Part shown: in pieces, positions 1-64,000 of the stretch
How positions within the stretch are numbered: the first letter of the stretch is position 1
Layout of the letters: every line of letters begins with the position of its first letter
IMG/VR virus record: IMGVR_UViG_3300036795_000241
Span: 1 to 64,000 of that record
Length of the DNA: 64,000 bases
Source: a virus
Strand: one strand, 5' to 3'
Notes under the pieces: model-generated
What the model was told of the DNA's origin: nothing
The model's database searches: none
The model's input: only the letters and a program-made list of their open reading frames with translations
Made by a program: the position numbers and the translations under genes

Positions 1-3000
1 CATACTGGTTCAGTATCGAAGCCGCATACGCTTGTGCGACCTGTGCGGAATGCGTTGTCGCACCCGAATTACCGAGATACGCGCTATTCGCGGCAGCTTC
101 CTGTGCCGTTTGCACGCCGCCCTTAATCGCGTCCTCGACGCTTTGAATCATCGCTTTTACGGAAAGCGAGTATTCGTTCAGAGTCCAGTTACCCAAGCCC
201 GGAACCGAACCACCAAATTGACCGACCACTCCACCGGCCGCATAACCGGGAACGCCTGCGGCGGCAAAGACTGGGGCCAACACCTGGCTTGTCTCCTTGG
301 AGACCACCGTCTCACCGGGTTCTGCAAGCAAGGGGACAATGTCCCCGCCTCCGTAACCGGGAATGACCCCGCCTAGTGCCCGCTTCAATGGCGACGGGAG
401 GTTTGAGCTTCCGGCAGCGAATACCTGCTGCTGCTGAACGGACCACGTACCCTTACCCGTAAGCCCGATATTCGTGTTCTCGTTCGGCGGGATATGCTGC
501 AGCTTCTTGATGTAGTCATCGACCAACCCGGTAGCCGTTTGCGCCTTTACTCCGGACTTCTCGAGGTCCGTGATCAATTGCGCGCGGGCCGGGCCATACG
601 TAATCGCCGTCGCTCCGTGCTTCTGTACTGCGGCGGCAAGAATGTTCATATCGTTCTTCGCCGATGGCGCACGGCTCAGGATACCCTGGATGTCGGCATT
701 AAGTGACGCACGGGCACCATGCGTCTGGTTCATCGTTTGCGCACCCTTTACGATGCTATTCCACAGCCGCTCAGCATCGTCGTGGCTCAGATTAAGCTTC
801 TCAGCGAATACGATGAATTCGTTCTTCGCCTGATCGGTATTGCCCAGGGTCGTTAGCAGCTCACGCGCCAGCCCCTTTGCCGAATTCTGCACCGCCGTAA
901 TGTTATGCGGCGTATTCTTCATTACGGTCGCGAAGTTGTCGAACGCTTTCTGACCGCCACCAGCTTGGAAGATCGCCGCAGCCATTGCCGAGTTCAAGTT
1001 GTTATTCAACGCGTTGGCGAGGTTCTTCATGTCCTGCGTCAAATTCGACGAGTCTACCGTCAACGTAGTCGTAATGTCGTCGAGGTTCTTCGCCGCATTC
1101 TTCGTATTTCCGAGCCAGCCGGTCAACGACTTCAAGCTGTCGGGACCTCGGTACCCGGCAAGCTGAGCGAATGCGTACAGCTGAGCGGTGTTCTCCTTGC
1201 TGCCCTTCGCCATCGGAATAAGCTGCGCAACCAGGTCTTTACCCGCTTGCGATAGCATATTCGTACCCTTGGCGCCTAGTCCAGCTGCACTCGCTTGATT
1301 CGCCAACGCATCGTACAGCGCTCCGGCACTGGACAGGGACGACTGCCAATCCGAACGCAACGTCAAGCTTTGCGAATTCAGCCCGGTAATCGATGACCCG
1401 GCAACGCCGGCACTCGTCCCGACCTTAGCTATCGACTGCTCGTACTTGATGAATGCCGAGTCGCCGCCGGACACGGTCTTCATAAACGCATCCCAGCCGC
1501 CAGTTATCGCCGTAATCTGCGATTGCTGCTGCTCCGCGGCGAAGGTAACGGCGTCAACGGCACTGGCGAGGATACCGCCCTGTATCGACATCGCCGAATA
1601 GCCGGTGATCAGGTTGTCGACCTTCTGCTTCATCACGCCGTAGCTGTCGCCAGCCTTAACGTTCGCCAGATCCATCAACGCGAGGGATTGCGAATACGTG
1701 AAGCCCTGCGAGATCAGGTTGCCCGTTTCGTGGAACAGACGATCCTGCTCACCGGACAGCTTTATGATCTCGCCGGTATACGCCTGGACATCGGAACCCT
1801 GGCCGAGCTGAAGCTTAGTAGCTCCGAATGCCTTTACCGTCGAATTCCAGAATCCGGCGGCAGCTTCGGTAAGCCCGTGGAACCACTGGGACAGTCCGCT
1901 GCCCCACTGCGTAACGTCGCCGATGTCCTTGAACGACGACACGACCAGTCCGACGCCGTGGCCTAGCTGATTGGTCGAATTCGCGAACGCCTGATTCGCT
2001 TGCGCTAGGTGTACCGGTACCTGCGTGATCTGCTCATCGAGCGACTTAATGTCGGTATTGATCGCGAGAATAGCCTGCGAAGCGTTCAGCTGTCCGAGAC
2101 CCGTATCGAGACTCGAGATGAACGAATGCGTTGCGCTATCGGCCTGCGTCATCCACCAGACAAGACCACCGATAGCTGCGGCACCGACAATTGCCCAGCC
2201 CCACAGCGGTAGCGCACCCATTGCGCCGAGGATTCCGCCGGTCTTGCTCGTTTCGCTACCTAGCTGGCCGGCTTTCGAACGCAGGTCTTCCAGCGGAACC
2301 AATGCCGCACGCCCGGCATCGCCGAATAGCCCGAGTCCGGCCGCGAGACGAGCCGTGGCCTGTACGCCACCGAACATCGCCGTAGCGAGATTCGTGATTC
2401 CGCTAGCCGCTAGCCCGCCCCACAGCATGAAGCTGTGCAACGCTAGCACGCTGTACAGAATCGGCGTCGGTAGCTTAGTGATTACGTCAAGTAGCTGCGA
2501 GGCGCCAACGAGTACGTCACCGAGAAAGTGCGCCGTACCGGGATCCGCCTTGATCAAGTTGCTAAACGCGAGGCCGACGTTGTCGATTATCTGCATGAAC
2601 TGATGCAGGAAGCCGACACCGGACTCGAGAATCCCGCCCATATGCGACTGCGAATTCGCCCAGATATCGAGCTTCGCGATCCACGTATCGAATCCGCCGA
2701 CAACCTGCTGCGCAACCGTGGAGAAGGTCGACCCTTGCTTATTAACGAGGTTTAGTGCGCCGCCGAAGATTTCCAGCGTTCCCGGTGCAACGGCTTGCTG
2801 CAGTTCGTGCAGGTGACCCGTGAGTGGCGGTATCGTCTGGTCGAGAGCTTTGCTGGTGTCGTGAATCGACAACATCTGCGTATAGATGTCGTGTGCCGCC
2901 GGCTCCATTGCGATCAAGCCGACGGTCAACGCAGCACTTGCCGCGGCGACCGCAATTAGCGATTCGAAGACCGCATCCAGCGCGATATGCCATAGCGGAA

Positions 3001-3649
3001 CGACACCGACGGACGGTATCTTCCCCAGTGCACCGCCCCACAGCGTTACCTCGCGCGTGAGGAGCCCGAATGCGCCGCCCTGCTGATTCGCCTGCTGCGT
3101 ACTCTGCCGCTGCCAATCGAGGAACGAACGGAAGCCGTTACCGAGGTTCCCGAGGCTATTGTCGAGATTGTCCGCCGAGCGGCCGGCTTTGTCCGTCTCC
3201 GTGGCGAAATCGGTCAGCTGCTGATCGGCCTGCCCGGCGCCACTTACGGCGAGATTCACCGTTTGCGTACTATCGCCGGGCTGCCAGTTCATCAAGCTTT
3301 GCAGCGAGTTAATCGCACCCGTACTTACCGTCGGGTTGATTACGAGGCTCTGCTCGAGATTGCGCCGCAGCTGATCGTATAGTGCGTCCGTGCCAACTAG
3401 CTTAGTATCGGCAACGGAGGTATCGAGGTTAAGCTTGTTCGGAGCATTTACGTCCGCCTGGAATACGTCCAGGCCAGCCTGCATCTGCGCCAATCGCGCT
3501 TGCGCAATCGACGTATCGAGGCCGAGCTTAGCTTGGTATTCGTTGTTCTCGAACGACATACCTTCGCTGCGGGCCGCCGCCAGATCGGCTTGAAACTGCT
3601 GCCGATTAAGAATCAGCCTCGCTTCAATTGCGCCCGCATCGAATGCCAC
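1..3649 (-). CDS. Tape measure protein (3' end lies outside the window)
   Basis: GTG at 3649 overlaps the upstream stop and reads MAFDAGAIEARLILNR, a typical TMP N-terminus. Ala/Gly-rich and directly downstream of the tail chaperones; contains a GGVIPGYGGGDIVPLLAEPGE segment. It is absent from the ORF track, consistent with no stop in the window. Confidence 0.9.
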   Translation of the reverse strand, partial: MAFDAGAIEARLILNRQQFQADLAAARSEGMSFENNEYQAKLGLDTSIAQARLAQMQAGLDVFQADVNAPNKLNLDTSVADTKLVGTDALYDQLRRNLEQSLVINPTVSTGAINSLQSLMNWQPGDSTQTVNLAVSGAGQADQQLTDFATETDKAGRSADNLDNSLGNLGNGFRSFLDWQRQSTQQANQQGGAFGLLTREVTLWGGALGKIPSVGVVPLWHIALDAVFESLIAVAAASAALTVGLIAMEPAAHDIYTQMLSIHDTSKALDQTIPPLTGHLHELQQAVAPGTLEIFGGALNLVNKQGSTFSTVAQQVVGGFDTWIAKLDIWANSQSHMGGILESGVGFLHQFMQIIDNVGLAFSNLIKADPGTAHFLGDVLVGASQLLDVITKLPTPILYSVLALHSFMLWGGLAASGITNLATAMFGGVQATARLAAGLGLFGDAGRAALVPLEDLRSKAGQLGSETSKTGGILGAMGALPLWGWAIVGAAAIGGLVWWMTQADSATHSFISSLDTGLGQLNASQAILAINTDIKSLDEQITQVPVHLAQANQAFANSTNQLGHGVGLVVSSFKDIGDVTQWGSGLSQWFHGLTEAAAGFWNSTVKAFGATKLQLGQGSDVQAYTGEIIKLSGEQDRLFHETGNLISQGFTYSQSLALMDLANVKAGDSYGVMKQKVDNLITGYSAMSIQGGILASAVDAVTFAAEQQQSQITAITGGWDAFMKTVSGGDSAFIKYEQSIAKVGTSAGVAGSSITGLNSQSLTLRSDWQSSLSSAGALYDALANQASAAGLGAKGTNMLSQAGKDLVAQLIPMAKGSKENTAQLYAFAQLAGYRGPDSLKSLTGWLGNTKNAAKNLDDITTTLTVDSSNLTQDMKNLANALNNNLNSAMAAAIFQAGGGQKAFDNFATVMKNTPHNITAVQNSAKGLARELLTTLGNTDQAKNEFIVFAEKLNLSHDDAERLWNSIVKGAQTMNQTHGARASLNADIQGILSRAPSAKNDMNILAAAVQKHGATAITYGPARAQLITDLEKSGVKAQTATGLVDDYIKKLQHIPPNENTNIGLTGKGTWSVQQQQVFAAGSSNLPSPLKRALGGVIPGYGGGDIVPLLAEPGETVVSKETSQVLAPVFAAAGVPGYAAGGVVGQFGGSVPGLGNWTLNEYSLSVKAMIQSVEDAIKGGVQTAQEAAANSAYLGNSGATTHSAQVAQAYAASILNQY

Positions 3650-3966
3650 TATCCCAGCTCCGACCAGTTGACTTTCGCAGTGGTAACCGTTCGGCGACTC
3701 ATCCGGCTAAGGTCGACATTCCGTGCCGCTTGCTGTTCTGGCGAACGGCGTACTGCAGCGCGTTGCGGCTGTGGCTGACCTTCCGGACCGGCGATGACTC
3801 TCTCCTGCATCCATCCTTCGATATACATCTGCTTTTCGTACCACGGCAACCGATCCCACTGCTTCGGGCTAAGCTTCAGAAGCCGCCGTGCGAGGTAGTA
3901 GGTTAGGCGCCGTTCACCATACGCAGGTTCGGTCGAGTCGGCAAATCGACGCCGCTTACTTCCGGG
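3649..3966 (-). CDS. Tail assembly chaperone, second (-1 frame) part
   Basis: Open frame between chaperone and TMP (YYLARRLLKLSPKQWDRLPWYEKQMYIEG), in the -1 frame relative to 3903-4328 and without an obvious RBS/start of its own. Confidence 0.65.
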   Translation of the reverse strand, partial: PGSKRRRFADSTEPAYGERRLTYYLARRLLKLSPKQWDRLPWYEKQMYIEGWMQERVIAGPEGQPQPQRAAVRRSPEQQAARNVDLSRMSRRTVTTAKVNWSELG

Positions 3967-4328
3967 CGCAGCTCCCGCTGGAACCACTGGAAGAAGGCGA
4001 TCTGAATCCGCGCCGGAAGCTTCTTCAACACGGCTTCGCTCGGCTGATTCGTACACGCCTTGGCGTAGACCTTGCGGGTACCGGCCAGCATCTCCTCGAA
4101 GACGTCACCCGGCGTCAGCTTCGCCATTGCTTCCGCAATGTCCTCCGGCGTTGACTCGGCGGTCAGTCCGGCACGGTGGCGCGCGACCTTTTCCGAGAGA
4201 TCGCGAAGCTCCTTGTAGAACGTCGCGATCTGCTTGTCAGTCGGCTCCGGTACCGTACCTTTCGGTCCGTCGAAGTCGCTGAAGTCCCAGTCCATCGGCT
4301 TTACGACGGACCCGGCGTTGAATCCCAT
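3903..4328 (-). CDS. Tail assembly chaperone
   Basis: 141 aa, located between major tail and TMP. Confidence 0.75.
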   Translation of the reverse strand: MGFNAGSVVKPMDWDFSDFDGPKGTVPEPTDKQIATFYKELRDLSEKVARHRAGLTAESTPEDIAEAMAKLTPGDVFEEMLAGTRKVYAKACTNQPSEAVLKKLPARIQIAFFQWFQRELRPEVSGVDLPTRPNLRMVNGA

Positions 4329-4340
4329 CTTCGACCCCTA

Positions 4341-4964
4341 TCAGGAGGTCGCCGCTGCGGTGATGTCGATGATTTCCATCTCCGACAGGTCGCAGAGCGC
4401 GTTGAGGGTGATCGGGTACAGGCGCTGCGAAGCTGCACGGCGGAAAGCCGTCTGCACCTGACCGGCGGACTGGATCTTCGGGATGTAGAAGACCCGGGGA
4501 TAGCCCTGCTCGTTGCTACCGAGAATGGCGGCCGCGAGGACCGAGAAATTCGACGAGAGCTTCAGCACGGTCTTTCCGGGCTGTGCCGCACCGGCCGCGG
4601 TAACGGTCTTTGCTCCGCCGCCACCGTATGCGAGGTTGATGTTGTCGATGGTCTCCTCGGAAAGTGAGGTCGTGATCTGGTACGTCGCCGTGTTCACGAG
4701 AGCCGCAACCGGAATCGGCTGCTCCTCAACCTGCAGGTCGGTCATCGACGGGTTGAACGTTGTCGTAACGCCCTGACTCGTCGCTCCGGCATACCGCCAC
4801 GGTCCCGGCGTAACGACCGCCGCCCACTTCGTTGCGTCGCCGAGATCCGAGTCAGCGGGAAGTGGCGTCCCGAACTGCGCCGTGAACAGGTACCCGACGC
4901 CGTATAGGACGTTCTCGGTATCCCAGTCCGGCGGCAGAAATTCCGTGCCGACGTTAGCCGTCAT
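4341..4964 (-). CDS. Major tail (tube) protein
   Basis: 207 aa with WRYAGATSQGV and LSEETIDNINLAYG motifs typical of siphovirus tube proteins; strong GGAGG RBS; synteny. Confidence 0.85.
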   Translation of the reverse strand: MTANVGTEFLPPDWDTENVLYGVGYLFTAQFGTPLPADSDLGDATKWAAVVTPGPWRYAGATSQGVTTTFNPSMTDLQVEEQPIPVAALVNTATYQITTSLSEETIDNINLAYGGGGAKTVTAAGAAQPGKTVLKLSSNFSVLAAAILGSNEQGYPRVFYIPKIQSAGQVQTAFRRAASQRLYPITLNALCDLSEMEIIDITAAATS

Positions 4965-5232
4965 TCGACATTTCCTCCTTCACCTGGTAACGCACGCCGT
5001 ACTGATCGGCGAGCTGCTTGAACTCAGCGAGGTGCTCCGCCGGAATCGCCGTCCAGTCGTTACCGACGGTGATGTCGAGATCCGGGATCACGAACCCGTT
5101 GTTCGGGTACAGCACCTTCACGTTCGAGTTCGCTCCGGCCGCATTCGACATCGCTGAGCCGGTCTGAGCCGGAGTCGAAGTCGGTGGCGTTGCTTCCGAG
5201 TCTGCGGACACTTCGTCTCCCCATGCGGTCAC
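4954..5232 (-). CDS. Small virion-module protein, function unknown
   Basis: Overlaps both neighbours, suggesting translational coupling. Confidence 0.6.
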   Translation of the reverse strand: MTAWGDEVSADSEATPPTSTPAQTGSAMSNAAGANSNVKVLYPNNGFVIPDLDITVGNDWTAIPAEHLAEFKQLADQYGVRYQVKEEMSNDG

Positions 5233-5645
5233 CGCGATACACCTACCATCGCGTAGTAGTTACAGACATAATCGTACCGAAATGCGTCATCCGGTGGACC
5301 CATGATTGCCGGCGCACCGCCGATACGACTGACCAGGAGCAACGGGGTACCGCTCTTTAGCCGCTGCGGGAATAGCTGATCGAAGATCAACTTGTCGAGC
5401 GCATTCGCTAGCGTTTCCGCCGAGGTCTGATCGTTCTGCGCACTGCGTACCCGTAGCTGAAACGACGGTCCGTCCAGTGCGCCTTCGTTCTGGAATCCGG
5501 TACCCGACATCTGCGTAATCGTAATCAGCTTGTTCGGCATATCCGGAACGTACGGACCTTCGTTGATATTCGCCGGAAGCGAAACCCCGGCGCCTTGTGC
5601 GAGTACCGAGAGCCAGGTGGACAGGTCATCGAACGTTAGCGGCAC
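5229..5645 (-). CDS. Tail terminator / tail completion protein
   Basis: GTG with GGAGG RBS; PSFQLRVRS motif; position upstream of major tail. Confidence 0.7.
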   Translation of the reverse strand: MPLTFDDLSTWLSVLAQGAGVSLPANINEGPYVPDMPNKLITITQMSGTGFQNEGALDGPSFQLRVRSAQNDQTSAETLANALDKLIFDQLFPQRLKSGTPLLLVSRIGGAPAIMGPPDDAFRYDYVCNYYAMVGVSR

Positions 5646-5647
5646 GA

Positions 5648-6289
5648 TTAACCTCCTCCACGATGCGGCGGACCGGACATATGCATCACGTGCCACCAGA
5701 TCCACCCGACTAGCTCCGGGTCCATCGGCAGCATCCGGGCCTTCGCCTTTAGCTCGTCCTCCGTAAGCCGATGCGTTTTCGGCTCTCGGTCGTACGCGGG
5801 ATAGCCTTCTCCGTCCATCGAACCGGAGCCGTTGAACACCTGCGGGTGTCCACTGGAGCGGAGATCACCGAATAGCACTGGAGCAAGAGCCGCCACGCCC
5901 CATTGTCCCGGTGTCGCCGATTCACCGATCGTTGGCATTCCGCCGGTTTCGGTCAAGCGGGTTAGCGCCCCGAGACCGCCTCCGACCTCTCCGCGAATCG
6001 GTGTCGTACTTTCCGCCTCACCGCCGGCTAGATGCTCCATCGCGGTTGCCATTCCGCGTAGTCCGCCGTCCTCCAGTGCCGTTTTCGCCACCTGGATCAG
6101 GTACGCGTTACGGTTCTGGTATAGCGGATCGGTGAGGTATTTCGCTTGTCCGCCTCGTGGGTGACGCAGATCCATTCGTTCGTGCTGGTACTGCGCGTAC
6201 ACCTGGTCAACGGTCACCTTGCCGACCAGAAAGCCGTGTCCCACTTTGTCGGACAGTTCCTGCATTCGTGACCCGAAATCGCCCGCCAT
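5648..6289 (-). CDS. Head-tail/neck (tail completion) protein
   Basis: YAQYQHE..L.HPRGGQAKYL motif typical of phage neck proteins; synteny. Confidence 0.7.
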   Translation of the reverse strand: MAGDFGSRMQELSDKVGHGFLVGKVTVDQVYAQYQHERMDLRHPRGGQAKYLTDPLYQNRNAYLIQVAKTALEDGGLRGMATAMEHLAGGEAESTTPIRGEVGGGLGALTRLTETGGMPTIGESATPGQWGVAALAPVLFGDLRSSGHPQVFNGSGSMDGEGYPAYDREPKTHRLTEDELKAKARMLPMDPELVGWIWWHVMHMSGPPHRGGG

Positions 6290-6786
6290 CAGAACCCGTC
6301 CCTTCCCGGCATCCCGGGGTCGTTCTCGAAGCGCGGTCCGTCTTCGCCAGTGCTCACGCGAAGCCCGACATCGTCGAGAGCGAACATTGTCGCGTTCTGC
6401 GTATTAATCACGCGCGGCCGCTTACGTTGCGGCGGATCGTCGGTGGTTGGCGCACCCGGCTCGAAATCGAGCAGATTGGCTTTGATATCCTTCAGCGTTT
6501 GTCGCGCGTCCAGATACTGCAGGTAGACCGGGTGGAACTGCTCGAGTGCCTTTCCCTTGCGGTACGCAAGCGTTGCATAGTACGACCCCAGGGCAATCGT
6601 GAGACCTTTAAGCAGGTCGGGTACGTTAACGTCCGTAAACGCGGTACCGGTGGTGGCATCGACCAGATCCTGACCGCGCTGAATCTGCGCCTGGATCTGC
6701 GTGTCTTCGAGCTCACCGGCGGTACCGGTAACGTCACCGTCCGGCGCCAAGGCGTCACGAATATCCGCTGGAGTCGCATACGTCAC
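6289..6786 (-). CDS. Head-to-tail adaptor (Mu gp36-like)
   Basis: MTYATPADIR N-terminus, helical composition, downstream of capsid. Confidence 0.75.
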   Translation of the reverse strand: MTYATPADIRDALAPDGDVTGTAGELEDTQIQAQIQRGQDLVDATTGTAFTDVNVPDLLKGLTIALGSYYATLAYRKGKALEQFHPVYLQYLDARQTLKDIKANLLDFEPGAPTTDDPPQRKRPRVINTQNATMFALDDVGLRVSTGEDGPRFENDPGMPGRDGF

Positions 6787-7190
6787 GCGAGGTCGCCGTC
6801 CTCCTCATCGGCGTCGGACTGCGCCTTTTCGCGCGACAGTCGAGCGTCCTCCGCCGCACGCGCGTTGGTCTCGCGCTCCTGCTGCTGCCGCGCGGCTTCC
6901 TCCTTCGGGGTCGAGTACTCGCCGGTCTCCGGGTTGAGTACGGGCGCCTGATCGGCCGGGTCGTCCTCGAACTGCTGCGTCGCCTGCGTAGCACCGACGG
7001 CGCGTGACCTCGGCATCTTGCCCTCGCCCTTGCGCGGCTTGCGCACAATCCCTTCGGCGAGAAGCGTTTCGGCGTGCGCCTTGGTTAGCCGCACCGGCGT
7101 ATCCGGCTGGATGATCTGGCCCTTCCAGCTCGAGAAGCGATTGCCGATAGCAACGACCGTCGGCTCCGGCTCCTGCGTGGTATCCGCCAC
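6783..7190 (-). CDS. Hypothetical virion-module protein
   Basis: GGGAGG RBS; stop overlaps the next start. Confidence 0.65.
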   Translation of the reverse strand: MADTTQEPEPTVVAIGNRFSSWKGQIIQPDTPVRLTKAHAETLLAEGIVRKPRKGEGKMPRSRAVGATQATQQFEDDPADQAPVLNPETGEYSTPKEEAARQQQERETNARAAEDARLSREKAQSDADEEDGDLA

Positions 7191-7227
7191 GTTTCCTCCC
7201 TTCGTTGTATCGGTTTACGAGAACGGA

Positions 7228-8253
7228 CTAGATGACCACCGCTCCGACGCCACCGGGAGCACCCGGCTCACCGAACGGCTGGACGGTGTTGGTCGTAACA
7301 CCGTCGAGACGCACGACTGCCTTCGGCTGGTCGAGGCCCATTGCCGCGGCGCGCTGAACGTCCGAACGCCACAGCTTGCGCGGCTCATCTCGGTATAGCG
7401 GAGACGCCGTGAGGGGCACCTCATCCGAGAAGAAGCCGAGCCGATTCCGCTGGCAGATGTACGCGTGGCCCGCCGGGCACTGGCGGGAGACCAGAACGTC
7501 GAGGTTCATGATCTTCCGGGGCAGCACACCGGTGTACTGAATCGAACTGGTTGCCGCGTCGCCAAGGTACGGCTTTGCGAAGTCCTCCGACTTGAACAGC
7601 GCGAGCTTCGCCGTGTGATCGATGATCAGCGTGTCCGGCTCGAACTCGAAGAAGTTCTGCGGTTGACCGGTGGCCGCGGCGTTCTCGACCGCCCAGATAC
7701 CGTCGGAGATGTGCCCGCGGATGATGTTCGCCTGGTATGGCGGCGCCAGCACCTCGGACATTGTCGTCGCGTCCCACGCTTCGGCGGACGCCACCGTATA
7801 GATCTGGTTCGCCGCCACGATCTGCTGGTCGAGAAGGGTGAAGAACGCCTGGTTCCAGTTCTTCACCATCGTGTTCTTGACCTGCGTCAGCTGCCGGTTG
7901 ACCGGGTCGATGATCTGACGTCGCCGCATCTCATCGGAAACGCTGATCGCCAGTGCCCGCTCATAGGTGTACGCCACGAGCAGGTCGCCGACCGCACCCG
8001 TAACCTGCGGGACCTCGGCGAACTCAGCACGAATTCCCGAGTCGTTCTGGGCGTAGAGCGGCGTGCTCCTTTCGTAGCGAACGGCGCCGGACTGGTTGTT
8101 GCCGGCGTTACGGAGCACCGTTTCGATGATGAACTCGTTCGCCATGATGCTGAGCACCAAGGCGGGGATCCGCATTGGATCCTTGAGATAGTCATCTACG
8201 GTAATCCGTGGGCCGTCGAACGAACTGACGATCGGATACGTCGGGGTGGTCAC
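7228..8253 (-). CDS. Major capsid protein
   Basis: 341 aa, strong AGGAGG RBS, high-GC3 codon use; follows the protease/scaffold and decoration genes. Confidence 0.85.
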   Translation of the reverse strand: MTTPTYPIVSSFDGPRITVDDYLKDPMRIPALVLSIMANEFIIETVLRNAGNNQSGAVRYERSTPLYAQNDSGIRAEFAEVPQVTGAVGDLLVAYTYERALAISVSDEMRRRQIIDPVNRQLTQVKNTMVKNWNQAFFTLLDQQIVAANQIYTVASAEAWDATTMSEVLAPPYQANIIRGHISDGIWAVENAAATGQPQNFFEFEPDTLIIDHTAKLALFKSEDFAKPYLGDAATSSIQYTGVLPRKIMNLDVLVSRQCPAGHAYICQRNRLGFFSDEVPLTASPLYRDEPRKLWRSDVQRAAAMGLDQPKAVVRLDGVTTNTVQPFGEPGAPGGVGAVVI

Positions 8254-8295
8254 CCGTCCCTCCTTTCCTCTTCTCTCGTGAGCCTATGCGCCCGG

Positions 8296-8736
8296 TTAGA
8301 GGGCGCTTCCGATTCGCGCCCGGGCCAGCGTGCCACCGGCAGCGACACCGAGCGGCTCGGTGCACTTACCGATGATCTGGTCGACGGTCGGCGTAGTTGC
8401 CGCACTCCAGCTCATCACGCCACCGGCTGCGTCGGCGACAAGAAACTCGCCGAAAGCTGCCGTCGAAGAGAAGAGCACCTGCATGTCGACGCCGTAATGC
8501 ACGGCGACATAGTCCGGAGCCTGCGCCATGTTGACGGGGTTCTGACCGGACTGGTTCGTCCGGACACCGACATCATTCGCCGCAATGCCGAGGACGTTCT
8601 TCGCCTGGGCCGTGGCGTTCTGCTTGACCATTCCCGGGTTCGCACCGTCCGGAACGACCAGCTTACCGCCGAGAATCGTTGTGGCGGTCGGATAGGTCGA
8701 TGGGCCTTGCTTGATATAGGGGATAACGCCTGGCAC
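8296..8736 (-). CDS. Capsid decoration/cement protein
   Basis: 146 aa, Ala/Gly-rich (VLGIAAND, IIGKC), between scaffold and capsid. Confidence 0.7.
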   Translation of the reverse strand: MPGVIPYIKQGPSTYPTATTILGGKLVVPDGANPGMVKQNATAQAKNVLGIAANDVGVRTNQSGQNPVNMAQAPDYVAVHYGVDMQVLFSSTAAFGEFLVADAAGGVMSWSAATTPTVDQIIGKCTEPLGVAAGGTLARARIGSAL

Positions 8737-8773
8737 CTATTCACCTCTTTTCGCCTATCGTTGTTGCGCCGGA

Positions 8774-10003
8774 TCAGAACGTGTACTGCGACCGTACGAG
8801 CGAGAGGAAGTCCTCGGTGTCTTTCGCCGCCGCCTGAGCTTCGCGCTTCTCGTCGTCGTCCTCGGGGAGACCGTTGCCGATCAGGTTCCCGAGATCGAGG
8901 ACCTTGATCTGGTTCCCGAAGGCGTGAAGCACGTCTCGCATGACCGCACTGGCGTCGACCTCATCGCCATTCGCCAGGTTGATCGTTCGCGGCTCACCTT
9001 CGAGCAGTGGCCGCGCCTTCTCGGCGATGTACGGCGGGATGCCGAACTTGTTCGCCAGCTGGACCTTCTCCGTCTCGAACGACTGCCTGTCGAGACGCTG
9101 CTGCAGGTTGGTCAGCTGAAGTGTCTGCTGCTCCAGTGCGGCGTTCGCCAGCTCGATCTGCGTACGCCGCCCTCGGTTGCGCGCGGCCACCTTGGTCGCC
9201 TTCACCGGCTCCGGAGTGTCGCCCTCGCTTTCGTCCTCCTCGTCTTCGTCCTCTTCGGGGTCCTCCTCACTTTCGTCCTCGTCGGCCTCGGCGATAAGCC
9301 GGTCGAGCTCGTCGTCGGTGAGCTCGGACTCGTCCTCGCTTCCACTGTTGAGCCCGTCGGTAATCTCCAGTAGGAGATCGAGCTCGTCGTCCGAAAGCTG
9401 GACGCCATCGCCGCCTTCCTTCATCTTCGCGATGATCGCCTTCAGCTTATCCTTCTTCGCCACTTGCACCTCCTCCGCATCGAATTGCGAGTCGGAAAGG
9501 TCGATTACCGTTCCGCCCTCGGTATTACTCAGCGCCGCGACTTCCTGCCACGAGCGCATTCCCGTGATGTGCGGGTCCAGCGTACCCAGTACGTGCTGGA
9601 GTGCCGCACGCCAGCCTTTTCCGTCCGACCGTTCGTAATTCTCGTAGATACGGGCGGAGACTCCGAGATACGGGTTTTCGCGGAGTACCTCTTCGCCTTT
9701 TTCCGTCGGCTCGAGAATCACGTCGAGTCCGTCATCGGTAAGCTCGACACCTACGATTGCCCCGCGAAAGCGCTCCGGGTCATTCGTATGCGAGTTCTTT
9801 CCATCGGCCAGCTGGAACGGTACCTGGTCGAAAGCCTTGTCGTGGAACGATTTGGCGAGATCCGAAAGGTACTCGCGAGTGAACTCGATCTTATTTCCGA
9901 GGTAACTGATCGAGCCCACTGGAAGAAGCTGCTTGCGCCACCGACGATTCCCGAGGTCAATTGCCGGCGTACGCCGCTCGGGCGTGAATACGGTTACCGT
10001 CAT
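8774..10003 (-). CDS. Prohead protease-scaffold (Mu gpI-like)
   Basis: N-terminal domain with SH, GVSARI and LQHVLGTLDPHITGM motifs, then an acidic linker and a coiled-coil scaffold region. Confidence 0.8.
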   Translation of the reverse strand: MTVTVFTPERRTPAIDLGNRRWRKQLLPVGSISYLGNKIEFTREYLSDLAKSFHDKAFDQVPFQLADGKNSHTNDPERFRGAIVGVELTDDGLDVILEPTEKGEEVLRENPYLGVSARIYENYERSDGKGWRAALQHVLGTLDPHITGMRSWQEVAALSNTEGGTVIDLSDSQFDAEEVQVAKKDKLKAIIAKMKEGGDGVQLSDDELDLLLEITDGLNSGSEDESELTDDELDRLIAEADEDESEEDPEEDEDEEDESEGDTPEPVKATKVAARNRGRRTQIELANAALEQQTLQLTNLQQRLDRQSFETEKVQLANKFGIPPYIAEKARPLLEGEPRTINLANGDEVDASAVMRDVLHAFGNQIKVLDLGNLIGNGLPEDDDEKREAQAAAKDTEDFLSLVRSQYTF

Positions 10004-19289: not shown

Positions 19290-19847
19290 CCTCCGTTGCG
19301 TTTCCTGCATCGCAACCCCGGACGCTTGGGTCAGCCACTTCCACACGACCTCGCGCACCTTGTCGTCCTCGGGGTCGATATCGAGGTCGTAAAGCATTCC
19401 GCGAATCGCCTCACCGATGCGTTCGGCTTGGCGCTCGGCCAGGCGGATCCGCCGCTCTTCGATTCCCGCCGCCAGTGCAGTACGACAGATCGTGGCGAGG
19501 TGTCGCCGTTCCGACTGGTACAGCTCGAGCCACATCGCCCCGGCCTGCGAGAAGTCGCCCATGTCGATCTCGGTGTCTTTGATGTAGCCGGATTGCCGCT
19601 TCGTAAGCCACAACGAGCGCACGAAGGCTTCGGGATCGCTCTTCTGCAGATTCCCGCGCAGCCACTCGATATGTCCCGCCGTTCGTCGAATCTCCTGCAG
19701 CAGCACTTCCGCCGGATCGGTATCCTGCGTGGGTGTACCGTAAAGCAGTTGTGCCTCCGGTGCGCGCCTTCGCTTCGTACGTTTCACGGCCCGATCCGTA
19801 CGATTACGACTAGTCGCTTTGTGCGCGCCACCGCCAAATTCCGTCAT
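19260..19847 (-). CDS. Probable terminase small subunit
   Basis: Isolated minus-strand gene near terL; helical (DPAEVLLQEI, AGIEERRIRLAE), resembling actinophage TerS-like proteins; AAAGGA RBS. Confidence 0.55.
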   Translation of the reverse strand: MTEFGGGAHKATSRNRTDRAVKRTKRRRAPEAQLLYGTPTQDTDPAEVLLQEIRRTAGHIEWLRGNLQKSDPEAFVRSLWLTKRQSGYIKDTEIDMGDFSQAGAMWLELYQSERRHLATICRTALAAGIEERRIRLAERQAERIGEAIRGMLYDLDIDPEDDKVREVVWKWLTQASGVAMQETQRRSTLPLEVED

Positions 19848-19900
19848 ACGATATCCTTTCCCGCTTTTCGATCCTTCCAAACCGCAGCTTTTCGACCGAC

Positions 19901-19929
19901 TTGACAGACAATTGCATCTCTGCTAGACT
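19901..19929 (+). promoter_or_regulatory. Housekeeping-sigma promoter
   Basis: TTGACA-17-TAGACT. Confidence 0.8.
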
Positions 19930-19966
19930 GATGCCTGTACCGCGACCCACTGGACGGAGATACCCG

Positions 19967-20820
19967 ATGCCTAGCCTCCCGTACGACGGCCAATCCAGCC
20001 TCGTAATGGCTACCGATGAGGAGATCAGCCGCGCGCCACTTGAGCAGCTGTCCGCGATGAACCGAATGGACGAAACGCTCGGCACGCCGCAATGGCACGA
20101 TGCGATGCACGAGTTCATCGACTGGACGGTGGTCAAGTCGTTCGGTCGCCACGCGCTTCCGCACTCCGAGACGTGCCCGGAGGACGCCACGTGATGCTGA
20201 TTCTCGCAATTCCGGATCACGTCGCGCTTGGCGTGCTGGAGGCGATTCAGGAGCGTGGGATCATCGCGGTCCCGAGTGACGCGGGAAAGTTCCGCAAGGT
20301 GAAGGTCGACTTCGTATACGAGACGCCACGAGATGGGAGGCGCAATGACTCCGGCTGAGCGAGCGCTGGCTAGGCGACTTCGCGACCGGATCTATCGGCG
20401 CAAGAAGAAGGACCTCCGGCTCGCACTGGAGAACCAGCCGAATACGGTCTATCCGTCCGCGCATCCGGAGGGCGAGCTGATCTCGCTGAGCGGGATGATC
20501 GAAGAGCGCGTGATGGAGATGAACCAGGTCGAGTGCATCGACGACCTGAAGGGTCGCGGAAAGCCGCAGATGTATTCGACCATCGTCAACTACAACTAGG
20601 AGCCGAAGTGGCCGTTCGAGCCGGCTCATATTCCGAAAGCGTCTGGCACGGAATCCTCCGGGACGACCGGTACCCGATTGCGGTCTGCTTTCACTCGCAT
20701 AAGGAGCGAGTTCAGGCGCAAGAATGCGCGCGGGATGCGAAGGTGTACCTGAACGCAAACGATAACAAGCTACCAGAAGGCTGGGCGCCATACACCCCGA
20801 GCGCGGTACACCGCGCCTGA
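19967..20820 (+). other. Run of four small hypothetical CDS (19967-20194, 20191-20358, 20345-20599, 20608-20820)
   Basis: Closely spaced ORFs, most with RBS-like motifs, downstream of promoter 19901. Confidence 0.6.
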
Positions 20821-20836
20821 GCTGGGGCTTTGCCGC

Positions 20837-20865
20837 TTGACAGCCGCGGCAGTTGCTGCTAGACT
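20837..20865 (+). promoter_or_regulatory. Housekeeping-sigma promoter
   Basis: TTGACA-17-TAGACT. Confidence 0.8.
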
Positions 20866-20899
20866 GGTTGCTGTAGGGCAAGATGTGAGAGGAGATGCA

Positions 20900-21541
20900 G
20901 TGACCACCATGACAGCGCCGGAAGCACCCATCACCGAGCGACAGGCACCGTTCATTCGCCAGCTCGCCAACGAGAGGGTACTGCCTGAGGACGTTCGTCA
21001 GCGACTGCTGAACGGATACGAGGGCTTCTCGAAGGCAAAGGCCAGCGAGACGATCAAGTGGCTGCTCCGGCAGCCCGTGAAGCCGGGTCAGGTGCCCAAC
21101 CGGATCGCCGCGATGCCGCAGGCGGCAACTTCACGATCCCGTACCGTAGCAGCCGAACGGGTCAACGCGGAACTGTCCCGCCAGCGGACCACTGGGGAGC
21201 GGCCGGCACGAAGTGCGCCGGCGGAGGAGGGTGCGTACCAGAAGGACGGTGTCGTTTACATCGTCATCAGCAACAAGCAGGGCACCCGCCGTTACGCGAA
21301 GAAGATCGTGGAGAGCCCGCCACGGATGACCGAGTCCGGCGAGGTCGTGGACTTCGAGTTCGAGCGGTCGCCCGGAATGGTTTTCGTGCTGACCGCAGCG
21401 GACCGGCTGGAGAAGGTCGAGATCGAAAGGCTGATGACGAAGTACAAGCGCTGCATCCGCTGCCACGTTCAGCTGAAGGCGGCCAAGTCGGTAGCGCGTG
21501 CCGCCGGTAAGCGTTGCGCGACCAAGCTGGGACTGATCTGA
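20900..21541 (+). CDS. DUF6011-like zinc-finger protein
   Basis: C-terminal CIRC..L...S....G.RC pattern; own promoter and RBS. Confidence 0.65.
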   Translation: MTTMTAPEAPITERQAPFIRQLANERVLPEDVRQRLLNGYEGFSKAKASETIKWLLRQPVKPGQVPNRIAAMPQAATSRSRTVAAERVNAELSRQRTTGERPARSAPAEEGAYQKDGVVYIVISNKQGTRRYAKKIVESPPRMTESGEVVDFEFERSPGMVFVLTAADRLEKVEIERLMTKYKRCIRCHVQLKAAKSVARAAGKRCATKLGLI

Positions 21542-21542
21542 G

Positions 21543-21821
21543 GTGGCCGCCAAGTTCTTCGACATTTCGCGTCCCGGTGTCGACCCGATGCTCACCGCAA
21601 CCGTTAGCGAGCAGGGCTTCGTGTACCTGCACAGCCGTTACGAGGACGGACACGAACGCTCGGTAACCGTGATCGCGTCGTACGAGATCGACGCTCTCGC
21701 CGCAGTCGTATCCGAAGCCAAACGCCAACGAAGGAGGACCGCCCGCAAAGAGGCTCGGCGGGAGCAGCGGAAGCACCTGCGGGACATCTCCGCGGATACC
21801 TGCGGACAGAACAGCGTGTGA
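21543..21821 (+). CDS. Hypothetical protein
   Basis: Coupled to the previous gene. Confidence 0.55.
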   Translation: MAAKFFDISRPGVDPMLTATVSEQGFVYLHSRYEDGHERSVTVIASYEIDALAAVVSEAKRQRRRTARKEARREQRKHLRDISADTCGQNSV

Positions 21822-21851
21822 TCCAACTCACATTCAGATGCCCATTTCGGG

Positions 21852-21880
21852 TTGACAGGACCCGGAAGTCATGCTAGACT
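21852..21880 (+). promoter_or_regulatory. Housekeeping-sigma promoter
   Basis: TTGACA-17-TAGACT. Confidence 0.8.
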
Positions 21881-21928
21881 GGCATGTGCCAGCAACACCA
21901 GCGGAACCTTTCAGAAGGGGAAATCACA

Positions 21929-22855
21929 ATGGCTGATACCGTCAGCGGCCAGCTCAAGCGCCGTCAGGCCACTCGTCGGGCCAAGCCCGCCGCAGCGAAG
22001 GCCGAGCCCGACATCACCGAAGCCGCAGACACCGTGAAGGCGGAGCCCGAGGCCGCCACTCCGAAGCCCGCCGCGCCCAAGGGTCCCCGGCGCCGGAAGC
22101 CCGCCGCGGTCAAGGCGGCACCCGAGCCGGAGCCCGAGGTCGACGAGGAGGAGGACGAGGAGCCCGAAGAGGACGATGACGAGGGCACCGAGACCGAAGC
22201 GAAGGAGAAGGGCAAGCCCGGTCGCAAGCCGGTCGAGCGGACCCCCGAGGAGGAGGCCGAGCGCGCCCGCGTCAAGGAGGAGAAGAAGCAGGCCGCCTTC
22301 GCGAAGCTGCGTGAGCGGAACGTGGCCAAGCGCGCCGCCGCGGACAAGGCCCGCAAGGAGCTCGTGACCAAGCTTTCCGGCGAGCTGACCACCGGCCAGG
22401 AGAAGTACCTGATCCGCGCCAGCTACTACGGCGTCAAGTGCATCGTGCAGAAGGTCGAGGAGGTGCGGGGTCGCGTTCTCGTCACCGTGCTCTGCGTGAC
22501 CACGAAGACCGGTCAGCCACTGGAGGAGAGCGCGTTCTACACCCGCCGCGTTTCGCCGAAGTTCCTCCTGGACGAGAAGCCCACCGAGGCGTACGAGCCC
22601 CGGCGCGGCGGAAAGCCGAAGCGGAAGGCGAAGAACCGCCGGGAGCGCGCCGCCAAGCGCACCGAGGCCGAGGCCGCCTCCGATGTCGAACTCGACGAAG
22701 AGGCCGAGATCGACGAGGAGGACCTGGAGGACGAGGAGCTCGAGACCGAAGAGGCGACGGACGAGCTCGAGGACGACGCCGACACCGATGAGGACGAAGA
22801 GGAGGAGGACGAGGAAAGCGACGAGGAGGACGAGGAGGGCGACTCCTGGGGCTGA
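21929..22855 (+). CDS. Highly charged low-complexity protein with an acidic C-tail ending EEGDSWG
   Basis: Own promoter, RBS and terminator; almost all codons end in G/C. Confidence 0.85.
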   Translation: MADTVSGQLKRRQATRRAKPAAAKAEPDITEAADTVKAEPEAATPKPAAPKGPRRRKPAAVKAAPEPEPEVDEEEDEEPEEDDDEGTETEAKEKGKPGRKPVERTPEEEAERARVKEEKKQAAFAKLRERNVAKRAAADKARKELVTKLSGELTTGQEKYLIRASYYGVKCIVQKVEEVRGRVLVTVLCVTTKTGQPLEESAFYTRRVSPKFLLDEKPTEAYEPRRGGKPKRKAKNRRERAAKRTEAEAASDVELDEEAEIDEEDLEDEELETEEATDELEDDADTDEDEEEEDEESDEEDEEGDSWG

Positions 22856-22898
22856 GCGTCCCGTTCCACTTCCGTCAACCGGAGTTACCGATGAGTAA

Positions 22899-22945
22899 GC
22901 CGCAGAGGCGGGCATCCATTCGGGTGTCCGCCTCGCGGCATCTTT
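22899..22945 (+). terminator. Intrinsic terminator-like hairpin
   Basis: GCCGCAGAGGCGGGCATCC pairs with GGGTGTCCGCCTCGCGGC, followed by ATCTTT. Confidence 0.7.
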
Positions 22946-22957
22946 AGGGAGATCGCG

Positions 22958-23434
22958 TTGCAGCTAAACCCGAATCATGCTCCTGTCGAAACGAAGGTAG
23001 TGGCGCAATCCGGGACGTCCATCGCCAGTGGGATTCTCGTGTGGTGCCTCGTAACGTTCGTCCCCGCATTCCACGCCGGCATTCCATCCGACCTGCAGCC
23101 GTTTGTCCCCGTTATCGCGGCATGGCTCGTCGGTACCGCATCCGGCTATTTCGCGTCGCATACGCCACGGCTTGACGAAGCGCTGCGTCAGGCGATGCAG
23201 GCACTGGGGACGGTGTCGACAAAGCTTTCCCCCGCAATCGTTGGCGAACTCCGGTCGTTTACGCCGGCGCCCGTTACCGTTAACGTGCACACAAGTGGCG
23301 GGGATCCGGGTGTGGCCGTTACGCAAGCTGAGCAGCCGGCGCCAAAGTCCGAGGCACCGACCGTTACGCAGTCGTCAGGCGTAAAGGTGATCACGGACCC
23401 GTCAGCCGGAACGGGCTCGTGGTCATCCGGATGA
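22958..23434 (+). CDS. Holin-like membrane protein
   Basis: PVETKV, two TM segments and GYFASHTPR, resembling actinophage holins. Confidence 0.6.
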   Translation: MQLNPNHAPVETKVVAQSGTSIASGILVWCLVTFVPAFHAGIPSDLQPFVPVIAAWLVGTASGYFASHTPRLDEALRQAMQALGTVSTKLSPAIVGELRSFTPAPVTVNVHTSGGDPGVAVTQAEQPAPKSEAPTVTQSSGVKVITDPSAGTGSWSSG

Positions 23435-24762
23435 AGCTAAGCAACTATCAGGTCGAGGCCGTACAGAAGTTCCTCGCGAACCCGACCTTTGCGGATTTCG
23501 ACGTGCCCGGAGCGGGAAAGACCGCCGTAGCCGCAAATGCGATCTCCGAGTACGACCGGTATCCCGCCGTGATCACCATGCCCGCGCACTTGATTCCGCA
23601 ATGGGTCGATGAGCTAGTGCGGTGGGGCGTCCCGGAGGACGAAATCGCCGCGTGTCCCCGGGGTACGAAGCCGGCGGAACGGATCGACGCGTTGACGAGT
23701 AATGCGGCGATAAAGCTGGTCAGCTACAATGCGTGGACCAGTGCGGAGTATCGTCCCTATCTCCTCGATCGCCGAATGCAGTGTTACGTATTCGACGAGA
23801 GTCACCGCTTGCGCAAAGGGAAGCAAGGGAAGACGGGAGCGTGGCAAGCCGTATCATGGCTGCGAACGAAGACCCGATCGAAGCACATGAAGACCCCGGT
23901 GTGGTGGCTGAGCGGAACGCCGATCGTAAAGGACGCGACGGACGTATTCCCGCTGCTACACATGGCGAATCCGTATCGATGGCGATCACGTCGCGACTTC
24001 GCTATCGACACGTGCCTGACCACGCAAACCCCGTATTCGCTTTCTATCGGGCGAGTACGGGACCAGGAGAAGTTCCGCAACTTGCTGGGTCGCTATTCTA
24101 TCAGGCGCACCTGGGCCGAAATACCGGAGCTGCGGGGACTGAAACGCCGCGACATTCCGTTGCCGCTGACGATGGACCGGGAGCTGCGACAGCGCCATCG
24201 GACGATCAAGAAGGACTATCGGGACCCGGTCACCGGTGAACCGATTGACTCGGCGTCGGCTATGATCCATGTCCTCCGTGGGCTAACCCTGCCCCTGAAA
24301 GCCGAAGCAGCCGCAGAGCTCGTTGAAGACCATCCTGGCCGGCTCCTGCTCTTCGTTTGGTACAAGGACAGTGGTCGGTACCTGCAGACCTACCTGGAAC
24401 GCCACCTCAAACGGGAAATCGGGCACATTGACGGGTCGACTAGCGAGAAGCAGCGAGAGGCGGCGATCCGTCACTATCGTAGTGACCCGAATGCGGTACT
24501 GGTCGCGACCATCGGATCACTGGCGGAAGGCGGGAATTTCCAGCAAGGCTACCAGGTAGCTTTCGTTGAGCAGCATTATTTGTCCACGAGCAACGAACAG
24601 GCACTGATGCGCGTCTTCCGCCGTGGACAGAAGCAACCGGTTCTCGTTTTCTGGCTGCACGTGAAAGGCTCCTTCGATATGCGGGTCAAGCGAGTGGCGG
24701 ACAAGCGCGGATCGGACATCGAGTACGCGCTGGACGATTTCCTCGCGGAGGAAGAATGGTAA
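23431..24762 (+). CDS. SNF2-like SF2 helicase
   Basis: PGAGKT, FDESH, LSGTP, EGGNFQ and QALMRVFRRGQ motifs. Confidence 0.9.
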   Translation: MKLSNYQVEAVQKFLANPTFADFDVPGAGKTAVAANAISEYDRYPAVITMPAHLIPQWVDELVRWGVPEDEIAACPRGTKPAERIDALTSNAAIKLVSYNAWTSAEYRPYLLDRRMQCYVFDESHRLRKGKQGKTGAWQAVSWLRTKTRSKHMKTPVWWLSGTPIVKDATDVFPLLHMANPYRWRSRRDFAIDTCLTTQTPYSLSIGRVRDQEKFRNLLGRYSIRRTWAEIPELRGLKRRDIPLPLTMDRELRQRHRTIKKDYRDPVTGEPIDSASAMIHVLRGLTLPLKAEAAAELVEDHPGRLLLFVWYKDSGRYLQTYLERHLKREIGHIDGSTSEKQREAAIRHYRSDPNAVLVATIGSLAEGGNFQQGYQVAFVEQHYLSTSNEQALMRVFRRGQKQPVLVFWLHVKGSFDMRVKRVADKRGSDIEYALDDFLAEEEW

Positions 24763-25205
24763 CAACAGTACTGGGCAGTATCGGTATTGCATTCTCGCTG
24801 TGGGTGCTTTTCCTCGTACTGCGATCAGCTAATACGCGTTGCGCGTGGTGCTTTGCGCCACTTTACCGTATTCGCCGATATCAAGGCTACTGCCACGAAT
24901 GCGGCGAACGGATTTGCGGTGAAGGCGGGCTTTACCTGCAGAACGGTAGCTCGCCGTATAAGTTCCACGCTCGTAGCAGCAACACTGAACGAGTGCGGTG
25001 ATGTGTCTTCGCCAGTGGGCACTTCTCGAAAGCCGGTTGCACGAGCTGCACTGTCAGGAGTGCGAACCGCATATCAAGCATTACGATCCGACGTTCAATG
25101 CCGAATGGTACGCAATTCATCCCGAAAAGCCGGTAGTGCTTTACCGTTCCGATTTCCAGCGCTTCTTTCATCAATCGCCATACGATTTTCCCCTTCTCGC
25201 CACTG

Positions 25206-25234
25206 TTGACAGTGCGGGTAATCTGGATTAGACT
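25206..25234 (+). promoter_or_regulatory. Housekeeping-sigma promoter (leaderless start)
   Basis: TTGACA-17-TAGACT, ATG 6 nt downstream. Confidence 0.8.
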
Positions 25235-25240
25235 GGAGCC

Positions 25241-26470
25241 ATGACCGAACAGCTCACGTTCCCTCCCCGCTGGCAGCAGAGGCCGCCCGCCGGGACCGGA
25301 TCGCCACTTACCGCACCGTTTGAGGTGTCGGTAACCGAACTGAACACGTTTCAGCGATGCCGTCGCAACTGGGACGAGACATCGCCATCACGGAAATCGC
25401 TGCACCTCAAGGGCGTCCCATCCGTCGCATTGAATGTCGGCTCGGCGATGCACTACGCCGTAGCCGCGCAAACGCTCGGGCAGGATCCGGAGCAAGCGAT
25501 CCGCGAGTTCTATTCCGCCTCACGAGCCAAGATCGAGTTCGACTATCGCAATCAAGTCGGTACCGGACTTTCCGACGAAGAGCTCGACTCACTCGATGCG
25601 CAGCGAATGATGTGTCTGCAGCTCATCCGCGCGTACTACGCACGCTACGGACTGAAGAACCCCGTGCGACCGTATCGGTCCATCGCCTGCGAGGTCACGT
25701 TCCGCATTCCGCTCGATGAGTGGCTCGGCATCTATCTCATCGGGACGATCGACCAAGTGGTCGTTGACGAATCCGACTGCCCGATCCCGGTCGAAACGAA
25801 GACCTACAGCCGGAAGCCGAACAAGACGGACTGGCGTTTCGCACACCAGCCGTACGGATATGCGGCCGCGCTGCAGTACCTCACTGGGCAACGGGTCCCG
25901 TATTTCTTGTATAACGGAATCCGCAAGACCGGTCCCACGCAACCGAAAATCCTCAAGCGCGGCGGCGTATCGCAGCGCTGGATCGATACGACCTACGAGG
26001 TCTATCGCGATGCCGTACGCCTCGAGCACGGCGGGAAGATTCCGAACAGCTATCTCGATATTCTGAACCGCTTCAAGGCGCGCGACAATTCGCCGGAGAA
26101 TGCGTTCACGACACGCTTCCGGATGCCGGTGTCGCAGCACGCGATTGAGCTGTGGCTAGACCAAGCCGCCGCGATCGCCCGCGAAATGGCGTTCTCGCCG
26201 ATCATCTACCCGAACTTCCCGTGGAACGGATGTCGCTTCTGTCGCACGCAGGATCTGTGTCACGCGCTGCAAGCCGGTGACGACGCCCAGTACCAGTACC
26301 TCGTTAACGAGAACTACCGGATCGACACCACGCACACGCGGAAAGCGAAGCACATCGCGACCCGTAAGAACGTACGCAACGTGGAAGACCTCGCGGCATT
26401 TGCCCGCAACCAGGAACTGCTCCCGCCCGTTATCGAAGACTCGAACGCCGAAACACTGGAGGAGGACTAG
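25241..26470 (+). CDS. Cas4/RecB-like PD-(D/E)xK exonuclease
   Basis: GTID, ETKT and QPYGY motifs; N-terminal Cys plus C-terminal CRFC....LC Fe-S pattern; probably leaderless. Confidence 0.85.
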   Translation: MTEQLTFPPRWQQRPPAGTGSPLTAPFEVSVTELNTFQRCRRNWDETSPSRKSLHLKGVPSVALNVGSAMHYAVAAQTLGQDPEQAIREFYSASRAKIEFDYRNQVGTGLSDEELDSLDAQRMMCLQLIRAYYARYGLKNPVRPYRSIACEVTFRIPLDEWLGIYLIGTIDQVVVDESDCPIPVETKTYSRKPNKTDWRFAHQPYGYAAALQYLTGQRVPYFLYNGIRKTGPTQPKILKRGGVSQRWIDTTYEVYRDAVRLEHGGKIPNSYLDILNRFKARDNSPENAFTTRFRMPVSQHAIELWLDQAAAIAREMAFSPIIYPNFPWNGCRFCRTQDLCHALQAGDDAQYQYLVNENYRIDTTHTRKAKHIATRKNVRNVEDLAAFARNQELLPPVIEDSNAETLEED

Positions 26471-27059
26471 CATGCGTCGCCTCGGACACCTACTCCGCAA
26501 ATGGGCCGACCGCATCGATCGGGACCACGCCTTTCTCGCCACGCACTGGCACCTGACGTTCGAAACCGGTAAGGGTGCCGATATCCACGAGCAGTCGTAC
26601 GGCTGTCGGCTGTGGTACTACGCTCCGGACTACGGAAAGGCGCACAGCGAAGCGAAAGCTCGCGATCCGGAACTCGATGAAGAAACAATGCGCCTCATCA
26701 GCGAGCAGGAGCAGAATCGCCGCCTAGCCGAAGCCAACGCACGGGACGCCTACTGGAAGCGGACGAATCCTCCTAGCGAAGGGAGGTAACGTGCCGCGGC
26801 TCACACCACGACGTAATGACGGTAAAGCGGTACTCGATCATCCCGGCGAAGTTAGCTGGTTCTCCGGTTACGGCCCGCTACCGATTATAGGTGATTGCGA
26901 TCACACCGACTGTCTTCATCGCGGTACCGCTGATATCGCTTACGGTCCGGACTTCGATCACTACGAACTGGTCGAATGCTCAGACTGCGGGTGTCGCGCG
27001 TGGATACCGGATTCTGCACAAGTGAAAGATTTCGAGAATGCGCACTGGAGGAAGGTCCG

Positions 27060-27620
27060 ATGACTAACATCTATTACGACACCGAGTTCCTCGAGGACGG
27101 GCGTACGATCGAGCTGATCTCGATCGGGATGATTCGCGAGGACGGTACCGAGTACTACGCGGTCAACGCGGATATGCCGGTAACACGGATCTGGCGGCAC
27201 CCGTGGCTGCGCGAGAACGTCCTACCGTCGCTTCCCGTTATCGATACGCATTCGATCCATCTCGTGCGCCTGGACTACAATAGCATCGACGTGAAGCCGC
27301 GACAGGTTATCGCCAACGAGGTTCGCGAGTTCGTGCTGGGTGTACCGGATCCGCGACTTTGGGCGTGGTACGGAGCTTACGATCACGTCGCACTATGTCA
27401 GCTCTACGGACCGATGATCGTCCTTCCGCCAGGTTTCCCGATGCATACGAACGACCTGAAGCAAACGGTTGACGACCTCGGCGGTATCGCACTCCCTTCG
27501 ATGCCGGGGATAACGGAGCACAATGCGTTGGACGATGCGCGTGAGCTTCGGTACCGGGCCCGGTGGCTCCGGGAACGCGAACTACGTATCCGCGCGGGTA
27601 CCTACGAATTCAAGCCGTAG
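27060..27620 (+). CDS. DEDDh 3'-5' exoribonuclease (Rv2179c/RNase AS-like)
   Basis: YYDTEF, ISIG, AYDHV and HNALDDA motifs. Confidence 0.85.
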   Translation: MTNIYYDTEFLEDGRTIELISIGMIREDGTEYYAVNADMPVTRIWRHPWLRENVLPSLPVIDTHSIHLVRLDYNSIDVKPRQVIANEVREFVLGVPDPRLWAWYGAYDHVALCQLYGPMIVLPPGFPMHTNDLKQTVDDLGGIALPSMPGITEHNALDDARELRYRARWLRERELRIRAGTYEFKP

Positions 27621-27628
27621 CGACCAGC

Positions 27629-27657
27629 TTGACAGACTTGTCAGTTTCTGCTAGACT
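27629..27657 (+). promoter_or_regulatory. Housekeeping-sigma promoter
   Basis: TTGACA-17-TAGACT. Confidence 0.8.
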
Positions 27658-28556
27658 GGGTGCTGTGGGAGAGCACCAGGAGGCAGCAGTGGAGCGTCAG
27701 GTAACGATGCAGCTAAAAGTCCGGCGCGCGATTGACGACGAGGGGCTGGGCTTTGACGGTGACGGACCCAAGCCGGAGCCGATCAACGAGATCACCGATT
27801 GGCTGATCGCGAAAGGTTACACCGTCGAGCAGTTCCAGCACGACAGCGGAGTTGCGAACCGGTCCGTACTATTTCACCTGTACGACCTGCTGTGCCGAGT
27901 GCTGTAGAAGGGGAACGAAATGTACACGTGGGGCACGATGACGATAAGCGGAATTTACGGATCACCCGTGGTCGCGGATACCCTCGAAGAGGCGATCAAG
28001 AAGGCGGAAGCTATCGGCGAAGTGGTCCTGGACGCCACCGATGTGAACGGCGAGCACACCCTGATCGTGGCCGAGTAGGAGGCAGCTAATGTCGCAGCGT
28101 TTTGTGATATTCAAGAACGGCGTAGAGGTCATCGAGGACGGTGCTCCGGTTGCACTCGATCGTTACGAGTCCGCTCAGATGTACGCCGGAATGGTCGATG
28201 GCGAAGTTGCGCAGCTCGTGTGGTCCCGCGAGGACGAGTCCTGATGCCGACGCCGACCGGACTGCCGAAAGTTGGCGAAGTGTGGGAGCGTACGTGGAGT
28301 CAACCTCCGGCATGGCATCCCGACACCGTTCGATTCGTCGTGCTGGAACGCGGAAGTGGCTCCTACTGGTCGCTACGCGTATACGTAGCCAACGCCAACC
28401 CGGGTAACGAACGACAGCTATGGGTCGACTCGTCCTACTGGTTCTCGCGTGGTCAGCTCAAATACCTCGAACCCGCCGGTCCGGAGACGAAGAAGAAGCT
28501 AGGACTCGCGTAGGCGAACCGCCACACCCGGAGGCGATAGCGTATCGAATTCCGAG

Positions 28557-28586
28557 TTGACAAGTGTCGATGCGGGATGCTATACT
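28557..28586 (+). promoter_or_regulatory. Housekeeping-sigma promoter (leaderless start)
   Basis: TTGACA-18-TATACT, ATG 6 nt downstream. Confidence 0.8.
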
Positions 28587-28805
28587 ACAGGCATGGAGCC
28601 AGCAGAGGTATTGCGTCAGCACGGTCTGGAAAGCCACCACAACGCGAAGGGAGAGCTAGTCCTAGCAAAGCAGGAAGCCAGTGACCTAGCGGAGTACCTA
28701 GAGCTAATGTACCACGAGCTCTTTAAGCTAGGGCTGTGTCCGAACGGTTCACCGCTATTCCGCGAGGAGATCCGCCACACCCGGGGGCGTTAGCGTTTCG
28801 CGAGC

Positions 28806-28834
28806 TTGACAGTCACGGAGTTTTCTGCTATACT
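28806..28834 (+). promoter_or_regulatory. Housekeeping-sigma promoter
   Basis: TTGACA-17-TATACT. Confidence 0.8.
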
Positions 28835-29151
28835 GGTGCTGTACGCCAGCGAAAAGTTACGACACAGCTAGGAGACCGCAATGCCGCGACAGGACGCCGA
28901 AGTGAAGTACTATCTCGAAAGCGATAGCGGACTATCCGACCAGGACAAGCTCGCAATCCCGTTCACCGTTCAGCGGCTGCAGGCGATCGAGCAGGCCCTC
29001 CGGGAGCAGGTCGTTACCGAGCGGTCGCAGGGCGACGAAGAAACCGCCTGGGCACTCGAGCGTGACGCCGACCTGATCGCGGAGAATCTCGAACGACACG
29101 GCTGGCTCTAGGTAATCCGCCACACCGCTGCGCCGGCCGCTACTCACCCGC

Positions 29152-29180
29152 TTGACAGGCTGGGCAGTCTCTGCTAGACT
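29152..29180 (+). promoter_or_regulatory. Housekeeping-sigma promoter
   Basis: TTGACA-17-TAGACT. Confidence 0.8.
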
Positions 29181-29498
29181 GGTGCTGTGGGCACAGGTGG
29201 AGCGACCAGGAGGGTCAGCAGCATGCAGGAGATCGTCGAATGCCCGTTCTGCGGAACGGAGTGCGTGATCGTTCAGGGTTACTGCAGCGAGTGCGACCAC
29301 GAGATCACCGAGGAGGACGCAAAGTGAAGATGGCATACGTTTACGATGACGCCGACAACCTGCAGGAAGCGTTCCTCGTTACCCCGCAGCAGTTCGCCGA
29401 CCTGGAGGCGGACCTGCCCGAGGGCTGGAGCGTTTCGGAGAAGGGTAAGTAGCGATGAAGCAGGCAGCCACACCCGGAGGCGCAGCTACTCCGCGGAC

Positions 29499-29527
29499 TT
29501 GACAGTCGCGGGGATCTCTGCTAGACT
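29499..29527 (+). promoter_or_regulatory. Housekeeping-sigma promoter
   Basis: TTGACA-17-TAGACT. Confidence 0.8.
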
Positions 29528-29561
29528 GGGTGCTGTGGATGAAGCAGCGACCAGGAGGACC

Positions 29562-29816
29562 ATGACTGAGACCAATTACGCCGTTGCTCCGGGCGAGTAC
29601 CTGGAGGAGTGGATCGATGACCGCGACCTCTCTCGGCAGCACGTCGCCGACCTCCTGGGCTTCAGCCGCAAGCAGGTCAACGAGATCGTAAACGGGCGTG
29701 CGCCGATAACCGGCCACATCGCAATCCGGCTGAAGCGGGTTGTCGGCATTCCCGCCGACACCTGGTTGCGGTACGAAGCGTCCTACCGAGCCGACCTGGC
29801 CCGTATCGCCGAGTAG
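29562..29816 (+). CDS. HigA-like XRE helix-turn-helix protein
   Basis: PGEYLEEW..LSRQHVADLLG.SRKQVNEIVNGRAPIT...AIRL....G.....WL pattern. Confidence 0.8.
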   Translation: MTETNYAVAPGEYLEEWIDDRDLSRQHVADLLGFSRKQVNEIVNGRAPITGHIAIRLKRVVGIPADTWLRYEASYRADLARIAE

Positions 29817-29828
29817 GAGGAGCAACTA

Positions 29829-30125
29829 ATGCCGCAGCAGAACGAAGAGCACGTTCCCGACAGTGCAGTTCTCGCCGAAATCCTCGAGGACATGCAGGCG
29901 CACGAGGAGGAGGAGGAGGACGATGTCGAAATCTCCTTCGCCGATGCACTGCGTTCGTACCTCGGCAACCTGAGTGACGATGCGCATGACGCCGGAACGG
30001 ATGTCGAGTACATTCTCGGACTCGCCGGTCGCGTCAACGCGATCAAGCGTATCCACACGCAGCTAGGGATGCCGACCGAAGACCCGCTCTACTTCCCGAC
30101 CTTCGATGAGCTAATGGAGATGTGA
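29829..30125 (+). CDS. Acidic hypothetical protein
   Basis: GGAGG RBS. Confidence 0.65.
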   Translation: MPQQNEEHVPDSAVLAEILEDMQAHEEEEEDDVEISFADALRSYLGNLSDDAHDAGTDVEYILGLAGRVNAIKRIHTQLGMPTEDPLYFPTFDELMEM

Positions 30126-30126
30126 G

Positions 30127-30432
30127 ATGCCGATATTCACCTGGTCGCATCGGCCAGCCGCCGTTCCGGGCAGCGCACTGGAGGCGACGCTGTACATCGC
30201 CCGCGCGCAGTTCGCCGTTGAGCGCTTTATCGCCGGCGACCCGCACTTCACGTGGATCGCGGACTACGCCACCCGTATCTGCGACGATTGCAGTGAGATT
30301 CAGACCGCCGCCGACGGGAATCACGTGGTCTACCGCGATCTGCTGATCGTCGGGTGCGAAGGCTACCGCCACCTTCCGCCGCAGTTCCTCGGGCTGGACG
30401 GTAGCAACTGGGAGGACTGGACGAAGTCGTAG
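30127..30432 (+). CDS. Hypothetical protein
   Basis: Coupled ORF with GGAG RBS. Confidence 0.6.
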   Translation: MPIFTWSHRPAAVPGSALEATLYIARAQFAVERFIAGDPHFTWIADYATRICDDCSEIQTAADGNHVVYRDLLIVGCEGYRHLPPQFLGLDGSNWEDWTKS

Positions 30433-30499
30433 GTGACACCGAGGACGAAACGCCGAAAGGCGTCCACGGCTTAGGTGGCCGTGCCGACGAGTCCGTCAC
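30433..30499 (+). ncRNA. Type II hammerhead ribozyme (core CCGACGA variant)
   Basis: GGAC-GAAA-CGCC(gaaa)GGCG-TC-CACGGC(ttaggtg)GCCGTG-CCGACGA-GTCC; three perfect stems with the core nucleotides in place; strictly intergenic. Confidence 0.85.
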
Positions 30500-30523
30500 T
30501 TTCCGCGACAGGAGCAACACGCA

Positions 30524-31090
30524 ATGAGTACTACGCCCACACCGAAGAGGCACCACCGCATCCGCAACACCGTGATTGGCGGTATCGTTATCGGCGGCTT
30601 CGCCATCGCGATGGCGAACACTGGCGGAAGCAGCCAGTCGCCGACCGCCAAGTCCTCCGTCGCGCCCGTTTCCGTGTGCAAGACGCCGAGTCCCGTGAGC
30701 CCGGGAACGGCGTGTGCGCAGCCGAAGAAGGCGTCCGCCACACCCGCGGCGGTTACCGTTCCGACCACTCCGCCTCCGGCCCCGGCGCCGAAGTCCGACA
30801 CCGTAACGTACCAGGTGACCGGCACCGCTCCGGCCGATGTCACGTACGGACCGTCCGGCTCGAACTCGACCGGTTCCGTCCCGATGAGCACGACGGTGAA
30901 CATCCCGGACAAGGCGCCGGCGTACTACGCGATCAGTGCGCAGCTGCAGGGCGACGGCGCCGTGAGCTGCGTGATCCGGGTCAACGGAAAGGCGGTCTCG
31001 GTCGGGCAGGCGTCCGGCGGCTACAACATCGCCACCTGCGAGATCACCCAGGGCCTGTTCGGCGGCTGGGAGGACGCGAACGCTGGCTGA
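30524..31090 (+). CDS. MmpS-like membrane-anchored protein
   Basis: One TM segment, Pro/Ala linker, VTYQVTG..VSCVIRVNGK..ATC domain. Confidence 0.75.
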   Translation: MSTTPTPKRHHRIRNTVIGGIVIGGFAIAMANTGGSSQSPTAKSSVAPVSVCKTPSPVSPGTACAQPKKASATPAAVTVPTTPPPAPAPKSDTVTYQVTGTAPADVTYGPSGSNSTGSVPMSTTVNIPDKAPAYYAISAQLQGDGAVSCVIRVNGKAVSVGQASGGYNIATCEITQGLFGGWEDANAG

Positions 31091-31124
31091 CTGCGCCCCG
31101 GCTCCGTAACTTAGACCAAGCAGC

Positions 31125-31153
31125 TTGACATCCGCGAAGAACTCTGCTAGACT
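31125..31153 (+). promoter_or_regulatory. Housekeeping-sigma promoter
   Basis: TTGACA-17-TAGACT. Confidence 0.8.
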
Positions 31154-31183
31154 GTAGCTGGATGGGGAGAGAGGAGGTACCCG

Positions 31184-34100
31184 ATGTTTAGTCCATTCCC
31201 GCTGAGAACGTGGCCCTTGTGTCTCGTCCTGGTTATCGTGCTCGGATGGCCGTATTTCGTGTGGTCGGGAGGGGAAGCTGCACGAGCGACGGTCCTGTGG
31301 TGCCTCTTCCTCTCCCTGTCCGTTATCGCCATTCGCATTCTCGTAGTCAGGAGCAAGCGTCATGTCCGCCGTTAACCAGAAGGGAGTCGCACCGAGGTCC
31401 GTTATCGGGGCAGTCTTCCTGTCCATCGTCATACCGGGTGCCGGCGCAATGTACGGTGGCAGGTCCGGCGACGGGATCTTCCAGATGATCCTCTTCGTCC
31501 TCGGATTCGTCATCGCAGTCGCGATCACCCCGTATGTCGTACTGCTGTTCCCGATTCTGTACCTGTTCGCCTTGCTCTCGGCGGCGTCATCCGTCAAGCA
31601 GTGGAACGCTGCACACGGGATCGTGTCGTAAGTGGGTCTCCGTAACCTATTCCGTACCCGCTGGATCGGCGACAATCCGATCAGCTGGGAAGAATGCTGG
31701 CGCTGCAATGGGGCGGGGTACCTCACGCTGCGCCCCGGAGTAGGTTACGTCCCCGCCTTCCGAATCGACGGTAATACGACCGAGTGCAACATCTGCGGAG
31801 CGTACAAGTTCGTACCGGTTTCTCGCCGGGCCGAAGGAGAAGTGGAGATGCGTAATGGCTGACGATGACGGCGTTCGGACCCTGGTTGCTATCGGAATCT
31901 TCCGCAATCGGAAGCCGGAGGCACCGGAGCCGAGCGCCGCAAAGGTGTTCGATGTCGATCTTGAGCTGAGCATGATCGCGCCGGAATCCCGCGCAAAGGT
32001 TAAACGGCTGATCGCGCTCGATCCGGCACTGGCGGAAGGTCTCATCGAGGTTGTCCGCAGCGCGTACGACGAAGGCTCGGACGACGCCATCGACACCATC
32101 GCTACAGGTACTACACACGAAAGGTAGGGGGCGCAATGTCTCGTATCGTAATGGTCGAATTCGCGGACAAGAAGGAAGCCGACTCGTTCGTTCGGGGGAT
32201 GCAGCCGAATGCCGAGACCGAGCTGAGTCTCGACACCGCAAAGGTCGTCGCCACCGTTGCGCGACCCGAGAAGTGGTGCACCTGCGCCTACGTCGAGACG
32301 GGGACCCGCCGTGGTCGCCGTTCGAAGAGTCGTTCGCGCGGTGACTTCGGCTGGACGCGCGGGGCGCACTACGGGTGGATGCTCTGCACGAAGTGTCACA
32401 AGCCGAGCAAGGCGATGGTCGAGCACTTCGTGACGACACTACTCGCTGGGGCGAACGACCTCACGCCGGAAATCCTCGGCGAAGGTGTCCCGATCTCGCC
32501 ACACCAGCGGTGGCTACTGGAAGGCGGTACCGAGATCGGGTACGGCGAAGGCTTCCCGGTCGAGGACGGCAAGCGCACGATGGTCGGTTAGGAGGAGACC
32601 TTTGTCGACTCAATCGGTCGTTCGCGACGTACACTTCGTGGTCGCAAATCACGCTACCGCCTGCGGGGAAGCAGGCGGTGCACTGCGACAGACCTTCGAG
32701 GTCACGTGCTGGAACTGTCGATCGACCGACGCATTCCTCGACGAGCGGATGCGCCAGAACCTAAGGGAGGCGAGTGATCGTGGCGGTGACCGGTCCGCCG
32801 AAGCTAGATACGTGTAGCGTTTGCGCTTCAACGCAGCTCGAACCGCACTGTGCCTCACCGAAGTGCGATTGGCGTAAGTGCACCGCGTGTCGCAATCTAC
32901 TCGGAATGTGGCACCTCTACCGTTCGAGGCTTAACAACGGATCGTTCCGCTACCACGTTCACGTCTCCGGAAAGGACGAACACTTTACGTAGAAGTGAGA
33001 GGACCGGCCGCCGCCAACGAACCGGTCCCCTCTACCGCCGAACCTCCGAACGGGAAACTCACTCTTTCCAGCGCCTCGTTCCACCTTCCAGGTTACCAGA
33101 GGTCAATAGTTTCGGCAAGTATCACACGAATGAGAGGAAAGGCGTGCCGACCGTTATTGAAGACGAGGCGTGGGAAGCCGTGTCGGATACCGAACGGAGT
33201 ATCGAACGCAATACGACACCGAGTAACGGCGCACAGTTGTGCACTGCGAAAGGCCTCGTAGCAGTAGCGAAGGCGCTGCTTGCGATTAACGAAACGCTGA
33301 GGGGATAACGTGGACGACACTTCCGCGACGGCCAACGGGAAAGACCGCGAATCCATCGCGAGACGTCATGTCGCGAATCCGCCGAACAAGTACACGGAAT
33401 TCGAACACTGCATCTACGACGGTGACGAGTGGCCCTGCGATGCCGCAATGCTCCTCCTCGCACTGGAGGAGAAGAAGCATCCGCCGGCGTACATAATCCA
33501 GGGCGTTAACGGTCACCTCGTACTGACCTCGGAAAGCGATTCCGCGCTCTCGTTCACGCTTGCGCTGGTCGATGAGAATTACCGTGCCTCCGTTCGCTTC
33601 ATGGTTGTCGATGAGCAGCTCATTCGCGATAACATCGCCACCGTGGCCAGCGAAGTGCGTAGCGGGAATCCCGGGTTGACAACCCGGTAGTTGTCTGCTA
33701 TACTGTCGGTATGACCGTAACCGCGACTACGGAGGTATAGACGCATGGCACAGGAACCCCGCGATCTCAGCCTCGAGGTTAAGCTAAAGGGTCTCGATGA
33801 GAAGATCGCCGAACTTCGCGAGGTGATCCGCGAGGCGAACGGAATGCTGAAGGATCTCGATCGCGAGAAGCGGAACGCGGCGAACCTGATCACCTCGCGA
33901 CTGAGCGCGGACGCTCTCGAAAAGGCCATCGGCGAACTCATCGATGAAGGGCTCAAGAAGTACGATGACTCGCTAGCGAAAGCAATCGATATGTCCGAGA
34001 AGCGGATCTGGAATCGCTTCGACCTCATCGTGGCAATCGCTCTCGGCGAAGATGCGCAGTCCGTTCGCCAAGGGAAGCCGTCTATTGACGATCTGATCCG

Positions 34101-35315
34101 CCAGCACATCGCCTTCCACGGACCGCTACCGGTGAGACCCCCGCTACCGGACAAGTTCGATGAACGCGTTGCACACCGTTTGCTCGATCAGTTCGGACTG
34201 GAGATCCGCTCGGACGGAAAGGTCCCGGAAGGTACGATGCTGGTCATCGGGACTGGCCGAAACCCGGCCACCGGTATCGAAGAAGAAGTCGTAAACGTCG
34301 TCAAGCAAACCGACAGGAAGTAGCTAATGCGTACACTCATTCTGCGTCTCGAAGACGAGGACTACGAGACGATAACGCTGCTGCGGGAAGCGTTGAAGCG
34401 TGACGGGTCGCTAAGCGACCACAATCGCGAGGAACTGCTCGCCGCAATCGCAACCGCGGACATCGCGAATGCGCAACGGGATTATGTACTCGCGAAGTCA
34501 CTGATTGTCGTGCAGGAACGTGCCGGTGCGGCCAAGCTGTTCATCGATGGCGAGCCGTTCCCGTACGCGACACTGGACGGGTTCTCGGTGCATCCGAAGC
34601 GAGGTAACGCACCCGGCGTTTCGTGTACGCTTTACGCGGATCGGGTCGAACTCATCTCGACGATGGACGAGGTCACGAAGGACGAAAAGGAGCGGCTGTT
34701 CGGTGGATAGCGTACTGGCGGTAATCCTCTACGCAACGTATCTCGCTACCGCACTCGTAATCATCACTGCTTTCGTTGTCGTAGGGCTGCCCAAACTGCG
34801 TAGACCGTCCGCGCAGCCTACCGAATTGCGGTACAGCATCTCGCGGACCCGTGCGCTCGAGTTCGACCTCTACGAGAAGTACTTCACCCGCCTGGACGGT
34901 ACGATCGATTACCGCGGCTTCCTCGAACCCGGTTCGATAGCGCAAGTAGAAGCGTGCGAAAACGCGGTTAGCTATGTCGTAAAGAACCTAGGTCCGATGA
35001 CGTCATTCGACGAGTTCATCCGTACGGCGGAGCGAATGATCACCGCGGCTTACGCCGTACCCAGTGTCGAGATTTTCGTACCGGAGGAACGCGAACCGAT
35101 TCGCCGAATCGCACTGGACGGAAGCTACTTCTTCGGAGGGGACGATGATAACTGACGGAGCAGCAATCGCGGAGGAGGAGCGCAAACCGGTACTCTGCTC
35201 TCGGTGCACGAAACACGCCGGTAAACGGCTGCACTGGTGCATTAAGCTAGCTTTCCCGCCCGGACAATTGCCGGTGCGGTGCCAGTGCCCCTGCGAACAG
35301 TGGAGGAAGAAGTGA
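31184..35315 (+). other. Run of small hypothetical CDS including membrane (31184-31375, 31362-31631), Cys-rich (31632-31862, 32136-32591, 32774-32992) and coiled-coil (33745-34323) proteins
   Basis: Closely packed ORFs with RBS motifs on the + strand. Confidence 0.6.
33676..33704 (+). promoter_or_regulatory. Housekeeping-sigma promoter with a palindrome over the -35 box
   Basis: TTGACA-17-TATACT; CCGGGTTG-A-CAACCCGG. Confidence 0.8.
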
Positions 35316-35713
35316 CCGAATCGGCATACCTGCATCAGCACGATGACGACATTCTTAGCGAGCAAGCGAAGGCGCAGATCGGTGTCGTGGACGATTGGCT
35401 GGACCGGGATGTCGGTCCATCGTACAAGGTCGCTCCGTTGGCGCAGGACTGGGCGCGCGTTGCGAAAGTCTGCGAAGAGGCCGGCGAAGCGATCAAGAAC
35501 CTCATCGGCGCAACGGGTCAGAACCCGCGGAAAGGGATCAGCTGCGAGATCGAGGACGTGTTCTCCGAACTCGCGGATGCGTGGTGTAGCGCAATGTTCG
35601 GGATTCAGCACTTCACGAAGGACACTGACGAGACGGAACGCATCCTCCGGGGTGCACTGGAGAAGGCCTACCGTCGCGCGGTTGGTGCCCCGGTACAGCG
35701 TCCGCGACCGTGA
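35312..35713 (+). CDS. MazG-like NTP pyrophosphohydrolase
   Basis: KVCEEAGE, GQNPRKG and ELAD motifs. Confidence 0.8.
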   Translation: MTESAYLHQHDDDILSEQAKAQIGVVDDWLDRDVGPSYKVAPLAQDWARVAKVCEEAGEAIKNLIGATGQNPRKGISCEIEDVFSELADAWCSAMFGIQHFTKDTDETERILRGALEKAYRRAVGAPVQRPRP

Positions 35714-35855
35714 AACGGGAAGACGGAAGTAGCTACTGGTTCGGCTGGATGAGTCCGATCGGAATCATCTGGCTGTGGCACGCGTTGTTCGACGGTACGC
35801 AACTATGTCGCTGCCAGCACAGTGCGGAATATCGACAAGCTCGGCGATCGGTGAC

Positions 35856-35885
35856 TTGACAGTTTACCGCAACCGGGTATATGCT
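35856..35885 (+). promoter_or_regulatory. Housekeeping-sigma promoter upstream of the primase
   Basis: TTGACA-18-TATGCT. Confidence 0.7.
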
Positions 35886-36099
35886 GGAGGCTTATTAGAA
35901 GTGGAAAGGCCCGGGCCGCGACTCCCGAGCCTTTCCCAAGCCAGCACATATCGGACGGAGGTGCTGAGCAATCAGTCCATCCGGTCGCAGGAAAGGACCA
36001 ACAAACCTACGTCATCGAAAGGACCAACTAATGTCCAGAATACCCGATCCACCCAATCCCTGTCAAGTCCGCACTTCTATTGCCCTGCGGTAGGGCAAC

Positions 36100-38277
36100 G
36101 TGGTAGCCGCGACAGCATCCTCGCTACAAGAATGCATCGATAAGCTCGAGGACGTTACACAGGAGGGGTCGGAGTACCGAGCACTTTGTCCGAATCACGG
36201 CGGACACGCACTACTTGTCTTCATCGACAAACGGAACAAGAATAGTGGTCGCGTCGTATTCCAGTGCAAGGCAGGATGCGAATATAGCGAGCTTGTCGTA
36301 AAGCTTCGCGAGCTCGGGATTCAACCCTTCGGCGACAATCTCGAATTCGTATACACCGACGCTAACGGAAAGCCGCTGTTCATCAAGGTAAAGTACCGTC
36401 GCAAGTCCGACGGGCACAAGGCGCACTTCTACAAGTGCTTCGGGCGTAACGGCGTACCGATGAATCACAACAGCAAAACGAAGAATACGCGCGGACCGGA
36501 CGGTAAGTGCAAGCGATGCGGAGAGAAGGATGTTCCGCCGACACTATACCGACTACCTGAGCTTATCGAAGGTATCCGCAACGGTGCGGAAGTGTGGTTC
36601 TGCGAAGGCGAGAAAGATGCCGATGCCGTATTCGAACGTCGCGGAAAGCGGAACATTGTCGTTACGTCAACGATGAACGGTGCGGATGACTGGAATGCGG
36701 AATACCGAGATCAGCTTGCCGGTGCCGCGTCAATCGTCATCGTTGCACATAACGACACGAAACTAGCTACCGGTACGAATCCAGGTTATCGTGGTGCGTG
36801 GAAGCGCTACGTATCGCTAAGCGAGTTCTCGAGCGTATCCGTAAAGCGAGCCGCCGAAGGTAACGATGCATTCGATCACTTCGCAAACGACCACGAACTC
36901 GATGACTTCGTATCCGTTTCGCCAGAGGAACTAGCGCAATACGCGAATCCCGATACACCTACCGCATCGCTAGCTGGCGAATTCGAATACACGCAACCGG
37001 AATACGCGGATCGCTTTGTCGCATTGTACGGTGATCGCTTTCGGTATATCACCGCGGAAGAGTGCTGGCTGTACTACGATGAAGGTCGATGGCGCGAAGA
37101 TCAGTACGACACCGCATTCCACTTCGCCGAGACGCTATGTCGCGAGATCCTCAACGAAACGCCACGAATCGGCGATGACGGTAAGCGGAACCCGAACTAT
37201 CAAGCTGCGAAAGATCGAACTAGTGTCGGCAATATCGGTGCGATCTGTCGGATTGCCCGCAATCGCCGCCCAGTTGTCACGACACGTGAGAAGTTCGATA
37301 GCGACCCGTTCCTGCTGAACCTCGCAAACGGAACGTACGACCTGCGTGCCCGTGAGCTTCGCGGATACGATCAGTCCGATATGATCACGAAGCTAATCCC
37401 GTATCGCTATGACCCGGAAGCGAACGGTCCGGACTTCGATGAGTACTTCGCGGAAGTGCAACCGGACGAGCACTGGCGGGAGCAGATACTTCGCGATCTC
37501 GGATATTCGATAACCGGGAAGTACGGTGAGTTCGTATTCGTGCATGTCGGTAGTGGCGGTAACGGAAAGACCACGCTACTGAAGCTCGTTTCGCGGATCT
37601 TCCACGATTACGCAACCGCCGCTTCGTGGAAGATCCTCTCGAACAAAGCGGAAGACACGCACGAGACGATTCTAGCCGAGCTCGAAGGTAAGCGATTCGG
37701 GATTGTTCAGATGGGCGGACGCGCCCTCTCGTCCGAGCAGCTACGAACGATTGTCGCGGAGCCCGATTTCAAGGCACGTCGAATGCGCAGCGACTCCCGC
37801 ACGATTGAAGCTACGCACACGTTGCACGTGGCGCAGAACGATCCGCCTCCGATGAAGCAGCTTGACGCGAGTACACGTCGCCGAATCGTGGTCATCGAGT
37901 GGACCACCGTAATCGAAGATCAGGACGATACACTTCCCGATAAGCTTATCGCGTGCGGCGATTACGTATTGACGCGGATCATCGAGGCGTACTATCGCTT
38001 CAACCGGCACGAAATCGATAAGACCGCAACGGAAGCATACTTCGAGAAGAATCGCGTATACGCGTGGATCGCTGAGGCACTGGAGCCGGACGCTAATTCG
38101 TGGATCTCCACCGACGTGCTGTACGAAGCGTACAAGGAGTGGAGCGAAAGCTTCGGCGAGAAGGCGGAATCTTCTACGTCACTCGGTCGTACGCTAACGG
38201 CTCTCGGTTCGCTTCGTGACCGCAAATCGGAAGGCGGAAGGAAGCTGGTTATGCGCTCGGGTTTCCGATTCCGCTAG
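36100..38277 (+). CDS. DNA primase-helicase (Zn finger + TOPRIM + D5/P4-type SF3 helicase)
   Basis: CPNH..C..C, CEGEKDAD, AHND, LNLANG, GSGGNGKTT and RRIVVI motifs. Confidence 0.92.
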   Translation: MVAATASSLQECIDKLEDVTQEGSEYRALCPNHGGHALLVFIDKRNKNSGRVVFQCKAGCEYSELVVKLRELGIQPFGDNLEFVYTDANGKPLFIKVKYRRKSDGHKAHFYKCFGRNGVPMNHNSKTKNTRGPDGKCKRCGEKDVPPTLYRLPELIEGIRNGAEVWFCEGEKDADAVFERRGKRNIVVTSTMNGADDWNAEYRDQLAGAASIVIVAHNDTKLATGTNPGYRGAWKRYVSLSEFSSVSVKRAAEGNDAFDHFANDHELDDFVSVSPEELAQYANPDTPTASLAGEFEYTQPEYADRFVALYGDRFRYITAEECWLYYDEGRWREDQYDTAFHFAETLCREILNETPRIGDDGKRNPNYQAAKDRTSVGNIGAICRIARNRRPVVTTREKFDSDPFLLNLANGTYDLRARELRGYDQSDMITKLIPYRYDPEANGPDFDEYFAEVQPDEHWREQILRDLGYSITGKYGEFVFVHVGSGGNGKTTLLKLVSRIFHDYATAASWKILSNKAEDTHETILAELEGKRFGIVQMGGRALSSEQLRTIVAEPDFKARRMRSDSRTIEATHTLHVAQNDPPPMKQLDASTRRRIVVIEWTTVIEDQDDTLPDKLIACGDYVLTRIIEAYYRFNRHEIDKTATEAYFEKNRVYAWIAEALEPDANSWISTDVLYEAYKEWSESFGEKAESSTSLGRTLTALGSLRDRKSEGGRKLVMRSGFRFR

Positions 38278-38290
38278 GATGATAGACCCT

Positions 38291-38544
38291 GGACACGGTT
38301 TTGGACACGGTTACTACATGCGTCCTTGCTGGGAGGACACGGTTTGACATGGTTTTCAGTCTTTCACCCTCAGGGGAAAAAGGCGAACTATATGTCTATT
38401 GAGCCTACAATATCGTACGTCGATATTGTTTTTCTCCCATACAGGACTATAGTCTAAAAAACCGTGCCAACCGTGTCCCGCGCCAGTATACGAGATGTAG
38501 AACCGTGTCCAAAACCGTGTCCTAACCATGTCCGAACCGTGTCC
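38291..38544. repeat. Iteron/inverted-repeat cluster, candidate replication origin
   Basis: GGACACGGTT-type units at 38291, 38303, 38335, 38345; inverted AACCGTGTCC-type units at 38460, 38469, 38501, 38513, 38524, 38535; AT-rich centre. Confidence 0.8.
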
Positions 38545-38546
38545 AG

Positions 38547-38575
38547 TTGACACTCCGGTAAGAAGGGTATATACT
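38547..38575 (+). promoter_or_regulatory. Housekeeping-sigma promoter abutting the last iteron
   Basis: TTGACA-17-TATACT. Confidence 0.8.
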
Positions 38576-38581
38576 GTCGCT

Positions 38582-38848
38582 ATGGAGAGCAAAAGTATCG
38601 CGGATGGCGAAAAGCTAATCGACCTGATGTTCGGTGAGTTCGATGAGGTAGCGATCGCTATCGTATCGCACGGAAGTGCGAATCCAAGCTGCAACGGCTT
38701 CGTGGTGCACGCACAGAGTGCTAGCGAAGCTAAGCATATCCTACGAAATGCGAATCGCTATCGTTACTGTCCACGATGCGGGCAGGACAATCACTTCCAC
38801 GGAACCGTTAGCTTGCAGTGGAACTTCGAAGTACGCACCTCGAAATGA
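38582..38848 (+). CDS. Hypothetical Zn-ribbon protein (probably leaderless)
   Basis: ATG 6 nt after the -10 box; CPRC motif. Confidence 0.6.
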   Translation: MESKSIADGEKLIDLMFGEFDEVAIAIVSHGSANPSCNGFVVHAQSASEAKHILRNANRYRYCPRCGQDNHFHGTVSLQWNFEVRTSK

Positions 38849-38991
38849 CAATGGCGAACGGTGGTGCAAGGTGCCCGAATCGACCGCACAGTTCGTCAAG
38901 CTAGCCATTAACCGCCACACCCCCGTTGCTAGACCGAAGCAACGACGTTTTCGTAGCTTACCCGACCACCGAAAGCGTAATCGCGACCAGC

Positions 38992-39020
38992 TTGACAAAC
39001 CGGAGCATCTCTGCTATACT
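38992..39020 (+). promoter_or_regulatory. Housekeeping-sigma promoter
   Basis: TTGACA-17-TATACT. Confidence 0.8.
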
Positions 39021-39252
39021 ACTGGATGAGAGGAGGTTGACGAGATGGCCCCAGTAAAACCGATTCAGATCAAAGATATCGACGAAACGTCCAAGCGGGT
39101 GCGCGCGGAACTGCGTACCTGCATCGATGCGCATATCCGGGGCGATAACGTGTCGGCTTACGCAGCTGCGGAACGCGCTCAGCACATTTGCTTCGAGCTC
39201 AAAGAGCTCTTCATGCAGCCGCTGAGTATCCGAGGAAGGAAACCGAGTCCGA

Positions 39253-39498
39253 GTGACGATGAAATGGCGCAAAGCCAGCTACAGCAACCCGAGCGGTAAC
39301 TGCGCGGAGGTCTCGCAACCGGAACGGTTGGCAGAATGGCGCAAGCCATCACGCAGTAACAGCCAGGGTGCGTGCTTCGAGGTCGCGGAAGCGGACGGCA
39401 TAATCGCACTCCGCGACAGCAAGGACCCGCACGGTCCGCAGTTCCACTTCTCCGCCAGTGCGTGGCGGGCCTACACCGAGAGGATAAAGGCGAGCTAA
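39253..39498 (+). CDS. DUF397 protein with a duplicated WRKxSxS..C.EV motif
   Basis: WRKASYS..NCAEV, WRKPSRS..ACFEVA, LRDSKDP.GP and AW..Y. Confidence 0.9.
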   Translation: MTMKWRKASYSNPSGNCAEVSQPERLAEWRKPSRSNSQGACFEVAEADGIIALRDSKDPHGPQFHFSASAWRAYTERIKAS

Positions 39499-39721
39499 AT
39501 GGCGTTCATCGTAACGTACCGCAAGCCAGCGACCGAGTCCGGCGTTCCCGGACCGATCATCGAGCAGATCGCCATTCCGGACGAGCCTCAGCTGACCCAG
39601 ATCGTGGTGGTCGAGGAAGAGCTCACGTTCATCTTCGCGGACGGCGCGGAGAAGACCATCTACGACATACCCGATGAGTGGGTCACGGTGACGCAGAGCG
39701 GTGCGACAAGGGAGGCAACGA

Positions 39722-40183
39722 ATGGACACTGAGCAGGCGGACTACTTCGAGATACCGCCGGAGGGCGATCTCGTTCCGCCAGTGGGCTCCCGGGTCTTCG
39801 CCAAGCGAGAAGGCGAACCCGATCGTGTCGGTCTCGTGGTCGCGTGGGGTCGCGACAAAGCGGCGCACGAGCGTTTCGTCCAGCTCAAGAAAACGGCCGG
39901 CGAGAGCGCGTACGAGGCCCTGGTCGACAGCGAAGGACCGATTGTCGAGTTCGATGACGGCAACGGCGGACTGACCACCGAGTTCTACCCCGGGCAGAGC
40001 GTTACCGCGCTCAACCCGTATCAGATCCGCGAGAACATCCCGACCCGCACCGCCGGTATCGATGAGGCGGAAGCGAATCGTCTCGTAGATGCGTTCCGCG
40101 AGGGGTTCCCGGACGTTCACCCGGAAAGCAAGATTCGCGGTACCGTTACCGGTCGCCTGAACCCGCGGGACCCGGATTCCTGA
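39722..40183 (+). CDS. Hypothetical protein
   Basis: GGAGG RBS; high-GC3 codon use. Confidence 0.65.
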   Translation: MDTEQADYFEIPPEGDLVPPVGSRVFAKREGEPDRVGLVVAWGRDKAAHERFVQLKKTAGESAYEALVDSEGPIVEFDDGNGGLTTEFYPGQSVTALNPYQIRENIPTRTAGIDEAEANRLVDAFREGFPDVHPESKIRGTVTGRLNPRDPDS

Positions 40184-40190
40184 GGACCCA

Positions 40191-40316
40191 GGGTGAAATG
40201 GGCAGGCCAGGGTCCCAGTACTACATCGTATAAAGGTCCTGGCCTGCCCGACCTGCCCCGAAGGTATGCGACCATGTCAAATGACATGCCCCCACCATGA
40301 TCACTTCCTCAGGAGA
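40191..40316 (+). repeat. Conserved 126-nt hairpin element, copy 1
   Basis: Aligns with the reverse complement of 62556-62680; 15-bp stem with compensatory changes. Confidence 0.8.
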
Positions 40317-40484
40317 CTTTCGGTATGGGACAAGCTAGAAAGGATAAGCCGAAAATTTCATCCCGCGAAAGTATCCTGATTGAGCAGCAGGAGGAGCTAG
40401 CCAGGCGAAATGCGTGGCGAGAGCCAGTACGTGGAACCGTTGTTCGGTGACAAAGAAGCAAATATAACCACTTCCTAACAGGAC

Positions 40485-40513
40485 TTGACAGTGTGCCAGG
40501 TGGCGGGTAAACT
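40485..40513 (+). promoter_or_regulatory. Promoter of the candidate structured RNA
   Basis: TTGACA-17-TAAACT. Confidence 0.8.
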
Positions 40514-40520
40514 TGCTCCT

Positions 40521-40736
40521 GTGGACGGCAACCAGAAGCGTCGGAAGCGCTTTGACATCGGGGCAACTGGCGCTCGCACTTCCCCCCCAGGCGAGTGGCC
40601 GCCTTCGGGTCCGGTTTCCGTTCATGCACTATCGGCTCGGGGAGCTACTACCTAGTACGCGATCGTCCGGCGGAACCTTCTTCGCCCCCGTGAGAGGGAA
40701 CCCTGGACATCGTGAAAGGGTAGCTCCCCGAGCTGA
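40521..40736 (+). ncRNA. Candidate two-domain structured RNA
   Basis: Starts 7 nt after a consensus -10; 13-position and 17-bp closing stems with G-U pairs, a UUCG loop and a C7 loop. Confidence 0.65.
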
Positions 40737-40775
40737 CTTTATGCCTGCCGCTAAGCACGAGGGACGGACCGCGAC

Positions 40776-41702
40776 GTGGGACAAGACAGCTCGGGGAGCT
40801 ACTATCTCGGCAACGTACACCTGCAGACTGCACTCGGTGGCGCCGGCGGTAGCTACGCCGGTTCGAATATCGAACACGTGTACCACAAAACGGGCAACGA
40901 GGTTCGCGTAACGGATCCGCAGCTCGGTAAGTTCGCCATCTCCGCCGCCGCATATCAAGCGGTGCGCAACGCCGTCCTCCGTGAGCTAAGCGATAAGCTA
41001 CCGGCGCCTTTCGTTGGGCTGCTTAATGTAATGTCCGGCGAACAAGATCTCAACTTGACAGGCCGGGTAACTTCGGCTACACTGGAGGAAGATAAGCCAG
41101 TTGGCCGCGACGAGACGGAGGACGAGATGACACTGCGCAAACAGCCGATTACCCGCGAGGGAGCGGAGGCGCTGGCGCGGCGAGCCGCCGAGGAGCTGGC
41201 GTTCCTCGACCGGCTGGAGGACAAGTACGGCGCCGAGCCGCAGGACGGAGCGGTGATCCGGTTCACGAAGCAGTTCGCCTCACCGTCCTACGGTTACTCG
41301 GCACCGACATCACAGGTGGTCCGGTACACGTATGCCGGGATCCGCGCGAACGGGAAGTGGTACCTGACCGGCGCCAAAGGATCGCAGTCGTGGTCGTGGT
41401 TCGAGCTACTGAACTGGCTGGACGAGGGCGTTCCGGCGGAGCACTTTGTCGTCCTCTCCAGTGGCTTCGATCCGGATCCGGTCGACGTTACCGAGCGCAT
41501 TCTCGAGCACCGCGTCGTTTACGATGAGCCGGGTAGCGTTCCCGGAGGCGACATCGATGCGGCCACGACCGAATTCCACGATGCGGAATACGACATCATC
41601 TCCCGTGCGCACCCGCGCTTCACGCCGAATCAGATCGAGGCGTTTATCGCGGACGAGCACAACTGCGCTAAGTGCATTAGCATGCGGGAGGACGTCAAGT
41701 GA
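40776..41702 (+). CDS. Hypothetical protein with an internal promoter and start at 41127
   Basis: Single ORF; internal TTGACA-17-TACACT and GGAGGA-ATG. Confidence 0.6.
   Translation: MGQDSSGSYYLGNVHLQTALGGAGGSYAGSNIEHVYHKTGNEVRVTDPQLGKFAISAAAYQAVRNAVLRELSDKLPAPFVGLLNVMSGEQDLNLTGRVTSATLEEDKPVGRDETEDEMTLRKQPITREGAEALARRAAEELAFLDRLEDKYGAEPQDGAVIRFTKQFASPSYGYSAPTSQVVRYTYAGIRANGKWYLTGAKGSQSWSWFELLNWLDEGVPAEHFVVLSSGFDPDPVDVTERILEHRVVYDEPGSVPGGDIDAATTEFHDAEYDIISRAHPRFTPNQIEAFIADEHNCAKCISMREDVK
41055..41083 (+). promoter_or_regulatory. ORF-internal promoter
   Basis: TTGACA-17-TACACT. Confidence 0.75.
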
Positions 41703-42913
41703 CATTCACGCCAACGAAGGAGCAGGACGAAGCCCTCGACACGATCTTCCAGTGGTACAACGAAGGCGGAATGACGCTGACGATGGGCGGGTACGCGGGA
41801 ACCGGTAAGACAACGATTCTCGGCGTCCTCCCGGAGCACTTGTCCGGTATCCGAATGGTCTACGTGTCGTACACCGGTAAGGCGGTAAGCGTACTCCGCG
41901 GTAAGCTGCCGCGCGGAAGCGAATGCAGTACGATTCACCGGCTGCTCTATCATCCGCGTAAGGAACTGCTCTGCATCGAATCGGGTGAGCCGGTACCGTT
42001 TATCGGCGGTTACTGCTCCGAACACCACGACAATCCGCGAATTGAGCCGGACACGGAGTTGCCGGTTCCATGCGAAACCAAGTCGCACCTGAACTGGTCG
42101 CTGGTCCAGAATCCACTGGACGGGATCGACCTGGTCGTGGTCGATGAAGCGTCGATGGTAAGCGAGAAGCTATGGCAGGATCTGACGCGCTGGGACGTTC
42201 CAGTGCTGGCGGTCGGTGACCACGGACAGCTTCCGCCGATTCGGTCCGAGTTCAACCTGATGGCAAACCCGCACATCAAGCTCGAGAAGATTCTGCGGCA
42301 AGCCGCCGATTCGCCAATCATCCAGATGGCGACACAAGCGCGAACGGAAGGACGGATCAAGCCCGGCGATTACGGTCAAGGGTGCATGAAGATTCCGCAG
42401 CACCAGCTGTACCGCGTTCCGCTCAATCCGAACAACGGCGACCTCGCAATTGTCGGGTTCAACCGCACCCGCAACGAGCTCAACGAGTTCTACCGCCGAA
42501 AGAACGGGCGCAAGGGCGACCCCACGGTCGGTGACGTGGTCATCTGCCTGCGCAACAACTACGAGGCCGGCGTGTTCAACGGGATGCGCGGTACCGTGGT
42601 TGACTACGAGACGATGCCGTACGGCGACCGCGCTTTCGCGGAGATCGCACTGATGGATGAGGAGTTCGAATACACCGGCGAGATCTCCAGTGAGCAGTTC
42701 GGTAAGCCGAAGACGCTTTCCGATACCCCCCGGCGTTTCGGACTGTTCGATTTCGGCTATGCGATGACGTGCCACAAGGCGCAAGGCAGCCAGGCGAATC
42801 GGGTGCTGGTAGTCGAAGAGCGGATGCCCCGTGCCGACAATGAAATGCACGCGCGGTGGTTGTACACGGCAGCGACAAGAGCGGCGAAGGAGTTGGTCAT
42901 CGTTGGCCGTTAG
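41699..42913 (+). CDS. RecD/Dda-like SF1B helicase
   Basis: GYAGTGKT, TIHRL, VDEASMV, GDHGQLPP, TCHKAQGS and LYTAATRA motifs. Confidence 0.93.
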   Translation: MTFTPTKEQDEALDTIFQWYNEGGMTLTMGGYAGTGKTTILGVLPEHLSGIRMVYVSYTGKAVSVLRGKLPRGSECSTIHRLLYHPRKELLCIESGEPVPFIGGYCSEHHDNPRIEPDTELPVPCETKSHLNWSLVQNPLDGIDLVVVDEASMVSEKLWQDLTRWDVPVLAVGDHGQLPPIRSEFNLMANPHIKLEKILRQAADSPIIQMATQARTEGRIKPGDYGQGCMKIPQHQLYRVPLNPNNGDLAIVGFNRTRNELNEFYRRKNGRKGDPTVGDVVICLRNNYEAGVFNGMRGTVVDYETMPYGDRAFAEIALMDEEFEYTGEISSEQFGKPKTLSDTPRRFGLFDFGYAMTCHKAQGSQANRVLVVEERMPRADNEMHARWLYTAATRAAKELVIVGR

Positions 42914-43738
42914 CCAGAAAGCGCTGGTCGAAGTGCTATCCGGCGATAAGCTAGGACCGATAATCGGCCAGTGCCGAGGACTAAGTTACGAGGAGATCGC
43001 CCGGTACATTCTCAACGGTCTCGAAGAGAAAGGCGTTGCGGAGGTCGTAGAAGCTGTACACGAAGCGATTTCGTATTGTCGTCAACGCGAACCGGAGCCG
43101 TACGATCCGCCTCGCGACGAATTCACGGAGGGGCTAAAGCTACTCGTACACCCGATAGCCGAGTACGCACTCATTCGTAACCCGAAGCTCGTTAGCAGCT
43201 ACGTGCTAGCGGAAGTCGCGCCCGGACGAAAAGAGCTTTACGGGATTCCGGTCGAGCGGCTGCTCCCGTCACTTCCAGGAACGTGGAAGCTAGTGAACAA
43301 GTACGGAGCGACGCTAAAGCATGGCGCCGTTATCGAAATCATCGCCTGAAAGGAGTAGCGGATGGTCCGCCACCGTACGCTACGTGCAGTAACCGAAGAA
43401 GATCGGCTGTTCTTCGAATGGCTAGACACCGTGCCGATCGAGTGGCTCGAGTGTCGGCTGAAGAACCAGCACCGCTTGCCGGACCTGATCAGCGAAGACA
43501 CCGCAGTGTCGAAGCCCAAGTATCTTAAGGGGCGGGTGCTGATCGAATCCGACTGTGAGCGTTGCGGTACCCATGTCTCGCAGATTTCCAACCGGGAAGG
43601 TTATCTCGAGAGTGCCGGTCGACCGAACTACATTTACCCCGAAGAATACGCGCTTCCGCCGGGCGCCGGACACATCACTCGCGATCGCCGGGCCATTATC
43701 CGTCTCTACATCCTCGATCGAAAGGCAGCCGCAGCTAG

Positions 43739-44401
43739 ATGACCGAGGAAAACGAGATCCGCATCTATCCGGTCTACATTGACGGGCCGCTGAAAGGAAA
43801 GGAGCATGCGATACGGGACCCGCGAATCTCGCTAGTACTACCTCTGCCTACTAACACGGTTAACGGTGATACCGCAAGCGATGATCCCCTAAGCATCGAC
43901 ACAGAACGCGTAGTTTATCACTTCTACCCGTGTAGGCTGTTCCGCCGTGTCATTATTCTCGGATCGCTGCATTCCAGTGACGCTGAACTCGATCTCGATA
44001 ACGTATTCGATCAGGTGATCTCTGCGTATGCCAAGCGTTCCGTGATATTATACCCGCTAATGAGGGACGGAATGCCACGAATCGAAGACATCATTGGTGC
44101 GACATATCGCCAATTGGATCACTGGTGCCGGACCGGCTACCTGAAGCCAGTTGGCGGAACGAATGGCGTACAGCGCCGGTTCCCGCCCGAGGAGCTGAAA
44201 GTCGCGAAAACGATGGCGCGCTTGGTCGATCTCGGATTCAATCCGGGGGCGGCTGCTAGTTACGCACGCCGGATGGTTCGTGACGGTGATGTCGGGAAGG
44301 TCGAATTCACCGAGGAGGGTCGGCTAAAACTCGCCGGCATTTTCTCGGAACGCTACAAGGAACGTGCGCAAAGCCGAATAGCAAGCTTGACAGATAGGTA
44401 A
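43739..44401 (+). CDS. Protein with a C-terminal MerR-type HTH
   Basis: GATYRQLDHW...G.L.P...RRF motif; in-frame ATG at 44072 with GAGGG RBS. Confidence 0.7.
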   Translation: MTEENEIRIYPVYIDGPLKGKEHAIRDPRISLVLPLPTNTVNGDTASDDPLSIDTERVVYHFYPCRLFRRVIILGSLHSSDAELDLDNVFDQVISAYAKRSVILYPLMRDGMPRIEDIIGATYRQLDHWCRTGYLKPVGGTNGVQRRFPPEELKVAKTMARLVDLGFNPGAAASYARRMVRDGDVGKVEFTEEGRLKLAGIFSERYKERAQSRIASLTDR

Positions 44402-44415
44402 GTTTCGGCTATACT
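44387..44415 (+). promoter_or_regulatory. Housekeeping-sigma promoter
   Basis: TTGACA-17-TATACT. Confidence 0.8.
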
Positions 44416-46096
44416 GGAAGCACCAGCCCGGACCCCGCTGGAGAGCAGGAGCGTAGTGCGTTGGAGCCCGTGTCACTCGACAGCCAGCGTAAGGTACAAC
44501 GGATTCTAGCCGAGGAGGGACAGACACTCCGCGACCTGCACGAGCGGATTAACGGTGAGCTCGGAATCGGTAAGAAGGATGCGGATCCCGAGCTTATCGC
44601 ACTACTTGACGAGTTCGACCCGCCAACCGAAGGGGAAGCAGTTGGCACTTGAGGTGTATGATATCGAGGTATTTCCGACCAAGGACGGGCGGGACAGCGA
44701 GCGGGGCATTTTCGACATCGAGATACGACACAACGAGCAGCAAGGCACCACGTTTCGGCTTACCCCGTCAGCGATGCGTCTCGCCATTCAGCGGATGCAG
44801 GTGGCACTGGCGGAGCACGAGGACTACGCAAAGCGCGAAATCGACACTGAGGAGCAACCCTTCTAATGGACCTGGAGCAAGTAAAGCGGATTCGCACAAT
44901 GGCGACCTGGTTGCGCCGGTCATCCCGGACCGCGGAGCAATACCCGAAGCGCGACCAGCTCTCCGGAACCGAGATCTTCGATGCGAAGCAGTTCGCTTCC
45001 GGGGTGTACCCGTGGCCTTCGAGATGGACGATTCGGCTCACCCGCCTCGCAAAGGAGGGATAGCCCGTGTCGGCGCAAATCGTCAGCGCACTTTACGACC
45101 GCGCGCGGATCCTGGATGCCGAGGCGAAGGACCTCGCGGACCAGGGGCTTACCGAGGACCTCCACGTACCCGGGCGTACAGTCGACAACCTCCGCTTTCT
45201 CGCCGAGGAGTTCCGCAAACTGGGTCGCAACGCAGAGGCGCCCTGATGCCGGAGGACATTCGCAACTCGGCATTCCCGAGCACGATGTACGGACGCGCGA
45301 TCGTGCTGCTCACTCGTGACGGCTATAAGCCGGAGCAGATTTCCGCGTTTCTGCGGATCGCTCTCGATGACGTGAAGGTCATCCTCGCGGTGAACAAGAT
45401 CGAGCGATCGCGGGTGGATAGCTACGAGCCGAGAGCGGTCCGTCCAGTGGTCGGCACGATCTGGGTCTGGGAGCACGAGTCGGCGCCTGAGCTGATCAAA
45501 GTCACCGCCGTCCGCTGGAACGGCGAAGAGTGGTTTGTCGGAACGAAGAAGCTCGGTGGCGTCGCAATTCCGTCGTGGCGTCCTTGGCTGGCCGATACTA
45601 CCGAAAGCTGGAACGACTTGTCGCGCTTCTGGGAGGCGTGCCACTACGTAGCAAAGACCGCCGGACCGCCTAGCACCAAAGGCATCCTGCGCACCGGACC
45701 GCCACTACCCGGGGAGCTCGCAAATGGCTGACATGGAGCCGCAGATCCGGCGCACTAAGGACGGGTTCGAGTTCATCGTTCCTCCGCCAGTGTCGGTACC
45801 GGACGATATTACGCCGGAGCAGGTGCAGGCGTACATTCGCAACCGTTACGGACGCCTCGATACGATGATCGCCGAGGAGGGCTTCCGCGCGGCGTACCAC
45901 CGCGATGACGTATGGCGCATCTGCCTCGAGGCTGAGCTAGCCGAGATGTTCCGCGAGTTCCGATGAGTGATCTCGAGAGGGCGATCGAGCTGCTAAAGGC
46001 GGGCGTAATCGCCTACTCGTCACACGACACGGACCAGATGCACGACTGGTCGATGAAGGCACAGGAATTCGTCCGGGAGACGCAAGGTCGTCCCGC

Positions 46097-46125
46097 TTGA
46101 CCTCCAGGTAGTTATCGGCTATACT
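46097..46125 (+). promoter_or_regulatory. Housekeeping-sigma promoter
   Basis: TTGACC-17-TATACT. Confidence 0.75.
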
Positions 46126-46134
46126 GGAATGAAT

Positions 46135-46205
46135 GTCACCGGGTCCCCGAAAGCCGGATGCAGTGAAGTTAGTACGGGACCCGGTGGCTTGCTAAGGAGA
46201 AGCAA
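46135..46205 (+). promoter_or_regulatory. Structured 5' leader with a GAA/AGUA internal loop
   Basis: 13-bp stem 46135-46147/46176-46188; second small hairpin with the RBS in its loop. Confidence 0.6.
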
Positions 46206-46428
46206 CGAATGGGCTGGCGAAGTGATGTACCGGGAGCAAGCGAGGCTCGGCGGATCACCCGCGAGAAGAAAGCCGTAAGCGAAAACCGAAGACGAAGCAC
46301 GCATTCCGACAATTCGTTCCCGCATTTCAGTACCCGCAGCGGACAGTGCATGTGCCTCTCGACATGCTGTCACGGGGTTAGCGGATGTCACTGCAAGAGC
46401 TGTCCGTGTCTAGGGAAGGGACACTAAA

Positions 46429-47286
46429 ATGCCGCCAGTAGCTCCTCGAAGGGTGCGCCCAGCGCGCCGTGAAGCCGACCCGCCGCCAACGAATGGCGAT
46501 GGCGAAACACCGACTCCGCCAGTGCGGGAAGACCCGTGGTCGCCCGCCAGTTCGATGCGCGATATGCAGGGGCTGCTCCTCCTGCTATTCGGCTTTCCGG
46601 GCTGCGGTAAGACGACACTGGGCACGACCGTTACCCGTTCCGAACTCGGATCGCCACTTCTCGTCGTAAACTTCGATGAGGAAGTGCGGTCGATCGCGGA
46701 TCGCGACGACATCATGGTCTGGCCCGGCGTAAAGCAGGGCGGGAAAGTCGGTAGCTGGGATAAGGCGAACGCGTTTCTCACCCGGCTGCAGGGTCGCGAG
46801 CATCCGTTCAAGAGCATTATGTTCGACACGCTGAACCGCGCGGCGGAGCTCGCACTGCGTAAAGTTCGCGAAAGCGGTAACCCGAATCGTGACGGTCGGC
46901 AGATCTTCGGTGAAGCCAACGACATGGTGCTTCAGCTGGTCGAAACGTGGGCGACACTATCCCGTGAGCGCGGGATCAACGTCATCTTCACGTGTCACGC
47001 GAGGGAGGTGCAGGAAGGCGAGAACGGACCGGTATACATCCGGCCCGATGTCACTCCCGGAATCGTTCGCGGGCTGTACCAGAAGGTGTCGACTATCGGC
47101 TACCTGGAGGACGCGAGGACCAATCGTCCGCGCAAGCTGATTACGCACAATACGGCGCGCGTGGTGGCGAAGAACCATCAGCCACGAAGCGGACCGCAGG
47201 TGCCGACCGATATCAGCGACCCCGATCTCGGCAAGATTATCGATCACGTACGCCACGTTAAGCGGTATGCGGCGGCGGACGCATGA
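46429..47286 (+). CDS. AAA ATPase (Sak4-like recombinase family)
   Basis: GFPGCGKTT, IMFDTL and VIFTCH motifs; SSB-like and exonuclease genes in the same arm. Confidence 0.8.
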   Translation: MPPVAPRRVRPARREADPPPTNGDGETPTPPVREDPWSPASSMRDMQGLLLLLFGFPGCGKTTLGTTVTRSELGSPLLVVNFDEEVRSIADRDDIMVWPGVKQGGKVGSWDKANAFLTRLQGREHPFKSIMFDTLNRAAELALRKVRESGNPNRDGRQIFGEANDMVLQLVETWATLSRERGINVIFTCHAREVQEGENGPVYIRPDVTPGIVRGLYQKVSTIGYLEDARTNRPRKLITHNTARVVAKNHQPRSGPQVPTDISDPDLGKIIDHVRHVKRYAAADA

Positions 47287-47857
47287 CCGAGCCGGCTAAA
47301 GGGCGTCGTTGGTACCGACATCCGCGTCAGCAAGCAGCGGTAAAGCCGCCGGTTATCTTTCCGGACGTGATGTTCTACGGCCCGTATCTCGACTGCCACG
47401 ATACGTGGATCGGCATGTACTGGAAGCACGACGTGCAGGGCTGGGATGGTGGCTGGTGGGAGGGCTGGCGATTCTACCTAGTGCTCCTTCCCACGACGGT
47501 ATTGCGGATGGACGTGGATCGGTCCGGACGGGATACGCTAGCCTTCCGCCGGTGGAAACGGGAGACCGGACAGAATCCGCGTCCTAACTATCGGCGATGG
47601 AAGGCGTACGCATGATCATCCTCGATTGGCGCAAGAACGAAAAGCCGTGCGCCCATCCGTTCGAATCGCAGCGGCTTATCGCGATTCATCACTGGTTCCC
47701 GGAGGACGAAGACCTCGATCGTATTCCGAAGACATTCGTCCTCCGCCAGTGTGACAAGTGTCTCGAGCCGAACGTGCTCACGCTATTCGGTACGTGGGAT
47801 CTGGCGCAGCTGGATTCGCTGTCCCGTAAGGTATCTACCCGACTATAAGGAGAATCG

Positions 47858-48415
47858 ATGCCTGTTTCGACTTCCGCTCCCGAAGCTAAGCTCGGCTGGC
47901 TAAAGCCGGCGGACGTGATCGTATGTCGCACTGGCGGAATCGAAGCCGAGTTCATTCGCTTCGGTGCCGAACTCATCGACAAGCCGAACCTCGACAATCA
48001 CGTCGTGGTGGTCGATCACATCGATGCGGCCGGTACCGTGTGGGGTATCGAAGGTCGCCCCGGCGGCGTCGGATGGGTCGACTGTGCGAAGTACTTCGGT
48101 AACGGATACGCGCTCACGAATCGGCGCCAACCGAAGTCCGATGAACAGCGAGCTCACGTTACCGGAACGATGAAGAAGCTAGTCGGTACCGGTTACGACT
48201 GGCGCGCAATTATCGAGGATTGCGGTGACGACCTGCACATTCCCGATCCGTGGCGGGAGAAGTGGAACGGACTCGTACCGGGTCACGTGGTGTGCAGCTC
48301 CGGAGCCATCATCGGTTACTACGGTTCCGGCTTGCTTTATCCGACTGATATCGACATGGCGCATATCCAGCCCGCCGACTGGACCGCGTTCATTCTGCAG
48401 CACAGCTACGAATAG
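47858..48415 (+). CDS. Permuted papain-like (NlpC/P60, YiiX-type) protein
   Basis: PAD, NH, IEG.PGGV, G..YDW and VCSS in that order, i.e. His before Cys. Confidence 0.7.
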   Translation: MPVSTSAPEAKLGWLKPADVIVCRTGGIEAEFIRFGAELIDKPNLDNHVVVVDHIDAAGTVWGIEGRPGGVGWVDCAKYFGNGYALTNRRQPKSDEQRAHVTGTMKKLVGTGYDWRAIIEDCGDDLHIPDPWREKWNGLVPGHVVCSSGAIIGYYGSGLLYPTDIDMAHIQPADWTAFILQHSYE

Positions 48416-48424
48416 GAAGTAACG

Positions 48425-49570
48425 ATGGAAACCGCTCTCGCCGCCATATCCGCACTCTTCGTCCTGCTTACCGCGCTCTGCCTGTGGCTCATCCGCCAAG
48501 TGTGGCTACTGCGGTACCGTACGCCCGGTAAGCACGCTGTCGCTGTCGAGGTTAAGCCGGCACCGACCAACGATGAGCCGGACGTCAAGGACGCGCTGAT
48601 CGCTAAGCTCGAAGCGGACCTTCGTGACGCACGTAACGAAAGCCTCGCAATGGTTGGCGATCTAAGGCGACAGCTGGCCGAAGCGGACGCCAATGCGACG
48701 TTGCGGATTCAGCGTTCCGAAGCACTGGCGGAACGCCAGGCGGGTGAGCGGATTGCCGCGATTAGACAAGAATACACGGAGAGGCGACGAGCGGAGAATA
48801 AAGCGTCTAACGCTCGCTCACGTACCGCACTGGTTGCGAAAATCGGCGAGCACCTTGCACCGCTTTTCGAAGGCTTCAAGTATAACTTGAAAGATGTAAG
48901 ACACGTAGGCGAGATATTCGATTTCCTTGTCTTTGATGGACTCGAGGAAGGCGAAATTCGTCAGGTGGTCTTTCTCGAGGTAAAGACAAAGCGAAGTGGC
49001 GCACGAGTTACGAACCCGCGTGAGAAGATGCTACGGGATGCCGTTGAAAATGGTCGTGTGTCCTACGATATCTACGTACCGCCGGTTAATGGAAGCTTAG
49101 TTATGCGAACATGTAGCGTAGTACTTCCGGGCGGAGCGGACTGCCCCAAAAAGCATTACGCGCTAGGTTTCTGTCGTCCGCACTACTACCGAAAAAGGCG
49201 GTACGGAGATCCGGGCTTTATTCCGGATATCACGCAGGACGGTAATCCGAACTGGAGCGAAGTACCGGGATACCGCGCAAAGCACGGACGTGTGCGCAGA
49301 GCTTACGGAAAGGCTAGCGAATACGAATGCGAAAACTGCGAAAAGCAAGCTAGCGACTGGGCGATGCTGCATGATACGAACGGAGAAGATATCGATGACT
49401 TTATCCCGCTGTGTCGAAGCTGTCACTGCCTCTACGACGATATCGGAAGACACTGGCGCGTAAAGTCGCCACCGCATTGCTCAACGTGTACTTGCAGCAT
49501 AAACGGAGGAACTAATGGCCGACCCCGCCGGCGAAGCGTTCGCCCGGACGGTGACTCCACCGCAGATTGA
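48425..49570 (+). CDS. TM + coiled coil + Holliday-junction-resolvase-like endonuclease, fused to an HNH-type domain
   Basis: EHLAP, DFLVFDG and FLEVKT; then C..C, GFC.PHY, CENC and PLCRSCH. Confidence 0.75.
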   Translation: METALAAISALFVLLTALCLWLIRQVWLLRYRTPGKHAVAVEVKPAPTNDEPDVKDALIAKLEADLRDARNESLAMVGDLRRQLAEADANATLRIQRSEALAERQAGERIAAIRQEYTERRRAENKASNARSRTALVAKIGEHLAPLFEGFKYNLKDVRHVGEIFDFLVFDGLEEGEIRQVVFLEVKTKRSGARVTNPREKMLRDAVENGRVSYDIYVPPVNGSLVMRTCSVVLPGGADCPKKHYALGFCRPHYYRKRRYGDPGFIPDITQDGNPNWSEVPGYRAKHGRVRRAYGKASEYECENCEKQASDWAMLHDTNGEDIDDFIPLCRSCHCLYDDIGRHWRVKSPPHCSTCTCSINGGTNGRPRRRSVRPDGDSTAD

Positions 49571-49771
49571 CATTCCCAGTGTCCGGCCAGACGAAAACCT
49601 ATCGCCGCGGGAGCTTCTCGAAAGGGCGGTCTTCGAATCGCTCGGTCGCGCCTCGGTGTGCTGGGAGGACTTCCCGTCCGGGGTGTTCCTCGCGGAGCAG
49701 GCGAAGGCGGTTGGCGAAAACTTGCTCGAATGCATTGACGCGTTCGTGCAGCACAAACTTCAGGGTAGCGG

Positions 49772-49801
49772 TTGACAGTTTGCGACTGGCTATGCTATAC
49801 T
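49772..49801 (+). promoter_or_regulatory. Promoter of the SSB-like gene
   Basis: TTGACA-18-TATACT. Confidence 0.8.
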
Positions 49802-49859
49802 GGAGGTTCAATTAGAGGCCGATCGCGCCTCAAAGCGATCACGTAGAAAGGACAGGCAG

Positions 49860-50264
49860 ATGCCCGTTCAGGTAGACCTCACCGGCGTTTCCGTTGAAGG
49901 CCCCACTCCGCTGGAGCCGGACACGTATGACGCAGTTATCACGAAGGCGGACATTCATCCGTCCAAGTCCTCGCAGAACGACACGCTGTACCTCGAGATA
50001 GCGGTCGGTGAGGAAGGGCGCAATCTCCGCTGGAACTGCTCCGTGGCGGGGGACTCGCTGTGGCGCTTCAAGAAGCTGCTGGTGCGACTCGGATTCGAAA
50101 TCCCGGAAGGGCCCTTCGAGTTCGACGAGAAGGAACTGATCGGCGCCGAATGCCAGGTCAAGGTCAGCCTCGAGCCGCACTACCAGGACCCGTCCCGCAA
50201 GACGAACAAGATCACCGCCGTTCTCGGCCCGGACGGCGAAGAAGGTGAGGGTTCCTGGGGCTAG
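49860..50264 (+). CDS. Phage single-stranded DNA-binding protein (DUF669-like)
   Basis: PLEPDTYDAVI, SKSS and ELIG..C.V.V; acidic tail; own promoter. Confidence 0.75.
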   Translation: MPVQVDLTGVSVEGPTPLEPDTYDAVITKADIHPSKSSQNDTLYLEIAVGEEGRNLRWNCSVAGDSLWRFKKLLVRLGFEIPEGPFEFDEKELIGAECQVKVSLEPHYQDPSRKTNKITAVLGPDGEEGEGSWG

Positions 50265-50265
50265 C

Positions 50266-50343
50266 TTAGCTTCCCGCCGAAAGGCGGGGAGGCTGGGGGC
50301 GGGCCGGCACCTCCTCTCACAAGTTGCGAGTCGGTCCGCCTCC
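50266..50343 (+). terminator. Tandem hairpins after the SSB gene; the second displays an anti-RBS loop
   Basis: GAAA-capped stem 50266-50296; 14-bp stem 50295-50308/50330-50343. Confidence 0.7.
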
Positions 50344-50368
50344 TTCCTAATGGCGTAAAGGAGTACCG

Positions 50369-50914
50369 TTGCTGTATGTCGGAATAGACCCGGGGTCGAT
50401 TTACACTGGGATCGCCGTATACAACGGTACCGAATTCACGCTATGGTGCGAGACAAGTGATCCAACGGCTATCTTCGATTTTATCGATGATCTCCGCGCA
50501 GTTGAACCGATACACGTAGTGCTCGAAATAATGACGGGTGGCGGCGTCCGCGACAAGCACATTGTCCGCACCATCGAAGTCGTTGGCTACGTGTATCACG
50601 GGTGCCGGGAACGCGATGTCCCGATAACCCGAGTCCCGCAGCAGTTGCGGCTATCCGCGGTGTCGCAATTGCCGGACGCGATAAAGGGAAAGGACGAACG
50701 GTCAGCAGCGGCACACGCAATGGCGTTTGCCGAACGGACGGAGAGAAAGAATGCTCGAGCAAGCCAGCATCGAGGTGCGCCACCACTTCGAGGCCGCACA
50801 CCGGCTGTTCCTGACGTCGGGAAAGTGCGAAAATATCCACGGACACAGCTGGAAAGTCGCACTAGAGTTGACCGGTCTGGTCGACTCCGCCAACGGAATG
50901 GTCGGCGCACTTGA
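50369..50914 (+). CDS. RuvC-like Holliday junction resolvase
   Basis: VGIDPG..TGIA, VVLE and DERSA motifs; the 3' extension overlaps queD. Confidence 0.75.
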   Translation: MLYVGIDPGSIYTGIAVYNGTEFTLWCETSDPTAIFDFIDDLRAVEPIHVVLEIMTGGGVRDKHIVRTIEVVGYVYHGCRERDVPITRVPQQLRLSAVSQLPDAIKGKDERSAAAHAMAFAERTERKNARASQHRGAPPLRGRTPAVPDVGKVRKYPRTQLESRTRVDRSGRLRQRNGRRT

Positions 50915-51251
50915 CTTCAGCGACGTAAAGGGTTCGTTCCGTACGTATCTCGATAACGAGTTCGACCACCGATTGCTACTGCACCGCGAAGACCCATTCG
51001 CCGGTCCACTGATCCACAGCTTCGAACACGATCTGGTCTCCGCAAAGCCGGACACGGGAAAGCTCGATTCACTCCCCGGTGTCTCGTGCTTCGATTACGA
51101 CCCGACCACCGAGAACGTCGCACGGACGATCGGCGTCTGGGCCAGTGACGAGTTCGGGATGAATGCCGCACTTAGCGCGGTCCGCGTAACGGTTCACGAG
51201 ACGGACGTAAATTCCGCGACGTGGATGACGGCACTTACAGGAGAAATGTAG
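50751..51251 (+). CDS. queD: 6-carboxytetrahydropterin synthase
   Basis: FEAAHRL, CENIHGHSW, FDH, PTTENVA and VHET motifs. Confidence 0.93.
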   Translation: MLEQASIEVRHHFEAAHRLFLTSGKCENIHGHSWKVALELTGLVDSANGMVGALDFSDVKGSFRTYLDNEFDHRLLLHREDPFAGPLIHSFEHDLVSAKPDTGKLDSLPGVSCFDYDPTTENVARTIGVWASDEFGMNAALSAVRVTVHETDVNSATWMTALTGEM

Positions 51252-52025
51252 ATGACAACTGAGGCTCCGGCCCGAGATTGGCTGCTGGTATCCGAGCAGT
51301 TCCTCTCGCACCAGGGCGAAGGGCCGTCAACCGGGCGGCTCGCGAAATTCCTTCGCCTCGGCGGATGCAACCAAGCGTGCCACTGGTGCGATACGCCATA
51401 CTCGTGGGTCTATGACGATCGACACGTCGCACTTCACGATAGCGGGAAGAAGTACAATCCCGCGGAGGAGCTCAAGCGGCATCAGATCGGCGAGATCACG
51501 GAATGGCTAGCCACGCCGCCATTCGCACCGCTATGCGTGATCACTGGCGGTGAGCCGATGCTCCAGCGCGATCAGCTCGAACGAATGATCAGCGCCGCGA
51601 ACGAGGAGCTCAACTACCGCTTCGAAATCGAAACCGCGGGAACGATTCATCCCGGTCCGTTGCTGCTGTTCCAGAACGTTGACTACAACGTGTCCCCGAA
51701 GCTGGCGTCCAGTGGCAATCCGTATAAGCTACGGTATCAGCCCGAGGTGCTCCGCGCGTTCGCCGAATCGTGGGCCACGTTCAAGTTCGTGGTCGATACC
51801 CGCAAAGGGATGACCGCGGAAGTGCGTGACGATATCTCGGAGATCCGGCGAATCATCCGCGACTGCGAAATCCCGCCGCGTAACGTCTGGCTAATGCCGT
51901 GCGGAACGATATCGCGGGAAGTGGTCGACGGGATGCGCGTCCTTGCCCCAGTGGCTGCCGAGTCCGGGTGGAACGTGAGCACGCGACTGCACATTCTTGC
52001 CTACGAGAACCAGCGGGGGATCTGA
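51252..52025 (+). CDS. queE: 7-carboxy-7-deazaguanine synthase (radical SAM)
   Basis: QGEG, FLRLGGCNQACHWCDT, ITGGEP, IETAG and VSPK motifs. Confidence 0.95.
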   Translation: MTTEAPARDWLLVSEQFLSHQGEGPSTGRLAKFLRLGGCNQACHWCDTPYSWVYDDRHVALHDSGKKYNPAEELKRHQIGEITEWLATPPFAPLCVITGGEPMLQRDQLERMISAANEELNYRFEIETAGTIHPGPLLLFQNVDYNVSPKLASSGNPYKLRYQPEVLRAFAESWATFKFVVDTRKGMTAEVRDDISEIRRIIRDCEIPPRNVWLMPCGTISREVVDGMRVLAPVAAESGWNVSTRLHILAYENQRGI

Positions 52026-52603
52026 TGCTCGATAAGAACGTCGCCGAAATGGAATCGGCTGTCGGCTGGCTTCTCGATCAGCTCGGTTACGACCGAACGA
52101 CCCAGCACTTCACCCGCACGCCGCAACGCGTAGCGAGAATGCTTTCCGAGTACGCGAAGAACGGTAGCGCGGATCGGGTGCGTGAGCTGCTCGGCGTTAC
52201 GTTCATCGAACCCGGTGCGGTCTCGTCACTGGTCCTCGAAGGTCCGGTGGACTACGTCTCGATGTGCGCGCACCACATGCTCCCCGTAACCGGTACCGCC
52301 TGGATCGGTTATCTCCCCGCAAAGGCGGTATGCGGACTCTCGAAACTGGCGCGCGTGGTCGATCACTATGCGCATCAGCTAGGCGTACAGGAAGTGATCA
52401 CGCAGCAGATAGCGGATGCACTGGTGGAACACCTCGAACCGATGGGCGCAATGGTCGTGGTCCGGGCACAGCACGGCTGCATGTCCACCCGTGGCGTAAG
52501 GCAGCCGCAAGCGTTTACGACCACTTCGGCGGTCCGCGGCGCGTTTAAGGAAAGTGCGGCCGCCCGCAACGAGTTCCTCCAGCTGATGCAAACGAAGGGC
52601 TAA
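52025..52603 (+). CDS. folE: GTP cyclohydrolase I
   Basis: TP.RVA, SMCAHHMLP, GLSKLAR, QE and HGCM..RGV motifs. Confidence 0.95.
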   Translation: MLDKNVAEMESAVGWLLDQLGYDRTTQHFTRTPQRVARMLSEYAKNGSADRVRELLGVTFIEPGAVSSLVLEGPVDYVSMCAHHMLPVTGTAWIGYLPAKAVCGLSKLARVVDHYAHQLGVQEVITQQIADALVEHLEPMGAMVVVRAQHGCMSTRGVRQPQAFTTTSAVRGAFKESAAARNEFLQLMQTKG

Positions 52604-52609
52604 GGTAGC

Positions 52610-53428
52610 GTGAAGCTTGCGCACATCGTGCCAATCACGATGCTTACTGCGGTCCCGCGAACCGCGTCGGCGCACCTAACGATTACGAATCTCGTGCTTA
52701 GCTGTCCGCGCTATCAGCGATTCTATCGTAAGCGAGCGCACGCGGGTGACCTAGTCATTCTCGACAATCCCGTCCACGAGAATCAGCCAATCGATATCGG
52801 TAGCTGGCTCGAGGCAATCTCGATGCTCGAACCGACGGTGGCGATTGTCCCGGACGTAATTGACGATATCCCGATGACGGTAAACCTCGCGCGGCACGCG
52901 GCGGGAATCGTATCCTCGCGGAAAGCAATCCTCCCGCAACCGGAGCTAATGGCGGTTCCGCATGGTCACACGCATGAAGAGTTCTACCAGTGCGCCGCTG
53001 AGCTGATCAAGATTCCCGGGATAACGTGGCTCGGGATTACCCTGGAACGGCGATTGAACGATGATCAACTCGCGCTAAAGCGTAGGCGTGAACGGCTGCG
53101 GATGCTCTCGTACGACCCGCTATTCTCGGGTACGAAGATCCACCTTCTCGGCGTTTCCGAGACCGCGGAGGAGCTCGGTGACGATTCCGTATGGGAACGC
53201 GCGGTCAGCTGCGACACTTCGAAGTTCGCCGTATGGGCGCTTACCCGCAATCCGGTTGCGCCACCGGTTCCGCTTAGCACACCGTATCCCGGTCGCGAGA
53301 TATTCGGCGGGAGCTACAATTACTACTGGGCGCACGGTTTGTCGTGGCCGGACCGGCGAAAGTTCACGCAGAATCTCGCCGAATGGTCGCGCTATGCCCA
53401 GCGATACGACAGGAGCACGAACGAGTAA
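52610..53428 (+). CDS. TGT-like TIM-barrel protein, candidate DNA 7-deazaguanine transglycosylase (divergent DpdA)
   Basis: ILDN, VPDV, MAVPHG, IHLLG and SCDTS mirror TGT/DpdA motifs; embedded between folE and queC. Confidence 0.7.
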   Translation: MKLAHIVPITMLTAVPRTASAHLTITNLVLSCPRYQRFYRKRAHAGDLVILDNPVHENQPIDIGSWLEAISMLEPTVAIVPDVIDDIPMTVNLARHAAGIVSSRKAILPQPELMAVPHGHTHEEFYQCAAELIKIPGITWLGITLERRLNDDQLALKRRRERLRMLSYDPLFSGTKIHLLGVSETAEELGDDSVWERAVSCDTSKFAVWALTRNPVAPPVPLSTPYPGREIFGGSYNYYWAHGLSWPDRRKFTQNLAEWSRYAQRYDRSTNE

Positions 53429-54780
53429 TGTCTGGAATCTTTGCGGCGATGGTGCATAGCCAGAGCGTGCCCTCGGCGCCACTTGAGCGGCTGGTCAAGG
53501 GTTCGCAGAAGCGCGGTAACGATGGCGTTAGTGTCGTAACGCTTAATCGGTCGTTTAGCCGCGTTTCGCGGAATCGCACATGGTACGACGTTAACGCGAA
53601 AACGGGCCGCGGAGTATTCCCGCCGGGCGTGTATGGCGTTCTCGGGTGTGCGTATTCCCGTCCCGCCGCGGGTGACCACGTTGCGCCGCCGTTCATCAAT
53701 CGCGCTAGCTCGTGGTGCGTAACGGTCGATGGGGCAATTACGAACTGGTACGGACAGCAGCTTGCCGAACGGCTCCTCGTTGACGAGTACGAGGACTGGA
53801 CCGAATTCGTCGAGGACCTCGAAGGTCAGTTCGCGATTGTCGCGATGCATCGTGACGACCCACGTACGCTGTATTACGGCTGCAAGGCTAAGCCGCTCTA
53901 CATGCTTTACGACCCGATCATGCACGCCGTTTACATCGCACAGCAGCCGGAGTACTTCTACGGGATGTACGATGAGTCGCGGACTCCCCGTCCAGTGCGG
54001 CTGGGCCCGTATTCCTGCGGCGAAATCGCAGCCGATGGAAAGGTCCGTCCGGCGCATCCGTTGCGACACCGTTACGGCTCCGGTTCGCTGATGCTTTGCG
54101 GTGGCGGTCTCGACAGCACCGTAGCCGCGTGGGATAATGCGCAAACGTATGCCGATGACACGCTGCTAATGTACGTCGATTACGGAGCGCGGGCGCGCGT
54201 GAAGGAGTGGCACGCGACGCAGTCACTGGCGGCCGCAATGGCCAGCCCGCACAGCGGATTGGTCGGCTCCACTGAAGCGGTAAAGGTGCCCTTCGATTTC
54301 TTTCGTAAGCATGTCGCCTCGCCACTGTTTCCGGGTGGCAAACCGGTATCTGAGCACCCTCAGCCCGGACAGGCTACGGAGTGGGTACCGGCACGGAATA
54401 CCGTACTAATGGCACTGGCGGTGTCGTTTGCTGAATCTAACGGTCTGGCGCGGATCGTGACCGGGATCAATATGGAAGCGGCTGCCGCGTATCCGGATAA
54501 CGAAGAAGAATGGCACCGTCGCTGGGAGCAGCTGCTACCGTATGCGGTAGGCGATGGCGCACAGATCGACCTGGAATCACCGCTTCGCGGTATGTCGAAA
54601 GCGGACATCGTAAGGCTCGGTGAGACGCTAAAGGTACCGTGGGGCACGGTCGATAGCTGGTCCTGCTATAACGGCGGGAAGAATCACTGTGGCCAGTGCT
54701 CCAGCTGCCGAGCTCGTCGTGGCGCATTCGTCCGCGCGCAGATTCCGGACGTTACGCGATACACCAGGGAGCCGAAATGA
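53428..54780 (+). CDS. queC: Gat-QueC fusion with a degenerate class II glutamine amidotransferase domain
   Basis: N-terminal MSGIF, EGQFA; QueC part GGGLDS, DYG, VPARN, YPD and SCY..HCGQCSSC..R. Confidence 0.9.
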   Translation: MSGIFAAMVHSQSVPSAPLERLVKGSQKRGNDGVSVVTLNRSFSRVSRNRTWYDVNAKTGRGVFPPGVYGVLGCAYSRPAAGDHVAPPFINRASSWCVTVDGAITNWYGQQLAERLLVDEYEDWTEFVEDLEGQFAIVAMHRDDPRTLYYGCKAKPLYMLYDPIMHAVYIAQQPEYFYGMYDESRTPRPVRLGPYSCGEIAADGKVRPAHPLRHRYGSGSLMLCGGGLDSTVAAWDNAQTYADDTLLMYVDYGARARVKEWHATQSLAAAMASPHSGLVGSTEAVKVPFDFFRKHVASPLFPGGKPVSEHPQPGQATEWVPARNTVLMALAVSFAESNGLARIVTGINMEAAAAYPDNEEEWHRRWEQLLPYAVGDGAQIDLESPLRGMSKADIVRLGETLKVPWGTVDSWSCYNGGKNHCGQCSSCRARRGAFVRAQIPDVTRYTREPK

Positions 54781-55359
54781 CCGAACCGCCGCCGATGAGC
54801 CAAGAGTCCGCTCAGCGAGTACAGGAGGTAATGAAAGAGGTCATTCAAACGAACGACGCAATGCCCGGGAAGTACGTTATCTTCGTTACCGCGGATGTCG
54901 TACCGGACGACCCGCAGGCGATTGTCGAATGGGAATGGTACTGGCGTCCGATAAATCGACATGCAGGCGGCGGTTAATGCAAGCGGAACTGGTCCCGGTA
55001 ATCGTACGCGTTCAATTCACGTGCGGGAATCACCTGACGCCACTCAAGCCGAATCTTATGCGACTTGAGTACCGATGTCCAATGCGCGGTTGCGACACAC
55101 TGCTACGAAAGGAAGAACTGCACCGCTGGAACTTGCACTTTACGAACGCCTTTCCCGAGGTAATCGTCACTGGACGGAAGGAGACGTTATGCCGCTCGGA
55201 ATCTGCCAGCCGTGTCAGGACGGAGCGACCGAGATGCTACTGGGCAATACCGAATTCGCTACCCGCCTGCACGAGCAGTGCCCCGGCGGTACGTGGTGTC
55301 TATGCCACCATAGCGTAAGTGGCTCCGCGATGTCGGAGCAGGATCAGCTACGACGCAAC

Positions 55360-55388
55360 TTGACAATCCGGGATACCCCGGCTATACT
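55360..55388 (+). promoter_or_regulatory. Promoter of the NDT-polymerase operon
   Basis: TTGACA-17-TATACT. Confidence 0.8.
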
Positions 55389-55397
55389 TGAGGAACC

Positions 55398-55763
55398 ATG
55401 ACCACGGAGCGCATTTACATCTCGCACCACACGGAGAAGCTGCTCATTCCGTTCAAGCAGCAGCTCGAAGCACTCGGCTACGAAGTGACCAGCAACTTCG
55501 ACAGCGAAGATCTGGTCGAGCACGTTAGCGACATTCGCGAAAGCGATGTCTTCGTGCTGTTCTTGGTCGGGCACGGTGCCCAGCTCAATCGTACCGTCGA
55601 ATTCGGTATCGCAATCGGTCTCGAGAAGGTGCTCGTGTGCATCGGTGACGCCTACGAGAAGGACTACCCCGGACGGTCGTTCGTGAATCACTACCGCACC
55701 ACCGAGCAGTTCCTCGCGGCATGGCGTACCGGTGAGCCGGAGTCGGGACTGGTCAGTGCGTAA
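55398..55763 (+). CDS. Nucleoside 2-deoxyribosyltransferase-like protein
   Basis: IYIS, DIRESD and VEFGIAIGL.K motifs; own promoter; coupled to the polymerase. Confidence 0.65.
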   Translation: MTTERIYISHHTEKLLIPFKQQLEALGYEVTSNFDSEDLVEHVSDIRESDVFVLFLVGHGAQLNRTVEFGIAIGLEKVLVCIGDAYEKDYPGRSFVNHYRTTEQFLAAWRTGEPESGLVSA

Positions 55764-58290
55764 ACGCGCTACCGCAGCATCCTGCGCGGACTGCCCCGAG
55801 GAGGGACCTGTCTGCGTTGGCGGATTCGGACCGGAGAAAGCGCGGCTGGTCATTGTCGGTGAGGCACCGGGTCACGACGAGTGCCTCACCGGCCGTCCGT
55901 TCATCGGGAAAAGCGGTCAGCTGCTTAACGCCACGCTGCAGAGCTACGGGATTAAGCGAACCGAGTGCTTCGCCACTAACTCCGTAATGTGCGCCGTTAA
56001 GCCGGGAACGCGGCACCATAACGCCTGCTGGTCGCGGTTGAAGTCCGAGATCCTTTCGCGCGAGCCCGAGATCGTGTTGACACTGGGCAAGGCCGCCTTT
56101 TCGGCGGTATGTCGCACTCGCACGCCACTATCGAAGACCGATGGAACGTTGTGGTGGCAACCGGATTTCGGCGTGTACGTAATGCCGACGTGGCATCCCG
56201 CTGCCGTACTTCGCGGTGGCGCCGATGACAAGTTCTTCCCGATGATCTCGAATGCGATATGGCGCATTTCCCGGCTACTGGACGGACGGGATAAGTTCCC
56301 CGATCCGAATGGTCAGCCGGGATACAAGTGGACGTTCTTCCGCACCGCCGAAGGAACGATTCGGTGTGCGAAGTACTACCTGCGGAAAGCCGATTCCTCG
56401 CCAGTGCCATACGTGATCTCGGTCGACACCGAATCGCGGTCCCCGGGTAAGCGTCCGCATCCGGAGCAGGACCTATGGCTCATGCTGCAGTTCTACGATG
56501 GCGATCGTGCCGCGGCAATCGACATGATCACGAATCAGACGCCAGAATCGTTGCGCTGGCTAATGAAGCTAATCCGGCATCCGAATGTCGAATGGGTCGG
56601 ACATAACATTGCGACATACGACACCCGGGTGTTCCGGCATAACCTCGGGAAAGGCGTGCGGGATAGTAGTATCCGCGACACGCTGATCTACGGACTCGGA
56701 TTGAGTGAGCGCGCCAACGCGGTTGGCTTGGAGCCACTGGCCCGAACGTGGCTAGGTGCCCCCGCGTACAAGCGCGGTCTCGCTGAATCGGGCTATCGGC
56801 ACGCGAAGGGTCCGCAGAACGAGCTGCAGTGGAAGCAGCTGGCGAAGTATGGCGTGGACGATGTCTATAACACGTACGAGCTCAACCGTATTCTGCCTAC
56901 GCTGGTCCGCGATGAGGGTACCGAAGATCTCGTCAACAATATCATCTTGCCGCTAGCACTTACGTGCGGTAAGCTAAGCGGACGCGGGTTCCCGATTGAC
57001 CTCGAGCAAGGAAAGCGACTCGAGGAGCTTTGGGGCGGACGCGTTGACGATACGGTTCATCGGCTACAGGAGCTAGCGATAAGCTCCGGGTGGCCAAAGG
57101 ATCCGAATAACGCTAAGGCGAAAGACGGTCGACTCAACCCGCGAAGCCATTTGCAACTGGCGCATTTCGCTCTCGACTGCCTCGGTCTTGCGCCGACCGA
57201 TGGCGCGACAAACCGTAAATATAGCGGAACCGCGAAGAATCTGCACGGTCGCTCGCGGTCAATTGACGCCGACTTTCTCGTCGGACATCAGGACACCGAA
57301 TTCGGACAGCTGATGACGCTGCTGCGGGTATACGATAAGCAAGTGCGCACGTATGTCCGCGGTATTCTGAAAGAGCTCGACCCCGATGGCTTGATTCACC
57401 CGTCATTCGATATTGCGGGTACCGCGACCGGGCGCCTCGTGATTAAGCCGCTGCTGCAGGTGCTCCCGCACTATGGTGCGCATGCGCAACTCGAGGAAGA
57501 GGACATCGCAAAGGAAGTGCGGAGGCTATTCCCCGCGCGCAAGGGCTATGTCATCGTTACGGCGGACTACAAGCAGCTGGAGTTCCGGGTCGCGTGGATG
57601 CTGTCCGGGGACCAGAAACTGGGCCATGCCCTTACCTCCGGTGATATGCACGCGAAAACGGCTGCGTACATGTTTAAGCGTGACGAAAGCATCGTGACCA
57701 AGGCCGACCGGCATGCGGCCAAGCGGGTGTCCTTCGGTACCGCATACTGGCGCTCCGCGTACACACTGGCGAAGGGTCCCCTGCTCGAGGTGCTCGGTGG
57801 GATTACGATACCCGAAGGCGTGCGAATCGCCCGAGCGCAGCGGTTCATCGACGACTTCCGGGCGCTGTATTCCGATTACTATGCGTGGCAGCTGGAATCG
57901 GCGGATAGTGCCGTGCGTAACGGTGAACTGTCCACGGTATTCGGTCGCAAACGTCGCTGGCCACTGATCACGCACGACAACCGCGAAGAGATCCGCCGGC
58001 AAGGCGTGAACTATCCGATCCAGTCCACCGCCAGTGATATGTGCTCCAGTGCCCTCGTTCGACTAGCCGATGTGCTGCCGAAACGCAAGCTCGGATTCCC
58101 GCTATACACCGTGCATGACGAGGTCGTTAGCGAGATCCGCGAAGACCGCCTTGACGAAGGAATTGCCGCGATCGCGGAGGTGATGTCGAACCCAGCTATC
58201 GACACTAACGGGGCCGTGTTTCCCGTGGACGCTTCGTACGGTCCGAATCTCGGCGATCTTACGGGATACCAAATAAAGGTAGCAGCGTGA
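55756..58290 (+). CDS. Family A DNA polymerase with N-terminal family-4 uracil-DNA-glycosylase and 3'-5' exonuclease domains
   Basis: UDG: CADCP, VGEAPG..E...G.PF.G.SG, WHPA. Exonuclease: DTE, HN...YD, Y..DD. Polymerase: TGRL, ADYKQLEFR, R..AK...FG..Y, VHDE. Confidence 0.95.
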   Translation: MRKRATAASCADCPEEGPVCVGGFGPEKARLVIVGEAPGHDECLTGRPFIGKSGQLLNATLQSYGIKRTECFATNSVMCAVKPGTRHHNACWSRLKSEILSREPEIVLTLGKAAFSAVCRTRTPLSKTDGTLWWQPDFGVYVMPTWHPAAVLRGGADDKFFPMISNAIWRISRLLDGRDKFPDPNGQPGYKWTFFRTAEGTIRCAKYYLRKADSSPVPYVISVDTESRSPGKRPHPEQDLWLMLQFYDGDRAAAIDMITNQTPESLRWLMKLIRHPNVEWVGHNIATYDTRVFRHNLGKGVRDSSIRDTLIYGLGLSERANAVGLEPLARTWLGAPAYKRGLAESGYRHAKGPQNELQWKQLAKYGVDDVYNTYELNRILPTLVRDEGTEDLVNNIILPLALTCGKLSGRGFPIDLEQGKRLEELWGGRVDDTVHRLQELAISSGWPKDPNNAKAKDGRLNPRSHLQLAHFALDCLGLAPTDGATNRKYSGTAKNLHGRSRSIDADFLVGHQDTEFGQLMTLLRVYDKQVRTYVRGILKELDPDGLIHPSFDIAGTATGRLVIKPLLQVLPHYGAHAQLEEEDIAKEVRRLFPARKGYVIVTADYKQLEFRVAWMLSGDQKLGHALTSGDMHAKTAAYMFKRDESIVTKADRHAAKRVSFGTAYWRSAYTLAKGPLLEVLGGITIPEGVRIARAQRFIDDFRALYSDYYAWQLESADSAVRNGELSTVFGRKRRWPLITHDNREEIRRQGVNYPIQSTASDMCSSALVRLADVLPKRKLGFPLYTVHDEVVSEIREDRLDEGIAAIAEVMSNPAIDTNGAVFPVDASYGPNLGDLTGYQIKVAA

Positions 58291-58895
58291 TTATCTCGCC
58301 ACTGAAGCTCGTAATCAGTGCGCTGGCGGCCATTACCGCCGCAATTGTCGGAAGCTTTTTCGGGGATCAAGGAACACTAATCGGTGTCGCCACCGGCAGC
58401 GTTGTCTCGGGTGCCGCCGCGGGAGTATATGAGCATGTCGCCTCGAAAACGAAAGGAGTGATCAAGTTTGCCCCGCAGTACCGAAAGCTGCCACTGGCTG
58501 AACGACAGAAGTTGCTAAAGCGAATCGCAATTGCGTCCGGGGCCAGTGTCCTCGCTATCGGAACCGTTTCCGCCGCCGTAGTCGTCATCCCCGAGTTGGC
58601 CAGTGGGCGGACGCTACATAGCCTGACCACGGGAAAGGTGGACTACGGATCATCGTTCGGGAGCAGTTCGACGGTATCTCCGGCCCCAGTGCCAACGATC
58701 CGGTACACCCCGAGCGCAACGCCAAGCGTTACCGGAGGTACGCAATCAGCAGTACCGACAAGCCCAGTGACGCCTTCGCCGAGCTTCTCCGCGACATCCC
58801 CTTCGTCCGTGTCGCCGACCTCGGCCCCGCCGATTATACCTTCGTCCCTCTCGTCGCCACAAGCGACACCACTGGAAGGAACGCCGACCCCATGA
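58287..58895 (+). CDS. Membrane protein with a Ser/Thr/Pro-rich tail
   Basis: Hydrophobic segments followed by an S/T/P low-complexity C-terminus. Confidence 0.7.
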   Translation: MIISPLKLVISALAAITAAIVGSFFGDQGTLIGVATGSVVSGAAAGVYEHVASKTKGVIKFAPQYRKLPLAERQKLLKRIAIASGASVLAIGTVSAAVVVIPELASGRTLHSLTTGKVDYGSSFGSSSTVSPAPVPTIRYTPSATPSVTGGTQSAVPTSPVTPSPSFSATSPSSVSPTSAPPIIPSSLSSPQATPLEGTPTP

Positions 58896-59479
58896 TCGAC
58901 ACAGTTGAACTCGAGATCCCGGTTCATCTGGCCCCGGCAATAGCGATTCTCGTTAAGACCGCCGTGCAGAAAGGAAGCGACTACGCACGTGACGAGTGGA
59001 GCAGCAACTTCTCCGATACCGCCGACCACTTCGGCATCCCGCGTTACGAATCGTGCGACTTCAACGAGATTCAGAAGCTCGCACGGCTGAAGAGCCTTCG
59101 TACCGGCCGAAAGGTGCTCAACGAGTCCGTCGAAGACACGTACCGGGACAAGGCGCTTTACGCCATTCTCGCATACGTGCTGTATCTCGAAGAAGTGGCA
59201 GCTAGGCGCGGGGCCGAGAACGAAGAGAAGATGAGTGGCTTCCTCTATACCGAGGCGCCAAGCGAGTCCGTACTGGACGGGGAGCTCCCGTCCCGCGCGC
59301 AGGTGTCCACGCATATGCCGATCGAAGGTGACGGGGTCGACGCCTGGCTTCAGCGGATTCGTGGCGACTTCGATACCGATTCACCGCAGTACGCGCTGCT
59401 TACCGAGATGATGGCGAAGTATCAGCGGCGTGCGGAGGAGGGTAAGTCCCTTTCGGAACCGGTTATATATCCGACTTGA
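58892..59479 (+). CDS. Nucleotide-modification-associated domain protein (Nmad1/DUF1599-like)
   Basis: K..DY..NF..K..R..ES..D...D...YA.L pattern. Confidence 0.65.
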   Translation: MIDTVELEIPVHLAPAIAILVKTAVQKGSDYARDEWSSNFSDTADHFGIPRYESCDFNEIQKLARLKSLRTGRKVLNESVEDTYRDKALYAILAYVLYLEEVAARRGAENEEKMSGFLYTEAPSESVLDGELPSRAQVSTHMPIEGDGVDAWLQRIRGDFDTDSPQYALLTEMMAKYQRRAEEGKSLSEPVIYPT

Positions 59480-59505
59480 CAGGACCCGCGCCGGTGTGCT
59501 AGACT
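59476..59505 (+). promoter_or_regulatory. Housekeeping-sigma promoter
   Basis: TTGACA-18-TAGACT. Confidence 0.8.
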
Positions 59506-59522
59506 GGATGCTGTGAGAGGAG

Positions 59523-60251
59523 GTGGTCAAGGTGGCCGCAGATAACGCACTTGACCGCATTCAGAAGCTCCTGGCGAAGGCAGAGAGCCCCGCAGTTACG
59601 GAGCAAGAGGCCGAGTCCTTTCGGGACAAGGCCTTTGAGCTGGCTGCGAAGTACCGGATTGACCACGCTGAGCTTAAGGCGAAGGGCCAGGCGCCCTCGG
59701 AGAAGATCGTGAACCGGCGAATGCACGTGTCCCGCCCGTTTACGCAGATGATGCGCCTGGCCCTTATCGTGTTCGAGTCGAACGATTGTTCGCTCATCCG
59801 CATCAGCGGGACCAAGGACACGATACACGCATTCGGATACGAGAACGACATGGCGAAGGCCGAATTGCTGTTCACCTCGTTGCTGGTGCAGGGTGCCCGG
59901 TGGTGCGCACAGGACTACCGCGAGTACCGGTACGAAAGCGAGGAGCGGCGTTCGACATTCCGGCGAGGGTGGTGGACCGGATATGCGAACAAAGTGTACA
60001 AGCGACTGCAGGCAATTCAGCAGCGTGCGGAGAGCGAATCCGCCACACCCGGGACGGCAATCGTTCTGCGGGACCGCAAGCAGGACACGAATACCGCGAT
60101 GGTCAACCACTACTCCGGAGCGATCAGCCGCGGTCGGCGGACTAAGGGCGTGTCCAGTCACGGTGGATACCGAAGGGGATCGGAAGCCGGTGACCGGGCC
60201 GACCTGGGTGGGACGCGGATGGGGCCCTCCGCCCGCGGTGAGCTGGGCTGA
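59523..60251 (+). CDS. DUF2786 family protein
   Basis: RIQKLLAKAE..EA....KA..L..KY.ID N-terminus; own promoter. Confidence 0.85.
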   Translation: MVKVAADNALDRIQKLLAKAESPAVTEQEAESFRDKAFELAAKYRIDHAELKAKGQAPSEKIVNRRMHVSRPFTQMMRLALIVFESNDCSLIRISGTKDTIHAFGYENDMAKAELLFTSLLVQGARWCAQDYREYRYESEERRSTFRRGWWTGYANKVYKRLQAIQQRAESESATPGTAIVLRDRKQDTNTAMVNHYSGAISRGRRTKGVSSHGGYRRGSEAGDRADLGGTRMGPSARGELG

Positions 60252-60259
60252 TACCCCGC

Positions 60260-60288
60260 TTGACAGTCGCGGGAGGATCTGCTATACT
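60260..60288 (+). promoter_or_regulatory. Housekeeping-sigma promoter
   Basis: TTGACA-17-TATACT. Confidence 0.8.
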
Positions 60289-60749
60289 GGGTCCTGTGAG
60301 AGGAGCAGGGTCAGCCAGGGTGGCAGGACCCAACCGCGACATGGCAACAGTTCTCGGGACCAGGAACGCCGATGGAAGCGTCCAGATCGAGCGCGTGCTC
60401 ACCCCGACCGAGGTCAAGAGCCGGCGGGGAAGTGTGAGCGAGAAGCGCGTTACCAGGTACCAGCAGGGCCGTGGCCGTCGGACCCGGAGCGTGTACCAGG
60501 CAAGGGCACTGGGTTCCGGTCAGGGAGTGCTAGCCGCTCAGGACGCCGTGTTCACCGACAGCCCGCAGATCGACGAGTACCGGAGCGGGTTCCGGACCGC
60601 ATGAGCGAATACCACGAGGTGCCCGGCACATTCCGATGTGCCGGGTGCGGGCGGGAGCACGCCAGCCACACCCCGCCGGTACAGATTGACTTCGAGCTTT
60701 ACGCACCCGAGTGCGTTCCTGACAACTCCACCGCGACGGAGGGATAGCA

Positions 60750-61139
60750 ATGGCACGAAGGACGGTTGTGCGCCGAAAGGCCACCGGAAGCGTTACCGCA
60801 CGGACCGCGGCCAGGCGCGCGGCGCGGAGACAGACCGAAACGATCCAGGTCCGCGCGGCCCGGCGGGTTGGCGGTGATGAGCCGGAAAGCGTTACGCAGG
60901 CCCGCACGTGGGACCGCAAGTACCGCCGGTATCTCGTGGCCGGGCTGTGCCACCCGTGCGCCGCAAAGGCATCGTGGGGCCATTCGCTCGGATTCCAGAA
61001 GATCGATGACCCGTGCGCCAAGTGCCAGCCGATCGTGAACCAGTTCGCGACCCCCGGCCCCGAGGGTTCGAAGTGGCGTAAGGTCCTCGACAAGCTCGAG
61101 CGAAGCGTTACCCGTGAAGAGATGGAGGCGCTGCTTTGA
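60750..61139 (+). CDS. Basic Cys-containing hypothetical protein
   Basis: GGAGG RBS; CHPC and CAKC. Confidence 0.6.
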   Translation: MARRTVVRRKATGSVTARTAARRAARRQTETIQVRAARRVGGDEPESVTQARTWDRKYRRYLVAGLCHPCAAKASWGHSLGFQKIDDPCAKCQPIVNQFATPGPEGSKWRKVLDKLERSVTREEMEALL

Positions 61140-61842
61140 AGCTCGCAGAACCGGCGGGTAAGCGCGGTGACCGAGTGCGTAACGTGCATAGCAATCGCAC
61201 GGCAACCGTGGAGCGCGTATCCGCGAACACGACATTCGTTATCTACGATGACGAACCCGGCGTAGAATACGGCGGAACGCATAGTGCGTTTGAACCGCTT
61301 TCGCCGAAGTAGGAGGAGCCGCACCGCGCCCCGGTCCGCCGGGGCTTCCGGTGTCTCCGAAGGTAACGGGCTACACCCCGCCGCGCTACCTACGCGAAAC
61401 ACGTCGCCCGATCCGTGTCCGAAGTGCGGTGCACTGGCGAACGAGCCATGCACGTACACGCAGGACCGCACGCAGATTCACCGCGATCCCGCCACGTGGG
61501 ATTACGTGTGGAACGAGGGCGGTAAGCCGATGCAAATCATGCACCACGAACGACGGAGGAAAGCTATGACCGGATGCCCCGACCCGACGCCACGCCCGGA
61601 GGACGGACAGACGTACACCGATTATGTCCTTCGCACGACCGGGAAGCCGGCGGACGCGGATCTCGTTACGCCGCCGAACGACTCGGAAACGACAACGCGA
61701 CAGAAGGACAGCATCGCACACCAGCTAGTCGAACTCAGTTTCGACCCGCCGGCGTGGTTCGTAGCTAGCGCGTACCTGTCCGACCTAAAGGCGCTGCTCC
61801 GTTACGTCCAGCGGGCTCACCTGCGCAAGGAGGCAGCGGAGA

Positions 61843-62334
61843 ATGCTCGATAGCCGCGATCCCGCCTGGATCTTCGACATCGATGGCACGCTAGCGCATA
61901 ACCGCAGCGGACGTAACATCGTCGACTATACACGCGTTAGCGAGGACGAGCCCGACGAAGCGGTGTTCCGGATCTGCCAAGCCCTCGTCGACAAAGGCGA
62001 CACCGCGCTGTTCGTTACCGGTCGTGAGGACACGGAGCAGTGTCGACGCGATACCGAGCAGTTCCTGTACCTGAACCTCGACGTATTCGCGCTCGATCTC
62101 AGTCCGTATCTCTATATGCGCCCGGCAACCGAAAAGGATCGCTTCCGTAAAGGCGCCGAGCTCAAGCTCGAGATCTACCGCACGCAGATCGAACCGAAGT
62201 ACCGCGTTTTCGGCGTATTCGAAGATCTACCTACCGTGGTACACATGTGGCGCGAAGAGGCCGGGCTGTCCGTCTTCCAGTGCGCCTCAGTTCCTGAGCT
62301 CACTCCGGAGGAGGCGGCTAAGCGTGGACGATAG
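61843..62334 (+). CDS. HAD phosphatase (PNKP 3'-phosphatase-like)
   Basis: FDIDGTLA, VTGR, LYMRP, K and FED motifs. Confidence 0.85.
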   Translation: MLDSRDPAWIFDIDGTLAHNRSGRNIVDYTRVSEDEPDEAVFRICQALVDKGDTALFVTGREDTEQCRRDTEQFLYLNLDVFALDLSPYLYMRPATEKDRFRKGAELKLEIYRTQIEPKYRVFGVFEDLPTVVHMWREEAGLSVFQCASVPELTPEEAAKRGR

Positions 62335-62555
62335 CACATTCGGCGAATACGTACCGGGAAAAGGCGGCGGCTCGATTTCGTACAACGTGCAAGGGCTCCC
62401 CGACGGTCTCCCAGCCGGTACCTATGCGACCCGGGTGCTCAACGCACGATGGGTCGTGCGACGCGACGGCGTTCTCGACTGGGTTGTCGAGATGGAATTT
62501 GTCGGACCGGCAAAAGATGACGAGCCGTGTCTGTTTCCCTTGATCAAGACCGACG

Positions 62556-62680
62556 TGTCCGGAGGGAGTGATCATGGTGAGTGATGGCCATTCCACCAGG
62601 TTCTCATTTTAACCCGGCCTAGGGCATCCCAGGACCGGATGGCTATGTAGTATGCTGGCCCTGGGATGCCCATTTGACCC
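62556..62680 (-). repeat. Conserved 125-nt hairpin element, copy 2
   Basis: Inverted homologue of 40191-40316, at the point where + and - strand genes converge. Confidence 0.8.
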
Positions 62681-62682
62681 GG

Positions 62683-62895
62683 TTAGCCCTGGCCGGCCCA
62701 CTTCGTTAGCGGACCGCCGTTACCTGGTTCGCCTTCGCGCCAGCCGTGCCACCGGTCGCGCTCCACCGTTACGCCATTGAACGCATCGAGGCACGCGGTG
62801 AGAAAGCTAGCGAGGACGAAGTCGGGCGTATCGGATACGTTCTCGACGCTGTGCTTGTTGATGAGCTCCTCGAGCTCCTGCTTAAACGTCGCCAT
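62683..62895 (-). CDS. Small conserved phage protein
   Basis: LIN.HS.EN.SDTPDFVLA motif. Confidence 0.7.
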   Translation of the reverse strand: MATFKQELEELINKHSVENVSDTPDFVLASFLTACLDAFNGVTVERDRWHGWREGEPGNGGPLTKWAGQG

Positions 62896-63167
62896 CAGTA
62901 CGACAACGTTCCGTAGGTGACGACACTGCTCGCCGTATTAGCGGTCGAGATTCGAATACCGGATCCCGCCATGATCACGAGAGCGGTAATCGCGAGCAGG
63001 CTAAACGCGCCCTGCAGTAGCCCATTGAACCGATTCGGGCGCGCGTAAATCGGCGTGCGGTGCAGCGGGCGGTATCGCTTGGACTTCGTCTCGTCGCGAG
63101 TTCCGTAAAGGAAGATCGCACTTCCGATAGCGATGACGATTCCGCAGAGGGTCCAATATAGTGGCAT
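62895..63167 (-). CDS. Small membrane protein
   Basis: Two hydrophobic segments; GGAGG RBS. Confidence 0.6.
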   Translation of the reverse strand: MPLYWTLCGIVIAIGSAIFLYGTRDETKSKRYRPLHRTPIYARPNRFNGLLQGAFSLLAITALVIMAGSGIRISTANTASSVVTYGTLSY

Positions 63168-63178
63168 CGAACCCTCCC

Positions 63179-63817
63179 TTAGCAGCCGTCATACGGGGAC
63201 CAGTTGAACTGTCCGCCGCGCGCCATCGCGTTGGCGAACACCTGGTTCTGCTCCGCCGCGCTGGCGTGTCCGAAGTCGGCACCGTTACCGCCGTAAACGA
63301 CCCACGTGGAGTAGCTGAACTGGTATAGCCCGTAGTGACCGGTGGAGTTCATCACCTGCGTATTCCCGCCGGATTCCCGTGCGATAACGCAGGCCTGGAA
63401 GCCGCTGTAGTTACTCGGGTTCACGGTAGCCGCCGGAGCCTGAATCGCTTTCGCAACGGGCGCCGGTACGGGAGCGGGAGCCTTCGGCATCGAGGTAACC
63501 GTTCCGGTAAGGGACAGTGCCGTACCGGGATAGATCAGATTCGGGTTCGCGATCTTCGCCTGGTTGAGCGCCCACAGGTACTGCCACTTCGCCGAGCTGC
63601 CGAGCTGGTTCTGTGCAATTCTGCTCAGCGTGTCACCGCTTCGGATGACGTAGTTTGTCGCACTGGCTAGCTGCGTTGCGAAGTGTCGTATCGGGTGAGT
63701 CGGAGTCGTGTAATTCGCGGGAATCGCTTGGACGGTCGTGCTCCCAGTGAGTGCGAACGGAAGGAGCACGTTAGCCAGCGTGATTGCGGCTACGGCCATT
63801 AGGTAGAGCTTACGCAC
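63179..63817 (-). CDS. Secreted LysM + Rpf-like lytic transglycosylase
   Basis: Signal peptide; YVIRSGDTLSRIA..NPNLIYPG LysM; C..RESGGN..YGLYQF..TW..EQ..W..C Rpf-like domain. Confidence 0.88.
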   Translation of the reverse strand: MRKLYLMAVAAITLANVLLPFALTGSTTVQAIPANYTTPTHPIRHFATQLASATNYVIRSGDTLSRIAQNQLGSSAKWQYLWALNQAKIANPNLIYPGTALSLTGTVTSMPKAPAPVPAPVAKAIQAPAATVNPSNYSGFQACVIARESGGNTQVMNSTGHYGLYQFSYSTWVVYGGNGADFGHASAAEQNQVFANAMARGGQFNWSPYDGC

Positions 63818-64000
63818 GATGCTAACCTTCTGTGTGTGATGTCGCCCTAACGAAAGGGTAGCTTATGCTTCGGGGTCACGGAAGCTAAGCGTACCCGAGG
63901 GCACTGGACGAGGAGATGCTACGGGTTGAGGTGATAACCGATCGGGGCTGCGCCAGTGTCGGTACGGTGCAGCACCACGCTGTTAACGTCCTGCTTCGAT

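What the first reader, a model, noticed from the sequence alone, without database searches (positions are those of the whole stretch)
30433..30499. Intergenic type II hammerhead ribozyme with a U4C core variant and a loop-bulge contact
Seen: stem II GGAC/GTCC, extended by GTGAC/GTCAC around an ACCGA bulge; GAAA; stem III CGCC-gaaa-GGCG; cleavage triplet GUC (cut after 30464); stem I CACGGC/GCCGTG; core CCGACGA in place of CUGANGA. Loop I (TTAGGTG) can pair with the bulge region (CACC). It begins on the base after a stop codon and ends about 25 nt before the MmpS-like gene. Known: hammerhead consensus and the need for stem I-II tertiary contacts. Inference: self-cleavage splits the polycistronic early mRNA; strict motif searches would miss this variant.
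Basis: partly seen in the sequence, partly recalled or inferred. Interest (0 to 1): 0.8.

Follow-up and report, generated by a model that had tools for sequence, protein, structure and literature searches.

The report
Phage hammerhead ribozyme, natural C4 variant
A small self-cutting "hammerhead" RNA motif sits between two genes of an uncultured soil phage; this kind of element and its one odd core letter (C for U at position 4) are already known, the C recurs in many phage hammerheads, and whether this copy still cuts is untested.

Summary
Window 30433-30499 (+) folds as a three-way junction in the type II hammerhead arrangement, with 12 of 13 conserved core letters present and CCGACGA in place of CUGANGA.

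It is not a chance match. No comparable match appeared in 300 shuffled genomes. A covariance model built from 59 other phage hammerheads, none from this window, scores it at 58.9 bits (E 6e-13). Close relatives with the canonical core exist in Streptomyces phages and in one IMG/VR contig.

The U4C change is not unique. Across two sequence classes of phage type II hammerheads, about 8% of distinct sequences carry C4. Almost no other transition occurs in that core box. The C4 copies keep intact, covarying stems and sit before ribosome-binding sites just as U4 copies do.

U4C is also a published natural variant: it weakens cleavage in vitro but is still viable in a viroid. This scan has reported C4 phage hammerheads before on other DNA.

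Self-cleavage after C30464, which would separate a three-gene message from a weakly MmpS-like membrane-protein message, is the likeliest function but is inferred, not shown. The proposed loop-bulge contact scores no better than chance.

Verdict: a new member of a known kind, of modest interest.

The parts
30127..30432 (+). Upstream ORF (101 aa, no family match). Its stop codon UAG at 30430-30432 abuts the element.
30433..30437 (+). 5' strand of the stem II extension helix (GUGAC). It pairs with 30495-30499, and the pairing can extend to 7 pairs into the stop codon.
   Evidence: Equivalent helices with different sequence occur in two related hammerheads of contig L017: GGUCC/GGACC and GACCC/GGGUC.
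30438..30442 (+). Five-nt 5' bulge ACCGA. Together with C30437 it gives CACC, complementary to GGUG of loop I. This is a possible tertiary contact, not shown.
   Evidence: The class-wide test is not above chance.
30443..30446 (+). Stem II strand GGAC. It pairs with GUCC at 30491-30494.
30447..30450 (+). Core G12 A13 A14 A15.1 (GAAA).
30451..30462 (+). Stem III hairpin CGCC-GAAA-GGCG with a GNRA tetraloop.
30463..30464 (+). U16.1 and C17. The predicted cleavage is between 30464 and 30465.
   Evidence: Position in the hammerhead consensus. Cleavage itself is not tested.
30465..30483 (+). Stem I hairpin CACGGC-UUAGGUG-GCCGUG.
   Evidence: Stem I covaries at all six pairs across 59 relatives. It is identical to stem I of the U4 hammerhead at L017 2783-2836.
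30484..30490 (+). Core box CCGACGA = C3 C4 G5 A6 C7 G8 A9. C30485 stands where U4 is normally conserved.
30491..30494 (+). Stem II strand GUCC.
30495..30499 (+). 3' strand of the stem II extension (GUCAC). CACUU at 30497-30501 is also complementary to loop I AGGUG.
30510..30514 (+). Shine-Dalgarno AGGAG of the downstream gene, 9 nt before the ATG.
   Evidence: It is unpaired in the centroid fold of the predicted 3' product.
30524..31090 (+). Downstream ORF (188 aa) with an N-terminal membrane anchor and a C-terminal domain of a widespread actinobacterial/metagenomic family. It is weakly MmpS-like.
   Evidence: (phrog_8241)
29499..29527 (+). Nearest upstream sigma-70-like promoter match (TTGACA-17-TAGACT). 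It is the likely start of the transcript that carries the element.
   Evidence: consensus scan only.
31125..31153 (+). Next promoter-like site, just after the downstream ORF.

Best explanation
Window 30443-30494, with a stem II extension spanning 30433-30499, encodes a genuine type II hammerhead ribozyme. It is of the kind that sits between genes of phages and prophages, and it carries the natural U4C core variant.

It is transcribed as part of a rightward polycistronic message, probably from the promoter-like site at 29499-29527. It most likely folds into the three-way junction and cuts itself between C30464 and C30465.

Cleavage would leave the upstream three-gene RNA ending in the stem III hairpin with a 2',3'-cyclic phosphate. 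The downstream MmpS-like membrane-protein RNA would begin with a 5'-OH and the stem I hairpin, 59 nt before its start codon and with its Shine-Dalgarno free. The two halves could then decay and be translated independently.

What is shown and what is inferred:
- Shown: the motif, its fold, its membership of the family by profile, and the recurrence of C4 in nature.
- Inferred: that this copy cleaves (probably more slowly than a U4 copy), and the consequences for mRNA stability.
For: Anatomy:
- The anatomy is exact, with 12 of 13 conserved core letters and 20 uninterrupted base pairs.

Family membership:
- Covariance model R1 was built from 59 U4 phage hammerheads, none from the window. It scores this site at 58.9 bits (E 6e-13). 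The next best hit in 64 kb scores 13.7 bits.
- BLAST finds 82-83% identical intergenic elements in Streptomyces phages Wentworth, phiRKBJ001 and Yara. These have canonical CUGACGA/CUGAGGA cores and covarying stem I. Rfam Hammerhead_II scores the Wentworth and phiRKBJ001 copies at 25.7 bits, below its gathering score.
- The closest relative (L017 2783-2836) has an identical stem I and a U4 core. It sits 436 nt upstream of a C4 copy (L017 3272-3322) that shares the window's CCGACGA core and extended stem II.

C4 is tolerated in nature:
- I scanned IMG/VR allowing any transition at all six conserved letters of CUGANGA.
- The GGAC/GUCC class gave 69-70 canonical and 3 C4 distinct sequences, and nothing else.
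- The AGUC...GACAGG class gave 78-83 canonical, 10 C4, 1 G8A and 1 U3/A8 double.
- C4 copies have several different stem I sequences with intact pairing and a covarying pseudoknot.
- About 15 more distinct C4 copies occur in metagenomes, most followed by a Shine-Dalgarno and a start codon.

Literature (PMC3088659):
- Type II hammerheads are common between prophage genes.
- U4C 'considerably decreases activity in vitro' yet supports viroid infectivity in vivo.
Against: - No cleavage assay or RNA end data exist for this or any phage C4 copy.
- U4 lies in the CUGA U-turn. A deep mutational scan of a type III hammerhead found low activity for mutations there, with no rescue other than the C3-G8 swap (PMC9901934).
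- This genome has only this one hammerhead. The related Streptomyces phages have 6-8 each, so a lone relic cannot be excluded.
- When 146 nt of context are folded, stems I and III persist. Stem II then competes with an upstream GGAC-containing stretch.
- A stabilising stem I-II contact is not demonstrated.
Confidence: 0.65

Rival explanations
1. It is a hammerhead-derived element that no longer cleaves at a useful rate. It would be either a recently inactivated relic or a structured RNA kept for another reason, such as hairpins that protect mRNA ends or bind a protein.
For: U4 mutations strongly reduce activity in vitro (PMC3088659 section 8 and Discussion; PMC9901934). It is the only hammerhead in this genome. 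Nothing here measures activity.
Against: - A decaying copy should also collect stem mismatches and other core changes. This one has none.
- The single deviation falls on the one core position where a transition recurs in nature. There are 13 C4 against 1 G8A, and none at G5, A6 or A9, among about 165 distinct sequences.
- C4 copies elsewhere keep covarying stems and pseudoknots and the usual position before ribosome-binding sites.
Confidence: 0.28
2. It is an intrinsic terminator or attenuator hairpin cluster between two transcription units that happens to resemble a hammerhead.
For: GC-rich hairpins are followed by UUU at 30500-30502. The next promoter-like site lies about 600 nt downstream.
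Against: - The terminator scan finds nothing here, and the U tract is only three bases.
- A terminator would not need the GAAA and CNGANGA cores in the right places.
- It would not match a hammerhead covariance model at E 6e-13.
- The downstream gene has no promoter of its own between 30433 and 30524.
Confidence: 0.04
3. It is a chance resemblance in GC-rich intergenic DNA.
For: The hammerhead motif is small, and relaxing one core position raises the false-positive rate. Perreault et al. warn of this.
Against: No comparable match appeared in 300 shuffled genomes. There are homologues at 82-83% identity with canonical cores. The covariance model E-value is 6e-13.
Confidence: 0.01

Closest known systems
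Type II hammerhead ribozymes between genes of phages and prophages (Perreault et al. 2011, PMC3088659; Rfam RF02276 Hammerhead_II)
   Same: - The same circular permutation: stem II open, stems I and III capped.
- The same core apart from position 4.
- Intergenic, on the sense strand, just upstream of a ribosome-binding site in a phage operon.
- Sequence-level homologues with canonical cores occur in Streptomyces phages and IMG/VR contigs.
   Different: - C instead of U at core position 4.
- Stem II has 4 bp plus a 5-bp extension beyond a 5-nt bulge, instead of the short 2-3 bp stem II with a loop I-3' tail pseudoknot of the Rfam consensus.
- No Rfam hit at any threshold.
- A single copy in the genome rather than several.
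Natural U4C hammerhead of a viroid (Ambros & Flores 1998, as cited in PMC3088659)
   Same: The same single substitution in the catalytic pocket of an otherwise intact natural hammerhead. It is reported to reduce in vitro cleavage but to remain functional in vivo.
   Different: The viroid hammerhead processes a replicating circular RNA and has a different topology and host. I could not read the original paper (not held), so the details rest on Perreault et al.'s summary.
The two hammerheads of IMG/VR contig IMGVR_UViG_3300025875_000029 (L017 2783-2836 with U4; 3272-3322 with C4)
   Same: - The same sub-architecture: GA-ended 5' bulge, GGAC/GUCC stem II and a 5-bp extension helix that covaries (GUGAC/GUCAC, GGUCC/GGACC, GACCC/GGGUC).
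- One copy has the window's stem I, the other the window's CCGACGA core.
- Both precede genes with N-terminal hydrophobic or signal-like segments.
   Different: The flanking proteins are unrelated to the window's. There are two copies flanking one small gene rather than a single copy. The loop I sequences and possible tertiary partners differ.

Membership tests
Hammerhead ribozyme, type II | Three helices around a junction, in the order stem II strand - GAAA - stem III hairpin - cleavage site - stem I hairpin - CUGANGA - stem II strand | tested here: met
   Direct reading. The minimum-free-energy and centroid folds give exactly this junction.
Hammerhead ribozyme, type II | Conserved core letters C3 U4 G5 A6 N7 G8 A9, G12 A13 A14, A15.1-U16.1 and H17 | tested here: not met
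   12 of 13 are present, and position 4 is C (30485) instead of U. The exception is a documented natural variant (PMC3088659). It recurs in about 8% of distinct sequences in two phage hammerhead classes. I therefore file the element as a variant member rather than exclude it.
Hammerhead ribozyme, type II | Significant score against a family profile | tested here: inconclusive
   Rfam RF02276 gives no hit at the gathering score or at E<=10. Its canonical-core homologues also fall below the gathering score, at 19.6-29.2 bits against 37. My own model R1, built from 59 phage type II hammerheads without the window, gives 58.9 bits, E 6e-13.
Hammerhead ribozyme, type II | Helices supported by compensatory changes among relatives | tested here: met
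   All six stem I pairs covary in the 59-sequence alignment: 99.3% of cells are paired and 145 cells have double changes, with 0 of 500 shuffles reaching that. Window stem I CACGGC/GCCGUG compares with CGCCGG/CCGGUG in Wentworth and CACGGG/CCCGUG in Yara. The extension helix covaries in three relatives. Stems II and III are invariant by the way the set was collected.
Hammerhead ribozyme, type II | Tertiary contact between stem I and stem II regions (pseudoknot or loop-loop) needed for fast cleavage | tested here: inconclusive
   Candidates exist: loop I GGUG with bulge CACC, or AGGUG with 3' tail CACUU. In the GGAC class, complements of 4 bp or more occur as often in mismatched controls (29%) as in real pairs.
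Hammerhead ribozyme, type II | Site-specific self-cleavage giving 2',3'-cyclic phosphate and 5'-OH ends | not testable with these tools
   No RNA run holds the sequence. This needs a bench assay.

The most novel reading that the evidence does not exclude
C4 hammerheads could be a deliberately attenuated or conditional subclass that phages use to set how much of a polycistronic message is cut.

In this copy, the hexamer UAGGUG occurs twice: once overlapping the upstream stop codon (30430-35) and once in loop I (30472-77). Both copies can pair with the same 3' tail, GUCACUU.

A ribosome terminating at UAG would free that tail to pair with loop I, giving the canonical type II pseudoknot geometry. 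That would couple cleavage to translation of the upstream gene.
Probability: 0.08. Interest if true: 0.6.

Novelty: new member of a known kind. Interest (0 to 1): 0.3.

Why it matters
For this genome, it marks a likely RNA-processing site that splits a phage operon just before a membrane-protein gene.

More generally, hammerheads with C at core position 4 form a sizeable minority of phage hammerheads, and curated models (Rfam) miss them. Annotation pipelines therefore undercount these ribozymes.

An assay of a few natural C4 copies beside their U4 neighbours would show whether C4 is neutral, slows cleavage, or changes metal or pH dependence. That is a modest gain, not a new principle.

Tried and rejected
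- Rfam cmscan gave no hammerhead hit on the whole window at the gathering score, on the whole window at E<=10, or on 30380-30560 at E<=10.
- The search for related loci with the downstream protein in viral contigs found no relative. Orthologous loci in close relatives of this phage could therefore not be compared.
- The search for homologous proteins found only domain-level relatives, 42-67% identical over half the protein.
- The look-up of sequencing runs listed no RNA holder. It found only one DNA run from a soil metagenome, which is probably the source sample.
- Read laying on that run showed one identical contig and no variant letters. This is uninformative about expression or cleavage.
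- Loop I-flank pseudoknot enrichment in the GGAC class was not above the mismatched-pair null.
- I tested for an association of C4 with a 'CGA' bulge plus stem II extension. It is too thin to claim. Only the window, the two L017 copies (one U4, one C4) and L034 (U4, no extension) carry CGA-GGAC in IMG/VR. One metagenome C4 family has CCGA-GGAC without a clear extension.
- The original U4C paper (PMC147498) and Nelson & Uhlenbeck 2008 (PMC2271363) are not held.
- An alternative core register giving CUGA does not exist in 30478-30494.

Full report
**What is there**

The window belongs to a complete 75,683-bp IMG/VR virus record from a soil metagenome. Its replication proteins are only about 25-27% identical to those of cultured phages.

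At 30433-30499 on the + strand the RNA reads:

GUGAC ACCGA GGAC GAAA CGCC GAAA GGCG U C | CACGGC UUAGGUG GCCGUG CCGACGA GUCC GUCAC

This is the type II hammerhead layout.
- The UAG stop of the upstream ORF is at 30430-32.
- The predicted cut is after C17 = 30464.
- The ATG of the next ORF is at 30524, preceded by AGGAG at 30510-14.

The 67 nt fold on their own into exactly this three-way junction (-27.2 kcal/mol, z -2.2). The complementary strand folds less well.

**Is it more than chance?**

- I wrote a descriptor for type II hammerheads that allows one mismatch in the CUGANGA box. It finds this site and nothing else in the whole genome.
- In 300 dinucleotide-preserving shuffles it gave 0.017 loose hits per genome, and none with stems as good as the real one.
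- I aligned 59 non-redundant U4 hammerheads from viral contigs, none from this window (A1), and built covariance model R1 from them.
- R1 scores 30443-30494 at 58.9 bits, E 6e-13. The next best hit in the 64 kb scores 13.7 bits.
- In that alignment all six stem I pairs covary: 99.3% of cells are paired and 145 have double changes. No shuffle of 500 reached this.

**Relatives**

blastn against cultured phages finds only this short stretch, at 82-83% identity. The matches lie in unannotated intergenic DNA of Streptomyces phages Wentworth, phiRKBJ001 and Yara.
- These copies carry canonical CUGACGA or CUGAGGA cores, GNRA or similar loops on stem III, and a stem I that differs by compensatory changes.
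- Rfam Hammerhead_II scores the Wentworth and phiRKBJ001 copies at 25.7 bits; across these loci its sub-threshold hammerhead hits range from 19.6 to 29.2 bits, below the gathering score of 37.
- R1 finds 6-8 hammerheads in each of the three genomes, all on one strand within a few kb.

The nearest relatives are two hammerheads on IMG/VR contig 3300025875_000029.
- One (L017 2783-2836) has the window's stem I, CACGGC/GCCGUG, and a U4 core.
- The other, 436 nt downstream (3272-3322), has the window's CCGACGA core.
- All three share a 5-bp extension of stem II beyond a 5' bulge ending in GA. The helix sequence differs each time: GUGAC/GUCAC, GGUCC/GGACC and GACCC/GGGUC. This supports the extension as a real helix.
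- In the window the extension can reach 7 pairs. About 1% of mismatched flank controls do as well.
- The flanking proteins of the two phages are unrelated.

**The U4C question**

Rfam finds nothing in the window at its gathering scores, nor at E<=10 on either the whole window or the local 181 nt.

The variant is neither new nor rare.
- Perreault et al. [quoted passage not shown]
- I scanned IMG/VR with patterns that fix stems II and III and leave the core open. Results are counted as distinct sequences.

| Class | Canonical | C4 | Other |
|---|---|---|---|
| GGAC/GUCC (the window's class) | 69-70 | 3, window not counted | none |
| AGUC...GACAGG | 78-83 | 10 | 1 G8A; 1 U3/A8 (the known compensatory double) |

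- For the GGAC/GUCC class, widening the pattern to allow any transition at all six conserved letters returned exactly the same 83 loci.
- In the AGUC...GACAGG class there was no G5A, A6G, A9G or lone C3U.
- GC pressure alone would also favour A6G and A9G, and these are absent.
- The C4 copies fall into at least eight different stem I lineages. Their pairing is intact, and in the second class the loop I-tail pseudoknot covaries.
- Some C4 copies differ from U4 copies by only a few letters.
- A metagenome scan added 21 loci, about 15 distinct sequences, of well-formed C4 copies. Most are followed by a Shine-Dalgarno and a start codon.

The natural distribution therefore says C4 is tolerated under selection. 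It does not say how fast such ribozymes cut.

On the other side, a deep mutational scan of a type III hammerhead found low activity for mutations in the CUGA turn, with no rescue except the C3-G8 swap (PMC9901934).

**Tertiary contact**

- The ACC...GGU part is also present in the Wentworth, phiRKBJ001 and L033 copies.
- Across 79 distinct members of the class, however, complements of 4 bp or more between loop I and the 5' flank occur in 29% of real pairings and 29% of mismatched pairings. The 3' tail does no better.
- Loop I AGGUG can also pair with CACUU at 30497-30501. That is the geometry of the published type II pseudoknot, but it competes with the extension helix.

The contact is therefore open.

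**Context and likely function**

The region from about 27.6 kb rightward is a + strand block of small genes.
- It holds six strong sigma-70-like promoter matches (TTGACA-17/18-TAKACT with an upstream TG), against 1.3 expected.
- The element lies in the unit between the matches at 29499-29527 and 31125-31153.
- It comes after an HTH/antitoxin-like gene (phrog_1381), a 98-aa acidic ORF and a 101-aa ORF.
- It comes before a 188-aa protein with an N-terminal anchor.
- That protein's C-terminal domain is widespread in actinobacterial and soil metagenome proteins, and is sometimes fused to DUF732.
- A profile of the family weakly matches MmpS5 structures (E 0.006), and 3 of 28 members touch PF05423.
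- No terminator-like site separates the genes.

If the ribozyme cuts, two products result:
- The upstream RNA ends in the stem III hairpin.
- The downstream RNA starts with a 5'-OH and the stem I hairpin, with its Shine-Dalgarno unpaired in the centroid fold.

From established knowledge of bacterial mRNA decay (5'-end-dependent RNase E/J entry, and 3' hairpins blocking exonucleases), this would uncouple the fates of the two halves. That step is inference. Perreault et al. state that the biological role of such prophage hammerheads is unclear.

**Weighing**

- That this is a real hammerhead-family element is close to certain.
- I put the chance that it still self-cleaves at a useful rate at about 0.65, and a non-cleaving relic or a structure kept for another role at about 0.28.
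- In favour of cleavage, the copy has no defect other than the one recurrent variant.
- Against it, this is the only hammerhead in the genome and its activity is untested.
- In a 146-nt context the fold keeps stems I and III, but stem II competes with an upstream GGAC-containing stretch.

**Comparison and novelty**

It works like, and is a variant member of, the phage/prophage type II hammerheads described in 2011.
- It fails one strict consensus feature (U4) and the Rfam threshold.
- It passes the architecture, covariation and independent-profile tests.
- The C4 variant is published.
- Earlier follow-ups in this scan reached the same reading on other phage genomes. My counts here were made independently and agree.

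I rate it a new member of a known kind, with interest 0.3.

**Limits**

- No RNA data exist for this phage.
- The original U4C paper could not be read.

Noticed in passing
window 27629-31153 (+): Six near-identical sigma-70-like promoter matches on the + strand within 3.5 kb: TTGACA, a 17-18 nt spacer, TATACT/TAGACT, each with an upstream TG. Only 1.3 are expected from shuffles. Each sits in front of one or a few small genes.
   Followed up: partly
window 29571-29816 (+): A small HTH protein matching phrog_1381 ('plasmid antitoxin with HTH domain', E 8e-12). It is the first gene of the transcription unit that carries the hammerhead.
   Followed up: partly
window 30419-30432 (+): The last codons of the upstream ORF read GGACGAAGUCGUAG. 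This resembles the GGACGAAAC start of the ribozyme 24 nt downstream. In a 146-nt fold this stretch competes with the true stem II strand for GUCC.
   Followed up: no
window 30430-30435 and 30472-30477 (+): The hexamer UAGGUG occurs twice, once overlapping the upstream stop codon and once in loop I. Both copies are complementary to the 3' tail GUCACUU.
   Followed up: partly
Streptomyces phages Wentworth, phiRKBJ001 and Yara (MH019216.1 52.8-59.1 kb; MT936332.1 53.2-59.2 kb; MH019215.1 52.1-58.0 kb): Each genome carries 6-8 unannotated type II hammerheads on one strand, between small genes (model R1, 28-65 bits). All those checked fall below Rfam's gathering score.
   Followed up: partly
IMG/VR loci L356-L360: One hammerhead, found in five contigs, has the core UUGAUAA. 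This is the U3-A8 compensatory swap of the C3-G8 pair.
   Followed up: no
window 30524-31090 (+) and relatives P0001-P0080: The C-terminal domain of about 95 aa has the consensus TVTYVVTGS..ADVTYGP.GS...GSVPM....YYAISAQLQG.G.VSC.I.VDGK...A.GGYNIA.CEI. It is very common in soil and actinobacterial metagenome proteins, sometimes fused to DUF732, and has no Pfam family of its own. It is only weakly similar to MmpS5.
   Followed up: partly

Follow-up and report, generated by a model that had tools for sequence, protein, structure and literature searches.

What is the role of a non-coding module that a phage carries twice, in opposite orientations, at the two edges of its replication genes? The window (the whole stretch of DNA that was analysed, 64,000 nucleotides) belongs to a soil phage genome of 75,683 bp, in which a module of about 125-145 bases is found in two inverted copies. 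The copies are 22.4 kb apart, one per edge of a 22-kb block of replication, recombination and 7-deazaguanine modification genes. The block is served by sigma70-type promoters of its own, beginning with that at 40485, and more than 20 near-identical early promoters of this type are present in the genome. The phage encodes a primase-helicase, g68, and a family A DNA polymerase and has its own iteron origin. Two copies only were found in the whole genome by BLAST (E 4e-4), with a covariance model and by motif scan.

As the preliminary description had proposed, the copies lie at operon ends, each beginning 3-8 nt after the stop codon of the final gene of a unit in its own orientation (Table 1). 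The genes around copy 1 are all on the + strand, and the early/middle unit that ends in g72 has promoters at 38547 and 38992. Copy 2 marks the convergence point of the early and late operons, where g109 and g110 are separated by a 98-nt gap. Family searches with g72, g73, g110 and g111 gave no informative match; g109 is a genuine gene, with family members of 57-86 aa.

Table 1. Features of the two copies and of their neighbourhood (positions in the window).
Feature	Position	Strand	Remarks
g72	39722-40183	+	Ends the + strand unit that precedes copy 1; TGA 40181-40183
Copy 1 5' block	40191-40199	+	GGGTGAAAT; 8/9 identical to copy 2; other strand: ATTTCACCC just past the hairpin
Copy 1 hairpin	40200-40249	+	15-bp stem, two G.U on the + strand, 20-nt loop
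Copy 1 stem arms	5' arm 40200-40214; 3' arm 40235-40249	+	
Copy 1 loop	40215-40234	+	20 nt; TACTACAT at 40219-40226
Copy 1 spacer	40250-40292	+	43 nt; about 40% identity to copy 2 spacer
Copy 1 3' block	40293-40317	+	CACCATGATCACTTCCTCAGGAGAC
Promoter, sigma70-type	40485-40513	+	TTGACA-N17-TAAACT; 235 nt past the copy 1 hairpin; restarts + transcription
g109	62324-62584	+	Last + strand gene; variable C-terminal tail inside copy 2
Copy 2 3' block	62555-62579	-	CACCATGATCACTCCCTCCGGACAC
Copy 2 spacer	62580-62621	-	42 nt
Copy 2 hairpin	62622-62671	-	15-bp stem, one G.U on the - strand, 20-nt loop; inside the g109/g110 gap
Copy 2 stem arms	5' arm 62671-62657; 3' arm 62636-62622	-	
Copy 2 loop	62656-62637	-	20 nt; TACTACAT at 62652-62645
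Copy 2 5' block	62672-62680	-	GGGTCAAAT; begins 3 nt past the g110 stop
g110	62683-62895	-	Last gene of the late operon (structural and lysis genes); G001, a relative, has a homolog; TAA 62685-62683

A structured element with compensatory changes in its stem had been reported at these two loci, and this was borne out. All of the stem pairs (15/15) are standard in both copies, and two of them are altered on both sides (G-C/C-G versus U-A/G-C). Elsewhere in the stem one U.G is replaced by C-G, and one G.U is common to both copies. The true register was 100% paired, against at most 60% when the arms were slid, so the pairing is specific; a stem shuffle control gave 116/500, in a comparison of two sequences only that puts significance out of reach. 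The two hairpins are among only four intergenic perfect stems of at least 10 bp in the genome; that of copy 2 folds on both strands, with AAAT/ATTT on one flank. A lower-stem extension resembling an RNase III site was considered and rejected: GGGU and a downstream GCC can be paired in both copies, in registers that differ and with no support from covariation.

Conservation between the copies is a mosaic, with 80-89% identity in the 5' block, stem, loop core and 3' block and about 40% in the spacer and loop flanks (spacer 40% versus 3' block 88%; joint permutation P about 1e-5). About 75 of the 125 positions are conserved beside saturated divergence elsewhere, and beyond the 3' block weak similarity continues for about 18 nt more, to 40334 and 62539 (96/145 identical overall). 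Within the copy 1 spacer, a palindrome (CATGTC-AAAT-GACATG) and a short motif common to the relative G001 were noted.

The 3' block had been called anti-SD-like. It proved instead to be the exact reverse complement of an SD, 8 nt and ATG GTG, and is an initiation region on the other strand, not an anti-SD device in its own right. At copy 1 the - strand reads SD GAGGAAG, 8 nt and ATG GTG and opens a mini-ORF of 25 codons (40298 to 40221), for which the stop is a TAG in the loop; that strand has no gene for the initiation region to serve. At copy 2 the + strand reads SD GGAGG, 8 nt and ATG (62574), at the head of a 12-codon mini-ORF, and the block covers the last 9 codons of g109, the tail of which is V-S-G-G-S-D-H-G-E-stop. 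Neither the initiation region on the other strand nor the overlap with g109 had been noticed in the preliminary description. Read in the g109 frame, 7/9 third-codon positions are identical, and protein-level constraint alone is therefore insufficient to explain the block. The complement of the block is similar to the sequences around the starts of g61 and g103. Of 26 unrelated exact occurrences of the block in public DNA, 14 have an ORF of at least 50 aa that begins at the ATG. No promoter was found within the block on either strand. A g109 pseudogene at copy 1 was sought and rejected: the family HMM matches g109 only, with no relic there, and tblastn gave KVS*GSDHG only. On the + strand of copy 1, the AGGAGA of the block is a possible SD for a candidate ORFan, g73 (40325-40450); if g73, which is without a promoter of its own, is real, transcription must read through the copy 1 hairpin.

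Searches for the element elsewhere agree with its having been described as an unfamiliar structured RNA or ssDNA signal. Nothing in Rfam reached the gathering threshold, and at E <=10 the search gave noise of the miRNA-precursor type (8-21 bits versus thresholds of 34-100). No homolog was detected among the INPHARED phages with blastn in 'distant' mode. In IMG/VR, exact-pattern scans returned chance matches only, and a single-protein scan with the helicase and polynucleotide kinase returned nothing. In JGI metagenomes the helicase scan was empty and the 5' pattern gave two chance matches; in GTDB genomes the 3' block gave 22 chance matches, none with the hairpin. Among Logan/ENA contigs the closest helicase relatives were P0002, with 65%, and P0003 and P0004, each with about 60%. 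The covariance model, run on 1.17 Mb of loci from other relatives and on five complete related records, had no match. A lack of conservation in related phages had been named as an outcome that would count against the element; taken literally this is the outcome, in relatives that, at 54-59% helicase identity, are too distant to be decisive.

A GC-rich hairpin directly 3' of a stop codon is a feature of intrinsic terminators, and the element has it. Canonical intrinsic terminators also need a loop of 3-8 nt and at least five U within 8 nt of the stem, whereas the element has a loop of 20 nt and, behind the stem, no U-tract on its own strand and just UUU on the other; a consensus terminator scan called neither copy. 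Other gene-end hairpins of the phage are likewise without U-tracts, so the absence at the element is not unusual in this phage. A terminator, one option raised in the preliminary description, fits both the position of the copies and the gene-end hairpins of relatives. In G001 a hairpin with a 15-bp stem and a 32-nt loop stands right after the late operon, at the convergence point, and the stem base GGGCAGGC/GCCTGCCC is common to it and the element. The same relative has a hairpin of 16-bp stem and 34-nt loop, followed by TTGACA-N17-TATACT, about 1 kb upstream of the helicase, and a cassette in G002 runs from a stop codon through a 13-bp hairpin and 46 nt to a promoter. These are different long-stem hairpins at comparable gene-end positions, not this element.

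The reading that we prefer, with a likelihood a little below even, is that the element may be a duplicated transcript-end or insulator hairpin cassette bounding the 22-kb replication block. RNA polymerase would come from g72 (+, early/middle) or g110 (-, end of the late operon) and transcribe GGGUNAAAU and next the GC-rich 15-bp hairpin, which would end the transcript or pause the polymerase and protect the 3' end. Facing outward-in, the copies would insulate the block from transcription entering at either edge. The copy 2 palindrome might also close the converging + unit after g109, where AUUU follows on the + strand. The pair could have originated by an intragenomic inverted duplication of a segment with a gene end, an initiation region and a hairpin. 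The positions of the copies, the pairing and its compensatory changes, the mosaic conservation and the nature of the 3' block as an initiation region are shown; activity in termination or insulation, and the direction of the duplication, are what we infer from two paralogous copies. A plain terminator does not explain the nucleotide-level mosaic or the fixed 42/43-nt spacing to the 3' block; there is more fixed sequence than a simple terminator needs, and a sequence-specific RNA or protein role is therefore possible. Were the preferred reading true, the phage would bound a whole functional module with two inward-facing copies of one transcript-end cassette, and such cassettes could be duplicated along with the translation-initiation region beside them. 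The unusually strict conservation of the loop 8-mer, of the flanks and of the spacing would then help to find a factor that reads operon ends in an uncultured group of soil phages, and the element would be a compact insulator part for synthetic biology.

Comparable cassettes are known. In T4-type phages repeated stem-loop regulatory cassettes act as terminators (PMC2839356), and PeSLs (promoter-early stem-loops) are proposed to serve as module insulators and as homology for shuffling (PMC2839356; PMC4122927). The element is like a PeSL in being a repeated intergenic cassette of about 100 bp, conserved in sequence, placed after a stop codon and composed of a stem-loop and an SD/start element; the PeSL stem-loop is a terminator or attenuator, and this phage, too, has its set of early promoters. 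A PeSL, however, has stem-loop, promoter, SD and ATG on one strand in one cassette, with many copies flanking ORFans. The element, in contrast, is present in two inverted copies with no promoter inside (the nearest lies beyond the copy 1 hairpin; Table 1), its SD/ATG-like block is on the strand opposite to that of the incoming transcript, and its loop is large, with an invariant 8-mer; it is not a one-strand unit of about 100 bp repeated by small ORFans in hyperplastic regions, as PeSLs are.

Phage terminators between convergent genes can work in both directions, and copy 2 resembles T50 of the Pseudomonas phage LUZ7 in being a GC-rich palindrome in a short convergent gap (PMC10204088). Of the two copies, only copy 2 lies between convergent genes (g109/g110). 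Canonical bidirectional terminators have a small loop with an A-tract and a U-tract on both sides, whereas the element has a 20-nt loop and AAAT on one side only, with three A/T on one flank and none opposite, and no upstream A-tract with a downstream U-tract was found. The phage terminators of that study (PMC10204088) have no conserved sequence in common; the two copies here do. Phage lambda carries nutL and nutR in opposite orientations, each with a short conserved linear box and a hairpin whose loop is conserved, with a variable spacer between them, and these act on the transcribing polymerase; they are near the operon start and have stems of 5 bp. The element is like them in architecture only, with no sequence similarity, and no N-like protein was identified in the phage.

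Other roles were weighed against the preferred cassette. The likeness of the 3' block to the starts of g61 and g103 could reflect riboregulation, which we consider unlikely: the block (CCAUGAUCACUYCCUC), carried in the 3' UTRs of the g70-g72 unit and the late operon, would pair with the SD and start of both genes and turn translation off, while the hairpin would stabilise or present the RNA, possibly with a protein on the UACUACAU loop. For both copies the two best predicted targets out of 125 start regions are g103, at -30.4 and -28.1 kcal/mol, and g61, at -27.3 and -32.7, energies reached by 0/100 composition-matched shuffles; the mosaic conservation and fixed spacing point to a function at the nucleotide level, and the G.U pairs speak for the strand of the element itself. 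The complementarity is nevertheless equally explained by homology, the block being, on the other strand, a paralogous initiation region. The layout is opposite to that of the usual sRNAs, in that the hairpin precedes the seed and no terminator follows, the copy 2 block is constrained anyway as g109 coding sequence, and the searches made found no conservation beyond this genome. If this antisense reading is true, a translational shut-off borne by the 3' UTR is added to phage gene timing. Rather unlikely, in our estimate, is a new kind of boundary RNA module, acting in cis and trans, in which a phage or host factor would read the UACUACAU loop and its flanks and the antisense 3' block would silence g61, g103 and the start site at the g109 end; it would tie transcript-end formation at both block edges to translational shut-off. 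The opposite strand, to which we assign a low probability as the functional one, would offer a strong SD and ATG, about 16 free codons, a 12-bp hairpin and AUUU, either as an attenuator-like, ribosome-loading mini-ORF coupled with a terminator or as the relic of a small gene cassette with a terminator, and would close transcription that leaves the block, from g109 at copy 2 and of a lost or antisense transcript at copy 1. The conserved parts are exactly those needed for this (SD, spacing, ATG GTG), start and hairpin are separated by 48 or 49 nt, the inside of the ORF can vary freely, and a conserved stem is followed by ATTTNACCC; where the block occurs in unrelated DNA it is for the most part a genuine gene start, and the copy 2 start and the g109 stop overlap in the manner of translationally coupled genes. 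Yet the mini-ORFs, of 25 and 12 codons, encode unrelated peptides and stop at different places, the loop UAG is in frame in copy 1 only, no - strand gene, g109-family relic or promoter was found upstream of copy 1, and the shared G.U pair becomes an A.C mismatch.

It is improbable that the copies are a neutral relic, in which one inverted duplication carried a convergent-terminator region to the g72 end and the patchiness came from uneven decay or local replacement, not from a function of copy 1. Such an origin would suit the presence of two copies only, conserved in no other searched genome, and the fact that the copy 1 block, when read in the g109 frame, is broken by a frameshift and a stop; both double changes in the stem preserve pairing, however, and neither an alternation of conserved and variable parts on a 10-25-nt scale nor a kept spacer length is expected from neutral decay. 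We regard as very improbable a signal at the DNA level, whether an ssDNA hairpin for priming or nicking or a pair of inverted recombinase sites that flip 40.3-62.5 kb; priming and recombination had been suggested. The copies are inverted and on opposite strands, each would, when a fork enters the block, be exposed on the lagging-strand template, and the 3' block has short palindromes (TGATCA, TCCNGGA). The dso of pMV158, a rolling-circle nick site, has a hairpin loop with TACTAC and then a purine, as does the element, and the loop TACTACA presumably resembles the RepB nick sequence TACTACG. The phage is nonetheless without a cognate HUH Rep: Rep_OBD (PF01719) and Phage_GPA (PF05840) had no match in six frames, while control genomes matched. 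The origin iterons GGACACGGTT are unrelated to the element, and the link to the origin once seen in TACTACAT at 38312 comes down to one 8-mer beside an iteron, at chance level (three matches versus 0.5 expected, both copies included). A likeness of the hairpin top to 'iteron + CTACAT' (11-13/17 positions) was also judged to be chance. Inversion lost ground as well, with no recombinase among the larger annotated genes of the block and, in an independent assembly, collinear contigs with no strand-changing joint at copy 2; these contigs come from the one sequencing run in which the sequence was found, a DNA run probably of the source sample, and show one orientation, with any minor forms hidden by the contigs. 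No RNA run was found to contain the sequence.

Two further observations concern single loci. A third hairpin (46137-46186), also of 50 nt in total, was set aside; it is located in a 5' leader after the promoter at 46097, with unrelated flanks. Near copy 1, the 3' block is repeated in part at 40464-40486, with 17/23 positions matching, and this repeat adjoins the -35 of the 40485 promoter.

The preliminary description of both copies, one on each strand, was borne out and the coordinates of each sub-part were verified: a 5′ block, a 15-bp stem with a 20-nt loop around an 8-nt core, a spacer of 42 or 43 nt and a 3′ block. The genome (75,683 bp) holds only two copies of the element, which matched no Rfam family. 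The stem is compensatory, as described: 15/15 pairs are standard in both copies and two adjacent pairs are changed on both sides; one further pair is changed from U·G to C-G, and one G·U is common to both copies. When the partner strand was slid by 1–3 columns as a register control, pairing fell from 100% to 20–60%; a shuffle test gave 116/500, two sequences being too few for it to reach significance. The palindrome folds on either strand, with 15 bp including G·U on the element's own strand against 12 perfect bp on the other.

Identity between the copies was mosaic (joint permutation P ~ 1e-5): 8/9 in the 5′ block, 12/15 and 13/15 in the arms, 8/8 in the loop core and 22/25 in the 3′ block, against 40–47% in the loop flanks, spacer and tail. 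This alternation at a scale of 10–25 nt, together with the kept spacer length, speaks for constraint on both copies at the nucleotide level and against the even decay of a duplicate. A third 5′-arm-like sequence, GGGCCGGCCAGGGCT, which agrees with the copy 1 arm plus its preceding T at 13/16 positions, is found 14 nt upstream of the 5′ arm of copy 2 (28 nt start to start), so that the arm is tandemly echoed in the last codons of g110. A hairpin of the same overall size as the copies and of unrelated sequence (50 nt; 11-bp stem, 28-nt loop) begins about 10 nt past the predicted start of promoter 46097, in the leader of the unit of the Sak4-like gene.

The gene layout of the IMG/VR record (G+C 59.6%), of which the window covers bases 1–64,000, was obtained from our rough gene call and PHROG scans. 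Many of the sigma70-type promoters on the + arm are followed by a conserved leader, GCTGTGAGAGGAGG, and their number suggests that the early/middle arm is split into many short units driven by the host polymerase. Several promoters have the motif (C)GCCACACC(C) 20–45 nt upstream, a short way 3′ of stop codons.

Features of the phage record (positions in the window, or in kb of the record)
Feature	Position	Strand	Remarks
Structural operon	3.9-18.4 kb	-	rough gene call and PHROG scans
Long arm	18.6-62.6 kb	+	rough gene call and PHROG scans
Sigma70-type promoters (23 or more, nearly identical)	18528-60288	+	TTGACA-N17-TAGACT/TATACT
(C)GCCACACC(C) sites	28520-29500, 38920, 60660		gaps g47/48, g49/50, g51/52, g69/70, g104/105
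Primase-helicase g68	36100-38277	+	
Iteron origin	38290-38545		after g68
Copy 1	40191-40317	+	hairpin 40200-40249
ATAACCACTTCCTAACAGGACTT	40464-40486		
Near-consensus promoter	40485-40513	+	
50-nt hairpin	46137-46186		
7-deazaguanine DNA-modification cluster	50751-54780	+	QueD-like, QueE-like, GTP cyclohydrolase, unassigned 272-aa protein, GAT-QueC
Dda-like helicase g75, Sak4-like annealing protein, SSB-like protein, family A DNA polymerase g100, polynucleotide kinase g108		+	also on the long arm
3′-block match at g103 start	59517-59534		
g109	62324-62584	+	86 aa, ORFan-looking
Copy 2	62555-62680	-	hairpin 62622-62671
GGGCCGGCCAGGGCT	62685-62699	-	
Tail and lysis genes	75.7-62.7 kb	-	continuation of structural operon; includes endolysin g112

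Copy 1 starts 8 nt past the g72 stop, inside a 590-nt gap, and a promoter 235 nt past its hairpin is predicted to restart + strand transcription. Copy 2 starts 3 nt past the stop codon of the final late gene, g110, and occupies the 98-nt gap between g110 and g109, the last + strand gene, which it overlaps by 28 nt. With this placement each copy faces a polymerase about to enter the 22-kb replication/modification block from outside. The 3′ block of copy 1 is partially repeated (17/23) as ATAACCACTTCCTAACAGGACTT, which adjoins the −35 box of the promoter after copy 1; no other promoter has such a sequence upstream.

Helicase homologs (54–65% identity) were found on contigs of 67–76 kb. The relatives read were two near-complete IMG/VR phages, G001 and G002, and several fragments; the element was absent from all of them. 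Both G001 and G002 carry long-stem hairpins at comparable places. At the convergence point of G001, immediately 3′ of the late operon, lies a hairpin (15-bp stem, 32-nt loop) that has the same stem base as copy 1, GGGCAGGC/GCCTGCCC; a second G001 hairpin (16-bp stem, 34-nt loop), about 1 kb upstream of the helicase, has TTGACA-N17-TATACT after it. The G002 cassette consists of a stop codon, a 13-bp hairpin, 46 nt and a promoter. The short motif CCTGCCCG..CCCCGAAGGTA.GC occurs both in the spacer of copy 1 and at the syntenic position of G001, at marginal significance (E 0.04). This pattern supports reading the hairpins of this phage group as operon-end or insulator elements, the sequence duplication being specific to the lineage of the present phage.

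The most economical reading, held tentatively and at somewhat less than an even chance, is a duplicated operon-end hairpin cassette, each mechanistic step of which we infer: transcription would end or be insulated at each edge of the replication block, and the cassette would have been duplicated together with the neighbouring translation-initiation region. A plain terminator does not account for the unvarying 8-mer of the loop, the conservation of the flanks or the constant spacing, and a sequence-specific RNA role (an antisense 3′ block or a factor-binding loop), unlikely as it is, keeps a real share of probability for that reason. For both 3′ blocks the best predicted pairing partners are the start regions of g103 and g61 (matched by 0/100 shuffled blocks); this prediction fits antisense targeting and homology within a family of similar initiation regions alike. 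A mini-ORF plus terminator read on the opposite strand appears a little less probable again. On that strand the 3′ block reads as SD (GAGGAAG or GGAGGGAG), 8 nt and ATG GTG, in the same orientation as all unrelated exact matches (IMG/VR, GTDB genomes and the window's g103 start), and the ATG opens an ORF of at least 50 aa in 14/26 unrelated exact matches. The ATGs of the two copies begin mini-ORFs, 25 codons long in copy 1 and 12 in copy 2, whose peptides are unrelated.

Gene g109 is real: a full HMMER scan returned a family of 57–86-aa proteins with a conserved core ending ...CLFPLIK. The codons of its variable tail, TDVSGGSDHGE, lie in the complement of the 3′ block of copy 2. Copy 1 reads V-S-stop-G-S-D-H-G-G in the same frame, after a frameshift; a g109-family relic was looked for beside copy 1 and not found. 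Third-codon positions in the tail frame are identical between copies at 7/9 sites beside a saturated spacer, so protein-level selection alone is insufficient to explain the 3′ block.

Among published concepts, two come nearest: the terminator/promoter cassettes of T4-type phages known as PeSLs (PMC2839356, PMC4122927), and the bidirectional terminators that phages place between convergent genes (PMC10204088). The element departs from PeSLs in strand arrangement and copy number and from the bidirectional terminators in loop size and U-tracts, all defining features, and was therefore classed as a variant, not a member. U-tracts are also missing at other gene-end hairpins of this genome.

A resemblance of the TACTAC loop to a nick site failed its test, and an HUH nick site was rejected, since no HUH Rep gene to use the loop was found in the genome. 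The suggested recombination or inversion of the block found no support: no recombinase was found among its larger annotated genes, and an independent Logan assembly of a soil metagenome run (the only run with this sequence, and probably the source sample) was collinear across copy 2. One 20.7-kb Logan contig, judged by its coordinates, spans copy 1 as well, and no strand-changing joint was present in the Logan contigs of that run. Short contigs of the same soil run (X1) are ~80–85% identical to conserved block genes (window 46654-59103; records 2-4), so diverged relatives co-occur in the sample; these contigs are too short for either copy.

The proposed link of TACTACAT to the origin reduced to a lone 8-mer beside an iteron. 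The same 8-mer is common to the hairpin loops and to a perfect 36-nt tandem direct repeat starting GTACTACATTGACAGAG (intergenic, G001 locus L158, 13160-13236), probably by chance. The g109-family module (core ..PDDLPPG.Y.TRV...GP....LFP..K) also occurs as 4–27 tandem stretches in giant proteins of 800–3100 aa, as in protein P0124 (2733 aa, 27 stretches).

Follow-up and report, generated by a model that had tools for sequence, protein, structure and literature searches.

A structured 5′ leader with a three-copy repeat upstream of a replication-module gene of an uncultivated soil phage: a candidate two-state translational switch

In satellite phage P4, the CI leader follows a seqA/seqB/seqC layout and belongs to the replication genes. 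In lambda cIII (through alternative structures) and in IS10 (through fold-back inhibition), mutually exclusive leader helices control the initiation of translation. In the T7 R sites and the lambda N leader, hairpins of early phage mRNAs are processed by RNase III, an enzyme that needs a duplex of roughly 20 bp. To our knowledge, the regulatory RNAs of actinobacteriophages are almost unexplored.

In phage P1, as PMC8198154 summarizes it (citing Citron and Schuster 1990), c4 is a complementary RNA lying between two copies of its target, the second of which is located at a translation start. A different kind of recognition is found among Gram-positive bacteria of high GC content, where the loops of 6C RNA bind G-rich ribosome-binding sites, that of dnaB included, and do so without a chaperone; the idea that C-rich stem-loops act as alternative terminators is mentioned in the same paper (PMC6486639).

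Here we analyze a locus from a soil metagenome, contained in an IMG/VR virus record of 75,683 bases that CheckV rates as complete; bases 1-64000 of this record are referred to below as the window. By folding the RNA, scoring codon usage and examining the nearest related phages, we hypothesize, with moderate confidence, that the 255 nt of 40521-40775 are the 5′ leader of the mRNA of ORF 40776-41702 and regulate it in cis through two helices that exclude each other. An earlier note on this DNA, made from the sequence alone, had read 40521-40736 (216 nt) as a novel phage ncRNA or riboregulator with two structured domains.

The phage, its promoters and the untranslated leader

The phage is uncultivated and its host is probably an actinobacterium, as a gene at 39253-39498 that matches DUF397 (Pfam E 1e-24) suggests; cultured phages are all distant, with a helicase identity of at best 35%. 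From about 18.5 kb on, the + strand carries the genes, including a replication module with a D5/P4-type primase (36100-38277) and a Dda-like helicase (41699-42913). ORF 40776-41702 is a gene of this module, and the helicase adjoins it downstream. An independent Logan assembly contains 901 bases of identical sequence with no difference, and although its contig possibly comes from the same sample, the leader sequence is not an artefact of one assembler. A search of sequencing runs matched a single DNA run, probably the source sample, and listed no RNA runs. Directly 3′ of the primase gene begins an array of GGACACGGTT and AACCGTGTCC units in opposite orientation, flanking an AT-rich hairpin with a T-run (38407-38429) and reaching the promoter at 38547. 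This textbook-like iteron array (38280-38560) is a candidate origin of replication, and since it is the better candidate, an origin at the hairpin locus described below was judged unlikely.

Transcription of the leader would start from a sigma-70-type promoter on the + strand (TTGACAG-N16-TAAACT, 40485-40513), with a predicted +1 near G40521. About 23 near-identical promoters of the host type (TTGACAG-N-(C)TGCTAKACT) lie between 18528 and 60288 of the window, all on the + strand, and this promoter is one of them, with a -10 weaker than the consensus GCTAKACT; the earlier description of a promoter-driven RNA agrees with a promoter of this standard type. Many of these promoters are followed by GGTGCTGTG(A/G)G and a Shine-Dalgarno sequence within 20-40 nt, and the only comparable promoter on the - strand (36066-36037) faces the primase leader. 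Other leaders of the phage are mostly 17-52 nt long (two longer tabulated values are artefacts of the start-codon rule), and the leader examined here is by far the longest, and the most densely folded, behind any of its promoters.

Several further repeats and hairpins were observed around promoters and genes. An 18-nt direct repeat, CACTTCCT.A..GGAGACTT, is present at 40302-40319 and 40469-40486 (78% identity); the first copy provides the Shine-Dalgarno sequence of a possible 41-codon ORF (40325-40450), and the second overlaps the -35 of the promoter at 40485. A strong hairpin, GGGCAGGCCAGG...CCTGGCCTGCCC, lies 3′ of gene 39701-40183 (segment 40200-40250), lacks a T-run and ranks among the most stable segments on both strands. 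Upstream of a small gene, the promoter at 46097-46125 leads directly into a 5′ hairpin of 13 bp (46135-46188), beside whose stem GAA stands on one strand and AGUA on the other; the fold of the wider stretch 46120-46300 (z -0.8) is within chance.

With 15 long genes from the window as the training set, codon statistics mark 40521-40775 as non-coding in all frames and on both strands (overlapping ORFs score -0.13 to -0.45), by which minus-strand or overlapping coding across the leader was ruled out. The earlier note had named translation and conservation of ORF 40513-40911 as one finding that would contradict an RNA: this ORF gives no sign of either, scoring -0.25 in its own frame and having no Pfam or PHROG match and no homologue among 5.8 billion proteins. 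That no credible ORF lies in the region is accordingly right for 40521-40775, but a coding ORF begins at 40776. An in-frame TAA at 40752-40754 closes the frame upstream, so that the GTG at 40776-40778 is the first possible start; its use is suggested by codon statistics, and its Shine-Dalgarno sequence (GAGGGA, 40759-40764) is weak and distant. The ORF (308 aa, + strand) is coding throughout: its first 117 codons (40776-41126) score +0.22, where off-frame scores are -0.29 to -0.37 and true genes reach +0.31 (sd 0.09).

Residues 1-117 of the product are an orphan extension, followed at residues ~118-235 by phrog_1342, a conserved phage domain of unknown function for which Pfam and PDB sequence searches gave no answer. 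No close relative of the 308-aa protein was found, the C-terminal domain alone being widespread; the ORF is no reverse transcriptase, and a retron or DGR was rejected. Inside the ORF, a second promoter of the standard type (TTGACAG-N16-TACACT, 41055-41083) is followed by a Shine-Dalgarno sequence (GGAGGA) and an in-frame ATG at 41127, the whole arrangement spanning 41055-41129 on the + strand. Initiation there gives a short form of 191 aa, which matches the homologues of related phages over their full length, so that a long product and a shorter one nested within it may both be made. To judge from its sequence, it can produce the 191-aa form from the inner promoter, with a short and unstructured leader, and the 308-aa form from the promoter at 40485, whose transcript alone bears the structured leader. 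In the two nearest phages the homologues begin at a site equivalent to ATG 41127, and since this start also has its own promoter, the long form may be the minor one.

The rod, the triple repeat and the alternative helix

The 216 nt of 40521-40736 fold at -112.8 kcal/mol (z -5.9 on the + strand, -2.3 on the - strand), and their stability signal comes from the rod, an irregular hairpin of 43 bp at 40632-40736 on the + strand (-67.1 kcal/mol; z -7.0 on +, -3.7 on -). Of the 4260 windows of 105 nt scanned along the + strand, that of the rod is the most stable once GC is corrected for. The rod's closing helix of 17 bp (40632-40648/40720-40736) and the 6-bp helices further in are present as previously described. 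The apical loop is CCCC (40686-40689), and a C5 run (40685-40689) spans the loop and its closing pair. In the loop described earlier as AGUA/GAA-like, AGUA (40654-40657) does face GAA (40714-40716), but a predicted pair between G40714 and C40658 leaves an internal loop of AGUA opposite AA (40715-40716), which is loop-E-like. When the arms are removed, the 71-nt interior (40649-40719) has a z of -3.5 on the + strand and +0.2 on the - strand, which identifies the rod as a feature of + strand RNA. Elsewhere, the region 62566-62715 ranks near the top for stability among 105-nt windows, and does so on either strand, suggesting a long DNA palindrome.

The arms of the rod belong to a repeat that is present three times. 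Copy A (40632-40650) forms the 5′ arm; the inverted copy A′ (40720-40739) forms the 3′ arm and is also the 5′ arm of an alternative helix; and copy A2 (40783-40807) occupies codons 3-11 of ORF 40776-41702, all on the + strand. A′ pairs with A over 17 nt (94%, one imperfect position) and with A2 over 20 nt (95%, one imperfect position), the latter helix (40720-40739/40783-40802) lying over codons 3-9. An A/A′/A arrangement with units of at least 11 nt is found once in the 64-kb window and in none of 73 related phage loci.

The same copies could act at the level of DNA, either as operators (AGCTC-N3-GAGCT) for a dimeric protein or as a decayed MITE-like inverted repeat with a solo end, with no function in RNA. 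Each copy has a 13-nt near-palindrome as its core, the core pattern occurs nine times with at most one mismatch when 2.4 are expected, and a metagenome search returned unrelated long perfect hairpins with the same core. We nevertheless consider this highly unlikely: the interior is paired on the + strand only; the five non-Watson-Crick pairs among the 43 of the rod are all G-U and none is A-C, as would not be expected of a DNA site or of a palindrome decaying neutrally; the identity of the repeats extends asymmetrically past the palindromic core; the whole genome contains no further copy; and the iteron array is a better candidate for an origin.

Folding of the leader without copy A produces the A′:A2 helix, and the predicted probability of being unpaired then falls from 0.18 to 0.05 for the GTG and from 0.72 to 0.25 for positions +4 to +15. 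Forced into one or the other state, the full leader has similar energies (-153.3 kcal/mol with the rod, -150.8 kcal/mol with the alternative helix), because the inner 26 bp of the rod persist in both. In the unconstrained ensemble at 37 C the rod accounts for 91-99.9%, depending on the length of RNA folded, and the alternative helix rises to 23-45% at 15-25 C in one folding context. With the rod dominating the ensemble, it is the predicted default and a flip would need help; indeed, at such an equilibrium the switch may never flip. Copy A2 could also be the remnant of a duplication.

We propose that the leader is a two-state translational switch, and we infer the exchange between the rod and A′:A2 from these models. 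Host RNA polymerase would initiate at about 40521, and in the nascent RNA the rod (A:A′) would form first; by holding A′ apart from A2 it would leave the start region largely open and so permit synthesis of the long protein form. If A′ swaps to A2, the inner part of the rod would stay folded while GTG 40776, together with positions +7 to +27, becomes buried by the A′:A2 helix, and the loading of ribosomes would be blocked. Reaching this alternative state would require a trigger that frees A′ or competes for it, candidates being a protein, an RNA, RNase cleavage, or low temperature. Pairing at the 5′ terminus and the long duplex may also affect the stability and processing of the mRNA.

These last effects might be the only ones. 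The rod would then be an RNase III-type site or a stabilizer of an early or middle mRNA, comparable to the T7 R sites and the lambda N leader, the pairing at the 5′ end would protect from 5′-end-dependent decay, and A2 would play no part in switching. The 43 predicted pairs of near-continuous duplex, interrupted by small bulges and including 17 bp without interruption, provide the roughly two helical turns of an RNase III substrate and exceed 20 bp; strong hairpins also stand at the 5′ end of the leader at 46131-46195 and of the leader in a related phage (L106, below); and the rod is heavily favoured at equilibrium. What processing alone leaves unexplained is a third copy, of 19-25 nt, exactly over the first codons, and we regard the explanation as improbable. 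Both roles are compatible in our model, in which RNase III would find a natural substrate in the rod, and the 5′ pairing would stabilize the mRNA, without prejudice to the two-state switch.

Domain 1, the C-rich loops and related phages

The nearest phages were recovered through an alignment of helicase homologues (59% identity for L095/G002, 57% for L106/G001, and 54-55% for L096-L098) and have the same promoter type. About 50 helicase homologues with 53-65% identity are present in Logan and JGI; the helicase relatives in GTDB are cellular RecD-like genes of Patescibacteria and were set aside as of no use for comparison. The homologous gene of each of the two syntenic relatives is likewise preceded by a structured leader of atypical length. 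That of L106 (IMGVR_UViG_3300036795_000211, leader region 3345-3470) is ~90 nt long (z -3.4) and starts with a 16-bp hairpin, and that of L095 (IMGVR_UViG_3300032770_000019, leader region 3030-3195) is ~160 nt long (z -3.0) and includes an ACCUCC able to pair with the Shine-Dalgarno sequence GGAGGU; a canonical terminator lies just upstream of the L095 promoter.

Searches for the leader itself returned no homologue. There was none by blastn in 50,697 phage records, and blastn against the loci and whole genomes of the related phages gave short chance matches only. The 14-nt core had 66 single, scattered matches in IMG/VR, which we take as chance. The pattern of paired arms had no match in IMG/VR and 22 in metagenome contigs, all with unrelated interiors and some of them being other long palindromic elements. 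A pattern combining the promoter with the C7 run described below had three unrelated matches in IMG/VR, L106 being oddly missing from the list. Near-perfect palindromic hairpins of ~125 nt, starting CCCCTCGCGACTCGGGGAGCTCCCTCC, were observed repeatedly on several contigs (L074, L076, L079, L088, L089 and L092) of two related metagenomes (Ga0123355 and Ga0123356); this family looks like a MITE- or REP-like repeat and shares only the 11-nt search core with the rod.

The first 105 nt of the transcript, domain 1 (40521-40625, + strand), form a multibranch fold closed by 40521-40533/40613-40625, in which 12 of 13 positions pair, two G-U pairs included, as the earlier note had it. The GAAGCG/CGCTTT hairpin and the CGCTCGC/GCGAGTG stem reported there are likewise present; the c(UUCG)g hairpin appears in neither the MFE structure nor the centroid. 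Domain 1 folds at -44.7 kcal/mol (z -1.4 to -1.6 on the + strand, -0.85 on the - strand) and its stability is matched by 16 of 200 shuffles. By folding energy it is indistinguishable from chance, and of the two domains once described only the rod stands out.

One piece of domain 1 has other evidence in its favour. CGCTCGC (40571-40577) pairs with GCGAGTG (40591-40597), with ACTTCCCCCCCAG between them, and the resulting hairpin (CGCUCGC/GCGAGUG in the RNA, 40571-40597, + strand) exposes a C7 run (40582-40588) within an 8-nt apical loop, UCCCCCCC (40581-40588). The run is the single one on either strand of the 75.7-kb genome. The related 73.7-kb genome G001 also contains a single C7 run, and this lies in the 8-nt apical loop, ACCCCCCC, of the L106 leader hairpin, before the homologous gene; under uniform placement in G001 the chance of the right strand and a position within 600 nt upstream of the gene is, by our own arithmetic, ~0.4%. 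The C7 run is absent from the related genome G002. A C7 loop that is unique in both phages suggests that the C7 hairpin is probably functional. As for a partner in cis, the best duplexes of the loop with the two translation start regions or with the rest of the leader did not exceed those of shuffles. Eight G5 runs occur on the + strand, one of them in AGGTAGGGGGCGCA, the ribosome-binding region before ATG 32136 (32118-32138), which is a conceivable target for a C-rich loop.

C-rich loops at two hairpin tips (the C7 run and the C5 run of the rod) and a promoter directly upstream invite the ncRNA reading of the earlier note. The RNA would be a free-standing sRNA of ~216 nt, with the rod as an unconventional terminator or 3′ stabilizer and the loops binding G-rich ribosome-binding sites in trans, as 6C loops do with sites including that of dnaB (PMC6486639). 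The recurrence of the C7 loop, again unique, in the leader of the related phage would fit such a role. Yet the rod is followed by ACUUUAUGCC, and a terminator scan found no terminator-like site or U-run 3′ of it, even though canonical hairpin-plus-T-run terminators are used elsewhere in this region of the phage and by a relative. The coding ORF that bears a copy of the rod arm begins 40 nt after the end of the rod, the C7 hairpin of L106 clearly opens the leader of an mRNA, no run of six or more G with which the C7 loop could pair exists on the window's + strand, and no 6C model matches. A free-standing sRNA is thus unlikely, and the third copy of the repeat lies beyond the 3′ end it had been given. 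Transcripts from 40521 would instead read through into ORF 40776-41702. What stands of the proposed riboregulator is a cis-acting structured leader, with a promoter, a non-coding sequence, strand-specific and stable structure, and no terminator of its own.

Comparison with known systems

The earlier note had suggested a comparison with Rfam, and no family there matches the leader. Over the whole window Rfam gave no hits at the gathering score. When E values up to 10 were allowed in 40300-41200, only weak chance hits were obtained (miRNA precursor models, sRNA and viral cis-element models), those of the miRNA precursors fitting the repeat arms; the 6C (RF01066) and C4 models had no hit in the same region at this threshold. 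ARAGORN found no tRNA, tmRNA or tRNA-like gene. The Rfam comparison ruled out known families such as riboswitches, ribozymes, 6C, C4, Y RNA and pRNA.

The similarity to 6C RNA drawn by the earlier note lies in C-rich apical loops on hairpins and in a setting that is probably actinobacterial, and it is useful as a working analogy. Membership fails, because the 6C model has no hit even at E 10. The C7 loop and the C5 run, as a possible 6C-like pair of loops, are 100 nt apart on a much larger RNA, and 6C is a free RNA with a terminator of its own, whereas here the loops are carried on a 255-nt mRNA leader encoded by a phage.

With P1/P7 c4 immI and P4 CI the locus has in common an untranslated leader close to the promoter; its central segment is complementary to one copy upstream and another downstream, the latter placed where translation of the next gene begins (here A2, codons 3-9). 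This order of target copy, complementary RNA and second target, all in one leader, is the ground for supposing that the leader is processed to a stable small RNA containing A′, which would pair in trans with A and A2 and shut off the replication genes. In the known systems, however, the complementary segment is exposed by loops of a tRNA-like RNA that arises through processing, whereas A′ is locked within a 17-bp duplex of the 43-bp hairpin and predicted to be paired with A at 0.91-0.999; the leader has neither sequence nor covariance-model likeness to c4 or CI, and no tRNA-like fold. Moreover, c4 and CI provide the immunity of temperate elements, and the complete genome contains no match to Phage_integrase or Resolvase, that is, no tyrosine or serine integrase, which makes an immunity function unlikely. 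A c4- or CI-type RNA is, in our estimation, a highly unlikely reading of the locus.

The cis and trans readings might also be combined. In a dual-purpose riboregulator, a three-copy strand-exchange switch in cis would time the translation of the replication-module gene, and a processed RNA, in which the A′ arm and the C-rich loops could act in trans, would find its targets either in sister transcripts (as with P1 c4 and P4 CI) or in G-rich ribosome-binding sites of the host, for example that of dnaB (as with 6C). This could be a kind of regulator not described for actinobacteriophages, and we think it very unlikely. Should the two-state switch in cis be confirmed, it would be a compact example of a replication-module gene controlled by the exchange of a hairpin arm with a copy inside the coding region, and the phage would be a second setting for the C-rich-loop recognition known from 6C RNA. 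Represented by one orphan sequence of a soil metagenome, the locus has strong structural statistics, and its value is that of a well-defined candidate.

Like lambda cIII and IS10, the leader has one segment with two alternative pairings, one of which covers the start region of an ORF; it differs from them in that the competing arms are near-identical repeats of 17-20 nt and in that the open state is an unusually long rod. Like the T7 R sites and the lambda N leader, it presents a long irregular duplex in the untranslated part of a transcript of the host RNA polymerase, but the third copy of the repeat has no counterpart there. In layout, then, it most closely resembles P1/P7 c4, P4 CI and the mutually exclusive helices of the lambda cIII kind, and in its loops it resembles 6C; by these analogies the element is best read as an orphan example of a switch-like mRNA leader, a member of none of the families listed here.

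Follow-up and report, generated by a model that had tools for sequence, protein, structure and literature searches.

A conserved hairpin within a soil-phage operon carries a loop complementary to the ribosome-binding leaders of the phage's own genes

Between the genes for an SSB-like protein and a RuvC-like resolvase in an uncultured soil phage lies a large hairpin, whose loop reads as the complement of ribosome-binding leaders found 9-32 kb away on their own promoters. This raises the question of whether the match is fortuitous and, if it is not, what a loop of this kind might do. The window, the whole stretch of DNA analyzed here, runs from base 1 to base 64000 of one phage contig (denoted G000), which is 75,683 bp long and has a G+C content of 59.6%. 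A collection of cultured phages returned no blastn match to this genome, and tblastn identity in that collection did not exceed 34% for the SSB-like protein and 27% for the DNA polymerase.

Near-consensus promoters of the form TTGACA-N17/18-TAnACT, at least 22 in number, are distributed between positions 18528 and 60288, all of them on the + strand, and an extended form, ctgcTAGACTGGtGCTGTG, is common to many. In at least five cases (25206, 28557, 33676, 38547, and 55360) an ATG follows 6-9 nt past the -10 element; the mRNAs made from these promoters are probably leaderless, a predicted property that hints at an actinobacterial-type host. The SSB-like gene (49860-50264, + strand, 134 aa) is served by a promoter at 49772-49801 (TTGACA-N18-TATACT, + strand), which agrees with the consensus at 11 of 12 positions. 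The protein has 50 homologues and matches PHROG 3724 (E = 7e-11), while the name "SSB-like" depends on a weak match to the SSB family PHROG 378 (E = 1.5e-4). The leader of this gene (49802-49859) has a hairpin of its own, GAGGCCGATCGCGCCTC, and homologous promoter-plus-hairpin leaders stand ahead of the SSB-like gene in two of the related phages introduced below (G001 and G004).

Downstream lies the RuvC-like open reading frame (50369-50914, + strand; PHROG 159 and 1770), the 3' end of which overlaps the start of queD. Its first stop codon is at 50914, giving a 164-nt overlap with queD (ATG at 50751), and its final ~55 residues, rich in arginine, resemble out-of-frame queD. A 7-deazaguanine/queuosine gene set (queD, queE, folE-like, and GAT-QueC-like) follows at 50751-54780 within the same read-through unit. 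The next promoter-like site on the + strand after 49772 is at 54110, with none in between, so that the 49772 promoter serves the SSB-like gene, both of the hairpins that follow it and, by read-through, the RuvC and queuosine genes. Genes in the 48000-64000 interval end with hairpins that lack U tracts; U-tract terminator-like sites are absent from the + strand of this interval, and the four terminator-like sites present, all on the minus strand, compare with 12.5 expected from shuffled sequence. Because no promoter dedicated to RuvC, queD, queE, and folE lies ahead of 54110, transcription must cross both hairpins, which makes the hairpin of interest an operon-internal element and not a plain 3'UTR. 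An earlier sequence-only reading of the locus had described it as the source of a 3'UTR-derived small RNA; the plain 3'UTR of that description is not supported, and a discrete sRNA is accordingly an assumption.

Directly after the SSB-like stop codon comes a first hairpin (50270-50291, + strand) with a 9-bp stem, a GAAA loop, and no U tract. It is followed by the second, conserved hairpin (50295-50343, + strand), in which, according to the RNAfold centroid structure, a 14-bp stem (50295-50308 with 50330-50343) encloses a loop of 21 nt. The surrounding 101 nt (50262-50362) fold to -50.5 kcal/mol on the + strand (z = -2.62) and less well on the minus strand (-39.4, z = -0.85), and each of the three non-Watson-Crick pairs in the stem is a G-U pair on the + strand; fold and strand comparison thus agree with the earlier description of a 14-bp stem whose G-U pairs fix the + strand. 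The stem arms are rich in GGAGG/CCUCC. The candidate anti-tag CACCUCCUCUCACA (50308-50321, + strand) is mostly unpaired, with an unpaired probability of 0.5-0.99 for 50309-50321, while C50308 belongs to the closing base pair of the stem and stands outside the loop. Compared with an intrinsic terminator, the hairpin has the GC-rich stem, but its loop is 21 nt rather than short and the sequence 3' of the stem, TTCCTAATGG, contains no U tract. A cmscan search of 49700-50500 against Rfam, with E-values up to 10, gave only three chance matches to eukaryotic lncRNAs. A sub-threshold Rfam match to HOXB13-AS1_2 inside the SSB-like coding sequence (50034-50109; 26.8 bits against a gathering score of 40) was taken as chance.

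The sequence CACCTCCTCTCACA (50308-50321) is the exact complement, over 14 nt, of positions 59512-59525. The tag at that site, TGTGAGAGGAGGTG, stands together with its promoter (59476-59525, + strand) in the leader of a DUF2786/DUF7168 gene and forms a predicted duplex of -29 to -32 kcal/mol with the loop. Five further + strand leaders carry shorter versions behind their promoters: 18528-18574 (tag at 18562-18574, 13 nt; 67-aa gene, PHROG 1933), 20837-20898 (20884-20894, 11 nt; 213-aa gene, PHROG 636), 60260-60305 (60295-60305, 11 nt; 94-aa gene), and, with partial tags, 38992-39037 (39027-39037, 11 nt; 84-aa gene) and 31125-31178 (31169-31178, 10 nt; 63-aa gene). All six matches quoted by the sequence-only reading are therefore real, and each falls in a leader that follows a consensus promoter, 4-18 nt past TTGACA-N17/18-TAnACT and 4-14 nt ahead of the start codon. 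The tag would accordingly make up roughly the first 12-14 nt of the predicted mRNA, Shine-Dalgarno (SD) site included. Two details needed adjustment: the match at 20884-20898 is exact over 11 nt (20884-20894), the quoted 14 of 15 being reached only when three stem bases are counted, and the DUF2786 gene more likely starts at the GTG at 59532 than at the GTG within the motif.

The same reading held that a CUCACA extension of the loop goes beyond generic anti-SD pairing, which is correct in part. The sequence GAGAGGAGGTG is common directly after promoters in unrelated phages, and only ~3 nt (UGU) are private to this phage; in one unrelated IMG/VR phage (L196) the post-promoter sequence is GTGAGAGGAGGTGAT, and the gcTGTG portion of the tag belongs to an extended promoter/start region shared with other promoters. 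Pattern scans of IMG/VR for a promoter followed by the tag recovered only contigs of the G001 type, described below, and unrelated phages with generic SD sites. By its sequence, then, the G000 tag appears largely close to a generic strong or extended SD site, and the loop appears to resemble the anti-SD core of the ribosome (CCUCC) with a few bases added; the complementarity in G000 could partly follow from the SD/anti-SD resemblance of the two partners. At 20884, however, the complete UGUGAGAGGAG, UGUG included, recurs 18 nt past the -10 element and away from the transcription start, so that the tag behaves as a unit and not merely as start-site sequence beside an SD site.

Counted genome-wide, as the earlier reading had proposed, TGTGAGAGGAGG occurs five times with at most one mismatch, against 0.14 expected, and the only minus-strand copy of the tag within one mismatch in the 75.7-kb genome is at 50310-50321. 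When the loop was shuffled with its composition preserved, none of 5000 shuffles reached a 14-nt match against the 23 leaders, while 2 of 300 reached such a match anywhere in the genome. On the + strand, the loop forms its strongest predicted duplexes with the leaders at 59.5, 18.5, and 20.9 kb (-32.1, -27.9, and -27.6 kcal/mol, respectively); the genome-wide mean is -9.1 with a standard deviation of 3.2, which places the best partner at z = -7.2. The reverse search, from the 23 leaders to antisense sequence anywhere in the genome, returned this loop at the top, with matches of 14 and 13 nt where the background did not exceed 12 nt. Pairing in cis, with the SD site of RuvC or that of the SSB-like gene itself, was considered and rejected, neither being among the top duplexes. 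Since the G000 case was selected from a very large scan, its statistics alone prove little, and only the related phage G001 provides an unbiased test.

Protein-guided searches identified five further lineages with DNA: G001 (a 23.4-kb fragment with identical copies in several samples and ~60% protein identity to G000), G003 (a 14.7-kb fragment), G004 (73.7 kb, complete), G005 (72.5 kb), and L036 (a 2.2-kb metagenome contig that holds no leaders). The order SSB-like gene, large hairpin, RuvC is kept in all six lineages, G000 included, and the loop is unusually large in every one of them (17-37 nt). Over G000, G001, L036, and G003, 96.7% of the aligned stem cells are paired and four pairs have changed on both sides; the non-Watson-Crick pairs counted in this comparison, four in number, are without exception G-U on the + strand. 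Judged by this alignment, the hairpin is a conserved, selected + strand RNA structure.

The loops of G001 and G000 can be aligned through a CU tract, CTCAC, GTTG, and the 3' arm, and they read CCUUCCCUCAC in G001 vs. CCUCCUCUCAC in G000. The exact complement of the G001 loop, GTGAGGGAAGGA, is found once on the + strand of the G001 contig, 8 kb downstream of the hairpin, where it lies 5 nt past TTGACT-N17-TAGACT and 6 nt ahead of a GTG start codon. The leader tag is GUGAGGGAAGG in G001 vs. GUGAGAGGAGG in G000, and between the two lineages loop and leader differ by two compensatory double changes, from C-G to U-A and from U-A to C-G. The loop/leader co-variation that the earlier reading had suggested looking for in relatives is thus present in G001. 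Among possible duplex partners of the G001 loop, this leader ranks first (-35.9, z = -5.8); conversely, the G001 leaders have this loop as their top genome-wide antisense match, and none of 5000 loop shuffles reached the observed match. In both lineages the match includes the non-SD bases GUGAG, and the tagged genes of one lineage are not orthologs of those in the other. The evidence for co-variation comes from these two lineages; taken with the shuffles, it indicates that the loop-to-leader complementarity is not due to chance, and the case appears to have unusually good comparative support for purely computational work.

The pattern TGAG[AG]G[AG]AGG is found in G000 and G001 in + strand leaders and once on the minus strand, in the loop, and it is absent from either strand of G003, G004, and G005, whose loops have no outstanding partners in their own genomes. 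Each of these genomes thus has both tag and anti-tag or neither. As these three lineages keep the hairpin without an anti-leader loop, its basic role is something else, for instance that of a terminator or stabilizer. In the L036 loop the CU tract takes a third form, CCUUCCCUCGGGG, from which it is predicted that a leader tag in that lineage would end in CCGAGGGAAGG. The G001 hairpin (3491-3556) has two features of its own: its 5' arm contains GGGAAGGA, identical over 8 nt to the core of the leader tag, so that the CU tract of the loop could pair with its own 5' arm in an alternative structure, and its loop contains an additional mini-hairpin (AUGCUG-CGAGA-CAGCAU), also present in L036.

We give a probability of about 0.5 to the reading in which the operon-embedded loop acts as an antisense element in trans, pairing over the 5' end and SD site of the tagged mRNAs of the phage and so reducing their translation. 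The conserved hairpin inside the SSB-like/RuvC operon would expose an open, pyrimidine-rich loop, this loop would base-pair with the extreme 5' end and SD site of the six tagged promoter-proximal mRNAs of G000, and the pairing would compete with the 30S subunit and so reduce translation. The loop may be seen as an anti-SD core (CCUCC) that has been lengthened and adapted to the leaders of this phage, forming Watson-Crick pairs at positions where the pairing of an ordinary anti-SD tail would wobble or end, and it could for this reason out-compete the ribosome specifically on tagged leaders. An accessible seed that is complementary to the ribosome-binding site of its targets and co-varies with it, as expected of an sRNA-type regulator, is present. 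On this reading the RNA would accumulate, either processed or embedded in the mRNA, it would pair in vivo, and the effect would be repressive. A consideration against pairing in trans is that a helix of 13-14 bp in a closed 21-nt loop would be topologically strained unless the stem opens. As to timing, silencing had been proposed to set in once replication genes are on, a proposal that finds no support in the promoter of the hairpin (49772), which is of the same class as those of its targets; because regulator and targets share one promoter class, the arrangement reads as a dosage brake and not as a timed early shut-off.

A simpler account, which we regard as unlikely though with an appreciable chance of being right, is that the hairpin is only a terminator, attenuator, or barrier to 3' exonucleases, keeping SSB-like expression high and RuvC expression low, that its loop does nothing in trans, and that the leader match arises from CU- and SD-rich composition together with SD/anti-SD resemblance. 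The persistence of the hairpin in lineages without an anti-leader loop, the U tract (CTTTTT) added in the G004 homologue, the GGAGG/CCUCC-rich stem arms, and the generic nature of GAGAGGAGGTG after promoters are all in keeping with it. Composition, however, does not reproduce the observed matches in shuffles of either genome, nor does this account deal with the GUGAG bases inside the match in both lineages or the two compensatory double changes between them; loops of 17-37 nt are atypical of terminators, and the G000 hairpin lacks a U tract and precedes genes that need read-through. A terminator or stabilizer is probably what the hairpin was ancestrally, a role that leaves the loop unexplained. 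Complementarity and co-variation would apply equally if the interaction ran in the opposite direction, with tagged 5' leaders or abortive RNAs binding the loop, opening or stabilizing the hairpin, and thereby tuning read-through into, or translation of, the RuvC/queuosine genes. The read-through needed by these genes and the position of the hairpin, which ends 14-25 nt ahead of the RuvC SD site in every lineage (and 25 nt ahead of the RuvC-like start in G000), would suit such a scheme, but there is no evident logic to such a many-to-one arrangement, the RuvC SD site is not a pairing partner of the loop, and invading a 14-bp GC stem from its loop would be energetically costly. We consider this scheme improbable.

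About as poor are the prospects of an explanation at the level of DNA, in which the 12-14-bp motif would be a double-stranded site, similar to an operator or stoperator, for a phage or host protein, with one inverted copy between the SSB-like and RuvC genes. The location of the motif at +1 to +14 of promoters would be natural for such a site, and a change in protein specificity would likewise make all copies co-vary. What it fails to predict is the placement of the inverted copy, which in both lineages falls precisely within the open loop of a conserved RNA hairpin, a setting for which a DNA site has no need; the motif is, moreover, asymmetric and overlaps the SD site, and its sole reverse copy is away from promoters. 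It is very improbable, finally, that the loop serves a minus-strand gene as its ribosome-binding site or is left over from an inverted promoter-leader cassette, a possibility that the earlier reading had named as one that would undo its proposal. The minus strand does read TGTGAGAGGAGGTG, an SD site followed by GTG, but the flanking genes are on the + strand, and no such gene or promoter relic accounts for the sequence: the frame begun by this GTG runs for only 14 codons in G000 and for ~34 codons, unrelated to those, in G001; similarity to the promoter cassette stops at 12-14 nt, and the minus strand has no -35/-10 elements ahead of it.

Pairing of the loop with tagged leaders, the reading we prefer, would have several counterparts. 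Phage T4 encodes a nuclease, RegB, and a repressor, RegA, that act on the SD regions of its own early mRNAs; the likeness lies in a phage factor directed at the SD regions of a set of its own messages, and the difference in that these factors are proteins and not RNA. In Staphylococcus aureus, an anti-SD-like UCCCC in the 3'UTR of icaR mRNA reportedly pairs with the SD region without any separate sRNA gene. There the partner is the SD of the same mRNA, whereas the leader of the SSB-like gene is a poor partner for the loop described here. The 6C sRNA of Actinobacteria is reported to be chaperone-independent and to bind several mRNAs through C-rich hairpin loops (PMC6486639). It differs in being a host-encoded stand-alone gene with C-rich loops, whereas the G000 loop combines an anti-SD sequence with a private extension and has no Rfam match.

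Among phage RNAs, the closest precedent is c4, made by P1 and P7: its loops carry sequences that pair around the ribosome-binding site of ant, block its translation, and underlie heteroimmunity (PMC12197685; Citron and Schuster 1990 as summarized there). It is made from the phage's own operon transcript, and the changes in the RNA that distinguish P1 from P7 are matched by changes in the target (PMC12197685). The hairpin described here likewise has a loop that is complementary to ribosome-binding sites of phage mRNAs and co-varies with them between related phages. Nevertheless, the G000 hairpin has no sequence or structure match to the c4 covariance model (RF01695), and c4 acts on one target region in its own operon (ant/icd) in the service of immunity, in contrast to at least six dispersed promoter-proximal leaders here, which are putative targets on promoters of their own 9-32 kb away and not on the same transcript. 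The view that the G000 hairpin is a phage antisense RNA acting on ribosome-binding sites, a variation on a known mechanism, is partly supported.

A second parallel comes from Cluster K mycobacteriophages, in which SAS, an asymmetric 13-nt tag with an SD core, stands a few nucleotides ahead of many non-structural start codons in one orientation (PMC3203893). A single copy in the opposite orientation lies away from gene starts, and the authors of that work allow for an RNA or a protein partner (PMC3203893). The earlier reading knew of no description of such a circuit; c4 and this reverse SAS copy are precedents for it. The G000 tag is likewise asymmetric, has an SD core, and belongs to non-structural genes, with six + strand copies 4-14 nt before start codons between 18.5 and 60.3 kb and a single reverse copy (50310-50321) that is not at a gene start. 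The motifs themselves differ (GGGATAGGAGCCC for SAS vs. TGTGAGAGGAGG here), SAS is not tied to promoters, and it has at least 16 copies vs. six here.

In Mycobacterium phage Anaya (JF704106), SAS occurs 16 times on the + strand and once in reverse (record positions 59870-59882). The reverse copy falls in a non-coding gap of 385 nt close to the right end of the genome, and we found that the + strand there reads CCUCCUAUCCC in the 11-nt loop of a two-tier hairpin (59844-59904). This hairpin is conserved in CrimD, Niklas, and Amelie, with each stem change keeping the pairing, and its loop has diverged in Amgine, Ekdilam, and Keshu. Co-variation of SAS and loop is not demonstrable in Cluster K, since in Amgine the SAS consensus is retained while the loop has diverged. 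By analogy, a reverse SAS copy in a hairpin loop is the same design, here in cultured phages.

It is possible, though we put it forward tentatively, that operon-embedded hairpins with loops that mimic the anti-SD sequence and add a few private bases form a widespread, unrecognized class of phage riboregulators, each with its own tagged regulon, and that the class has arisen repeatedly, in this soil phage group and, through the reverse SAS copy, in Cluster K1. If the pairing is functional, a single short loop of RNA would govern how an entire group of phage genes is translated, by way of a private tag in their leaders. The antisense RNAs c4 and sar have one target each, and this would be their counterpart on the scale of a regulon. 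The natural loop/tag pairs of G000 and G001 would be ready-made orthogonal pairs and could serve as compact parts for translational control. Functional pairing would also point to a definite partner for SAS, a motif of Cluster K mycobacteriophages that has long lacked an explanation, and since these phages are cultured and genetically tractable, with M. smegmatis as host, the idea would be directly testable there.
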